DNA of 64,000 bases, from the NCBI GenBank assembly GCA_036785375.1, contig JAWMAR010000342.1, positions 1,674,001-1,738,000 on the forward strand, given 5' to 3'. The first letter of the stretch is position 1; every line of letters begins with the position of its first letter. Shown here in pieces: positions 1 through 64,000 of this stretch. The stretch comes from Leucoraja ocellata. Its lineage: Eukaryota. The notes below the pieces were generated by a model. That model was not told the DNA's origin. It was given only the letters and a program-made list of their open reading frames with translations, and ran no database searches. Both the position numbers and the translations under genes were made by a program.

Positions 1-180
1 AATGCTGAAGATTTGTGCAGACCCTGGCTGGAGTATCCAAGGACATCTTCAGTCAGAGGTTCCCATATGCTTCAAAAGGGCATCTTAGGTACTGGTACCC
101 AAGAAAAGAAGGCTGAGCTGCCTTTGTGGCACTTGCATCCACCATGATGAAATGAAGTTCCTCAAGAGGTCGGTTATGTG
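1..180 (+). mobile_element. Rex1/Babar-like LINE RT fragment (degenerate)
   Basis: ctggctggagtatccaaggacatcttc...cagaggttccc...gcttcaaaagggcatc...ggtacccaag resembles the LAGVFxDIF...VPxCFK...PVPK region of these RTs. Confidence 0.6.
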
Positions 181-502
181 ACAATAAACTTGATGACTCC
201 TGCAACAGGGATATCATTCGTAGTTACAGAAAACACTGACTTTTTAATTGTAGAATTCTTTATCACTATCATAATTCTAACCTGCACTTTCACACCTATG
301 TTTGGGAGGCTTCTGAACTTTGGTTTGCATTGTGGTAATGCCCCATGGTATTTTTCTTGTGAATTCAGCGAGCTTATGTTTGTGGGGCTAACTTCTCAAG
401 TATATTTCTGCCATGAGCACAATAGAGAATTAAGGGGTGGGGTTAACACATCAAGGGAGTAAATAATGAATAATATTGTTCTTTGCAACTAAACCTGATA
501 AG

Positions 503-698
503 AAAGATAGACACAAAGTACTGGAGTAACTTGGTGGGTCAGGCAGCATCTCTGAAGAATATGGATAAGTGACATTTCAGATCAGGAACTTTCTTCAGAC
601 CTATCCATGTTCTCCAGAGATGCTGCCTGACTGCTGAGTTATTCCAGCACTTTGTGTCTATTTTTATAAACCAGTATCTGCAGTTTCTTGTTTCTACA
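503..698. mobile_element. Penelope-derived foldback short element with a degenerate hammerhead motif on the minus strand (569-600)
   Basis: Arm agatagacacaaagtactggagtaac..gtcaggcagcatctctg is inverted against cagagatgctgcctgac..gagttattccagcactttgtgtcta. Minus strand of the centre reads gtCTGAAGAaagttcctgatctGAAAtgtcac. Confidence 0.75.
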
Positions 699-1109
699 TT
701 ATAAAGAGAAAGCACAACATATTTCGTGTAGGGTCTTATGTTGGGAGCCCTAGCACCTCTGCACTTTTCTGAAACAATTGTGTTCTGGATGAAACTAAGC
801 AGAAATCTTTCACCTTCCATTGTGCTTTGAAGCAGATCCAATTCACAATCCAATTCAATGATTTTGAGTGGGAGGAACTTTCATTTCGCCCATAAGGTCC
901 CTCAATTTGCAATTCCAAAACTAAGTCTGCCTAAATTTCTCACTGACCAGAGTGCTATATAAAGTAGAAAAATAAAACAATAACCAAAATGATAATTGAA
1001 CCAGTGTTGAGATTGGACAGAGTAATGACAATGAAACCACACGGGGAGTTGTTGGGTTAGTTAATCAAGGGAGTAAATAATAAGTAATTTGCTTTTCAAC
1101 TAAACCTAA

Positions 1110-1360
1110 ACACTCATGTAGTCTTTGAGCTTGAAAAAGGCCCTTCGGCCTAATTTGTCCACATAGACCAAATTTTATAAAAGAACTGGTCCCATTTGCC
1201 TGTGAATGACCCAGATCACCCTAAACCTTTCCTAGCCATGCACCTGCCTAAATGTTTTTTCACCATAGTCATTGTGCCTGCCTCTACACAGCTTCCTCTG
1301 TCAGTTTGTACAATTTACACACAATACTTTATGTGAAGAAATTGCCCCTTTGGAAAGATT
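1110..1360 (-). mobile_element. CR1/HER1-like LINE 3' fragment
   Basis: ggcccttcggcctaat...cccatttgcctg...ctaaacctttccta...gcctctacacagcttcctctg matches the CR1 3' ends at 20348 and 9655. Confidence 0.65.
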
Positions 1361-1381
1361 TAAAAGAGATCACACAATAGC

Positions 1382-1495
1382 ATATGCTGGAATCAGGATC
1401 AGAAACAAATTGCTGGTGGAACCCAGCAAATCAAGCAGCATCTGTGAAGGAAAGGAGCCGCTAACATTTCAGATCAAGACTCTGCATCAGGACAT
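1382..1495 (-). mobile_element. Older Penelope-derived short repeat
   Basis: atgctggaatc...tgctggtggaacccagc..caagcagcatctgtg...aacatttcagatcaagactctgcatcagg; same layout as the other copies. Confidence 0.6.
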
Positions 1496-3414
1496 TTGTT
1501 GCTTTCTAACTCTGTCTCTCATTTTTAGACACATTGCTCTGTAGCATTTTCCAACCGATGCACCACCATCAGCTGTTTATCTCAACCTCGATTCCCTCTA
1601 CAACCTTTGCTTGCTTTCAAGTTTTTCTTCTTGTGGTGTCAGTTCTAATTTTTGTAGCTGCCTTCCCTACTTGGCAGTTTTACAAAAGCTGTTTTCCCTT
1701 TCACGTGCTTACTGCGGATGCCTTTATTGCTTCAGCAGCTGTGACAAGGAGAAATGAGCAAAAGCAATGAGAACACATCAAAAGGGGATGGGAAAGAAAG
1801 AACGCTGCAGAGTTTGAGTTTGTCCAAGTGGTTGAATGCTGCCTTACAGTCACAAAAGTAAACTAGCACTGACCATATCTGTTGCTTTATACTCTATCAA
1901 TCACAGTGTTCTGACTACTACTTGTTTAAGTACCAAGGAAAGAGAATGGTGCTTAGCTGCCAACCTTGGCACGGTAATAGAATTAAGTCTTTAGAGGCAG
2001 AATGAATGAGATGGATTACAAGTCCAATAAAACAGAGCAATGTGTTTATTTTCAAAGAGTAGGAATTATTAAAGCAGCTTATACATTTTTTATACATGAG
2101 GGTTGGCAGATTGAAGATGTCAGAGAAGTCAGCACAAGCCCACTGAGTGCTTCAATTTAAAAACTGAAAATATAACTTGGCTTCAGGTGTTTAATTTTAT
2201 TGATCTGGAGCCAAGCCAACAATCCTCCATCTCAGAAGCCAAAATAAATTTCCCTTCAAATTAAAGAAAGATGGCTTTGAGGCTCCAGTTTGCCTATCTT
2301 GGAATATGTACCCCATTTTTAGCATTCGGATCTTCCTTCCAAGACCTATGTTATAATTATCATCTTTTAACTCGTGAAATCTTTCCAAGCCATTACACAA
2401 GAGCAGGACGACCTTTATTTCTCATCAATTTTACTGTAAAACACCACATGAATTCAAAATCTTTAAACTAGTTTCCATCCACAACTTCCCATACCACAAA
2501 AAACGAGTTCAAGTTCTAAGGGCCTTAGCAGCTTTCACTGGAATAAAAATAATAACAAGATGTAACCCTTTTATGCCACACCATGTTTTGAAATTGCTAC
2601 CTTCTTTTACAAATCCCAGCATGTAGATTTCTTGCACAGAAGACAAATCCCTGGTAGTTGATTAAAATGGAATATTTTTAAAATGGTGCAGAGTAGTAAA
2701 AACAATTTAACCTGCACATATGCACAACAGATTAATCAAATATTTTATTTATAGAAGCAGTTGATGCTCAGATGAGTCATTCCCAATCCCATCATATTAC
2801 AGCTAATTTTATACAAATTATGTTCATTAATTTAAATCTTACCATGCAAAAGAAAGTGGCAAAAGGATTATGGTGGTAACAAAACAACAAAGAAATTGAG
2901 TCGGCCTTTTAAGTTGGTAAAAGGCACAGTCTGTGTCTCACACTAATCAATGGAAACCAGTGTGCATTCAATGCCATATTTTAATGATGACTTTTTAGCT
3001 CAGCATATTTATTTCAAATGTCATCTGTTGCAACAGTGAGCAATTTTGGCCTCTAGGGTTTAAAAGTCATGTAAGTTTTCCAGCTCGACTGAAAAAAAAA
3101 AAAACTTGTTCCAAATACTAAAGTCTCTTGTGATTCATAAGTGTGCCGACTTTCATATACTAGCCTTTGAGAATTTCTACAGCTGAAGAAGAGAAAATTA
3201 AGGGAAGTTAAAGCCATGAGTGATTTAAAGAGGGTCCCTCTAAACTCTCATACAATATACAACTTACACAAGGATCAACTTAAATGAATTTAACCTTGAA
3301 TTTCAGGAAGTGTACGTTTCTGCATCCTCCACATCCCAGCTCTTTCACACCTGACAGTATCTTCAACTAATTTTATTTAGAATTAAAATGGAACAATGTT
3401 TGACCTTTAGGAAA

Positions 3415-3535
3415 CTGGTGATGAAGGGCCTTCAATCTGAAATATTAACTCTTTCTAAAGATGCTGCCTGACCCGCTGAGTATTTCCAACATTTTCTGTC
3501 TTTATCTCATATTTCTAATATCTGCGCAGTTTTTC
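3415..3535 (+). mobile_element. Older Penelope-derived short repeat
   Basis: tgatgaagggcc..ctgaaatatt...agatgctgcctgacccgctgagtatttccaacattttctg. Confidence 0.65.
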
Positions 3536-3840
3536 TGGTCTCCATTTAATATTGATTCTGGTGCCGATGTAACATATGACCAGATTTTCCTTCCTGATAT
3601 TCGCATGTGGAGTGAGGTGGTAGTTGCCGACGATTTTCTGTCACACAGTCAAATTATCCACAGTCTCTTTAGTTCTTAAAAAGTCTCTTACCAGAGAAAA
3701 TATTGAAAAAGAAGCTATCACAGTGAGATTATTTCAAAGTAATAGGTCGCGAAGTGCTATCTAAATGGCTTAATCACGAGAAATTCAAAATCCTCTTCAT
3801 CAGGCCTTTAATAGCCAATGAACATTCATGAAAACATGTT

Positions 3841-3963
3841 TAAGAAGGAACTGCAAATGCTGGAAAATCGAAGACAAAAATGCTGAAGAAACTCAGCAGG
3901 GTGAGGCAGCACCTATGGAGCGAAGGAAATAGGCAATGTTTCGGGCCGAAACACTTCTACAGA
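3841..3963 (-). mobile_element. Penelope-derived short element flanked by a 14-bp direct repeat
   Basis: catgaaaacatgtt at 3827-3840 and 3964-3977; body taagaaggaactgcaaatgctgg...actcagc...ggcagcacc...tttcgggccgaaacacttctacaga. Confidence 0.8.
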
Positions 3964-6900
3964 CATGAAAACATGTTCATTTTGGGCTGTAGGCACCCTT
4001 AATTGCTTTTGAGCATGAGAGCTGGAATGTCTAAATCTTGCAATATTACAGCATGGGCCTTTTCACCGAGTAATGATGGCTGTATACATATTATAATTAT
4101 TCATATGTACCACAAACAACAATGGCACTGCCAATATGGATTGCATAATTGATTCTGCTTCTCTTTCCATTGGACCAGTTACAATTTATCATATAATTTA
4201 TCAAAATACAGACTGTTAGAAAACTGTGGTTAGTGCACAGTCAAATTTTGTCACTTGTAATTTATCAACATATGCATCAATGCAGTTTGTAGGCAAATAA
4301 CTGGTAGGCAAAGCTTGTAGAATGGGGTTGGTGAGCAATTCCAATGTTTAATGACAAGTGGCACTCTAGTTAATAATCTTTCTGTTTTCAAAGTAAATAA
4401 TACTATAACCAGATTTTTATGGCCATAGTAACTGAAATAGATATAAATTAGTTGTTAGCTTTTTTACTTCTGAGCTGTGAGTGTGAATTTAAAATCTGAC
4501 TAGAATTCAAGCACATAATCTAGGTACATCATCTACATCTATTGTGATTTGCCTGTTTAAACGTTGATGCTGTAATGCAAAGACTGCAATGTTGCCATTC
4601 TGAAAGGACCAAATCAGTGGCTCAATCGCACTTTTTATCTCAACTTACTTTGTGACCACTTTTTATACTGACAATATTATTTTGATTTTAATATGGCTAA
4701 GCTATATAAAAAATGTTCTGCCTCACCAGTTGATCTCTCAAACAATTGAAGACAATATTACAGTGGAAGAATACTTCCCAGGAGGCAGCATGCATGAAAC
4801 AGTAAACAATAATCTATTAAAAAAAATCGATGTAATGATGTGATATTTAAAGTCACTGAAAGAATAATTGAAAAGTAAATTTGTAAAATAAAATACACAA
4901 AAGGACATAGTGAGTTGCCCTGTTTTTTTCTGCACAAAGTCACAAGTGAGTCATAAGTTAACATTCTCATAAATAAGAGTCCTTGTTTGTTCCACATTTA
5001 AATATAGAATACATGGTGTGTTTGGCAGTGGGCTTGAGTATTGCACTCTGACCTATGAGTCCAGGATTCAAATTTACCTCAGAGTGGAAAATCTTTTCTG
5101 CCTTTAGCATAAGTGTTCCATCAAGAAAAGCAGACTGTCAGATTTCAAGCCAAATACCAGTAAACCCACAGAACCAACTGGCACAAAAATGATAACCACA
5201 CTCAAAACAACACAAAATAAACAGGACTTTGTGCTGCAACAGGCTCTGGCATTACTAACCTAAAAACCCTTGATGTTAATTTGGAAAAATAAAGTTTTCT
5301 CAGAATGATGAGCATCTTTCCCACCCCTTTAAAACACAAGAACGTAGATGTATGCAATGCCAATGTAATTACAGATGTCTGGTGCTCCCATAATGAAATT
5401 TCAATTTAAACATGACTAGGACTACAATTAATCACCAATGTAAATTTTCTGAATGTATATAAGTGAGTCAAATTGAAGTTTCAACTCACTTGGAATCAGC
5501 AGGTCTCTGCCAAAACTCCTTTCAGAACCTCCTTTGTGGTACTGTGATGTCATGCCGCCAGCTTCCTGCTGTACGCTAGCTGAAATAGCGGGAATCAATA
5601 CTTCAAGTACAGAACTTTTTTAAGCACTTATAAAAGTGGTACCAAACCAAGAGTATTCATATGATGACTTTAAAAAAAAAATCAACATTAACATGGAATT
5701 CCACTCAGATGTCTCACAACTAAAATTGATGCTATGGTAATTTGCTACATTTACATGGTTTCTGTAAAAACACAAAGACAACTTAAATCAAGGGGCCCAA
5801 TGTTCTAAGTGCAACTGTCTCATGGGATGATAAACAGTGTACAATGTTGGTTTGTGTGATGTTATTGTATTCATCAACTTACCTAACCTTGTGTAAATAG
5901 AACATTCATATTTAAGATACCGCATACTTTATATTTGGGAATCTAGGAAAGAGCATGGCCTATATATTGTTCCACTCACTAAACGTCTACAGGATGATGT
6001 ACTGGGGACCAGGCTGTGTTGTTGACCTCCTCTATCAATATTCTATTGCACATCTTTCATCTGCCATGATGGAGTATCTCAGGTGGGTCTTGGTATGCTG
6101 ATTCATAGAGAGCTTGGGCAGGGGGCAGGGTATGACAGTGGGGGTGCTTTCTGATTAAGTGAGATCATGTGGCAGGAGCTGATAAGAAGGGTTGAAGAAG
6201 GGGAAGAAGCAAGACCATGGTTGGTTGGTTGGTGGAATGGAGGTAAGCAGTTGCAATTGGTTGAGGATGTGTTAAGGTCGCCCTTGGTTGATAGTGGGAG
6301 TCAGTGTTTTAATTAGGTTGCAAATTGGCTTTAGGGGACCCAAAAGACAGTCGCAAGTCACTGGAGGGGAAAGGCTTCTTGTGGGAATGAGAAGCAAACA
6401 GAATCCCATGGGAGGATTCAAACAGATACAGACCTTTATGTTAAAATAAAGCGTCTTGATGACTTGTGAAGGATTGTTTCGGCATCAGTGGCCTATATAG
6501 TTCCTCAGACAGGATCTGAATAAAAACATCTCACAACAGAGGCTCATTGTGAAAGTGCGATCCAATTAACCTCACTCTCCTGTTCTTCTCCTAAAAATCT
6601 TTTACATACTTATTCATTTCCATTTTGAGATGTTGTTATTTAAAGTGAAGATTCAATTCCAGATTATAACAATAGGTTGCATTAACAACCATGCTCTTCA
6701 TTTGGCATAATTATGTTAATTAACATTCTTTATTTGTATTGGTATTTTTGGCTACCTTAAATCTGTGTACTCCTGCCAGTTTCTCCCTATCGACTGCATT
6801 AATTTGGAAGGCTTTTATTGAGTCTCCTTAAATGTCTCTCCTCTGAGACACTCCCAGCTGTCTCAGTGAAAAGTCATCAACCTGAAACATTAACCCTACT

Positions 6901-9654
6901 TCTTTGTCTACAGATAATGCCTGGCCTTCTGAGAGTTTCCCAATATCTTCCAATTTCTCCGTTTAATGGAAAACTCCCAGATTCTCCATTCTCTCCATAA
7001 AAATCATTCTGTTCTTTCCTGATACTTTTCTGGTAAATCTCCAGTGCTTGACATTGTTTAAGTATAAAACATTTTGTGACATCTTGTAGCTGCAACATGT
7101 TAGTAGAGAAATGCAAATTCCTTCTTGTCAGTTTTTCCATTTTCTTTACTGTGGTTAAGACACGAGACAAATAAACTGAAAAATAATGCCTCAAGAAATT
7201 AAAATAAGATCTTGAGAAGCAAATGATGAATTTCAAATCATCTAAAGATCTCAAAAAAACATTATTATGTTGATTTCTATTCCATTTTTATTCTTCCTTT
7301 CAACTCTTAACTTGCACAGTAACAGCAATATTTTGAAGATGAACAGGATCTTGAAACTAGCTAATCCCACTTTTTTCGAATGGAATAAACATAATGGGAG
7401 ATTGCATAGTGTTTGCGAGATCTAGATCTCCAAACACAAAGATTAATTATTCTCTTCCTGCCATTCAACTTTCTTGTAAAATTCCTGAAGTGCATCTTGC
7501 AGATCCTAGTCATTTGCAAAGTTCTCCATTGAATGTTAATTAACAAAATTATGCCAATTACTGTATGTGCTCTAATATATTTATGACTGTGTTATTGCAT
7601 AGTGCTTTTTAAAATGAGGTAAATGGCATACTGACTTCAATTGACCTGAAAACATTTTTCACTTTTCAACTGAGAAAGTAAAACTCCAATTAATATTGGT
7701 CTTAAATGCTTTAGTCACCTCTAGGTTAGATTTATTTGTGGTGAATGACTTGTTTTCATTTTAACAGAGAAGGAATTATTTTAAACATAACATGGAAAAA
7801 AAAGCTATCACATCATAAACAAATGGCAAGTCTATTGTGAAATATTATAATAATTATAAGTATTATAAATTATGCTAGGATTCATGGAACTTATATGTTT
7901 AATCGTCATCTCATAACAGTGTTAATTTATTTTCCAAATATTGTATCCTAATTTGTGTATATATATTGGCAGATCCTGCTTTCCTTCAATTTCAGTGAAA
8001 GTAGCACTAGATCTTACAGACCAAAATGTAGACAGAACCACTAAAATATCTTGTATTTAATATGTTGGATTTGGAAGTGTACATCAAAAGAAAGTATGGT
8101 TTATAATATATTTAAATTTAATCACACACAATTCACTACATTGGACCATGAAAAAAAGGATAGATTTTTCAAAAAATTCAAATAATGCTCCTTGAACAGG
8201 CATCGGTAACGTTGCATACATTTTATATATTGGGACTAAAACAAAAATAAGGTTTGACCTATGTATACAACTTTAAAACATTTATTCGGGGTTGCACAAT
8301 TACCATGTGTGGGCTACTTCACTTCCATGCCCAAGAGAATGGTAGCAGCAATGTCAAAAAATCATGGTTAAACTTTGATTAAATTATTTTAATATTTATC
8401 TCATGCGATATAATTAATACTAACATGCCTGAGTAAACATTTGGACATAAAACCTGGCTTTGCTTGAGAGGCATATTAAATATAAAATGTGTTTAAGTAT
8501 TTCCAATATCCTAAACAGGAAATGGGATTTCATGAATTTAGATCAACAATCTTACTGCATGGCATGTATATGTCCTGTGAAGTTCAATGAATCTACAGTC
8601 TAACATTAAAAATGATTTGGAATAATCTTCATTAGTAGCAGCTTGTGTGGTATTTAATCAAATTCCCCAAATCTGTTGAAAAGCATCTGGTACTGGAGCT
8701 CTGATTATGAATGGTTGATAGTTATGTATTGTGCTAATCTCACACTGCTGTCCATTTTCTGCCTGCTACTGCGCTGGCATCCATCCTTGAACAATAAGCA
8801 CTTTAACACAAGCTGGCTATCCATCAAAGAATACTCTATCACCGATCTGATTTAGTAGCAGGATATATTATTATGGATGCCGGTTTCCAGGAAATGATCA
8901 TTCCTGTGAAAAAGAGATATTTTTAACCCCTAATGTTCATAAGCTGTATTTTAAACCGTTGAAGAACAATATGAAAACAAGATTCCCTTTTCAAACTGGA
9001 TAACTACTCATGGATGAAGGCAGTCAAACCATTTCTCCCTTTGCCAATTAACTTATCATTACTAATATTGTTTTATATTCCATTGCTGTGGGAATGCAAT
9101 TCCAATTCATAAGCTAAATGAAAATTCAATGTGCCAATGGATTACCAACTGATCTATTCTTTCTATCAGCTCCCCATCAGCTTTTACAGCACAAGATCGG
9201 CCTCAAACAATGCAAGCAAGGCACTCCACCATCCCCAGAATGCTTCCACATTTATCAAGCAATTTATTAGTCACAAAAAATTGGGAGCTGCATAAATTTG
9301 AAGTGTTGCATCAACTTAAGGTGTTTTCTTGCCTGGGAGTGCTAAATTTACTTTAATGCAGTTTTAATATATGAAACAGAATTCTGCATTCAGACCTGAA
9401 GCACAGATCAAAACATACATCAAATAAACTATCTTATATAGATGGGATTAAGAAGTTATGCACACATAAAGTATGTGCTGTTATTACTGAGAGACCATCC
9501 TTCATTAAAATTTAGAACTAGACATTACATAGTTCCCTCTAAAATGCATCCGCATTGGGACCATATTTTATACTGTGTATTAAATGATATTCCACTGGCA
9601 TTCCACTCCCATCCATTAGACATGGCTCTATCTTGAAGACAGCTGGTGTATGAC

Positions 9655-10562
9655 ATTAGCTCAGGCCAGGCTATAGAGCAGAGGGATCTTTGAGTGTAGG
9701 TGCATGGTTCCTTGAAGGTGGATAGGATGGTCAAAAAGGCTTTTGGCACATCAGCACATCAGTCAGTATTGAATATAGAAGTTGGGAGGTCATGTTGCAG
9801 TTGTACTAGATGTTGGCGAGGCCGCATTGAGAGTATTGGCTTCAGTTCTGGGCTGCATTTTATAGGAAAGATGTTGTCCAGCTGGAAAGGGCACCGATAA
9901 GATTTACGAGGATGTTGCCAGGACTAAAGGGTTTGAGCTATACGGAGAGGTTGAGTAGGCTGGGACTCTATTCCTAGGTGTATGAGGGGTGATCTTATAG
10001 AGGTGTATAAAATCATGAGAGGAATAGATCGGGTAGATGCACAGAGTATTTAGTCCAGAGTAGGTGAATTGAGGACACAAGGGCATAGGTCTAAGATAAA
10101 GAGGAAAAGATTTTAAAGGAATCTGAGGGGTAACTTTTTCACACAAAAGGTGGTGGGGGTATGGAACATCCTTCCAGAGGAGGTAGTTGAGGCAGGTATT
10201 TAAGAAACAGTTAGACAGGTACATGGATATGACAGATATGGAGGGATATGGGCCAAACATGGGCAGGTGGGATTAGTGTAGCTTGGGACATGTTGGCCGG
10301 TGTGGGCAAGGTGGGCCAAGGGCCTGTTTCCATGCTGTATTGAGAGCAGGGGAGAGAAAATACTTTGCCTTCATCAGTGCACATGACAATAATAAACCAA
10401 TACCAATGTTTGTGTGAATTTAATTGTGTGTATGTCTGTAGGACATTGTCTTTGTTTGTATGGCTGTGTAAACAAAATTTCGTTTGAGTCTCACTGGGGC
10501 TCAAATGACAATAAATTTGTATTGTATTGTATTGTGTATTGTATTGTATCACTCTATGACTA
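9655..10562 (+). mobile_element. CR1/HER1-like LINE 3' part with other LINE 3' tails nested at 10345-10550
   Basis: RT C-terminal remnants (gttcagttctgg...aggaaagatgtt..ctggaaagg..agatttacgaggatgttgccagg) and 3' end gggccaagggcctgtttccatgctgtat; the nested segment ends in (tattg)n. Confidence 0.85.
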
Positions 10563-10659
10563 TAAAGAAAACATATACATATACCCAGTATAAGAGGCAG
10601 CAGTCATGGGGTGTGTAAAATGTTGCAAATGTTGATTTGGTATGAACATTTCCACAATG

Positions 10660-11480
10660 TGGCCAGGAAGTACTTCAAGAAACTGGTCATGGTGCACATT
10701 AACTCCAGCTCCCAGATAGCCTTGACCCAGTGCAGTCTGCCTATATTCACAACTGGTCCATGGTAGATGCCATCTCCCTGGCCCTACACTAATCGCTGGA
10801 ACATCTGGATAACAAGGACATCTTGGTAAGAATCCTATTTATTGACTATAGCTCTACCTGCAACACCATATGTTCAACCAAACCTATCTCCAAAACTCCT
10901 GAACCTAGGATCCCTTTGCCACCCTTGACATCCTGACCAATAGATCACAATCAGTGAAACATCCTCCACGATAATTATCAACACCGTTGCCCTACAATGA
11001 TGTGTCGTAAATATAATCCAGCCTAACACATAAACCAGCCATCACACCATTGATTATGTCTACACTTCACACTGCGTTGAAAAAGCAACTAACATTTATC
11101 ACCCCAATCATTCCCTCTTTTCTCCTCTTCCGTCGGGCAGATGATACAAAAGCATGAAAACACATGCCACCAGACTCAGGACAGCCTTATCCTTGCTGTT
11201 ATCAAACTACCGAACAATCCTCCCATAAGCTAGGTGATTCTTGATCTTCCAACCTACCTCATTGCGGATCTTAGTTTTTTTTCTCTGCAAATGTAATACT
11301 ATAATGCCGTAACTTCTACATTTTGTTTTTTTTTCTCTTTCCACTACCAGCTGTTTATGACTTGAATGTACTCATATATAGTATAATTTGACTGGACAGC
11401 ATGCAACCAAGTGTTTCACAATATATCAGTGCACATGACAATAATAAACCAATACCAATACCGATACCAATACCAATGAT
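10660..11480 (+). mobile_element. Rex1/Babar-like LINE, internally deleted
   Basis: cttgacccagtgcagtctgcctat...gatgccatctccctggccctacac...ctggataacaaggac...atttattgactatagctct (LDPxQxAY...FIDYSS); 3' end gacaataataaacc(aatacc)n. Confidence 0.8.
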
Positions 11481-11884
11481 GGCGATGATTCACGATCAGA
11501 ATTAATGTTGTCCTGCTCAACACAATCCTTCCTCAAACTGCCTGAAGAATAATTAGTCTCTGTCTAACCAGGAAACACAAATGGTAACAGAGTAGGTAGA
11601 AAAGGTGGTTTGGTAAGAATTTGGATTTTTTTTCCTTTATTGACCAGGGTACAATGCTCAAATTGTTTTCGACATGTTAAGACACAGTCAAAGTACAGAG
11701 TATAGTTCTGGTCACCGCATTGCAGCTATCCCTGGATAACAAATTGTTCTGTTTTTACAGATGTCCACAAGTTAATTTTCTATATCAGATGGAAAATACA
11801 TAAAACTAATTTGATATGGTAACCATATCTCCATGGTATTGAATGAAAGGCATTAAAAGCACACGAGACCAGATAAGAAAGAAC

Positions 11885-11950
11885 AATTACAAAAGAGGGA
11901 GAGGGAGAGGGAGAGGGACAGAGAGGGATAGAGAGAGACAGAGAGAAAAT
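11885..11950 (+). repeat. (GA)-rich simple repeat
   Basis: gagggagagggagagggagagggacagagagggatagagagagacagagag. Confidence 0.8.
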
Positions 11951-11954
11951 GAAA

Positions 11955-12090
11955 ATTATTATGTCCGTGCTCACGTGCCCCTGGAGAGGGAACACGCGGT
12001 GTCCACGGGGATGTATTGTAAACTCTGAATGTGTTTTAGATGTGATGTATTATAAGTTTTTTGCTGAATGAAGTCCTTGGGAAAAAAAAG
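11955..12090 (+). mobile_element. Tx1/L1-like ORF2 extreme 3' fragment with A-tail
   Basis: Encodes YVRAHVPLEREHAVSTG and ends in ...tgaatgaagtccttgggaaaaaaaa. Confidence 0.6.
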
Positions 12091-13736
12091 TGGAAATTAT
12101 TTTTGCCGTTCACAGGACAAATGTATGTACATACTGTATGTAGAAGGACTTTTGAATTTAACAATGATGTGAGAGCCTGTTTGTATGTAGGGGTGGTTTT
12201 AAGTCAGGATTTTGGAATCCAGGGACTGCCTGTACTGGATGAATAAGACAACATCAGAAAGGGTGTAACAGAAACTGTGTACAGCAATGCCACAACTTGG
12301 AACTTTTGACTACAAATGACTGCTTGAAACTAACTCATCATTTCACAGATGGCAAATTAACAATATAGCCAATAGTTTTCTAATTGTGGCAAATACTTCA
12401 TGCAGCTAAGAGAGAGAAGAAACATCTGCTGTCCGTCTCATTGAAACAAGGTCCACCTCAGATGGTAAAACAATGGATTATTCCCAGAATTGTGTTAGTA
12501 TGTGCTGTAATATTCACAACACACCAGTCCATGTCTCTGCTTTATTTGATTAATTTGGCTGACCCAGTTGGTTCCACATTAGTAATGTTGTTTCGAGACA
12601 AACTTTGACCCCTTTGTTCTTCCTTATCTTCATTAATTTAGGGATCTGCCAACTTCAAATGCAAGGAATTCAATGTTTTCTTAAAAAAATTACAATTGTT
12701 ACTTGCTGCAGATGAAATGGACCGGACTTTATAAGGCTATGATAAAATGTTTAAATCAATCAGGTACAGACACATTAAACGACACATTACTGACATTTGA
12801 TCCAAAATTGATCCATGTTAACTGTCAAAGCCTCAATTAAAGTTCCATTTGGCAATGCTAATATTGCTATTCAGAAGGCTAAGTATATTCTAACTGCAGT
12901 TGTTAACTCAAATCTTCCAATAAATAGGTTTTTGGAAAAGCTGATTTGTTAACTGGTTGCTATGGAACGGTTGAATCTATACAGGCATAATTAATTGATC
13001 GTCTATGTTATACACAAATATCCTAAGCAACATTTCAGTGATGAAGGAACTACAATTTTTGAGGTTGCTTAATTTGAGGCTGAAGATTTGGTTAGATTTT
13101 TGAGAAGAGAAGAAGCTCTCAGGGATACAGATGTTGCAGCAGTTTGTCAACCTACACCTCCATTAAAGCAGTACTCAGCAGAGCTGTGTTGCAGAAGGAT
13201 TGAACCCTCATCAGTGTACAAACTCTCAAGGACAAAAAATTTGATCTAAAAATGATGCATGAATCTTGGTAGAATGTGAAACAATTCAACGATCAAAAAA
13301 TGACCTCCAGCTCACAATGTATTATTGAAAATGATTCAGACACAGGACTAAAAATCACCCTGTCCAGCTTCTTTTTTCCTCATTTTCTATTATTCTGTCC
13401 TGATCCTGATATTGCTCCATGCCAGCTATGTGGCTCCAGGAGTCCTATTCCATCATAAAGCTTTTCTTTATGTGTGCCTAGGCAAAGAGCCATCAAAATA
13501 ACTGAGTAAAAGAGCATTGCAGCTGTGTCTAATCCCCCTTTCACCCATTTCCCACACGTCTGCACTTTCATCAGGAGTTGTAGCAGAGACTTTCACTAAT
13601 TTTCCTGCTCCCAAGCCCAGTGATCTTGAGGGAATTACTGCTGGCCTTGCTCTGATCAGTTAATGCTCCACAGTCAAGGAATCATGGGGATGACCTTCCT
13701 GATCAGTATGAAGTGACCAGAAACCCCTTTAACCTC

Positions 13737-13781
13737 ATTAGATGATCAACCTAAGAGGCAAAGTTAGGTTGATCATCTAAT
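13737..13781. repeat. Perfect 18-bp hairpin
   Basis: attagatgatcaacctaa-gaggcaaag-ttaggttgatcatctaat. Confidence 0.95.
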
Positions 13782-14654
13782 AAAATTATAAATTGAGACT
13801 CTTGAATTAAAATTCTGGTATGATTTAACCAATTTGAAGGTTGGAACTTGATTTGACCCTACCCATGTGACAGCTTTCTGGCACAGGCGACCCTGTTCTT
13901 AAACTACTATTTTATTTGAGCAAATACCAATATTGTTTTCCCTAACTTTACTGGCAATTGTGTTTTAAGTCAGCATAATGTCACATATTTTAAGCAACCT
14001 TTTCAAAATAATAAGAAAAGGGAAATGTTCAACTTGGGAGCATTAACATAACTTAATATTATTTTCCACTGCTGAGCTTGTTTGACAGATAGGATACATT
14101 TATTAGTAAATGCCATAAGGTGAGCTATTATGGAATATACATTTATAAATTTGTTTCTAAATACATCAGGCTTCAATATAATTATGCAAAATGAATTGGA
14201 GACTTGTCATTTTTAAGTGATCTATTGCCTGTAGATATCTCGAGTCTAGAAATATTTCTGTTGTGTGGTATTTATTGCTGAAATATTTACATAAGCAAAC
14301 TTCTGGTCTTGTTCCACACCTGCATGGACAGTAATCATCTCACCTGTGAAGTAGATGGTGGACACCATCTTCTCTGCAGAATGATTCCTTAAGCGAGTGG
14401 GTGTGGAGAACCGCTTCATGAAGGATGGGCAATACGAAAGTTTCTACTTCCCTGACAATCACTGCAGCAAATAACCACCCATTCCTCCCACTGATTTGTA
14501 GCTCTCCGCTGCCTTTGCTACAACTTCTGGGTTTAGCATTCAGCTCCCTTTACCTCCATCTCTCACTCCATTCATCTCCCAGTTTGAATTTCCTCACTGC
14601 AGACTGAGTGATTAAGCCTTGCCAAATAGAGATGACCTTGTTGGCAATCTGATT

Positions 14655-14745
14655 CAAACTGCTGGAGGAACAGCGGGTTGTATAGCATCAGTGGAGTCAA
14701 AGGGATCGCCAACGTTTCGGGTTGAGACCTTACATCGGTATTGAG
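14655..14745 (-). mobile_element. Penelope-derived short repeat (degenerate hammerhead motif)
   Basis: tgctggaggaacagcgggt...gcatcagtggag...aacgtttcgggttgagaccttacatcgg. Confidence 0.6.
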
Positions 14746-14862
14746 TATTATAGAATCAAAGAGTTATACAACACGGAAAAGGACTTAGCAGCCCAATTCA
14801 TCCATGTGCACAAGGTTGCCTTCTTGCGTTATATTTAACTGGATTTGGCACATATCCCTTTT

Positions 14863-15245
14863 CATAGAAACATAAAAATAAGGTGCAGGAGTAGGTCATT
14901 CGGCCCTTCGAGCCTGCACCGCCATTCAATATGATCATGGCTGATCATCCAACTCAGTATCCTGTACCTGCCTTCTCTCCATACCCCCTAATCCCTTTAG
15001 CCACAAGGGCCACATCTAACTCCCTCTTAAATATAGCCAATGAACTGGCCTCAACTACCTTCTGTGGCAGAGAATTCCAGAGATTCACCACTCTCTGTGT
15101 GAAAAATGTTTTCCTCATCTCGGTCCTAAAAGATTTCCCCCTTATCCTTATACTATGACCCCTTGTTCTGGACTTCCCCAACATTGGGAACAATCTTCCT
15201 GCATCTAGCCTGTCCAACCCCTTAAGAATTTTGTAAGTTTCTATA
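14863..15245 (-). mobile_element. CR1/HER1-like LINE 3' end (young)
   Basis: ORF 14954..15217 (RTRGHSIRIRG...FFTQRVVNLWNSLPQ...FKRELD) and a catagaaa-type tail. Confidence 0.9.
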
Positions 15246-15434
15246 AGAGTATATAAAGAGTATATATAGTTTCTATAAAAGTTTCATATCCATGTACCTT
15301 TCTAAGTATCTAATCATTCATTTTTAATCATTCCTCTTAGGTTTCCTGGAAGCTCATTCCATATACACATCACCCACTGTGAAAATATTGCCCCTTAGGC
15401 CCTTTTAATTCTTTCCCCTCTCACCTTCTATCTA

Positions 15435-16875
15435 CAGTGCATTCAGAAAGTATTCAGACCCCTTCACTTTCACACATTTTGTTACGTTACAGCCTTATTC
15501 TAAAATTGATTAAATTCTTCTTTTTTTTTAAATCATCAATCTACACACAATACCCCATAATAAAAAAGCGAACAGGCGTTTAGAAATTTTTGCAAAGTAA
15601 TTAAAAATAAATAACTGAAATATCACATTTATATACCGGTAAGTATTCAGACCCCTCACTCAGTACTTTGTTGAGGCACCTTTGGCAGCGATTACAGCCT
15701 CAAGTCTTCTTGGGTATGACGTTTCAAACTTGGCACACTTGTATTTGGGTAATTTCTCCCATTCTTCTCTGCAGATCCTCTCAAGCTCTGGTTGGATTCA
15801 CAGCTATTTTCACATCCCTCCAGCGATATTCGATCGGGTTCAAGTCCGGGCTCTGGCTGGGCCACTCAAGGACATTCACAGACTTGTCACAAAGCCGGGG
15901 TGGAAGATTGCAACCTTCACGTGGTCCGCCCTGTTTCAACTAATGCAATCAACTCGACGTGCACAAACGGAAGATCAAATAGAACAAGTTGTCCAACAAC
16001 TTTAGGCTGTGCACGCCACATGAAAGAAGAAGAAGTAACAAAGCCACTCCTGCATTGTCTTGGCTGTGTACTTAGGGTCGTTGTCCTGTTGGAAGGCAAA
16101 CCTCTGCCCCAATCTGAGGTCCTGAACGCTCTGGAGCAGGTTTTCATCAAGGATCTCTCTGTACTTTGCTCCGTTCATCCTTCTCTCGATCCTGACTAGT
16201 CTCCCAGTTCCTGCCACTGGAAAAATCCCCACAGCATGATGCTGCCACTACCATGCTTCACCATAGGTATGGTATTGGTCAGGTGATGAGTGATGCCTAG
16301 TTTCCTCCAGACATGACACTTGGCATTCAATCGTGGACCAGAGAATCTTGTTTAGGTGTCTTTTAGCAAACTCCAAGCGGGCGGTCATGTACCTTTTACT
16401 GAGGAGTGGCTTCCGTCTGGCTACTCTACCAAACAGGCCTGATTGGTGGAGTGCTGCAGATATAGTCGTCCTTCTGGAAGTTTCTCCCATCTCCACAGAG
16501 GAACTCTGGAGCTCTGTCAGAGCGACCATCGGGGTTTTGGTCACCTCCCTGACCAAGGCCCTTCTACCCGACTGCTCAGTTTGGCCAGGCGGCCAGCTCT
16601 ATCAAGAGTCCTGGTGGTTTCAAAGTTCTTCCATTTCTTCGGATAATCAATGGAAACAGGATGCACCAAAGCTCAATTGTGAGTGTCATAGCAAAAGGTC
16701 TGAATACTTATGTAAATGTGATATTTCAGTTATTTATTTTTAATTACTTTGCAAAAAATTCTAAACACCTGTTTTCACTTTTATATTATGAGGTATTGTG
16801 TGTGGATTGATGATTAAAAAAAATGAATTTAATGTAGAAAAAGTGAAGGGGTCTGAATACTTTCTGAATGCACTA
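15435..16875 (-). mobile_element. Tc1-family DNA transposon (IR/DR type), defective transposase
   Basis: TA|cagtgcattcagaaagtattcagacccc...ggggtctgaatactttctgaatgcact TIRs with an internal DR near 15641. Transposase remnants: GRVARRKPLL and GTGRLVRIE...[12 protein letters not shown]. Confidence 0.95.
15897..16037 (+). mobile_element. Short retroposed insert with (GAA)n tail inside Tc1
   Basis: TSD acaaagcc at 15889-15896 and 16038-16045; ends in gaaagaagaagaag. Confidence 0.75.
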
Positions 16876-17461
16876 CATGTCGTCTAGTTTTAGATTCCCC
16901 ATCCTGGGAAAAAGACTGTGAACAATCACCTTATCTATGCCCCTCAAAAGTCCTAGCCTTACCTCTCCTTTTATCTCAAACCCTCCAGACCATATAACAT
17001 CCTTGTGATTCTCTTCTGCACTCTTTCCAGCTTAACATCACCTTTCCATAGTTAGGTGACCAGAAATGCACAATGTATTCATGACCCGTGCGGTCTCACC
17101 AACAACTTGTACAGTTGTAACAGGATGCCCCAACTTCTGTACACAATATCCTGCCAAACACCTTATTGACCATCTTGTTTTCCTGTAATTTCAGAGAGCT
17201 GTGTACCAGTACCTCTAGGTGATATCTTACAACATGCTCCAGGCTCCATTATTTACAGTGTACCTTCTGCCCTGGTTTAACTTCCCACACTAGTCCAAGT
17301 CAAATTCCATCTGCTATTTTTTGGTCCACTTCCCCAGTTCATCTAGATGCCTTTGAGATCTTAGATAACCTTCGTCAGTGTCCAATATACCACCAATTTT
17401 GGTGCCATCCACAAATTTACTGACTTACTGCAAACAACATTATAATCCAAATCGTTACTAT

Positions 17462-17598
17462 AAATGTTTAGGAAGGAACTACAGATGCTGGTTTAAACTG
17501 AAGAGAGACACAAAAAGATGGAGTAACTCAGTGGGACAGGCAGCATCTTTAGAGAGAAGGAATGGATGACGTTTTGGATCGAGACCGTTCTTCAGACT
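17462..17598 (-). mobile_element. Penelope-derived short element (hammerhead with GAAA changed to AAAA)
   Basis: Minus strand reads agtCTGAAGAacggtctcgatccAAAAcgtca. Confidence 0.8.
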
Positions 17599-17739
17599 CT
17601 TCTTCACATAGATGACATACATCAGTGGGCCCAACACCAATCCCTGTCGTATATCACTAGCCACAGGCTTTCAAACTATGAAACAACCCTCAAACACCCT
17701 CTGATTCCTTCTAGCTAGCTAAGGGAGCATAGAGGCAAG

Positions 17740-18230
17740 ATATTCAGTAGGGGTGGGTAAGCTCAGGGCTTGCAGGCAATGGGTGGACAAAATGAGGAAG
17801 GGGGTGATGGAAAGATGAGCCAGATAGTGAAGGGGGAAGGGTGAAGTTAGGAGATAAAGTCTAGTGAGTGATAGTTAGAGACAAAAAAGGGACAAATGGA
17901 GCCACACAGGGGAAGGAAAGATGTGATTAGAGCTAGAAGCTGGAAGGTGATAAGTGGAAAGGAGAGGCTACAGATACAGAATTTGATAAGTAAGGAATGT
18001 GATAACTGGGAACTGATTAAAAAAAAAAGAAAGGGAAGTTGGGCAGATGGAACTAGTTGGGGGAGGGGACAGGAGGACCAGTAGGTGTGATGTGTGGGTG
18101 ATAGACAAATGGAACCAGAAGGAGAGAGAACTGATTACAGTATGTCTGGGTTACTCCAAGTTAGAAAATTAAATGTTCATCCTATTGGGTATAACGGCCT
18201 TGGCAGAATATAGAGTACTGTACTTCTAAA
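17740..18230 (-). mobile_element. Old Penelope-like element 3' fragment
   Basis: The minus strand has a degenerate LE...IF...G...P.GMNI.FSN end followed by a pyrimidine-rich 3' region, as in the 19540 copy. Confidence 0.55.
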
Positions 18231-18719
18231 AGTGAGTAATTGATTGGTTTTGAGAGAGTTTGGGAAATGTTGGTAAGTTAACTGCAAGTCTCAATATGAT
18301 TGGAAGTTAAGAGTTGGGAAGGACATGTTGATAGAGTTAGCAATGATCACTTTTGAGCTTGGAGAAAGAGGAAAATATCCTCACCTACTGTCATTTTTTG
18401 AGGGACCAGGACAGGTATTTTGAAGGTTGAGATGTTCCTGATTAAATAGACAAGCAGTTCTGGATCTGGATCTGGATGTAGTACGTTGAAAAGCTCGAGG
18501 TAGAGCATCACTCAGCACAGCCCACCCCACCCTACTCCTTTTAACCAACCACTGAGGCCAACACCTTTATTTCCCTGGGCCCTAAATTCTGGAATTCTCT
18601 CTCAGCTTCTATAGATCCCCCCACCCATAAGATTTCCCTTAGACCCACTTTTTGATTGTGTCTCTAAATGTATTTTTCTTTGTTTGCACACATGTTTTTT
18701 CTGATTATGCACCTATGAA

Positions 18720-18952
18720 GTATTTATGGAATTCCCTGCCACAGAGGGCAGTGGAGGCCAAGTCACTGGATGGATTTAAGAGAGAGTTAGATAGAGCTCT
18801 AGGGGCTAGTGGAGTCAAGGGATATGGGGAGAAGGCAGGCACGGGTTATTGATAGGGGACAATCAGCCATGATCACAATGAATGGCGATGCTGGCTCGAA
18901 GGGCCGAATGGCCTCCTCCTGCACCTATTTTCTATGTTTCTATGTTTCTATG
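18720..18952 (+). mobile_element. CR1/HER1-like LINE 3' end
   Basis: LWNSLPQRAVEA...FKRELD; tail (tttctatg)n. Confidence 0.9.
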
Positions 18953-19163
18953 TAGGTTCAGATCGGTGCAAAATATTCCTGTTGTCTATATTTCCCCCTC
19001 TCTCACAGCCTGCAATGTAGCATTGAACAAGTAACAAAAGGAAACATTATTTGATATTCCAGTCAATGTTCCTATTTTCATTTTAATGAGAATATTGTAT
19101 AATTATATTGTATGAAACAATAGATGTAATTATCAAGTGTTTTTGTATATTAAAAATTATAAA

Positions 19164-19480
19164 CAGCACGGTGGCGCAGCGGTAGAGTGCTGCCTTACAG
19201 CGCCAGAGACACAGATTCAATCCTGACTACACGTGCTATCTGTACGGAGTTTACACATTACGTTCTCCCTGTGACCACATGGGCTTTCCCTGGGTACACC
19301 GATTTCCTCCCAAACTCGAAAGACGTACCGGTTTGTAGGTTAATTGGCTTCGGTAAAGATTGTAAATTGTAAATTGTCCCTAGTGTGTAGGATAGTGCTA
19401 GTGTGCAGGGATCGCTGGTTGGCGTGGACTCGGTGTGCCGAAGGGCCGGTTTCTGCGCTGTACCTCTAAACTAATCAAAT
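19164..19480 (+). mobile_element. HE1-type tRNA-derived V-SINE
   Basis: A box gtggcgcagcggtagag, B-box remnant gattcaatcc, V-domain (gtttcctcccaaactcgaaagacgt), CR1-like tail. Confidence 0.9.
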
Positions 19481-19539
19481 AAGTGCAAAGAGCAAGGACT
19501 TAGTGCTGTGCAGAAACAATGATTAACAACGTTTGAACA

Positions 19540-19900
19540 AAGCACTTCAACTCCCCCTCCCATTCCGAATCTGACCTTTCTGCCCTGGGCCTTCTCCATT
19601 GCCAGACTCCTAGTGCAAATTGGAGGAGCAGCACCTCATATTTCGCTTGGGTAGTTTACACCCCAGCGGTATGAGCATTGACTTCTCTAATTTCAGATAG
19701 TCCTTGCTTTTTCCTTGCTCCCCTTTCCCAGCTCTCCCACAAGCCTACTGTCTCCACCTCTTCCTTTCTTTTTCCCAACCCCCCCCCCCCCCCACCAGCA
19801 TCAGTCTGAAGAAGGGTCTCGAGCCGAAACGTCACCTATTCCTTCTCTCCATAGATGCTGCCTCACCCGCTGAGTCTCTCCAGCATTTTTGTCGACCAAT
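19540..19900 (+). mobile_element. Penelope-like element 3' end (GIY-YIG C-terminus plus terminal repeat)
   Basis: Translates as HFNSPSHSESDLSALGLLHCQ.../KLEEQHLIFRLGSLHPSGMSIDFSNFR*, a typical vertebrate PLE endonuclease end. It is followed by a pyrimidine tract and the hammerhead-bearing repeat. Confidence 0.85.
19802..19837 (+). ncRNA. Minimal type I hammerhead ribozyme motif
   Basis: cagt-CTGAAGA(19806-12)-a-gggt ctcg agcc-GAAA(19826-29)-c-GTC-acc. The core is complete, stem II has one mismatch, helix III is the palindrome ACGT. Activity untested. Confidence 0.65.
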
Positions 19901-20347
19901 GTATTAATGAAGTAACTTTAATGTAAGTCAATGACCTGAAACATTAAAACCATTCCTCTCTCCACAGATGCTGTCTCATCTGCTGAGTACCTACTGCATT
20001 ATTTGTTTTATTTAAAATTTCAAGCATTTGCAGCCTTTGCTTTATGAATTATAATGGGGAACTCTCTCATTCAAGTACAACCTTTATCATTCACTGTCCA
20101 TTTAGACTCTCCCCATTATTTGTGCTGCTCTCTCATTTTCACAAACACAATCACAGTGACCTTCACCCACCCAAACGGACCTGGATATGTAAATAATTAT
20201 GCAAATAATATCCAGGAGATTTGAATGTTATTAGTATAATACCATCTCTTAACTAAATTTAATTTGAATGAGTAAAATAAAAATAACTCATTTGTTCCTG
20301 TTTCTTCCCTCTCCATCCTGAAGTGGCATTTGGGTGTCATGCAGTAT

Positions 20348-20672
20348 TAGAGTCATCGAGTGATACAGTGTGGAAACAGGCCCTTCGGCCCAACTTGCCC
20401 ACATCGGCCAACATGTCCCAGCTACACTAGTCCCACCTGCCCGCGTTTAGCCCGTATCCCTCTAAACCTGTCCTATCCATGTACCTGTCTAACTGTCTCT
20501 TAAATGTTGGGATAGTCCCAGCCTCAACTACCTCCTCTGGCAGCTTGTTCCATACACCCATCACCCTCTGTGTGAGAAAGTTTCCCCTCAGATTCCGATT
20601 AGATCTTTTCCCCTTCACCTTGAACCTATGTCCTCTGTTCCTCGATTCCCAATCTCTGGGTAAGAGATTTTT
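20348..20672 (-). mobile_element. CR1/HER1-like LINE 3' end
   Basis: ORF 20427..20678 (SRNRGHRFKVKG...FLTQRVMGVWNKLPEEVVEA...FKRQLDRYM). Confidence 0.9.
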
Positions 20673-21430
20673 TTTCATCTCCTGTACCTTCTGTACACGA
20701 GTCCCTGCCTGGTCGCTCCGCCAGCCTGCATTATATTGTTATACAAAGAGCTCTCATTCAAATAAACACAAATTCAGAGCAGGGACAAAATCAAAAAACA
20801 AAATTGCCTTTGGCGATTCAAACCAATATCCCAAAACATGTGTCTCTCACCTCCCTTCACCAGAATTCTGATTTTGATTGCAGAACTCTGGTGCCAGAAA
20901 TTCCTGCCCTTATAGGTATACAGTGCCCTCCATAATAATGTTTGGGACAAAGACCCATCATTTATTTATTTGCCTCTGTACTCAACAATTTGAGATTTGT
21001 AATAGAAAAAAATCATGCATGGTTAAAGTGCACATTGTCAGATTTTAATAAAGGCCATTTTTATACATTTTGGTTTCACTATGTAGAAATTACAGCAGCG
21101 TTTATACATCACCCCCCATTTTAGGGCACCGTAATGTTTGGGACACAGCAATGTCATGTAAATGAAAATAGTCTTGTTTAATATTTTGTTGCATTTTCTC
21201 TGCATGCAATGACTGCTTGAAGTCTGCGATTCGTGGATATCACCAGTTGCTGGGTGTATTCTCTGGTGATGCTCTGCCAGGCCTGTATTGCAGCCATCTT
21301 TAGCTTATGCTTGTTTTGGGGGCTAGTCTCCTTTAGTTTTCTCTTCAGCACATAAAAGGCATACTCAATTGGGTTCAGATCGAGTGATTGACTCGGCCAC
21401 TCAAGAATTGACCATTTTTTAGCTTTGAAA

Positions 21431-21596
21431 GGCATCAAGGAAAGAGAGTTCACATTGCGACCCTGTTTTCACCAATCTTTCCACCAAATCGCACAAGAAG
21501 CACAAGACAGACAGCACTGTATGCAGGTGCCAAGAAGTGTGTTCAGTTCTGGCTGAACAACATCTAATCTTGTGTGTGGACTCGATAAGAAGAAAA
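21431..21596 (+). mobile_element. Short insert with taagaagaaaa tail inside Tc1
   Basis: 10-bp TSD agctttgaaa at 21421-21430 and 21597-21606. Confidence 0.7.
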
Positions 21597-21861
21597 AGCT
21601 TTGAAAAACTCCTTTGTTGCTTTAGCAGTAAGTTTAGCTTATGCTTGTTTTGGGGGGTAGTCCTGTTCAGTTTTCTCTTCAGCATGTAAAAGGCATGCAT
21701 CAATTGGGTTCAGATCAGGTGATTGACTTGGCCACTCAAGAATTGACCATTTTTTAGCTGTGAAAAACTCCTTTCTTGCTTCAGTGGTATGTTTGGGATC
21801 ATTGTCTTGCTGTAGAATGAACCGCTGGACAATGAGTTTTGAGGCATTTGTTCAGTTCAGT

Positions 21862-22382
21862 TCAGTCCTATAACCATGTTATAGGAAATATATTGTCAAG
21901 CTTGAAAAGGTTCAGAAAAGATTTACGCGGATGTTGCCAGGACTAGAGTGTGTGAGCTATAGGGAGAGGTTGAGTAGGCTGGGTCTCTTTTCCATGGAGC
22001 GTTGGAAGAGGGGAGATCTTATAGAGGTATACAAAATCATGAGAGGAATAGATCGGGTAGATGCACAGTCTTTTACCCAGAGAAGGGAAATCGAGGACCA
22101 GAGGACATAGGTTCAAGGTGAAGGGGAAAAGATTTAATGGGAATCCGAGAGGTAACTTTTTCACACAGTGGGCGGTGGGTGTATGGAACAAGCTGCCGGA
22201 GGCAGTAGTTGAGGCTGGGACTATCCCATCATTTAAGAAACAGTTGGACAGGTACATGGGTAGGACAGGTTTGGAGGGTTATGGACCAAGTGCAGGCAAG
22301 TGGAACTAGGGTCATTGTTGGCCGGTTTGGGCGAGTGAGCCGAAGGGCCTGTTTCCACACTGTATTAATCTATGACTCTATA
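21862..22382 (+). mobile_element. CR1/HER1-like LINE 3' fragment nested in Tc1
   Basis: ORF 22061..22309 (SRTRGHRFKVKG...FFTQWAVGVWNKLP). Confidence 0.9.
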
Positions 22383-22782
22383 ATCGCTTCTTTGACTTTA
22401 ATTGGCACTACTTTGGCCCTCGTGTTAATAAACAGCCATTAAAATTTCCAAAGGCAGTGGAAAGACTGGAAGAAAGAATAGGTGCTGAGAGCTCTCTTAT
22501 ACCTGCGTTAAAGAGGCAATTAAACACTCTTGAGCAATTACAAACGCCTGTGAAGCCATGTGTCCCAGATATTATGGTGCCCTGAAATGAGGGGACTATG
22601 TATAAACACAGCTGTAATTTCTACATGGTGAAACCAATATGTATAAAAATGGCCTTTAATAAAATCTGACAATGTGCACTTCAACCACATAGTATTTTTT
22701 CTTTTACAAATCTCAAATTGTGGAATACAGAGGCAAATAAATAAATGATGGGTCTTTGTCCCAAATATTATGGAGGGCAGTG

Positions 22783-22995
22783 TCGGTGGAATTCTCTACC
22801 TCAGAGGGCGGTGGAGGCAGGTTCTCTGGATGTTTTCAAGAGAGAGCTAAATAGGCCTCTTAAAAATAGTGGTCAGGGTATATGGGGATAAGACAGGAAC
22901 GGGGTACTGATTGGGGATGATCAGCCATGATCACATTGAATGGCGGTGCTGGCTCGAAGGGCCGAATGGCCTACTACTGCACCTATTGTCTATTG
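22783..22995 (+). mobile_element. CR1/HER1-like LINE 3' end
   Basis: gtggaattctctacctcagagggcggtggagg...ggctcgaagggccgaatggcctactactgcacctattgtctat. Confidence 0.9.
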
Positions 22996-23059
22996 GCACT
23001 GTATCTGACCACAGTCTGCTGTAACCAAAATTACTTCAGATAAGGAAGACTCATGCAAG

Positions 23060-23772
23060 CATAGGCAAAAATCCCGGGGGGGGGGGGGGGGGGAGACACG
23101 TTGCCCCCCCCCATGTTTTGAGAAGTTGGGGACAATCCCCCCCATGTTTTGTAATTCGGTGAAAAAAAATATTTAAAATCTCCACTTTCCGCGAGACGGT
23201 GGGGGTGGGACAGATGACCGAGGGCGCCGATTGGACGAGAGTGACGTCGGTCAGCAGGCAATGGGGGGGGGGGGGGACATGAGATTCAGTGAGATGATTG
23301 GAGGGAGGTGTCTCGCAGAGGCGGAGTAGGGGGTGGGACTGAGGATAGAGAGTGGTGATTGGAGGAGGGAGATATTCTGGTGGAGCAAAGATGATAGAGC
23401 GGAGCTTGAATCAGCCCGTTCACTGGTCTTTCATCGCCCGAAGCGGCCCAAAATCGGCCCCGCGGTCCTATTGCTGCGTCGAGATGATCGAGGCTCACGA
23501 TGTTGAAGACCATGCCGGGCGATGGAAGATGCGGTGGCCGGTTTTAAGCCGTGCCGGGCGATGAAACGCCCCGTGAACGGGCCAAATCAAGCCACACGAT
23601 TCGGGGCGGGCGAAGCTGCTATTGCTGGAGTTCGGAGTCGGTACCAATCAGGTCAGCTCCCGATGTTACCATCCACAGGGTCCACGGCCGAAGCCTCAGA
23701 AGCCTCGCGTGTATGTGTGTGTTCCTAAGGAATTGTGTCTCCCCCATGTTTTGACAGCGATTTCCACCCCTG
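23060..23772. mobile_element. Non-autonomous hAT-like DNA transposon
   Basis: Perfect 8-bp TSD catgcaag (23052-59 and 23773-80); imperfect TIRs cataggcaaaaatccc / gcgatttccacccctg; CpG-rich interior with poly-G runs. Confidence 0.85.
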
Positions 23773-23896
23773 CATGCAAGAGCAGTGATCGGAAAGAAGT
23801 GGTGAAGAGACAAAAACTGGGAGTACCACTTCACGTTACATGGGCATATTGGGGGATCTTAAGTCTTTTAAAATTAAGATTTGATCCATTCTTCCT

Positions 23897-24697
23897 CCAT
23901 ATGTGCCCATCATGGCCTAATCCAATGCAAAGTCCACTACACAAACGCAAGATTATCTAGAATATACCCCGCTGTTAAAGACACCTGCAACAGATGCAAA
24001 AAACCCCCAGCCAACCATAGTCATATGTTTTGGTCTTGCCCCAAGCTAGCAACCTTTTGGAGGAGTGCTTTCGACGTTCTAAGCAGAGCCTATGGCCAGA
24101 CTATTCCTCCAAACCCACTGTCAGCTATTTTTGGTATTCCTCCCAACACCAACCTCTCTGTTGCGTTGAAGCGGGTCCTGGCTTTTACAACCTTGTTAGC
24201 CCGGAGACTGGTCTTGCTTAACTGGAGGCTTACCTGTCCCCCAACACACGCCCGCTGGATTAAGGAGGTGCTCTACAATTTAAAGCTTGAAAAACTTAGG
24301 TTCTCTCTCAAAGGCTCTACCAAGACATTCCTAGATACATGGAACCCTTTCCTGGAACTTGTTAACTCTCTTAACTTGTTTCCGGACTCGGAAGAGGACT
24401 GAGTGCCCTCTATCACTGCTCTGTTTTATTGCAGCTGCTATCCCCTCAACCCCCCCCCCACCCCTTTTTTTTTTTCTTTAATTTTGTTTATCTTATCGTA
24501 TTTGTGTGGATGTGTACGTATGCGAGTGTTGTTTGTCCCCGGGTGGCGAGGGTGGGTAAGGGTAGGGGTTTTGAGGGTCGTTTACATACTGTTGTACAAT
24601 TATGTCCTGACTATCACTGTCTGTTATCATTGTATGTATGCAAATTGTTGTTAAATTCAAAATTCAAATAAAAAGATTTAAATTAAATTAAAATTAA
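23897..24697 (+). mobile_element. L1-clade LINE, 5'-truncated (ORF2 C-terminal Cys/His domain, 3'UTR, tail)
   Basis: ORF 23881..24402 with CNRC...HMFWSCPKL..FW and LARRLVLLNW...LEKL...TWNPF; aataaa at about 24667 and an (aaatt)n tail. Confidence 0.9.
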
Positions 24698-27600
24698 CGT
24701 GCCCTACTATTAAATATCCTGTAATTTGGTATGGACATGCCCAATGGATAAGGGATCCTGACCAAAGCAGATAGACCATTCTCAAGGTGCCAATTGTTTG
24801 AGGAAGGTTAACATGCATAAAAACAATCTGGTGTAGGATGCGCAGCTTTAAAGACCGTCTTCAACCATGATTTTTATTGATATAATGAGAATTCAAGAAT
24901 AATGTACGAGAACACCTCAGCTCTTACAAAAATACTTTGTTGTTATTAGAATACCTCAAGCTGTTTCACAAGATGTCATTTTCTGCATCAGTGGGAAACA
25001 CCAATAATCCCAGATCTTTACAGGAGACACGTGGAACAGTTAACTGGATACTAAAGTGACTGCGTTCAATGAATTGCAGGGGAAATGATAAATGATGCAT
25101 GTTTCTTCATTTAAAATGACAGAAGATGAAAATGAACTGAGGTGTGAAACAAGAACAAGGCTAACCACACAGTGCAAATGGCGGAGATCAAACAGCTGAG
25201 CTGGGTTCTACAAGAACCTATAATTCAGTGTCCATGATCCTTATTGTTTGGATGATAATTAATTTATTAGAATGTTGAATTAATGAAGAGAACTTTATTT
25301 TTCAGGCAGTCGACCTTTACATTAAGATTCCATGCTTTAAACTTCTTCCATCAAAAACATGGCTATCCTGCCGTAGTTTTACACATTTCTATTGCATCTG
25401 TCTTACTTTGCAAAATATTAAATCTTAATAGTAAATTAGATTAGTAAATAAATGGACCCTTGTGGTGCTGATCTATGGAGGCTCAGATTGCCTCAGATGT
25501 AGTGTCTGGCTGAGTGGTCAACACAATACGTTTTGGAATCACTGGAATAGGATAAGTATCAGTGCATAATCATTATCCATTCCAAAGTTCATACCCGTTT
25601 AAGTCATGGTCAAGCTTGACTGTGGTACATGTTTTATATCAACAACTTATGGTAATCTTTATGCAGGGATTGTGCAAAGTCTCTGTGCAAGGTTAAGTGA
25701 AGATAGGGTAATTAAAATACATCACGGTGGCAGGTTGAATATCATTAACATTTTATTTGCACATTGGACAGTGACGAAGATATATGTTTCTTTGTTTGAA
25801 TTAATAAGAGATTATTTATTTGCTTCAGTGAAGTATAAAAATTAAGATCATATCAAATATTACTGTATCAAATATAGAAGCAAAAGTATACCTTTTGTAA
25901 TAAATTTTCATCAGAATTCTCTGAATGGACTAGTTTTCATCTAATAATTTTATTTAACATAATTTATTTGGAAGCCTGACACCAAAGTACAAAAAGTGGA
26001 AACTATGCCTATAGATTTAATTATTTTAGGTATCAAAGACTAAATTCAGCAGGAGCTCATGTGACTAAAAAAGTGGAATTACCATTTTGGCCTTAATTTG
26101 ACACAATGGAATTAAGAAATATTCTCCTCGAAGTGTATATTTACCTTAAATATTGAAAGCTTATTGAAGACTGTACATAATTCCTATGTATAAATTAGGA
26201 AATGTTTTACAGCAATATGATTGCTCTGGCTAAGTAACAACACATACACTATTAAAGTGATTTATTGAAAATCAGATGCATGTATATCACATGATCAGAA
26301 GCATGTATGTGCTGTGAAAGCACATACACTTAAGGGATTATTTAACTTCTTGTAATAAGTTACAGTATAATGCCTTCATAAATGCTTAATGGAACCATCA
26401 TTACATTTGAAATAAAATATTAAGTGCCACATATAAAATATTTACAACATAGCAATACCAAGCATTTAATGAAACTGGATGACAAACTAAATAAAAAGTA
26501 AACACAAACATACAAAATATGTTGAAAGTGAAATCAATAAATTGGAAGCCTGTATACCAATCTTGCAACATCTTATATATCGGCACATATTATGTTTAAT
26601 GTTTTAACCTCACAGTGAGAACACTCTTGTTTTACTGCAGTGGCTAAAATGTCTTTCTGTAAGGTTTCCTCTACCAAACTGTTCCTTATCTAGCTCTTTT
26701 CTTCCATACTGAATCTCTGACTTTTTTTTTACAATTTCATAGTTGCTTTCTTTAATTTTTTTGTCCTTGCTGAGAGAAATAATACGCATTCCATACAATA
26801 TGTTTCTAAAAGTTATGGTAAAACTCTAATTTGGTATTACAATATTGCTGAACAGTTTAAAAAATATTATGAACTATGAAGTAAACGTTCGGACTTTTGA
26901 AAACTAACATTTTCATTTTGAAAATATGATCCATATATTATCAATATTATCAGTTTTTATAAGCAACATTGTAATAAATATTCATATATTGAAAGTGAAA
27001 ATGGGAGCAATTGTACTGTAACATCACAATGGAAAGAAAACACATTCCATTTGATTGGGTTTACTCCCATTCAAAAAAAACTTTGGAATGGAACTATTCC
27101 ACAGGAATGTAACTGATAATTTCTGAAAATGGCAGTGAAAGTTTAACAGAACTGGGTTAAAGCTGTTGTCTGGAGTTTCACAAATTTTATGCTGAAGTTG
27201 TAGCACTGGATCAAGAGAATCACTGTCTAAGTGACTGTCATCACAACAAGAAAACTATAAATTTTGTTTCAGCTTGGAAACTGATACCATTATTAGAAGT
27301 ACTATCTTGAAAGGATTAATGCATTGTATAAAGAAGTCGAACTGACAGCTATTATTAATGAAACACTGTTGGAAATTGGTTCTACCTCTAACAATGTTAA
27401 TTCTTTCCCCTTGCGATGTTAACTTCAGTGGCCCTTTCATGACTAGAAATAAAGTCATTTCCATTTTGGAATAGATGGACAGCAATGAGTGAAATAAAGA
27501 AAAAAAATGTTGATATTAAATGCAACATCAATTTTTTATGAGGAGTAAGATGGTAAGACTAGCCCTCAGCCACAAACCATTACTTTCTCACCAACTTCAT

Positions 27601-27699
27601 CTGCCTCTATTACATGGATTATTCATTGGCTTGGCATGAAACAGAAACTGCTGAAAGTATTCAACAGAATCTTTGGAGAGAGCGGCAGAGTTAACGGGG

Positions 27700-27790
27700 C
27701 AACTCTCTTTCTCTTCCACAGATGCCGCCCCATTTGCTGATCATTTTCAGCATTCTCTGTTTTCAGATTTCTGGCAACAGCCATTCTTTG
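27700..27790 (+). mobile_element. Old Penelope-derived short repeat
   Basis: ctctttctcttccacagatgccgccc..ttgctgatcattttcagcattctctgttttcagattt. Confidence 0.55.
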
Positions 27791-27869
27791 AGTTTGGATT
27801 CATAATTTGGTGTCCTGTTTCCATTGCATGAGTACTTCCTTAACAAAGTGCACTGACACCACATCGACA

Positions 27870-28430
27870 GTATCGTTCCTTAAGGCAGTTCATGTTCTTA
27901 TTTATGCCTTCAACACCTCAAAACATAATCATTCCAATCCTTTGCTGAGAAACCTCCCAATCCCCCATTCTCTGCAGGTTTCAGTACATCCAATTTTCTG
28001 CTTCCTGTGTCTTACTCTGTGCCAAGTACTGCTCAATCATCAGTTGCTCTCTTCACTGATCTATCTGGTTTCCAATTTAACAATTTCTTGGTTCTAAACT
28101 CTCCATGACCTCACTATTCCTTATCTTACTAATCTTCTCAAGTTCCACAATCTCCTTCCATCCTATGAATCTTTACTCTATTGATATTAACTTCCTGTGC
28201 AATCATCCTTCTTTGACCGGTCTCTGGTAGTCATACCTATTGCCAGGTAGATCCACACTCCAGAATTCTTATTGCAACTTAATGTGCATGTCTGCATCAT
28301 TAAATGTCCTTCTTAAAATTCATCTCTTGAGATTTGTTTAGAATCACACCTTATTTGGCTTTGCCTTCATATTCTACAAACCTCTGCAAAACATCTGATC
28401 ATGTTTTTCTGAGTTAAAGTATTGCTCTTG
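27870..28430 (+). mobile_element. Old L2-like LINE 3' remnant
   Basis: atttatgccttcaacacctcaaaacataatcattccaat (IHAFxTSRLDYSN-like) and ttctaaactctccatgacctcac...cttatct. Confidence 0.5.
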
Positions 28431-28787
28431 TTTATATTTTAATTTGCATTCGAGTTAGAATATTAATGTTGCTTATGGTTTAACTGACAATATGGTCAAC
28501 CGAATGATGGAACAGTAAGCATTAAGTATGTGCTATTATTACAAGGCTATGGTGAGAAAAACCCTGCAAAACCTCCTGTGATTCTGAAAAGAAAACAGAC
28601 CTACCTCACACCTGGGAAGCAAATGTCCATCTCCCTCTGAGCCAATATCACAATGAAAGTTTCCCAAAAATGACTTTGAAGAAGCTAGTGAACACACTTT
28701 AGCCCAAAGATTTATTTATCCACTAGTACTGATTTTCAATTCACAGAGGCAAACTGGACTTTAAAAAAACTAAAAGGATAAAGACTA

Positions 28788-28982
<195 letters not shown>

Positions 28983-29907
28983 TCAGAACACCAATGGAGA
29001 CACTTTTTTCATTTCAGAACACATTATCTGTAATAAAGAGAAGCCATATTTTAGGACAATAATGATCCAATTGATCCACTAGCATCTCAATTAATCAATT
29101 AATTTAATGGAAATATCCTGGCAGAACTTTGTATTATACAAAAAGAAAGAAATAAGTGGAGTTCAAAATCTAATTTCAGAAGCTGGCATTAGAGAGGGAA
29201 ATATGGAGACAATATCTATAGACATAAACACAGCAAATTCCTTTGATGTGACAATAGAAGTCGGCCATTCTGTTTGCTCAGTCTTTTAATCAAATTACAC
29301 CTGATCTGTTTACCACCCTGGGAAACATATATTAACCCAATCAAACAATTCAACAGAGGAACAGGAGAAACATAAATACTAAGTGGTTCATCAGTTTTAT
29401 AATTGCACAACCTCAATAGCGCTTAATGTTTTTGCAACTATTAATTAATGTGACTCAGCATAATAATGCTACTATGTGGAACGCTTGGCTAAATCAGTTT
29501 GAAGAGAAAATGGTTTGCACCCAGATATAAACAAATAAGGTATTAACTGAAGAAATCAGCCTCTGATTTGCACAAATTTGACCCTGCAAACAAATGGTGG
29601 TGATGCACAGTGTGATCAGGAGTTGGTTCAGTTGGTTGGTCTGGGCCAATGGTAAATTCAACTGACTGCGACAGCCATTTTAGGGATCCTGGGAGAAGGT
29701 AGGGTGAGTTGTGGGATTGTGAAAAGACTGAGCGGCAGAGACCATCAGTACTGTGGTGATAACCCGGAGAGCAAGCTGTTGCAACCTAGTCCCAATCACG
29801 GCAAGTAGAGAGAAGTTAAAACAGATATCACAAATGGTGGAAATATCAGTGGAGAGTGAAACAGAGTTAATTCTTCAATCATGGATTTGCATCAAAGTAG
29901 TGAGAGT

Positions 29908-30292
29908 TAACATAGAAAATAGGTGCAGGAGGAGGCCATCTGGCCTTTCGAGCCAGCACCGCCATTCATTGGGATCAAGGCTGGTCATCCACAATCAGTA
30001 ACCCGTGCCTGCCTTCTCCCCATATCCCTTGATTCCGCTATCTAACTCTCTTTAAAATTCATCCAGTGAATTGGCCTCTACTGCCTTCTGTGGCAGAGAA
30101 TTCCACAAATTCACAACTCTCTGGGTGAAAACGTTTTTTTCTCAACTCAGTTTTAAATGGCCTCCCCTTTATTCTTAGACTGTGGTCCCTGGTTCTGGAC
30201 TCCTCCATCATTAGGAACATTTTTCCTACATCTAGCTTGTCCAGTCCTTTTATAATGTTATACGTTTATGTATGATAGCCTCTCATCCTTCT
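29908..30292 (-). mobile_element. CR1/HER1-like LINE 3' end
   Basis: catagaaaataggtgcaggaggaggccat...gaattccacaaattcacaactctctgggtgaaa; same family as 14863. Confidence 0.9.
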
Positions 30293-30504
30293 ACTTTGAA
30301 GAAAATAGGTTAAATTTGTCTTGGGTAGCCTTCAGGTGTGCCTTTAAGGACAACTTGTCAGACTGTCTTTGGCAACAAAATCTAGCTGCAGCCTGAATGA
30401 CATGAGAACAATAAAATGTCAAGTTCCTGTGGCACTTAGGACAGTTTTTCGAAATCAAGCAAAACACTTGAATGGGAATGATAAGCAAAGTTGTGGGCTG
30501 AGAC

Positions 30505-30638
30505 TCTTCAGATTGAACAAAGGCCCCGGCCCGAAACGTCACCTATCCATTCCCTCCCCAGATGCTGCCTGACCTGCTGAGTACTCCAGCATTTTGTGAT
30601 TTGCTCAAGATCCCAGCATCTGTAGTTCCTTGTATCCT
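30505..30638 (+). mobile_element. Penelope-derived short element (degenerate hammerhead)
   Basis: ttgaacaaaggccccggcccGAAAcgtcacctatcc...cagatgctgcctgacctgctgagtactccagc. Confidence 0.75.
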
Positions 30639-30968
30639 TCTTTTGAAATTAATAATGTTTCCCTTGTATTATGCCAGAGAAACAAGAAAACATGTATTTA
30701 ATTTAATTTTCTCAAATTCTAATTCCGCTCAACTAGATGGCTTCATCATGTCCAGCATATAAAGCCAAACCACAACCTCATCACATGCCAAGCATTGCCA
30801 GTGGGAACAAACAGAAATAGTGTATTCTTGAAGCATTCCTTTAAAAAAAGTATTTAGCATAAAAAAATATTACTTCGATACTTTATTGATCCCATGACTA
30901 TGGCTCAGGAGACTTTATGTGGAATAGGTTTAAATTTGTTCATTTAAATTAAACAGCAAACTCAGATA

Positions 30969-32276
30969 GTCAAGTCAAGTCAATTTTATTTGTCACATAC
31001 ACATACGAGATGTGCAGTGAAATGAAAGTGGCAATGCTCGCGGACTTTTGTGCAAAAGACAAACAACAAAACAACCAAACAAATTATAAACACAATCATA
31101 ACACACATATTCTTTTACATAATAAATAATGGAAGGAAAAAACGTTCAGTAGAGTTAGTCCCTGGTGAGATAGGCGTTTACAGTCCGAATTGCCTCTGGG
31201 AAGAAACTCCTTCTCAACCTCTCCGTTCTCACCGCATGGCAACGGAGGCGTTTGCCTGACCGTAGCAGCTGGAACAGTCTGTTGCAGAGGTGGAAGAGGT
31301 CTCCCATGATTTTATTTGCTCTGGAGTTGCACCTCTTGTGGTATAGTTCCTGCAGGGGGGTGAGTGAAGTTCCCATAGTGCGTTCGGCCGAACGCACTAC
31401 TCTCTGCAGAGCCTTCTTGTCCTTGGCAGAGCAATTCCCAAACCAGATGGTAATGTTCCCGGACAAGATGCTTTCCACCGCCGCTGCGTAGAAGCACTGG
31501 AGGATCCTCGGAGACCCTCTGAATTTCCTCAATTGCCTGAGGTGGTAAAGGCGCTGCCTTGCCTTACTCACGAGTGCTGAGGCATGTGATGCCCATGTCA
31601 TATCCTCGGAGATGTGGACTCCCAGATATTTAAAACAGTTCACTCTATCCACAGGATCCCCATTTAAACTCAATGGAGTGTACGTCCTCGGATGATGTGC
31701 CCTCCTAAAGTCCATGATCAGCTCCTTTGTTTTTTTGATGTTCAAGAGGAGGCTGTTATCCTGGCACCAGAGTGCTAGATCAGCCACCTCCTCCCGGTAG
31801 GCCTTCTCATCGTTGTCTGAGATCAGGCCCACCACCACAGTGTCATCAGCAAACTTAATTATTGAATTGGAGCTGAACCTAGCCACACAGTCATGTGTGT
31901 ACAGGGAGTACAATAGGGGGCTGAGGACGCAACCCTGGGGCGATCCTGTGCTCAGGGTGAGGGACTCCGATGTATTCCCTCCCATCTTGACTACCTGGGG
32001 CCTGGCGGTGAGAAAGTCCAGGACCCAGGCACACAGGGAGGTGTTGAGCCCCAATTCCATTAGCTTCCCGGCCAGTCTGGTGGGGACTATCGTGTTGAAG
32101 GCTGAACTGTAGTCTATGAACAGCATCCTCACGTAGCCCCCCTTCTGGCTGTCCAGATGGGAGAGAGCGGTGTGCAAGACCTGGGAGACCGCATTGGCCG
32201 TGGACCTGTTCGGACGATATGCGAACTGCAATGGGTCCATGTTCCAAGGGAGGAAGGCGCAGATGTGATTCTTCAC
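30969..32276 (-). mobile_element. Rex1/Babar-like LINE, 5'-truncated, with an uninterrupted 373-aa RT C-terminal frame
   Basis: ORF 31155..32276: [13 protein letters not shown]...[16 protein letters not shown]...[13 protein letters not shown]...KFADD. Tail (ttgac)n; candidate TSD cagata at 30963-68 and 32277-82. Confidence 0.93.
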
Positions 32277-32909
32277 CAGATATACATTGAGCTTGAGCTA
32301 CGTCAAATTCCATGTGACAGAAGAATGGTAGGACATAACGAAGAGTATTGTATGGATCTACTAATATGTGTGTTGCCATTTATTCAACCTAACTGAAACA
32401 AAATGGACTGATGCATATTCTGTGCTATTTCTAAAACTAATTTCATCCCGCTCCAAATAATGGCCTAAATTGATGCTGACTGACGACCAACAGTTTCAAA
32501 GGAAACCATCAGTTTTCAGCCATTCATATCTCAGCATTTCTTGGACTACTGTGTACGAGTCAAATGCCTGAGAGTAAGATGAACTGGAGGACAGATGCAG
32601 GTGCATTTGACTGTCCATCAGAGACTTTACTCATTGCTGAGCTATGGGGCAAAGCAGTGATTTTCTGAAGAGAAAAGCCAGTTGCACTTTGTATTCAGCT
32701 CTTAGGCTCAGTTGGGCAGTGAACATTAACCCTGTTGATTTAAATAGGCTCAACAACCTGATGGAAAATGTATGCATGTGCTAACATTTAATTGCATTTA
32801 TTTCATTTAAATATGTTTAATTATTGTTTTTCTTATCTCAATGTGTTTTAATTATTTTTTTAAACATTTCTTTACCAACTTAAATCTGTTTGAACTGTTT
32901 TAACATGCC

Positions 32910-33147
32910 TCTAGAGTGGTGAATCTCTGGAACTCTCTGCCACAGAAGGTAGTTGAAGCCAGTTCATTGGCTATATTTAAGAGGGAGTTAGATGTGGCCC
33001 TTGTGGCTACAGGGATCAGGGGGTATGGAGAGAAGGCAGGTACAGGATACTGAGTTGGATGATCAGCCATGATCATATTGAATGGCGGTGCAGGCTCGAA
33101 GGGCCGAATGGCCTACTACTGCACCTATTTTCTATGTTTCTATGTCT
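32910..33147 (+). mobile_element. CR1/HER1-like LINE 3' end (young)
   Basis: Near-identical reverse complement of 14863-15100. Confidence 0.9.
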
Positions 33148-33759
33148 ATCAGAGCCATTTAAAATAGTTTTAAAGCCTTTTACAGAAGGCAAGCAGTCAA
33201 AGGCTGTCCGGGTCTTCCTTAGGGAACAATGCTTGGGCCTGGCTCATTATGTGGATTCTGTTATGCCCTGTCGGGAGACTGTTGACTGTGGTGATTCAGT
33301 TTACGTAGTCCTCCACCTCCAGGAGGTCAATGTTAGTAAGCAAAGGATGCAAGCAGAGAGCCAGGATCGAGTCATTCTGACAGAATCCAGTTTCTTTTCT
33401 TCCAAAACCCGAAGCATCAGTTCGCAAGAGTGCATGGTTACTGAATCACCTATCACTTTCCTCCATTTGTCCTTGGATTACTTGGGGAAATTGTATAGTA
33501 TTACAAGAATAATGAGCACCAATACCAGCCGTTCAGCTATTCTAGTGGGTGCAGGTGTTTATAATCAACATGAATCTCCTCCCATTCCACCTACTTTATC
33601 TGAGCCTTTCAGGATAGCTTTTTTCCATTTCTCTCATGCTTCTAGTATCTTTGAAAAGCATCTGAACTAATTGATTCAATTTTTGCATATGATAAGAAGT
33701 TCCATTTTCTTACCACTTCTGATTAATGAAAATTCTTATTTGTCCATTGAAATAATTGA

Positions 33760-34074
33760 GGGGTGGCACGGTAGCATAGCAGTAGTGGTAGAGCTATTGC
33801 CTTACAGCGCCAGAGACCTGGGTTTGATCCTGACTACAGATCCTTGTCTGTAAGGAGTTTGTACGTTCTCCCCGTGGCCTGCGTGGGTTTTCTCCGAAGT
33901 CTACGGTTTCCTCTCACACTCCAAAGACGTACAGATTTGTAGATTAATTGGCTTGGTATAAATGTAAAACATTGTCCCGAGTGTGTGTGGGGTAGTGTTA
34001 ATGTGTGGGGATCACTGGTCGGTGCGGACTAGGTGGGCCAAAGGGCCTGTTTCCACGCTGTATCTCTAAACTAA
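33760..34074 (+). mobile_element. HE1-type V-SINE
   Basis: tRNA-like head, V-domain and 3' tail gggccaaagggcctgtttccacgctgtatctctaaact. Confidence 0.9.
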
Positions 34075-34360
34075 TTCATCAATATTCCCCACTTATTGTC
34101 ACTGAAACTGATTTCTCGTGACAGAATATACATCTATCCTTATTCTAAACATTTACATATCTATAACAGTCTTCTCTCCTTTAAACCAATGTCCAACCTG
34201 TTAAATCTTACCATACTTATATAGTGCAATCATACAGCACAGAAAGAGGCCCTTCAGCTCAATTCATCCATGCTGACAAAGATGCAGCAACTAAACTCAT
34301 CCACATTGCCCACATTTTGCCCATATCCCCCTAACCTTTCCTAACATTCCTAACTTTCCT

Positions 34361-34851
34361 AGTCTTCAGCCTCCATTGGGCAGCGGACATGCAGCGGCAA
34401 GGGGAGAACGAGCAGTAAAACACCCTTGAAAAGCACTGCATTGGGCACGGGTTTGCAGCAGCTGCAACGAAGCGAGGACCGGGATGTTGTATGCAGGTGC
34501 AGCCTGAGCCACAGACCCTGCGTTGCCCTGGCAATGCGGGCCTCGATCACCTGGTAATGGCGCGATGCTGCCATTGCACCGCCACCCACTTCCGCCAAGT
34601 TACCTAATAAGCTGACACCATGTGGCGTGCTTCTGGTTGCGGGAGTAGAGAGAGCGAGCAGTATGAAGGCAGCTTGAATACCTGGCATACTGCTTTTGGG
34701 GCCATGGGCTCTACGGCTCCGCGGCCTTTGAATTCACACTGGTTAAACCACCCATGGCACCGTACTTTTTCTCACCTAGCCATAGGGTAAAACAGTTAAT
34801 ACTTACCTCCTTGCTTGGTCATAGCAGGCAATTGGCAATAACGGACAATGT

Positions 34852-34882
<31 letters not shown>

Positions 34883-34912
34883 TATGGTCCATTATAATGA
34901 AGGTTCACTGTA
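34361..34912. mobile_element. Partial Tigger/pogo-like non-autonomous element
   Basis: Right end ccattataatgaaggttcactg|ta (reverse complement TA|cagtgaaccttcattataatgg); GC-rich interior and a poly-C run; no left TIR seen. Confidence 0.5.
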
Positions 34913-35095
34913 TTCAAATGTTTAATTTATTTACCATTCAGATTATATTTTTTTGTTCCAAGGCAACATGTGCATGAAATTTAGATGTGACTTGATGCGA
35001 TTGTCCCTCAGGTCAGCATGTCATAGCAAAACTGAATATAGATTTAAGATGTTTATGTTTTTTTAATAGGCATTAAACAGCTTCAATGTGTGTCA

Positions 35096-35689
35096 GAATG
35101 TGTAGGAAGAAACTACAGATGCTGGTTTACACCGAAGATATACACAAAAAGCTAGAGGAACTCAGCGGGTCAGGCAGCAACTCTGGAGAAAAGGAATAGG
35201 TGACATTTCAGGTCGAGACTCTTCTGCAGACTGAGGGTCAGGGGAAAGTGATATGAGAGATATAGAAGGTACATAGAGCAAATGAATGAAAGATATGCAG
35301 TGAAGCCAAATGCAATTTGGAGAAACAACATCTTATATTTCGCTAGCCAGCGGTATGAATTTGATTTCTCTATATTCAAGTAACCCTTGCACCCCCTCTC
35401 TCTCCGTCCCACCCCACCCTAGTCATCGTACTACTCTCGTCCTGTTGAGTTTAATTGTCTGTATAACTCATTATCCCCTAACCCATAGCCACCAATGGAC
35501 CATTATGGGCTTCAACTTCCCTCGTCATTGTTGCTTTTTGCATAACTTTCATTAATTTGTTCTATGTACCATCTATATCTCTCATTTTGCCGTCCCTGAC
35601 ATCAGTCTGAAGAAGGATCTCATCCTGACATGTCACCTATTCCATTTCTCCAGTGATGCTGCCTGACCCACTGAGTTTTTTGTGCCTGT
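35096..35689 (+). mobile_element. Truncated Penelope-like element with inverted terminal repeat and 15-bp flanking direct repeat
   Basis: cttcaatgtgtgtca at 35081-95 and 35690-704. 35100-35299 is inverted against 35535-35690. The centre has a degenerate LEKQHLIFR...SGMN..FS. Hammerhead remnants at 35200-35232 (-) and 35607-35634 (+). Confidence 0.85.
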
Positions 35690-36020
35690 CTTCAATGTGT
35701 GTCATATTGGACAGCATACTCTGAAAGACTGTATCATTTTGAACTTTTGCATGACTAATGCTCCATCTAATCCGGATGGATGTTCTGCAGAAAATTGGAT
35801 GTGGCATTCACTTGGTAGCTTCAAAAGCACCTTTGTAGTATCCTCACCGCTGAGCTAAATTACATTCAACAACAAACCTCCGCAAACACTTATGAAAATT
35901 TCTAGGATACATTTTAGAAATTTACTACACATCAGTGAAATTTATTATAAGTATTTTGCAATTTCTATCACCAGCAGTGTGCGTTCTCACTTCAAGCACA
36001 AAGACGTATACTACAAAAGT

Positions 36021-36150
36021 GAGCAGCTCATTTTTAATTCTTAATTGCCATGAAATCTTATCTTCAGTAAAGAAAGTGGAAAGTGATATGCGGAATCATG
36101 AGTACAAAAGGTATTAAGAAGCAATTTACTGGCTTCATTATTTAAACATA
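36021..36150 (+). repeat. Dispersed ~125-bp duplicate, copy A (copy B at 53716-53845)
   Basis: Collinear shared blocks agcagct.atttttaattcttaatt, gtaaagaaagtg.aaagtgata, aagcaattta and cattatttaaaca. Confidence 0.85.
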
Positions 36151-36805
36151 GCACAGGATACACAGAACACCCTGTGAAACATTATCTCTGCTGTGTTGTG
36201 GTCATTCTCCATTAAGAAGTTACTAGTTCTGCATTCTGTCACAGATCCACAGTATAAATATACAATTAATTAGTTTGCAAATTTATCAAAAACAATACCC
36301 TGACTGTTATAATAAATATTTGCCTAGACTACCCTCTCTTACATAGTAATGCCACTGATGGTATTTCTAAACTATTATTGAGAACGACAACATATCATTG
36401 AGTCATTGTATGCACAATGTCATGGTAAGAAAACATGATAGCAATAAAAGTCCACCCCACCCCTGTATACCACACTCACACTGCTGCTGCTTCTGCTGGG
36501 GAAGCCACTAGAACTACAAATCACCTTTGTTTCACATTCACCTTCCTCAATAGTACAGGTACATATTGGAAGAATTTAACAATGTATACAAATGTCTGAA
36601 GATGTAATCAGCATTGGAAACAAAATCTAGTTGATGATTATGATTGTCTTTAATTTGCTTTATTCTTTTCTGCTGAAAAGTTAGTGGGACTAGCTTTTTA
36701 CCGCTGCTGTTTGGAAGTTGAACTCTTACCAATATCTACAGAATCGCCATAGAAAACATCCTATCTAAACGCATCACAGGTTTGGATGGCAACTTTGTAT
36801 GGCAA

Positions 36806-37097
36806 GGAGGCACAGAGGCACAGCTGATAGAGTTGCTGCCTCACTGTGCCAGAGACCTGGGTTCAATCTTAATCTCGGGTGCTGTCTGTGTGGAGTTTGC
36901 ATGTTCTCCCTGTAACCATGTGGGTTTCCTCCTGTGGCTCTGGTGTCCCCCTACATCCCAAACACGTACAGGTTTGTAGGTTAATTGGCCTCTGTAAATT
37001 GCCCCTATGTGATCGATGGGTTCGACATGTACTCAGTGGGCCGAAGGTCCTGTTTCCATGCTGCATCGATAAACTAAAACTAAACCTAAACTAAACT
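36806..37097 (+). mobile_element. HE1-type V-SINE
   Basis: tRNA-like head, V-domain and (aaact)n tail. Confidence 0.88.
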
Positions 37098-37600
37098 GCT
37101 CTGCCCAAGACTACAGGAAATTGAAGAGAGTTGTGAATGCAGCCCAGTTCCATCACATAAACCAACCACCACCTCTCATTGACTTCTTCTACACTCCATG
37201 CTGCCATGGGAAAGTAGCCAGTATAATCAAGAATCATTCACATCTAGTCATTCTCTCTTCTTGCATTCCATTGGGCAGAAGATACAAAAGCTTGAATGCA
37301 TATAACACCAGATTCAGGAACAGCTTCCCTGCTGTTATCAGGCCTTCTCTTGTGCTATAGATGAATTTCTGAGTTTATAGTCTGGAGAACATCACCTATC
37401 CATATTCTCCAGAGATTCTGCATGACCAACTGAGTTACTCCAGCACTTTGTGTCATTTTGAAAACCAGCATCTATGGTTGCTTTTGTCTACATATTCTGC
37501 AATTGGTTTATTTTTGATTTAATGCTATCTGATGTACACATGCGTGGTATGATTTGCCTGAATAGTACATAAAATAAAGATTTTCACTGCATCTCAGTGC
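37098..37600 (+). mobile_element. Rex1-like LINE 3' remnant interrupted by a Penelope short repeat (37385-37490)
   Basis: KLKRVV..AQ...GRRYKSL...TRFRNSFPAVIR in ORF 37121..37360. Confidence 0.65.
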
Positions 37601-38434
37601 AGGTTTAAGGTTACGAACCTTAGCAGCAACTTCTTCACTCATAGTTGGAATGGGCTGTTGCAGGGCTCGAAATTAACGGTTGCCCGGGTGCCAATGACCA
37701 CCCAAAGTGCCGCCAGGCAACCTAAACGCCGAGTCATTTTGCCCGGCTTGGCACTAGATACTGGTTTATACCGAAGATAGACACAAAAAACTGTAGTAAC
37801 TCAGTGGGTCAGGCAGCATCTCTGGGGAAAAGGAACGTGACATTTCGTGTCGGCGGTGGCGACGGCTGCAGTGCGGGGCAAAGATACCAGGTGCGTGGTG
37901 ACGAGGGGTCGGAGCGAATGACGGGCCCCACATAGCAGCAGCAGCGGGCGTGACAGCGGCTCCACCTCCTCCTCCTCCCGCACCCCGCCCGCCCTGATAG
38001 TGGCCACGGCTTGCAAATCCACTAACGGTGATAACCGCTTTCAAAACAAACCCTCTCGCACATCGCTCGGGAGGAGGGAGGGAGGGGGTGGCCTCCTTCC
38101 ACCATCTGAAGCAGCAGCACCAAAGATCCTATAGCTATAGGATCTTTGAGCTGCACTGCTTGGCCCCGCAGCTTGCTGTTAGCTGGCGGAGAAGGGGAGG
38201 CGGTGGCGAGGAGATCCCAACCGCCTCCCTCTTTGGCGGCGGCACTTGGCGGTGGACAGGGACGGCCAAGGCAGCGGGGCGATGTTGTCCGAGGAGCGCT
38301 GACCTTCCTTCCTCCCAACCCCGCCTTCCCCCCTCTCTCTTTCTCTTGTACGCACCCCTCCACCCCTCTTATCCTGAGACCCCTCCTCTACATCCCACAC
38401 TGATCCCCATTCCCGCCTCTATTCAGCCCTCACT

Positions 38435-39477
38435 GTAGGTATGTTGCAAAACCTACCTGAATCGTCGCTGAGAATCTGCTCCAGCCCGTGTGCGCGATTT
38501 TGGCGCTGTTTAGAGGGGGCGGGTTTAAAACGCGATTTTTACTAGGCTGTTCCAATCGAAGATGTTCAGCCTAGTAAAATCATTAACGAAAAATCGCTGA
38601 AAGACCCCGTCGCAAAAGGTATTATTAGTTTTATAGGCCTCGAATAATAGTTATAATAGTTTTAAAATCACTCTCTCAACCCGCGGCCTCTCGCAGCCCC
38701 AGGGTTTTATAAAGCAAACAATTAAAGGTATGTGCCTTATTTTTACATTAAAAGGGGCTTCTTAAGACCCCTTTATACAAAGTTTACTATAGCGAGTAGT
38801 TCATTTTGGGCTCTTTATATCCCGCAGTATTTTTCTGGGCATTTGAGAGCACAAATCCAGCGCAATGTGAACGTTCTAAACCAGCGCATTCACAGGAACC
38901 CACTAGAAAGCTGATTTAAAATGGACTTTAATTTACAGCAATTGAACACTAAATTCCTTCCATTTGGCCTATAAATTGATGTAAATGAGATTTAAAAATC
39001 ATGTTTTATTGTGAATTATTTGTGAATATTATTTGGACACTTAGGCTATTTAAAAATGTTAATCATTTATTAAGAAATGGATAGATGTTTAGATCTAGTA
39101 ATTGAAGTTTAAAATTAGCTACAATTGGGTGACTAACTAATTATATGCTTTAATTTCAGGTCATCCAAGTAAGATTATTTTATATTTGTTTCAGAATGGT
39201 TCAATCTATGATAACTGAAAATTTCATTCAGTTCTCTTAATTTTTAAGAAGGTTATGGGCTTTTGACTGTCCACGATCACAGCTTTTTTGTTATGTCCAT
39301 AGAAAATCAATAGGGAACAAGATGCTAATTTCCGAGTATGAAAATGGCCATAACTTTTTTATTACTTGAGATATGAAAGTGAATTAGGTGTCAAATTAAA
39401 CTTCTTTTTATGCTTTATCTGATGGGATAAATTACAGACTTGATTTTTTAAATCTCAAAATTTTGTAACATTGCTAC
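38435..39477. mobile_element. Unclassified TIR element (GTAG...CTAC) nested in the hAT-like element
   Basis: gtaggtatgttgcaaaa / ttttgtaacattgctac, flanked by tcact (38430-34 and 39478-82). Confidence 0.75.
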
Positions 39478-39965
39478 TCACTGACATCCCCTGTGCTCCC
39501 CTCCACATCTACACCCCCCAAATCTTTTCATCCTGCGCTGATCACCTTATCCACCTCGTATTGATTCTCCTGCCACCCTCCATCCATCCTACACAGGTCC
39601 CCCAATTCATCCTGTACTGACCCCCTTTCCCATTCATCCTGCACTGCTCCCTCCATTCATCCTGCAGTGCTCCCCCATCCATCCTGTACTGATCCCCTCA
39701 TTCATCCTGTAGTGATCCCCATTCATCCTGCACAGACCCTCCGATCCACACTGTACCGACCCTCACCCCCCTCCATTCATCCTGTATTGAATCCCCCATT
39801 CATCCTGTACTGATACCCCCATTCATCCTGTACTGATACCCCCATCCATCCTGCACAGATCCCCCCCATTCAACACCACTGACATCCCTCGTGCTCCCCC
39901 CTTGCAATTTTACATACTCCAACCTACACGCACTAATTCACCTGCCTCAATCCATCCATTCCGCA
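39478..39965 (+). repeat. ~21-22 bp minisatellite (ccccattcatcctgtactgat)
   Basis: More than ten degenerate units; similar units begin at about 38385, before the nested element. Confidence 0.9.
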
Positions 39966-40639
39966 CCGATTGCCTTCTCAACAGGATGAATGAGGGGATC
40001 AGTACAGGAAGTGGAAATAACTAATAGAAATTGCATTAATTGCAAGGTGTAAAAAAAGTTGAGATACTGTATTATAATTTTGCTGCATGTCATTGTGGTA
40101 TATATCATGTCTTGATTGGTGAATATGTTTAGTTTGTGACTTTATTTGAAGCAGAAATAATATGTGAATGCTTCATTGAGCATAATTCCGACTGGTTACT
40201 ACGCACTTCGTCCGAGCACATTATCGCATGCGTCCCGTCTTAAATGACCATCTAAACTGTCATTTGCAAGCTAAAAGGCAGCCTAGGTGACCCGGCTGGC
40301 AACAGGGAAAAAAGGTTAAGTGAGAGCCCTGTGTTGGAGGAGGTAGTTGAGGCAGGAATTGTAACAACATTTAAAAGAAACATTTAACAGCTACATAAAT
40401 AGGAAAGATTACGAGATATATGCACCAAATGTGGGCAAATGGGACTGCTGAGATGGGGCATCATGGTCAGCATGGACGAGTTGGGCTGAAGGGCTTGTTT
40501 CCATGTTGTGTGACTCTAGGGTATGACAATAATAAACTAATTCCAATATCGTGAATACTGTATATTCTCCACAACCATACGCTCATCACAACCTCACCCT
40601 CTCCACAATCTCACGCTCATCACAACCTCACACTCACTA

Positions 40640-42100
40640 CAAAAAATATCCACTCAACAGCTGGTGATATTACACGTGGGTTTAGATGCAGAGATTTAAA
40701 TAAGAGCCTAGATAGGGCAAAATAAAAAAGAAGGCTGAGGGGTCGGACAAAGAGATGCATTGTGCATTTGGAAGCCTGTCAGGAAGCCAATGCTTAATGT
40801 CAAACAGCATCAGGAAGTCTGGCATCAACTTGGCCTTTGGGCCTTGTGCCGAGTCTGGAGCCATTCATTCCAGTGTGGATACATTGCCAAAGTAATACCC
40901 ATGCTTAATGAAGAGCCTCATGGATGGTGTTGCACATCTAACAGCAATACAAGCACCACCAACCTAGCAGTTTGATGCAACAACGTAAGTTTAGACCACG
41001 TACATTCATATCTGGAACCAGGATCAACATAAGCACACAACCAAGTCAAGCCTGCAAACCTACCTCACCAACATTCAGGGACATACAAAATTGGACGAGT
41101 TATCCGAAACAGTGGCCTGACATAGTCAGATATGTGCTGATATGATTATCTCCATCCTGGGCATATCCTGTCCCACTAACAGGACAGAGTCACAAGAAGC
41201 AGAGTGATGGCAGAGTGATAAATTGTCATGAAGTTGTGGCTCTAGTGGTCCATGACATTGACTCTGGCTTTCATCAAGTCCCAAGGCAAAGAAACTCCAT
41301 GTTGATTTCCACCCCCGGCTATTGATTCAGTCCACTTCTGTACTGAAAATGTGAAAGAAATGGAGAAGGTGGGCTGGGACACTTTAAAATGTATCACCAG
41401 GAGTTGTTTGATAATATAATGCAGGAGAGTCTGGATGAATCCTGAAGGACAACACCACAAGATAGAGCAAGAAAGAAAGAAGGTGAGGGAACCAATATGA
41501 TGGACAAATGTTGTCTTCGTCAAACAATTAGAAAAGATGTATTAATCCATGGCAGTATTGGAAAGCATGATCAACATACTTTCCTTATGGAAAATAAGTT
41601 CTGTGCCACACAAGTGTCTGGTAATGACCATCTCCAACATAAGAGATGTTTAACGGCAATACCGCCCCTGAATATCCCCAGCATCAACCTTCCAGTGTCT
41701 CCTTTGAACAGAAGTTTTCTGCACCAAATGTTTAATATCATGATAACAAAAGCAGGACAGGGTCTCGAATTCTGTGTGTGTGATTCACTTCCTGACTCTC
41801 TCTCCACCATCTATAAAGCTTAACATCATCCAGGCACTTTGGTTGATCAACACTTCCCCATCTTCACTGTATATATATTCACACCATACGGCACCAATGT
41901 GGGTACCGACTGTGTAGATTTACAAATTACTTTGTAACTTGCAGAGGCTTCTCTGACAGGAGTTCCCAAACTCACAAACTTTGCAACTGGGAAGCAGTCC
42001 TGAGAGAAAGGCATCGCTTTCCAGTTCCTGTCTAAATCTGTCATATCCTGATTGTTCCTTGCTACTGAGTTAAGATTCTGGAACTCTTCATTTCAAAAAG
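40640..42100 (+). mobile_element. Old CR1-like LINE, fragmented
   Basis: gtgccacacaagtgtctggtaatgaccatctccaac..., caccatctataaagc, tccaggcacttt..gatcaacac resemble the RT region of old elasmobranch CR1-like LINEs. Confidence 0.55.
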
Positions 42101-43939
42101 GTTGGAGTTTAGAAAAAGAGAATTGTTGCAATTGTAGGGAGTGCAATTTACAATAAGTAAATTGCAATACATCAGTAGTGGATTCTGGTTTTGAATCGTA
42201 AATTCACTAAGTTACTCGAAAGGTTTTGGCTTCACTTAAGGATAAGAAACTACTGTCGTTCACTATCACTTTGGTGCACATAAAGCCCATCTCTAACACT
42301 AGGAAATGTTGAATGAGAGAATGCAAATAGCATGAAGAGGAAAAACACAAAAAAATTAACATCAGGGTTCAAACAGGCATGAGATTCAAATAAAACCTTA
42401 ATCCTTCTTAATTACCTTGTAAACAAAACTAACTATTCCTGACACGTTATATATGTGAATATATAAATAACTATTAGTGGGTGCATAGAGCAATGAAATT
42501 TGACTGTTTCAGTAACAACATCAACCTGTTTATTCTAAATTATTTATTTTGTTTGCTAAAGTTGTGGACAGAGGATCATTATGACCATGTTTTAATGACT
42601 TATCTGTGATATTGTCAACTAATGTTTGAACTCTAACTTTACAAACTGGTTAGCAAATTGTGCATTTATTGACAGACAGCTTTTTTAGCCATTGTGCTTA
42701 TGATTTAAGTACAGAAATATTGAAAAATTAGTCTGTGCCAGGCTGTCACATGTCTTTGTGTACTTGATTAACAATGCAATTATTATTAAGTAAACATCTA
42801 TTCAAGCATTACAATAATTGCACAGAAGTTGCAACAATCAATACCTGAAGTTCAAAACTGAAATTAAAATAGCTCACAAGTACAATACCTCAAAAATAGT
42901 CAAAATATAACATAGGTACAAGAGGCTGGAGAAGGAGCTCACAAACATATTTATTTAACCAGAGATGAGAATTAAAAGGGGAGAAGATAACAGAAAATGT
43001 GAATGCAACCATGCACCTTCATTACAAAAAAAATAATATTGTTTTGAAATCTATATATCAATGTACCCATGCATGTTTGGAAAATTAAATGTATAGGCAA
43101 GAAGAGGTGATTACTCTAAAATTATATTTTAAATATTACAAAATATATTTTAAATCTCTCACTGAAGCAGAGAAACTGAAAGAACTGGTACTTTGTTAAG
43201 AAAAGACAGGCTGCGCAGTAGAGGAAGGTTAACATCCCCTTTAATTTGAAATAGAATGATACCGATTGCACAATGTATTTAACATGCTTATTTTGATACA
43301 ATGCAATGACTTTTACTGAGCAGCAGCGTAGGAATTGATTGTAGTAATAAGCAGGCTACACCAGTTGAGCAAACTGGCGGCGCTTATAATTAAACAGAAT
43401 GGATGAGTGAGATCAGAAGGCTAAAATTACAGGTTTATTCCTGTGCCCGTGCTATGATATGAATGTGAAAATTACACGGTTCTTTTTAAATACAGGGGCT
43501 CTTTATCCTATGTACAGTATGTTCTACCCAATTATTCTGTAATGTTAAGGTAGCCGCTGATAATCTATTGAGAGTAAAGAAGATTTTATTTAAAACATCA
43601 AGTAATGAGATTCTTTCATGACTCAGTGGGAGATGATGCCATATGTAGTGGGAAGCTCTATTCAACATGCCAACACATGTAAAAATACTCACATTTTATC
43701 ATAATAAACAAGGTTATTGAACAGAGGTGGCAGTAAGAATGCGTGTTTCTCTTCCTGCAATGCCTACTTTTGATGCTTTGGTTTTTTTTTTACTTTGTAC
43801 ATGTCACCAGAAGATTTGATTTTCACAATTTTCTCCTTAATAATCTCCCATTTGCCCCTGTCCATGAAGTCCAATCAATAACAGCTAATTTGCCTACACC
43901 TGCTCAGTCCATTCCTAACCCCCTCATCCTTGTTGACAT

Positions 43940-44249
43940 GACGGCACAGTGGCGCAATGGTAGAGTTGCTGCCTTACAGTGCCAGAGACCCGGGTTCGAT
44001 CCTGACTACAGGTGCTGTCTGTAGGGAGTTTGTAAGTTCTCCCCGTGACCTGCGTGGGTTTTCACTGGTAGTTCCGGTTTCCTCCCACACTCCAAAGATG
44101 TACAGGTTTGTAGGCTAATTGGCTTGGTAAAATTGTAAATTATCCCTAGTGATTGCAGTATGCGGGGATCGCTGGTTGGCATGGATTCGATGGGCCAAAG
44201 GGCCTCTTTCCGTGCTATATCTCTAAACTAAACTAAAACTAAACTAGAC
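43940..44249 (+). mobile_element. HE1-type V-SINE
   Basis: gtggcgcaatggtagag...gggttcgatcc A/B boxes, V-domain, (aaact)n tail. Confidence 0.92.
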
Positions 44250-44524
44250 TGTTAAATCAAAATATTTTAAATTAAAGTTTGCACCTACAGGTTCCCCTTG
44301 TCCTCATCTTAATTCCTTCCATCTGACTTCCTGCTCCATACTTATAATCTTCTGACTTTGGTATATTATCTAGTCTTTTTCATCCTTTATCCCACCAGTG
44401 GTGGCAATCTTTTCAACCATCTTGGTCAAAGCCCTAGAGCCTTCTAAAACCTCATAAACCTCGATACACAACTCTTTGTACAAGGTTTCAAGCAATCTTT
44501 CTTATATCCCCAACTCTGTACTTA

Positions 44525-44824
44525 AAAACTGATCCCACACATTTGGCGAAAGAACTGATAACATGTTCATTGTTGCGAGGTCAGGATGTCAGCGTGCGAC
44601 TGCAATACGTCCGCGTGTGTACGCGATACGTCACGCCGGAGGCGCGCAAAGATTTTGTGCCCTACAAAATCCAGGAGCGCCGCGCGATATCACGCACAAC
44701 TCCATACCCCTCCGCGCTTCTCCATGTGACCGTCCCGCACGGCCCACATGCTACCCGTGCGTCTCAACGTGATGACGAGATCATGTAAATGTCGCGCAAA
44801 TGACGGCCAAGTGGGACAGGCCCT
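44525..44824. mobile_element. PIF/Harbinger-type MITE (left TIR degenerate)
   Basis: Right end aagtgggacaggccct|TTA; left TTA|aaaactgatcccac; CpG-rich interior. Confidence 0.7.
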
Positions 44825-45089
44825 TTACTCTTCTGTGTCAGTGCATTTCCAGCTATGTGGCAGAGCAGTGCAGTACAGCAGCGGGGAAGTTTAAAATTTG
44901 ATTGGCTCGTTGACACAGCAGTCAAACAAAGTTAAAGTTGAGCAGAGCGGCCTACTGGAAGTGGCCATTTTGGGAGAATCTTTGCGTGGAGGTGCAGTGC
45001 TGTAGGTGAGGGTATTGCTGAGGCATTGACTTGAGAGGCTTCTGCAAGAAGGCTGAGCAGAGCATGATGGCAAGATAATATCTTGGGAT

Positions 45090-45600
45090 TGAGAATAACT
45101 ACCTCTGGTATGAGCTAACTGATGAGGATAAAGTGGGACCCACAGACTCTTCCACATATAGGAAGGTGGCGCCAGACAGGGCAGGTGGGTGGGTAGTCGG
45201 TGAAGTTTCAAGCTCCTGCTGACATTCATACAGGGTTTCTGTCAACTCCTGAAGCACGTTTCTTCTGCACAGTGAGCAGTCATGGGCCAGACATTCCCAA
45301 GAGTCAGTAAAGATGTTGCATTTTTTGAAGGCGGCTTTAAAAACATCCATGAGTCCTTTTATCTGCATACCTAGTAAACTGTTTTGTGACAGGAATCTGC
45401 AACCAGGCTTGTGAATGACATGTCCTCCCCAATGTAACCACTTTGATGTGACTATGGCCTCAATGTTGGGGATTTTGGAAGGGGACACTGATTTGCTTGG
45501 GGACATTGAATTTGGAAGTGCCTGGTGTCATAGACCAGGTCTCGGAATCATAAATGGTCCAGTAGACCATGAGTTTTGTGCTGAGACTAAGGACTTGATC
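45090..45600 (-). mobile_element. RTE (BovB-like) LINE 3' remnant
   Basis: ORF 45099..45506: IEAIVT..WLHWGGHVIHKP...DVFKAAFKKCNI..DSWECLAHD. Confidence 0.7.
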
Positions 45601-45922
45601 TACAAGCGCTCTTCTGCTCTATTGAATATAGACGGTGCTGCCATGGGCAATGTAAGGAACAGCTAATACAAAGTCAATGTAGCATTCTAATACTTACATT
45701 CACTAGAAAGCTGACATATTGACATATTTGTTTACCAAACTATCCATTTTAAGTATATACCAAGCTTCTAGGATTCAAAAAATTGGAGTGGATTATGCAT
45801 GGCCAAATCATTTTCAAAAGAGCTTTTAATTTCCTCTGTCCTCACTTCATATCAAGAGGCATGTTCTTGGGCACACACCAACATACTTCCGATTAAGCTT
45901 GTTTACTCTTTTTAACTCTTAA

Positions 45923-46016
45923 GAGTCTGAGGAAGGGTCTCGACCCGAAACATCACCCATTCCTCTGCAGAGATGCTGCCTATATCACTGAGTTACTCCA
46001 GCATTTTGTCTCTATC
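45923..46016 (+). mobile_element. Penelope-derived short element beginning at a hammerhead motif
   Basis: gagtctgaggaagggtctcgacccgaaacatcacccattcc...agatgctgcc...ctgagttactccagcattttgtctctatc. Confidence 0.8.
45924..45958 (+). ncRNA. Minimal type I hammerhead ribozyme motif
   Basis: CTGAGGA(45927-33)-a-GGGT ctcg ACCC-GAAA(45947-50)-c-ATC-acc; perfect stem II, AUC cleavage triplet. Activity untested. Confidence 0.6.
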
Positions 46017-46189
46017 TCAAGAGAAAATATTGTCTTTAAAATATCAACAAATTGCTCTCCCAGAAGAGTATATCCAAGAAGTTTGCATCCTGCTCAGAAG
46101 GATCTTGGAATCTTGGAACATCTCAGAAGGATGTTGCAATGCCTCAGCGTTGCTATATATTAAAAAGTTCTCTACTGAAAAAATAGGAC

Positions 46190-46306
46190 ATGAAGGAAAC
46201 ACGCGGCATCACGGGAAAAACATACAAACTCCACATCATCAGAATTGAACTCGGGTTGCTGGAGCTATGAGGCAGCCATTCTAATAGCTGCACCATTGTG
46301 TCAGCC
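46190..46306 (-). mobile_element. Old V-SINE 5' fragment
   Basis: Reverse complement ggctgacacaatggtgcagctattagaatggctgcctcatagctccagcaacccgagttcaatt. Confidence 0.7.
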
Positions 46307-46581
46307 AAAGAGAGTGATCATATTATTCACTAACTTTACTTATTTCTATCCCTGCGAGATTTAATCTGATGCAGTCCAAACATGTGTGACAAGAAAAATC
46401 CACATTGGTGAAATTCTTTAAGAATCCTAAACCTTTAAGTATTTGTTCTTCACAAACCAGCTATTCTTCCGGTATTCATTGTGTACAATTATTTGGGTTG
46501 GGTTGGCTGAGGAGGATAGTAGGGCATTCAGAAATCAGATGGAAGGGAGATATCATGGATTGGAAAGAAGAGATCAGCTTA

Positions 46582-46810
46582 AGGGCCAGTCCCACTTTCA
46601 CGACCTTATTTACTCGTGGACATTTTTCATCAGGCTAGAAAAACGCCCCGACCTACTTGATGCCATGAGCCATGCCTACGATTAGCATCACAACCTTCCT
46701 ATGACCTACCTACGACCTCCTACGACCTGGTGACGACCATGCTGCGAGTATGAGTCAAGGGCAAACTCGGCAGAGGTCGTGAATTAGGTCGTGAAAGTGG
46801 GACAGGCCCT
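46582..46810. mobile_element. PIF/Harbinger-type MITE
   Basis: TTA|agggccagtcccactttcacgacc...ggtcgtgaaagtgggacaggccct|TTA. Confidence 0.9.
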
Positions 46811-46974
46811 TTAGGTTGCGACTGCAAACCTCGGTATTTGCACCAGTGCAGAATGTTGCAAATACAGTTGTGGCAGCAGGAGAGTTCTGTAATTAACGTG
46901 TTGTGATAAAAAGAGGAAAGTGTTCTCTCCAGCAATCAGAGGTGTGGAATGAGCAACAGATATTTAGTTTTTTT

Positions 46975-47660
46975 CATTCAAGGGACTTGGGCTTCACAGG
47001 CTGAGCTAACATGTAATTGTCCATCCCTAACTGCCCTTGAGAAGGTGGTGGTGAGCTGCTTTCTTGAACTGTTGCAGTCCTTGAGATGTGAGTATACTCA
47101 GCATGCTAGTAGGAAGAGAGCTCCGGGATTTTGACCCAGCGATAGAAATGGAATGCAATATATTTCCAAAGTGCCTGTAAAACTGCAATAAGAAATAATA
47201 TCATTGTTCCGTTCCTAGTACATATGACAATTATGAGTCCTGAAGTCAGGATAGCCCATGCCTTGGAGGGCAACTTCTGGGTGATGGCGATCCATGCCTT
47301 TGGTGCCCTTGTTCTTCTAGGTGGTAGAGGTTGTGAGTATGAAAGGTGCTTTCTAAAAAGTCTTAGCGTGTTGTAGTGCAATCTATAAATTGTAAAAACC
47401 TGCTGCTTTGCATCAGTAATGTTATGAGTTAATAGTTATGGAGGGTATCAAATCGGATGCTATGACCTGTACAGTGTCAGGCTTCTTGAGTGTTATTGAA
47501 ACTTCACTCATCTAATGCAAGTGGAGAATATTCCATCACAATCCTGACTTGAAGATTACAGATGGTGAACAGGCTTTGGGTAGTTAGGAGGTGAGTTATT
47601 CGCTACAGAATTCATATTATCTGACTTGCTCAGGTCTTCATGTGGATGTCTCAAACAAAT
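46975..47660 (-). mobile_element. Old CR1-like LINE 3' region
   Basis: ccatccctaactgcccttgagaaggtggtggtgagctgctttcttgaactg...ttggagggcaactt...gcttcttgagtgtt. Confidence 0.65.
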
Positions 47661-49952
47661 TCCTGAAGTATCCACCTGGTAATATTTGTCCAGGATTGAA
47701 CACTCTATGACCACCCCCTGGTTTTTATTGGTTAATCAATTATACTTTCATTGCGAGATTACACCGGCTTAATTACTGGGGTACAGAGGCAGAAACGTTT
47801 TACTGGTTTTACTTAAACTGAAATATATTACATCCATTACTTTACCCCTATCAAGCTCCATCCTCAGGAGTGTGCTTTATCCTGGGTCTTTCTTGCTTCA
47901 TTACAACGGAACATTTGCCTTTATACAAGCAATAATATTTCTTCAATCACTAACGATCAGAAGTGTCATTATATGAAGATTACTTCACTGGCAATACTCT
48001 GTTATCAGTACGAGTCCAGTGGAAGAATTTCTGCAGCAGTGGCAGTATAAATGGATGTTGTGCATTAATCCAATTAATTAAAGCACTGTTTCTGACATTT
48101 TAAAAGGTTTAACTTATCAAGCAAATTTATTAATAGCACCAATTAAAATATTATCATAGAATATAAACAATTTTAAAATATTGTGCTATTTGGGGATGCA
48201 AAAAAAATGTGTTTGACATGGGATGGCATATAGTGACAAACCCAATGAGCTTTAATTATGGCTGGTTGAACAATTCTAAAATGTAAATATTTAGTTGTAA
48301 ATTCATATATCTTGTGTCCTCAATAACTATTAATTCACTAATTGAAGTTCCTTGTAAAAAAACTTGGGATTTTCAGTTTACATACAGTTCACTTGTGAGT
48401 AGTATGAGATGCTTCAATAGGCTATTAATTGATCCTACGCCATCACTGCGGCTCTTTGGGCAGCAGTAAATATGTTCACTAGCACAAGTGTAATATTTTA
48501 TTTTCACTTGAGTCACTCATCAATAAAATAGCCAGTGAAAGGACTGTGTATATCCACCTACTAAAAAAAATGCTATTGGTTGCTTGGTGGTAATACATCA
48601 TTGTCATATTCATGCAGATCGTAAAGAATGAAAAATGTCCATCATGCTGAGAATCCAGGCTATTTATTTACTCTAAGGATTATTCCGAGTCAATGGGCTG
48701 AAAATCATTAACCTTACAGCTCATCAAAGACAATTTTAAATGATTAGAAAAGACGACAATTACAATGGCTTGTTAAAAAAATATATGAAATCCCACCAAA
48801 TATTCTGAAACCTATCTAAACTCCACCTTGTGGTGCACTGAAATTGGGCCTTTATCTCTGTGAACTGTGCAGATAGATGCCAATAAATAACTGAACACAT
48901 TTGGAGTGACTTGGGAATAGATTGTCGTGGCAACACTGACTTTACTGCAGAAAAACAGTAAATGTTATTTATCTCAAACTCAAGACAAGGCATCACACAC
49001 TTTAGGATGCAATATTAATCCAATCAAAAATCAATTTCCCTTATCAGTGTTGGCGTAGGTGAGAAATTTTAGGAAATAGTAGAGGTGGGGAACATTAAAT
49101 TTCAGTGAATTGGAACTGAATCTATGTGAAAGATAAACAATGAGACCCAATGGCCCACAATAAAATAGAAAGTTGACACTGAGCACATAACTCAAGCCCA
49201 CAGAAAAAAAATGCTGCAGATGCTGGAATTATGGAATATAAACATAAATAACTCAAATGTCTAGTGCACCTGGAATGCTGCTCCCAAAGGGGGAATGGCA
49301 TTGACTCTTGCACAACTGAGGTGAAAATTACTCCCCAGGGAAATTATTGGTTAAATTTGCCCAGTGACATGAAATAATCAGAAATAGCCATTATTGCATT
49401 TCATTCTGAAACATATTAGGTCATTGAATTCAGGACAAAAATATCAAAAAGCACCAATACACAGTAAAGCAGATTCAGAATTTAAAATTTGCCCCACAGA
49501 TGCTACCTGACCTACTCAGTATTTCTGGTACTGCCAATGACCTCTGCGCCCTTTACAATTTACATAATTATTTCCATGTGGAAACCTTTTTCTTTCCAAA
49601 ACTTGAAAACGTTACTGCCAAAAAAACTTGAGGTCAATGGTAGTAAATGTGCCATATGTCAACATTTGCTCTAAATCTCATTACATTGATTAAATAGAAT
49701 ATATTTCAATGTTGACATGATAGTGTGTTTAGCACTACATGATGATTTTCTGAGGGTGCCAGTATTAATGGGATATGTGGATTAAGAAAACCACTTAATA
49801 ACAAAGTTGGGGGCATCGTGGTGTTTATTTCAAAAATTATTTGCTCCATAGTTGAAGAGCTTTAAATTAGATTATGTTTGGGTGGTAGATGACAGAAAAT
49901 CATATAGACACGGCAAAAGAGGAAGGCAGAGTACTTCCAAATAGAACAGTAA

Positions 49953-50490
49953 AGGGCCTGTCCCACTGCGGTGACCTAATCCACGAGTTCTGGCGAGTTT
50001 GCCCTCGACTCGAACTCGCAGCATGGTCGACACGAGGTCCTAGGAGGTCTTTGTAACTCTCCTTCATGCTCGAGGGTTGTCCTCGCGTACTCGAGGCCTC
50101 AGCTAGGTTGCGGCGTATTTTTCAACATGTTGAAAAATGCCCGCTAGTACAAAAAGGTCGCCATGGAAAAAAATTGATACTTTTTTTACTCGTAAGCTTA
50201 GTCGAAGTAGGTCGGCATGTTATTCGTAGGTAATCGAGGGTAGTCGAAGATAATCGAAGGTAGTCATAGATGGTCACCAGTCGAAGGGAGATCAAAGGAG
50301 ATCGAAGAAGGTCATCTTCACTCTTAATTATTTGAAGTCCAAGTTTCCCGTAGCTAGTCGAAGCTAGTCTTCAACATAGTCGAAGGACGACTTCTACATA
50401 GTCAAAGGAGGTCTTCAACATGACATTTTTTCAAACTCACCTAAACTCTTCTAAACTCACAAATTAGGTCGCCGCAGTGGGACAGTCCCT
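49953..50490. mobile_element. PIF/Harbinger-type MITE with an internal ~10-bp tandem array
   Basis: TAA|agggcctgtcccactgcggtgacctaat...attaggtcgccgcagtgggacagtccct|TAA; (tagtcgaagg)-like units at 50195-50415. Confidence 0.92.
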
Positions 50491-51019
50491 TAAGAGACAA
50501 CAAAATACATGACGACTAATATACTAATTCTGGGTGTTTGTTTTCGAACTGGTCAGTTGAAAATTCTTACCATGGGATTGCATTTGCTTTCCTTCTGTGA
50601 GAAATTCATAATCAGGATGACCTGACAGTGATTTATGAATATAAGGAATGAGCACAGCAGAAAACCAAACTACTGAAAACCAGCTTTTATTTCTAGCTCA
50701 GTTGAGCTTTAAAATAAAAACAGATAATTTTGAAGCATATTAAGGCTATTTGGGTGAAAGGAGAGGATTAGGTCTAGAGGATTTGGGATCCTTCGATAGC
50801 CAAAGGCTCCCACTGTTTGTGTAGAACCAGGGAAAAAGGTGCAGAGATCTAAGAAATACCAAAAGAAGCTAAATATGAAGTTGGGATATGTGTATCTTCT
50901 TATCAAGCAACTAATTTAAACAGCACTTGAATTTGATGAGAGTACAATACTAGGAAGTACAGTCCACATGAACAAGGCAAGCAAAAACTTTCCAAACCAC
51001 AACATAAACAGACATAAGA

Positions 51020-51280
51020 ATGGGTACACAGCAGTCAGTGTGAAGAACAGGAACACAACAGTTAATGTGAAGAAAATGAAGAGTGGAAACAATAATTAGT
51101 GTAAAGAGATTAGACAACGGGAACACAACTATCAGAGTGAAAATACTGGAGAAAGGGAACAGATGATGTGAAGACACTGGCGAGTGGGGAACACAATGGT
51201 CAATGTGAGAAGACTAGAGAGTGGGAACACAACAGGCAGCATGAACATAAGTGAGAGTGGGAACAAAGCAGGGAACACAA
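51020..51280 (+). repeat. Degenerate ~33-35 bp minisatellite
   Basis: Recurring gagtgggaacacaac...gtgaaga units. Confidence 0.7.
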
Positions 51281-51425
51281 ATTTAGATCAGCCATGATAT
51301 TATAAAATGGCAGAGCAATATTGAGAGACAAATGACATACTCTTGCTCCTAATTTATGTTTGTATCAGGAAGACTAGATTAGAATTGTGATGCAAGTAGC
51401 AAAATTAATCTATCATACAAATAGT

Positions 51426-51588
51426 TTGTAGAAACATAGAACTGCAGATGCTGGCTAATACACAAAAGGACACAAAGTGCTGGAGTAACCCAGCATGTCA
51501 GGCAGTATCTCTGGAGAACATGGATGGGTGACATTTCGGATCAAAACCTTTCTTCAAGTTACTGAGTTATTCTGACACTTTGTGTCCT
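51426..51588 (-). mobile_element. Penelope-derived short element
   Basis: tgtagaaacatagaactgcagatgctgg...gacacaaagtgctggagtaacccagc..gtcaggcag...gtgacatttcggatcaaaacctttcttca. Confidence 0.8.
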
Positions 51589-51929
51589 GGAGTTTGTATG
51601 TTGTTGGACGATATTATTCAGAAAGGTTATCCTGGAATCTATCAAGCTTGGAGAGGCAAGGCAACAATGAAAGTCTGTTTACGCTGTGGCTACTTCCTCC
51701 GACTTGAAACATATGCACCCAAAGTTCTATAACTGTGTGGAAAGCAAGGTTCACAATATGGCTGCCTGGGATCACATGCGCAGATGGAAGTGAGAGACTA
51801 AACATAGCAAGGTCTGGGTATGCTATTTGTCAGTGGGACAAAATAAATGTCACTAATCCTGCAACTCCCTACTGGGATTATTTGATTGCAGATGGCAATA
51901 GACAAACTGACAGAGGGATCCATGATGTT

Positions 51930-52185
51930 ATGGGATTCAGTTATCAGGCAACTGAATTATCCTACCACAACCAGAGAGTAGTGCTGAACTACTATCTACC
52001 TCTTTGGTGACCTTCCGACTATCCTTGATCGGACTTTACTGGCTTTACCTTGTACTAAATGTTATTCCCTTATCATGTATCTATAGTCTGTCAATGGCTC
52101 AATTGTAATCATGTATTGTCTTTCTGCTGACTGGAAAGCACGCAACAAAAGCTTTCCACTGGATATATGATAATAAACTAAACTG
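51930..52185 (+). mobile_element. Rex1-like LINE 3' UTR
   Basis: agttatcaggcaactgaa...gatcggactttactggctttacc...aataaactaaact. Confidence 0.65.
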
Positions 52186-53715
52186 ATCACAAGGCAAACA
52201 AAAAAAGGTAGGCATTAAATCACTCCAATGAGACAGATGCCATCTGAAAGTGAAAATGTCAGCACAATCTGCAACTGCAATCATGACACAGTTGGTTTTC
52301 AGGTGTTCTGACAAAGGCAGAAGCCAAAGGAATGTTCTCCAGAAGGGAACAAGAGATGAGATCTACAAGGGAGAACATTCCAAAAAAGCTGTACAAGAAA
52401 AGGTGAGATTGCAAATTGTTGTATGCGGAGGAGCAGCACATGGATAGACAGATTGGAAGAGATGAGAATATGTTGGAATATAGAGAGCGTAAACATTGTC
52501 CATGAGTTTGGAAAATGCAAATAATACCTTGGATGTTCAGCATTCTCCAGAATGGCCTAAGGGACAAGTGCCTGCAATGATGTCAAATGGTATGTAACTG
52601 GTTGTATATCAAAGACAATTTACTGGATGATCTTAGACAAGGTAAAGATACAGGACAAAAGGGTGCTACAACATTACCAAAAAACAAGGAACCTGCAATG
52701 TATCTAGGAGTATTATTGTGTATATAAGTTTGTGAACTGTAACCAAATTTACAAGTTGGTGCTTGAATATATCTGAGCTTGTATTTATCAATAATCTATG
52801 TTCACTTATCAGTGTGTTTAAGCCTCCAATGTAAACATGCTTATCTGTATAGTTATTTATTTACTTGTTTTTCAAAGGTGTGTGTCGTTAACTGTTAAGA
52901 GAAGTGTTGTCCTAAGATAGGCGAGACTGAGTCACATCATTATACCTTGTAACATGATTTGTACCAAGCTTGCAGTTCAGATGAGAACAAATGGCCACAA
53001 ATAAGGGTTATGTTTACCTGAAACTCCATGTCTAAATGAGTTAATAAACAGCAGTGATACACAGCATTGAGACTGGCTCAGAACAATTCATAATTACCAC
53101 ATTTATCTTGAAACATATTTCATCAACTGAGCTTTTCAGCATCTGTTCCAATATCCTTGTTTGATTGGTATCTTATAATTCTCCTGGAAAATGTCTTGGG
53201 GCATTTAGTTGTTTCGAGGTAGTATAGAGAATCAAGTAGCTGCTTATCTTGATCTCAGGCAATGCCCTTAAGTTGGTGAACAACAGTAGACACCACAGGG
53301 ATCTGCAAATAAACTGCTTTTTTCATTATCAGATGAAATCTGGTTAGTAATAGCTCTAGAGTTGCAATCCAGTATGACCCTCTCCATGATTCCTTTTCCT
53401 TACAGGGGACATGTTAGATCTGAGTACAGCTGAGATGGTGAACTCATTATTCGGTGACAGGTTGTTGGTGTAGATCCAGCACCCACAATCAAAGGGAGTA
53501 AGGGACACCCACCCAAGCCAGCCATGAAAGCTCTGACAGACTGAGATCTTTATGCTGATGCACGAGTTTGGCAGACAATGCTAATAACTTTTAAATATTT
53601 GATCAATTGCATGAGCAATAACAGGTTGTTATCAGTCAGAAATATGGAATTTTCAATTAACGTTTAAATTAATAGTCAACGCAGAATTACTTATACTTTC
53701 ACTATTAACAAGATT

Positions 53716-53845
53716 CAGCAGCTTATTTTTAATTCTTAATTAGGTGAAATGCTATCTTGGTAAAGAAAGTGTAAAGTGATACACAGGAGCATAAGCACAA
53801 ATGCTATGAGTAAAGCAATTTACCAGATGCATTATTTAAACACAG
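53716..53845 (+). repeat. Dispersed ~125-bp duplicate, copy B (copy A at 36021-36150)
   Basis: Same collinear blocks as 36021-36150. Confidence 0.85.
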
Positions 53846-54417
53846 AGCCTCATATGTCCATTTTTTCCTGTGTAAGGAAAATAGAGTTTCTGCTCTGAAA
53901 AGATGCAGAAGGCAGAGAATAAATGGTGCACCAATTGGTTCAGTAGCTCAAGGAAGTTCTTCAATCTGTGTTCTCTCCTCAAAGCTCAATGTTAGCAAAC
54001 TGAACTCCGAATGCGATGATTCTGGGTCAAAGCCTACTTTAAAGACATGAGCACATAATCTGGGGATAGTGATAAACCATGGTTCTCGAGTCACAAGTGA
54101 CTGTTAACTTCTGCTCTTTAAGTCCTTTGCATTAGGATAAGAAGTGTTATTGTACTAGATTATATTTCACATTGTACTTTAGGTCACCAATTAAAGTATT
54201 GAAATTATTTTAATAAATGTGTGCATTTCTCTGATAGACTGCTGTATTTGGATGTTGAGTGGGGTGCTACATGGGACATACAGTAGTCATAGGTTTAGTT
54301 TACTATTGTCTTTTGTACCGAGGTACAGTGAAAACTTGTTGTTGTGTGCTATCCAGTCAAAGAAAAGACTATACACTATTACAATCAAGCTGTCCACAGT
54401 GCACACATTAAGTATAA

Positions 54418-55595
54418 AGGGCCTGTCCCACTTACGCGACCCTTACAGGCGACTGCCGGCACCCGTGATAGGTCGCCAAAATTTTCAACATGTTGCTACG
54501 ACTCTTTGGAGACCTCTCACGACCATAGGAGAACTCTCACGACCATACTTGTATTGTATTCAATTTATTGTCATTGTCTCAATTTGAGACAACAAAATGA
54601 ATTTTCCTTACAGGCAGTATCATTAAAAAAAAAATCACAAAGAAATTATAAAAATAAATAATAAATAAATAATAAAACATATTAAAAATAAAATTGAAAT
54701 TGAATTAAAATTAAAAAAAAAGCACAAATACAGAAGTCCACGACACAACATAACATAAATGGCACCCAGGTGAGGACGGCACCATAGTCCAGCCAGCCTC
54801 CCCTCCGTGTTCATCCGTGGACGGGGCCTTCCAAGCACCCGCAGTCGCCGCCCCGGGTGGCCCGATGTTCAGGCCCTCACGCCGGGCTGGTGGAACGCCG
54901 ACGCCGAACCCCGACGGTGAGCAGCCTCCTCCTCAGCGGCCCGGATCTCCCGATCAGCCGCCTCCCGCTGCCGGAGTCTGCAGCTCCCGAGTCCGCAGGT
55001 CGAGCCGGGCAGAGTCACAGGACCCCGCGTTGATTAGTCAGCGCCGCCCGCGTTGGGAGCTCCGCAAACCGCAGCTCCAGGATGTCGGTGCAGCAGGTCC
55101 AGCACTCCGGGCTCCAAACGGCGACCCCCGGTAAGGCATCACCAGCCCCGCGATGTTCCAGCGCTGTCCCGCCGCTGCTGGAGCTCCGGTCGATCCCGGC
55201 AGGAAAGGCCGCGCCAATCCAGGTAGGTAGGCCGCTGTGGGGGGGGGACGCGACTCGAATAATAGTCGCGTCCTCACCAGGAAGCGGCCGAAGGACGGTA
55301 TCCCCCGCACCGTGCCCTCTTCCCCCACATGAAAACACCAAAAAAACACAAAAAAATACACTTTTACAGGCTGTATGGTCATGAGAGGTCTCCTATGGTC
55401 GTGAGAGGTCACCTGCGACATGTCATCAGGGGTCGCCTGTATGGTCGTGAGAGGTCTCCTATGGTCGTGAGAGGTCTCCAAAGAGTCGTAACGTCTTTCT
55501 GGCCGCCGCTGAATTTTCACCATGTTGAAAATTTCAGCGACCTATCATGGGTGCCAGCAGTCGCCTGTAAAGGTCACGCAAGTGGGACAGGCCCT
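54418..55595. mobile_element. PIF/Harbinger-type MITE (long foldback, 20-bp internal repeats) with a nested retroelement
   Basis: TAA|agggcctgtcccacttacgcgacc...ggtcacgcaagtgggacaggccct|TAA; arms contain (ctctcacgaccataggagac) units and their inverse. Confidence 0.92.
54549..55366 (-). mobile_element. GC-rich non-coding SINE-like retroelement with (caata)n tail
   Basis: Minus strand ends gacaatgacaataaattgaatacaatacaa; no credible ORF; interrupts the MITE between gaccatac and aggctgtatggtc. Confidence 0.65.
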
Positions 55596-55964
55596 TAAAA
55601 GGTATAACATTTAATGCAAGATAGAGTCTGATAAACTCCGATTAAAGATCTCCAATTAGGTAGATGGGAGGTCAGGACCACACTCCAGCTCTCTTGATTA
55701 ATGATGGTTGTCAATGTGTTTTCAAAGTCACATAAATGTGGATGTCACCGATTTAGTAGCAAGATCTGAATCAAGTGGTTGTTAGAAGTATGACCTTTCT
55801 GAAGGGGGGCTGAAAAGAAGCAATATTTACCTTCTCTGCAGGCATAAAAAATCTGATTGCAGCATTTAAAGAAGAGCACTCCCAGTATATTGAGCAGCAT
55901 TTAGTTGTCAATGAACTTCTAAAACAAAATATCTTCCAATTAAACTCATTGGTATCTTTGGAGA

Positions 55965-56098
55965 TGCTGTGGGCAATTTGGCTACCATGTTTCTTCATTT
56001 CAATAGTAATTGCACTTCAAAGGTTTTGTCAATAGCTCCAAAGCAATTTCAGAAATTCCTAGTCATGAATGCCATGACATGTAAGCAAGCTATTTTCT
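55965..56098 (+). mobile_element. Ancient DeuSINE-like 3' remnant
   Basis: gctgtgggcaatttggctaccatgtttc..catttcaatagtaattgcacttcaaa...aaagcaattt. Confidence 0.5.
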
Positions 56099-56814
56099 TT
56101 CAAATGAGGCAGATTTACATTGTCGCAAGGCAATGGGGATTCACTAGTCTTCATTTGAGACCAAATATAAATCTGGCTATCATAAACAGAAATTTGGCAT
56201 CAGCTAAATTTGTTGCATTTTTGGAAGGTTCGATTCAGCAGCTTTTCCTCTCCAATGCTGTCTGAGCCAGACCTACGACCAGAATGATTTGGAGTGTTCA
56301 TTAGTAAATTAAATTTTGTAAAATACATAATGCATTTCAGTCCACTGTGGGTATCATACTGTGCGCAATCCTGTAAGACAGGAATTATTTCATTCTCTGT
56401 AAACAGCTGGAGCTTAGCCAAGGTAAATGTTTGGAAGCCTTGCAGTCACACATGAAATCACAGTGACATTGATTGATGATGGAGTGTTGAAGCCAGCATC
56501 TCCTATGTTTGAAACAGTGACCATCCCCAGTTAACAAACTGGTTCCATTTTTATAGACATCCAAATGTGATTTTAACTATGTATTAAAAAATACACCCAA
56601 AAATATTACATGATGTGGAAACCATACCTCCACAATTATGTAATGCATGGCATCAAAAGCACATAGGGCTGAAAAGACAGAACAATTATGAAAAGTGGAA
56701 AGGAAATTAGTTCTGCTGTGTGTAGGAATGAATGTATGTACGTACATTGAGCTTTTGAATTTAGCAATATTATGGGAGGTCACGTATGCAGAGGTGTCCA
56801 TAAGTCAGATAACC

Positions 56815-56988
56815 CAGGGACATGTCGTGGGGCGATGCCTATTTGGTTGTGAATAGTCGCCCAAAGAGTAATACCTTTTTCTGGTCACCGCTGGATTTTC
56901 AAAATTTTTAACATTTTCGGTGACCTTCTGCGACTATGGCGGGTGCCGGCAAGTCGCTGAAAAATATTGCGCAAGTTGTGCAGGCCCT
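56815..56988. mobile_element. Right half of a PIF/Harbinger-type MITE
   Basis: ...gggtgccggcaagtcgctg...gcaagttgtgcaggccct|TAA; homologous to 55490-55595. Confidence 0.75.
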
Positions 56989-57784
56989 TAAAGAAATTGC
57001 AGATAATTCTGCGCAGGGCCCAATCCGTCATGTAACTCAGCCTATCCATCTATACCTCATGGTCGCTTTGCAAAGCTGACAACATAATCAAGGATCACAA
57101 ACCCCAGTCATTCTCTCCTCTCTCGCATCAAGCAGAAGATACAAAAGTTTGAAAGCATGTACTACAACTGTGTAATTAAGTTTAGAGCTAATGTGTGGCT
57201 CAGATTGGTGTGAATTCATTTCGACCATTTGATAGATGATGTTGATTTTGGAAAATACATTCAAAATCTTCAGACTTACAAAAGGTAGATGTTATGACCA
57301 GCAGTAAGCAGAACAATACAAAATATTCTGTTTTGCAATTTAAGTTTTACCAAACAAAAGCATTATTATTAAAGTAGAACTGTCACATGGACAGAGAAAG
57401 GTTAGCAGAAGCAGGTTGTTGGACAAAATACCTCTAATAAAGAACAATGGAGGTAATATTCAACGCAATGTGCTCATGTTCACAGAGGGAGTGTAAAATC
57501 TTGGTGGTATTCTTGGAGCAATCTTGGCGTGTGGTATTTTAAATGCAAATACAAGTAAACAATGCAATGAAATGCCAATGGTATGTGGTGTCTTATACAA
57601 TGATGCAGTGAGTAAAAGCAAAGTGATTATAAACTATTTTACAACACACTATTCAATGGGTCTGAATTGGGTTAATTTATTTTAGAAACAGAATCAAATC
57701 CATAGAGAATCATTGGTGCAAGTTAGTCTCGATTGTGCTAAAAATGTGGAAAGATGAGATTCTGGACTATTTCCCAATGAATTA

Positions 57785-58127
57785 TTTTGAAGTACTGTGA
57801 TGTTGTATCTCACAGAACAAAATTAGACTACAGTACAGCCAGACAAAGTGCAGAACGTTTCCTACAGGAATTTTTCAGGACGAACAACATTTTGTCTTTT
57901 AACAGATGGCCGGATAAATATTTGGCACAAAGGAGATTGAGCTCCAAGGAGTGAACAGGCCTGTGGGATTGCTTGCTTGCTTCAACAAAGGGGCAGCACA
58001 GATACCACGGGTTGAATGGTGACCTTCTGTGCTATAAACAAAGATTATGTGGTTCTTGAAGCACTTTGTTTGGCAGTACTGTAGTCCAATTCTATTCTGT
58101 GAGATACAACATTACAATACTTCAAAA
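57785..58127. repeat. ~67-bp inverted repeat pair (57785-57851 / 58061-58127) with a CR1 3' remnant in the spacer
   Basis: ttttgaagtactgtgatgttgtatctcacagaacaaaattagactacagtacagccagacaaagtgc versus the reverse complement of the second arm, ttttgaagtattgtaatgttgtatctcacagaatagaattggactacagtactgccaaacaaagtgc. Confidence 0.9.
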
Positions 58128-59179
58128 GGCAAGAGATGCTGAAAGGGTTAATATTCTGCCAAATGTTTGATGATGCAAGTCTAAAACTGGAGGGAAACCA
58201 AGAAACCTCTCAATTACCATTGATGTAGTTTCAAACTGTATCACCATTTTAAGTTGTGACAATGCTGGGGACTCAGCACTATTGCTTATTTTTAACTTCC
58301 TTGTGTTTCTTTTTTGTTTCTATTCCTTGTCTTCAGCAGAGGCAGACAGTGTGGCACCATTACAATTTTAATTATCCACATAAACTGGTTTGTCTTAAGT
58401 GCCATTAAAATGCCACCAATGCCTTTCACATTCTACAGCTTGCTGTTCTTGCCAATAAAATGCCCTAGGCAACTGTCCTACCCATTTCAGAAACTTGCCA
58501 AAAGTCTAGTAAGCACACGGCCAGCAATGGAATGTTGTCTTTTCAGTGCTAGTACAAGTAACAAGAATTTAACAGACAGCAGTATCTGCCAAAGCACAAG
58601 TTCTTTTCTGTCACAAACAATACTGGCATTGTTCAAGAGTCATTGCACTAGGGTTTCTAAAACGGCTGCAATGACCATGAAGTATTTCTCTGCCGCTTTT
58701 GAAAAAATAACCCAGCATCTTTTCAACAACTATTTTCTGATCATGTGACTGCCATTCATTTTACAATAGTCAGTGAAGAAACATTCAAATTGCAGAATCC
58801 CTTCTATATCATGTCAGAGGGTGGGCTGAGGAGTTGGTTAGGAAGGGGGACTGGTTGTAGAAGGAAAAACATATACATTGGTCAATTACCAGTCAACTTG
58901 AAGAGGATAACGGAGATATTTACATAATGCAACCAAGAAGCAAATACTTTAATTTGCACTATGAGGTCAAACTTGCTAAGCATCAAAATCTACAGATTGA
59001 TAATTTTTCTTTCAAACATAGGTTCTCACAAAGCACTCTAACAGGGACATTGGTACTTTTATTTGTGAAATAGATCACAATAATTTCTGTACCTTTCAGC
59101 CACCATCTTTTTAATTGATCCACAGTGTCCAAAAAACACACTAATTTCCCAATACAACTGGATCCCATTACAAAATGGA

Positions 59180-62100
59180 TTTGTGTAAGAAAACCTCCGT
59201 TTGATTTTAGGTAACTAACCTATGAACACCCACTCTTCTCCCCCCCCCATTCCCCCTCACCTCTCCTTCCACCAGCCGAGAGCTTCCAAAATACAGACAT
59301 CGCATTACCTGCCCCACCAAAGAGGAAAGAACATTCGATCATTGTTATACTACAAACAAGAACACATATCGCTCTGTTCCCCATGCGAGTCCAGGACTCT
59401 CTGAACATTGTTTAGTTCACCTTATTCCGACCTATAGGCAGAAACTAAAATCTGCTAAGCCCGTGGTCAGAACAATGAAAAGGTGGACAAGCGAGGGCAT
59501 TGAAAACCTACAATCTTGCACTGATTGGAATGTGTTCACTGCACTGATTGGAATGTGTTCAGGGAAGCAACCACAGGCCTCGATGAATATACAGACACCG
59601 TGACATCATAGGTCAGCTTTTGTGAGGACAGTTGCATTCCCACTAGGACCCGGATCAGGTTCAACAATGACAAGCCTTGGTTTACAGCAGAACTCAGACA
59701 GTTCCGACAGTCTAAAGATGCAACTAAATTTAAGGTAGCTCTTTCTTCCCAATAACCCTTTCTGGCTTAAGTCCTCCCTCCACCACCTCCAGTTTAAATT
59801 CCATTTGGAATGTTTTGGAGGACCAAGAAACCAAGAACCAAGAACGAAGAGGCCTACAGGAGCGGGGATGCAGACCTCTACAGGCAGGACCAGGACAAGC
59901 TGAGGAGGAATCAGAGTTGTCAAGGAAAGGTACTCAGAGAAGTTGAGGAGCAAGTTCTCAGCTAATGAAATCTTCAGTGTGGAAGGGCTTACAAGAAATC
60001 ACCAGCTACAAGAGGAAAACCCTCCGCTCTGTGGACAGTCGCCAGCTGACCAACGACCTGAATGAGTTCTACTGCAGGCTCGATAGACAGAAACATAAAC
60101 CCAGTACCCCCTCCCCCACCCACTCCTCCCCAATCACCACTTCACACCTACTCACAGCTTGACTCCAGTCTGCAAAGACTGGACCTCACCGGCCACCGAA
60201 TGGTGAACGAGGTCTGATTGACCTGGACGATAACACGTTGGCCTGGCTCGCCCCAACGGAGCTGCAGGTCTATATGACAGAAGAAGGACCCTTCCCCATG
60301 ACCAGTCTGCAAAGGCTGGACCCTTCCCCAATCACCACTTCACACCCACTTATAGCCTGACTCCAGTCTGCAAAGACTGGGCCCTCGTCCACTACCCACC
60401 CCCTCCTTGCTGCCCATCATCACTCTGGCCACTTCTCCATCACTAACAATAGAAATTGAGGAAGTGGAGAAGCTATTCATGAGACAGAAAATCCGGAAAT
60501 CTCTAGGACCGTTTCCCCCTCTACCCTCAAGCTCTGTGCCGAACAACTGGCACCAGTCTACACAGACATTTTCAACCAGTCCCTGCAAACATGTACTGTC
60601 CCTGCCTGCTTCAAAGTCTCCACTATTGTTCCTGCACCCAAAAAGCCAATGATTACTGGTCTTAATGACTACAGGCCTGTCGCACTGACCTCTGTAATCT
60701 TGCAGACCGTTGAAAGACGTGCTGGGCCAGCTGAAAAATATCACAAATCCCCTGCTGGACCCTCTGCAGTTTGCATATCAGGCCAATAGATCAGTGGATG
60801 ATGCAGTCAACCTGGGCCTGCACTTCAACCTCCAGCAACTAGACTGCCAGGGGACCTATGCAAGGATCCTGTTTGTTGATTTTAGCTCTGCATTTAACAC
60901 CATTGTGCCAGAGCTACTACACTACAAAGTCTCCCAGTTGACTGTACCTGAACCCCTCTGTCAGTGGATCACCAGCTTCCTGACAGACAGGAAGCAGCAT
61001 GTGAGGCTGGGAAAGCACATCTCGGACCCGCTGACTCTCAGTATATGAGCACCGCAAGGCTGCGTACTCTCCCCTCTCCTTTACTCTCTCTTCACCAATG
61101 ACTGCACCTCCACAGACTCCTCTGTCAAGCTTCTCAAGTTTGCAGACGACACAACCCTGATTGGACTGATCCAGGATGAGGAGGAATCTGCCTCCAGACA
61201 GGAAGTGGCATAGCTAGCGTCCTGGTGCCATTGCAACAACCTGGAGCTCAATGCTCTTAAGACAGTGGAACTGAGTGCCGACTTTAGGAGAGCTCCCCCT
61301 CCCTTCCCCCCATTCACCATCAACAACACCACAGTCACATCTGTGGAGTCATTTAAGTTCCTTGGAACCATCAAAAGACAATAGGTGCAGGAGTAGGCCA
61401 TTCGGCCCCTCGAGCCAACACCGTCATTCAATGTGATCATGGCTGATCATTCAAAATCATTAACCCGTTCCTGCCTTCTCCCCATATCCCTTGACTACGC
61501 TATCTTTAAGAGCCCTATCTAGCTCTCTCTTGAAAGTATCCAGAGAACTGGCCTCCACCGCCCTCTGAGGCAGAGAATTCCACAGACTCACAACTGTGGA
61601 AAAAAGTGTTTCCTCATCTCCGTTCTAAATGGCTCACCTCTTATTCTTAAACTGTGGACCCTGGTTCTGGATTCCCTCAACATCAGGAATATGTTTCCTG
61701 CCTCTAGCCTGTCCAAACCCTTAATAATCTTATATGTTTCAATAAGATTCCTCTCATCCTTCTAAATTCCAGAGTATACAAGCCCAGCCGCCCCAATCTC
61801 TCAGCAGTCCCGCCATCCCGGGAATTAACCTTGTAAACCTACGCTGCACTCCCTCAATAGCAAGAATGTCCTCCCTCAAATTATGGGACCAAAACTACAC
61901 ACAATACTCCAGGTGTGGTCTCACCAGGGCCCTGTACAACTGCAGAAGGACCTCTTTGCTCCTATACTCTTCTTATGAAGGCCGGCATGCCATTCGCTTT
62001 CTTCACTGCATGCTGTATCTGCATGCTTCCTTTCATTGACTGATGAACAAGGACCCCCGGATCCCATTGTACTTCCCCTTTTCCCAACTTGACACCATTT

Positions 62101-62970
62101 AGATAATAATCTGCCTTCCTGTTTTTGCTACCAAAGTGGATAACCTCATATTTATCCACATTAAACTCCCACTGCCCACTCCCCCAACCTGTCCAAGTCA
62201 ACCTGCATTCTCATGGCATCCTGCTCCCACTTCACACTGCCATCCAGCTGTGTGTCATCTGCAAATTTGCTAATGTCACCTTGAATCCCTTCATATAAAT
62301 CATTGATAGATATTGTAAATAGCTGCGGCCCCAGCACCGAGCCTTGTGGTACCCCACTTGTCACTGCAGGGACCTGAAATGGGAGGGCACCATCGGCTCC
62401 ACAGTCAAAAAGGCCCAACAGAGGATGTACTTCCTGCAGCAGCTGAGAAAACACAATCTGCCACAGGCAATGATGGTCCAGTTTTATACTGCCATCATAG
62501 AGTCTGTCCTCACCTTCTCCATCATGGTCTGGTTTGGCTCAGCCACCAAGCACGACATCCGGAGGCTGCAGCGCATCGGTCGATCAGCCGAGGACGCTAT
62601 TAGCTGCAACCTTCCCACCATCGACAAACTACACTGCAAGGACCAGGAAGCGAGCGGATAAGAACATCTCCGACCACTTTCACCCTGACCACAAACTCTT
62701 TGAAGCATTTCCCTCTGGAAGGCAACTCCGGACTGTCAAAGCCAGACATAAAAACTGCTTTTTGCCATGAGCAGTAACTCTACTCAATAGCCAAAAGTAT
62801 GTAGCCTCCATTTGCTCTGGTATTTTATTTCATTCTTCACACGTTTAAATTATAATATTTTATTCTTAATTGTTTACTGTATATCGTGTTGTTACTTGCG
62901 AGCAAAGCACCAAGGCAAAATCCTTGTGTATACATACATGGATAATAAAATGTATTCAATCCAAAATGTA
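59180..62970 (+). mobile_element. Long Rex1/Babar-like LINE (EN end, RT, 3'UTR), frameshifted, with nested inserts
   Basis: [19 protein letters not shown]...[17 protein letters not shown] (60710..61048), KFADD near 61140, KKAQQRMYFLQQL...IESVLTFSIMVWFG (62344..62661); tail aataaaatgtattcaatcc. Confidence 0.92.
61374..62367 (-). mobile_element. CR1/HER1-like LINE nested in the Rex1-like LINE
   Basis: VTSGVPQGSVLGPQLFTI.INDL...SKFADDT (62161..62454), FNVDKYEVIHFG (61962..62201), and the CR1 3' end at 61374. Confidence 0.92.
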
Positions 62971-62974
62971 TTCA

Positions 62975-63195
62975 ATTCCCAACTCTTCCATCCTTATCTC
63001 ACACCTTTTTTTTTAAATCTTTTGCCTTTGTCCACACATCTACCTATCCTGCATCAACCTTTCACTTGCCAGGCTTTGGCTTGCCCATCCTCTCTTCCAG
63101 CTTTCTTCTCTCTCACCACAATCAATCCTAACCCGAAACGTCACCTATCCATGTTCTCCACAGATGCTGCCTGACCCCAGCACTTTGTATCTTTC
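62975..63195 (+). mobile_element. Penelope-like 3' terminal region
   Basis: Pyrimidine tract, then acccGAAAcgtcacctatccatgttctccacagatgctgcctgacc; the 5' half of the hammerhead is missing. Confidence 0.7.
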
Positions 63196-64000
63196 TTTCT
63201 CTGATTGAACTTGTTTTGCTCATGGATCCTTTATATAAAACATTTGCTGAACACACTTGGCAACTTCCAAACAAAACTGCTTTAGTGGGTGCATTGAATG
63301 ACATGGATTTCCAATTTATAATGTGCCTATCAAAAACTTGAAAATATTAAAGAAAAATTGAAGAATGCACTGAATAAAAATCATCAAATGATTTATACAC
63401 CATTTGATTAAAAAAAACAAGGAATCACAGAACTGCCAAATACTGGGAGCAAACCTATTGCTCCCATATTCTGCATAGGCTATCACAATAATTAACAATT
63501 ATCTGAAAAAGATCAGCAATATTACTAATTACAATTGGCAAATTCAATTATTAGGTCTGGCATTTCTCATACTTTAAACCCCTGTGTCACCACCCCATCA
63601 TTCAAGTTACAACCAGGGTTTTTTTTTTTTTAATTATTTGCCTTAAATCAGCAAATTTAATTTGTATTTAACATATGATAGATTTGCAAAATGCGGGTAT
63701 GATGATTGATAATGAAAAAACAATAATCATATTTTTTCTGCAGCTCCCATTGAATTCAATGCTCAGGGGGAATGATGTGATAATATGGCTGTTTTCAGTA
63801 TGCTTTGAAATATTTACAACAATAACACTTTACTGATGGAATTAAACTCCATTTCAATGTATAGAAGCCAAATCAATCTTTAGATGTACACAAATTTACC
63901 CAGTCTTGGAAATTTCGATTTTGCATTGCTCTGGAAGATAATAGGATTTGCAATAGCTCAATGATTTATTGATTCTGTGCTATTATTTTAATATGTCCAG

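Follow-up and report, generated by a model that had tools for sequence, protein, structure and literature searches.

Minimal type I hammerheads in the pseudo-LTRs (pLTRs) of metazoan Penelope-like elements (PLEs) were described by Cervera and de la Pena in 2014 (PMC4209133), mostly as scattered single motifs from truncated elements and also in Xena, Poseidon, and Neptune elements of fishes. The family analyzed here is an ordinary addition to this type, known since then from thousands of dispersed truncated copies, fishes included. It has in common with those motifs the core, the unpaired base between A9 and helix II, G10.1-C11.1, the palindromic 15.2-16.2, and the lack of a real helix III. Helix II has 4 bp and helix I 2 bp; for the S. 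mansoni families the corresponding lengths are 7-8 and 4-5 bp, and helix I of D. virilis also has 2 bp (PMC4209133). The results and discussion of that paper and two of its supplementary files make no mention of sharks or rays, and a chondrichthyan instance of Penelope minimal hammerheads was not found in the open-licence literature; the present one adds a taxon to those known.

For the Anolis Poseidon element PAc, Frangieh 2024 (PMC11167929) showed internal initiation of reverse transcription 85-92 nt beyond the cut, a tail that corresponds to the segment separating two start sites, and a main substrate of uncleaved RNA. The present family resembles PAc in the position of its hammerhead, at the pLTR junction, in 3' ends that lie some 90 nt beyond the cut, in its optional tail, and in an apparently uncleaved template. 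PAc, however, belongs to the Poseidon clade, while the relatives of the present family have the Cys-rich linker of Neptune and Nematis, and the genomic 5'-end peak at the motif start seen here is unmentioned in the main text of PMC11167929.

The features shared with Neptune-clade elements (PMC8557442) are a C-terminal GIY-YIG domain after the reverse transcriptase (RT), the Cys-rich linker in relatives, 5' truncation, inverted arms, and a tail of 30-40 bp at one end; this likeness is one of features, and the window contains no full-length copy. Animal non-LTR retrozymes (PMC7229834; bioRxiv 10.64898/2026.07.22.740005) are likewise short and non-coding, with a type I hammerhead and kinship to PLE pLTRs. 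They are, however, tandem repeats of 150-450 bp, originally defined by canonical hammerheads and circular RNAs, whereas the present copies occur as scattered monomers or as inverted pairs, and their motif is minimal and uncut.

The repeat family and its copies

All 13 copies named in the original prediction were located at the given positions in the window (the whole 64-kb stretch of DNA analyzed), with minus-strand copies listed by the lower coordinate of the motif. With a profile made from 7 seed copies, the window gave 20 matches at E<=1, compared to 0 when it was reversed, and a longer model from 18 copies gave 22 family matches at E<=0.05. The family occupies 17 loci and about 4.5% of the window, in support of the high density that had been predicted. 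This corresponds to one locus per 4 kb, which, if the window is typical, would mean hundreds of thousands of copies per shark or ray genome. The copies and their parts are as follows.

498..600 (-), inverted insertion arm A; starts 2 nt before C3, full core at 571-598, no tail
599..691 (+), inverted insertion arm B, partner of 498..600; starts exactly at the first base past the predicted cut, tail
1372..1493 (-), old copy with tail; divergence, profile match
3417..3533 (+), old copy with tail; divergence, profile match
3841..3963 (-), short copy, motif start to tail end; flanked by an exact 14-nt target-site duplication (3964-3977, 3827-3840)
6867..6952 (+), very old copy, 39% diverged; divergence, profile match
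14643..14741 (-), old copy, no tail; divergence, profile match
17472..17607 (-), short tailed copy inside a CR1-like RT frame; host frame marks both ends
19537..19700 (+), GIY-YIG endonuclease C-terminal end, Penelope-like; frameshift near 19610, ends at stop codon; tblastn, Pfam
19701..19803 (+), pyrimidine-rich 3' UTR into the motif; pyrimidine fraction immediately before the motif, 0.84
19804..19890 (+), youngest hammerhead unit, 7% from consensus; full core, ACGT palindrome, one helix II G-G mismatch, no tail
19914..20039 (+), old tailed copy, 37% diverged; adjoins the young copy, not its tandem dimer
27636..27772 (.), old head-to-head inverted pair; both arms start a few nt from the cut site; E 3e-4 and 4e-6
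30509..30632 (+), short tailed copy, starts at the motif; profile match
35106..35299 (-), inverted arm with about 68 nt of 3' UTR, motif, tail; profile match, DNA comparison
35297..35696 (+), main arm with GIY-YIG remnant, 3' UTR, motif, no tail; tblastn, DNA identity, profile match
37374..37484 (+), tailed copy without most of helix II; alignment, profile match
37755..37853 (-), copy starting in loop II; alignment, profile match
45922..46020 (+), short copy with full core, perfect helix II, decayed palindrome, no tail; alignment
49207..49255 (-), tail-only fragment; profile match E 0.0025
49488..49531 (+), fragment 3' of the motif; profile match
51435..51590 (.), tailed minus-strand copy (51435-51559), preceded by a short plus-strand inverted arm (51561-51590); profile match
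63030..63200 (+), copy with pyrimidine-rich upstream stretch, first half of the motif missing, no tail; profile match

A scan of bacterial genomes for stray copies returned a single match, which does not belong to the family (nhmmer E 0.25; it matched no PLE protein).

The coding sequence upstream of the unit

The unit lies 3' of the endonuclease reading frame of a Penelope-like element, after its stop codon and 3' UTR. In the copy at 19537-19890, the GIY-YIG C-terminus, the stop codon, the 3' UTR, and the motif stand in unbroken succession, the motif lying about 105 nt past the stop codon at 19700. The endonuclease remnant in the window comprises the last ~53 codons only. Its translation (19540-19697) matches the C-termini of shark and ray RT+GIY-YIG proteins (tblastn, E down to 2e-13, 52-75% identity), on which the Pfam GIY-YIG and RVT_1 domains are present; the named relatives come from Rhincodon, Stegostoma, Chiloscyllium, and Hypanus. 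These matches bear out the predicted Penelope origin and elasmobranch or chondrichthyan host. Of the two copies proposed to carry a GIY-YIG link, the one at 19540 clearly does, while the link at 35300 is weak by tblastn (E 0.2-4.7) but is backed by 68% DNA identity over 94 nt to 19614-19707 (E 4e-5).

The full HMMER protein scan gave 14 matches, eight of which were inspected by sequence: six have this C-terminus, in most cases within wrongly joined gene models, and two are unrelated repeat proteins. Pfam places three further HMMER matches among TIL or Ig-repeat proteins. Pieces of the window itself gave no matches in word-index searches of proteins, and the protein atlas comparison gave nothing above 0.78. 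The closest full relatives, P0016 and P0021, have a Cys-rich, Zn-finger-like linker between RT and endonuclease, a region that lies outside the window; such a linker marks Neptune and Nematis alike (PMC8557442). From these sequence features, the source element probably belongs to the Neptune clade. No full-length partial-tandem copy (pLTR-ORF-pLTR) was found in the 64-kb window.

The hammerhead motif and its decay

The copies converge on a minimal type I hammerhead: the core is full, helix II has 4 bp and helix I 2 bp, and an ACGT palindrome serves as helix III. The palindromic 15.1-16.1 and the NUH triplet are present in the consensus alongside the conserved core and helix II. Alignment of the copies thus reproduces the motif as originally written, and the proposal of a minimal type I hammerhead with palindromic helix III holds at the level of the consensus. 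In register, 71% of the hammerhead cells are paired, compared to 19-40% when the pairing is slid, and a generic hammerhead descriptor finds 4 matches in the window, 3 of them family copies, against 0.50 expected (0/100 shuffles reached 4). An Rfam scan of the window returned no hammerhead family among its two weak hits at E<=1, which speaks neither for nor against a minimal motif.

The individual copies decay neutrally after insertion. At three CpG sites, 31/51 cells are changed, all 31 by deamination-type substitutions, and the non-CpG changes amount to 16/140 in the core and 40/278 downstream (Fisher p=0.45). All core nucleotides are kept in only 3 of the 17 aligned copies and none of these three has an intact helix II plus palindrome, leaving an intact ribozyme in 0/17. 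Compensatory changes in helices I and II do not exceed those of shuffles (score 0.176, 327/500 equally high), so that the stem II covariation whose absence had been named as evidence against the original prediction is not seen; the test is low-powered, because the sequences are decayed copies rather than source elements. RNAalifold over 18 copies gave no consensus structure.

Helix II has a computed stability of -4.8 kcal/mol. In foldings of the two best natural copies and of the majority sequence of six young copies, the predicted helix II probability is about 0.01 with the downstream pyrimidine stretch and 0.84-0.98 without it, because the purine-rich core pairs with that stretch. This competition is a hint for assay design and not regulatory evidence. 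Cleavage of dimers has been described (Luense et al., as cited in PMC6765202); the computed active dimer has -6.1 kcal/mol and the dimer minimum -27.1 kcal/mol, in a model without tertiary contacts or protein.

Copy ends and their origin

The motif is internal and uncut in the copies, 60-98 nt following the cut site. The 3' ends lie at either of two positions, about 60 or about 95 nt beyond the cut; those fixed by a duplication or host frame lie at +88, +120/122, and about +126 from C3, a difference of 30-38 nt. The tail, of 30-38 nt, is optional, and is present on one arm only in the two clearest of the four inverted arrangements, 600-/599+ and 35231-/35605+, the others being 51557-/51561+ and 27636-27772. 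Arms 498..600 (-) and 599..691 (+) overlap by 2 nt.

At the 5' side, 6 of the 14 young arms start within -3..0 of C3, roughly 30 nt ahead of the cut. Under a uniform model, which is a crude null, P<=0.00075 for such a cluster in any window of 4 nt, the offsets being assigned by eye. Four extend upstream past the motif, most arms being without UTR and ORF, and only one (599+) starts at the cut site, while none ends there. Random ends, which had been named as counter-evidence, are thus not observed; the predicted ends near the ribozyme motif are real but are located at its 5' start and not at the cleavage site. Long copies of different loci share only 1-10 nt upstream, with scores within the random range, and lost similarity alone is not proof of an end, because upstream UTRs differ between subfamilies. 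Only three of the six motif-start ends are bounded independently by a duplication or host frame, one of these duplications being weak.

The target-site search was clear in 1 of 20 arms and plausible in 1 more. The duplication of 3841..3963 matches at 15/16 positions, compared to a best of 12 in 300 random controls. For 45922..46020, the candidate 9-nt duplication (8/9 match) has a score often reached by chance but falls exactly at both ends. In front of 17472..17607 stand about 9 additional nt similar to the motif start. The CR1-like frame that hosts this copy covers 17664-17605 and continues from near 17470 (tblastn E 8e-4 at 17424-17323). The CR1 host of this copy (17597-) is visible by translation only, and blastn found a host repeat spanning the joined flanks in 0/7 copies.

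We consider it fairly likely that the copies are dead-on-arrival pLTR fragments from several subfamilies of an autonomous Penelope-like element, generated by internal initiation and run-off on mostly uncleaved RNA. The element's own protein would nick DNA and start reverse transcription internally at two sites, both present at each end of a tandem transcript. Initiation in the 3' repeat would give ordinary 5'-truncated copies extending into the UTR or ORF, while initiation in the 5' repeat would give a run-off cDNA of 90-130 nt ending at the RNA 5' end just before the hammerhead, be it a transcription start or a processed end. Since such run-off copies stop just before the hammerhead, their template would be mostly uncleaved. 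The model agrees with the anole Poseidon element, which shows internal starts, a tail between two start sites, and an uncleaved substrate. The ribozyme, if relevant, would act as a dimer in the source elements, probably assisted by protein. The demonstration of internal initiation concerns a Poseidon element and not Neptune, and the same pattern would arise from a short copy that was itself transcribed and re-mobilized.

This last possibility borders on a rather unlikely alternative, in which the 90-130 nt unit is a SINE-like non-autonomous element with its own start site and RT start signals, independently transcribed and copied in trans by the Penelope protein. The sharp 5' ends, the target-site duplications, the scarcity of arms that reach upstream of the motif, and a five-copy clade (599+, 600-, 37388+, 51557-, 63126+) without an ORF-linked member in the window agree with it, and non-autonomous PLE derivatives are on record (PMC8557442). 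In the tree, however, short copies are interleaved with long ones at low support, 3964- being sister to the ORF-linked 19804+ (support 0.81), clade member 63126+ has a pyrimidine-rich upstream stretch as in the long copies, and the internal promoter is a presumption. The 5' ends could also reflect a splice acceptor, or a point at helix I where the reverse transcriptase stalls or folds back, rather than an RNA end. The long copies do carry a pyrimidine tract ending in CAG directly upstream of the motif, the intron 3' end of D. virilis Penelope maps to the helix I 5' end (PMC4209133), and the inverted junctions 600- and 51557- coincide with positions at which pairing is possible between helix I strands or with a 6-nt look-alike. 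We nevertheless regard this as improbable: a spliced template should leave a common upstream exon, and the duplication-bounded copies have none; helix II, at its computed stability, is a weak stall signal; and four young arms extend further upstream.

The original prediction of a separate, ribozyme-delimited retrozyme system, with units excised by the hammerhead, circularized, and reinserted, is not supported and appears highly improbable. It would account for the complete minimal core of the consensus, for the start of 599+ exactly at the cut, and for the old pair starting near it, and tandem retrozymes have been reported from one chondrichthyan genome in a 2026 preprint (bioRxiv 10.64898/2026.07.22.740005). 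None of the 25 tandem-repeat rows in the window involves the unit, however, and the only adjacent same-direction pair (19804+/19914+) differs in age (7% vs 37% diverged). No copy spans from cut site to cut site, the arms and tails are those of ordinary Penelope insertions, and the copies show neither an intact ribozyme nor covariation. The start of 599+ is explained equally well by the 2-nt microhomology at its inverted junction, because those 2 nt are helix I partners.

The letters immediately before the motif appear to resemble an initiator consensus. A downstream promoter element is not claimed, similar letters lying about 3 nt off the expected register. D. virilis Penelope has such an element (PMC2377424).

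The useful observations are the sharply placed 5' ends at the start of the motif and the one arm that begins at the cut. The parts of PMC4209133 and PMC11167929 covered here report no in-vivo evidence of cleavage. If both end classes hold genome-wide, they would provide a test, from sequence alone, of internal initiation in the 5' repeat and of ribozyme cleavage in vivo. It is possible, although we propose this only tentatively, that the short copies are a germ-line record of Penelope RNA 5' ends. A major class, beginning just ahead of the hammerhead, would then derive from uncleaved RNA by run-off after internal initiation in the 5' repeat, and a minor class, beginning exactly at the first base past the cut, from cleaved RNA. 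If so, counting both classes across a shark or ray genome would provide in-vivo evidence on whether, and how often, minimal Penelope hammerheads cut.

The repeat family and its hammerhead motif

A profile built from 7 seed copies of the hammerhead unit gives 20 matches in the window and 0 in the reversed window, and extending the model, with 18 copies as its basis, gives 22 in the window at E ≤ 0.05. The repeat family is real, and all 13 copies listed in the original prediction are recovered among the profile matches (13/13 coordinates). With intervals set by hand, the family covers 17 loci and 2,886 of the 64,000 bases. A generic hammerhead descriptor returns 4 matches in the window against 0.5 expected, three of the four being family copies. 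An Rfam scan of the window yields no hammerhead match. The pattern also occurs once in the record of a bacterial genome (L001, 3647-3694), a chance match and not a family member.

The majority sequence contains all the core bases of a type I hammerhead, with one additional base following A9, a helix II of 4 bp, a helix I of 2 bp, and a GUC triplet, the position of helix III being taken by the palindrome ACGT. It conforms to the minimal hammerhead of Penelope pseudo-LTRs. According to PMC4209133, this hammerhead is carried by Xena, Poseidon, and Neptune elements of fishes, for the most part as isolated motifs dispersed in the genome, and shows no cleavage as a monomer and low cleavage as a dimer.

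The single copies are heavily decayed: all core bases are retained in 3/17, and in none of these three have helix II and the palindrome both survived. Of the 51 cells that the three CpG sites comprise, 31 have changed, every one to TG, CA, or TA. Outside CpG, the core is not less often changed than the downstream sequence (16/140 vs 40/278, p = 0.45). Helix pairing amounts to 71% in register and 19-40% when slid, but the helix covariation among copies is no higher than in shuffles. The structure thus belongs to the ancestor, and the copies do not maintain it. Folding predictions for 19806-19850 and 45927-45970 pair the purine-rich core with the pyrimidine stretch just past the cut, which would block helix II; such pairing could represent an off state or mere composition.

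The carrier element and neighboring repeats

At 19537-19890, the end of a reading frame, a stop codon, a pyrimidine-rich UTR, and the motif follow in this order. A full HMMER scan with this frame recovers its C-terminus from mis-joined gene models. Through one of these models 25 longer proteins were reached; where they are named, most come from Rhincodon, Stegostoma, Chiloscyllium, and Hypanus, and the matches identify the host as a cartilaginous fish. These longer relatives contain RVT_1 and GIY-YIG and match the window solely at 19537-19697 (E ≤ 0.01), which bears out the Penelope GIY-YIG C-terminus predicted near 19540. In one Stegostoma gene model, the frame continues beyond the endonuclease, and the added peptide corresponds to the motif translated in the same frame; sharks therefore probably share the arrangement. 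A Penelope expansion in sharks is reported in 10.1101/443036. In the relatives, the RT and the endonuclease are joined by a Cys-rich linker, the mark of Neptune and Nematis according to PMC8557442; since a 2026 preprint finds Neptune and Poseidon in vertebrates, the carrier is likely a Neptune element. Four public fish gene models (P0007, P0008, P0012, and P0021) carry the Penelope endonuclease C-terminus as a fusion, and these fusions are probably annotation errors that stem from the abundance of this repeat.

The window also holds other repeats, as follows.

31155-32297, -, 380-codon open stretch with domain matches to RVT_1 and an ALKBH8_N-like tail, apparently a well-preserved Rex1/Babar-type LINE piece
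15560-16784, 76-nt inverted repeats ~1.07 kb apart flanking frames similar to a Tc1 transposase remnant
19170-19475, 33795-34075, 36834-37069, 43967-44232, second dispersed family of ~300 nt in four copies, similar to a tRNA-derived fish SINE
14863-15283, 18722-18944, 22782-22995, 29909-30275, 32910-33144, 61371-61747, CR1-like LINE 3' ends
23878-24402, +, frame of 174 codons that weakly matches zf-RVT, probably from the 3' portion of an L1/Tx1-type element
54417-55596, 20935-22771, 46714-50049, 77-110 nt inverted-repeat pairs 1-3 kb apart, possible non-autonomous DNA transposons
39560-39897 and 51023-51266, 23-nt minisatellite and degenerate ~34-nt array, unrelated to the hammerhead unit

One copy of the ~300-nt family adjoins the GIY-YIG fragment. 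Two of the CR1-like ends are 96% identical across 232 nt, which argues that this LINE was recently active.

Insertion anatomy and 3' ends

Inverted arrangements occur at four loci, and the 3' ends, counted from the first core base of the motif (C3), form two groups. Copies are named by position and strand.

600-/599+, inverted arrangement
35231-/35605+, inverted arrangement
51557-/51561+, inverted arrangement
27636-27772, inverted arrangement, old pair
45925+, 3' end at +88, marked by a weak duplication
3964-, 3' end at +120/122, marked by a 14-nt exact duplication
17597-, 3' end at about +126, marked by resumption of a CR1-like frame

Upstream of the 30511+ copy, the other strand at 30490-30512 resembles a short damaged motif start, and this site may be a fifth inverted junction. 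The additional 30-38 nt are confined to one arm in the pairs 600-/599+ and 35231-/35605+. Truncation at the 5' end, an inverted arm, and a tail on one side are also what PMC8557442 describes for typical Penelope insertions. For an anole Poseidon element, PMC11167929 accounts for the tail by reverse transcription that begins at two positions within the RNA, ~85-92 nt beyond the hammerhead cut; the main template there is uncleaved RNA, and the ribozyme cuts only when protein is present. In the window, the long 3' ends are located 92-98 nt beyond the cut.

5' ends and the origin of the short copies

The 5' ends were tallied by eye for the 14 less diverged (young) arms, older arms being excluded since the sequence upstream of them does not allow a judgment. 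Six of the 14 start between -3 and 0 from C3, four extend 68-310 nt upstream, three start elsewhere within the unit, and one (599+) starts exactly at the base following the cut. Under a uniform model, such a 4-nt cluster of six starts arises in ≤0.075% of trials. Upstream UTRs vary among subfamilies, and thus we regard the 5' ends as firm only for the three copies with independent markers. The predicted ends near the motif are found, as a cluster at the motif start, but the peak lies ~30 nt upstream of the cut rather than at it, and the ribozyme is therefore not what sets it. The 599+ arm could be a cDNA of cleaved RNA, but the helix I partners also share a 2-nt microhomology at this junction, so that this single case decides nothing.

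The simplest account of the peak is internal initiation in the 5' repeat followed by run-off. On this account, the start sites for reverse transcription also occur in the 5' repeat of each tandem transcript, and initiation there would yield a cDNA of 90-130 nt running off the 5' end of the RNA, which would fall just before the motif. The sequence immediately before the motif is a putative match to an initiator. Alternatively, the peak could mark a splice acceptor: the motif is preceded by a pyrimidine tract and CAG, and in D. virilis the end of the intron is located at helix I (PMC4209133), but an upstream exon common to the copies is not seen.

The retrozyme system of the original prediction is not supported in the window, which contains no tandem array with the unit and no copy with a cut site at both boundaries; in a tree with weak support, short and long copies are interspersed. 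Animal retrozymes, as described in PMC7229834, are 150-450 bp tandem repeats expressed as circular RNA, whereas the units here stand in no tandem array. The 2026 preprint derives retrozymes from Penelope pseudo-LTRs, places them in the one chondrichthyan genome it covered, describes most PLE insertions as truncated, with one terminal repeat left, and reports cleavage for 1/9 tested dimers. On the evidence of this one window, the short unit may also have given rise to a SINE-like offshoot.

Our search of the open-licence literature for the hammerhead in cartilaginous fish, sharks and skates included, returned a review and an unrelated paper. The family is another instance of the already known Penelope hammerhead elements, and its interest rests on the pattern of 5' ends; counted genome-wide, these could serve as a test of in vivo cleavage.
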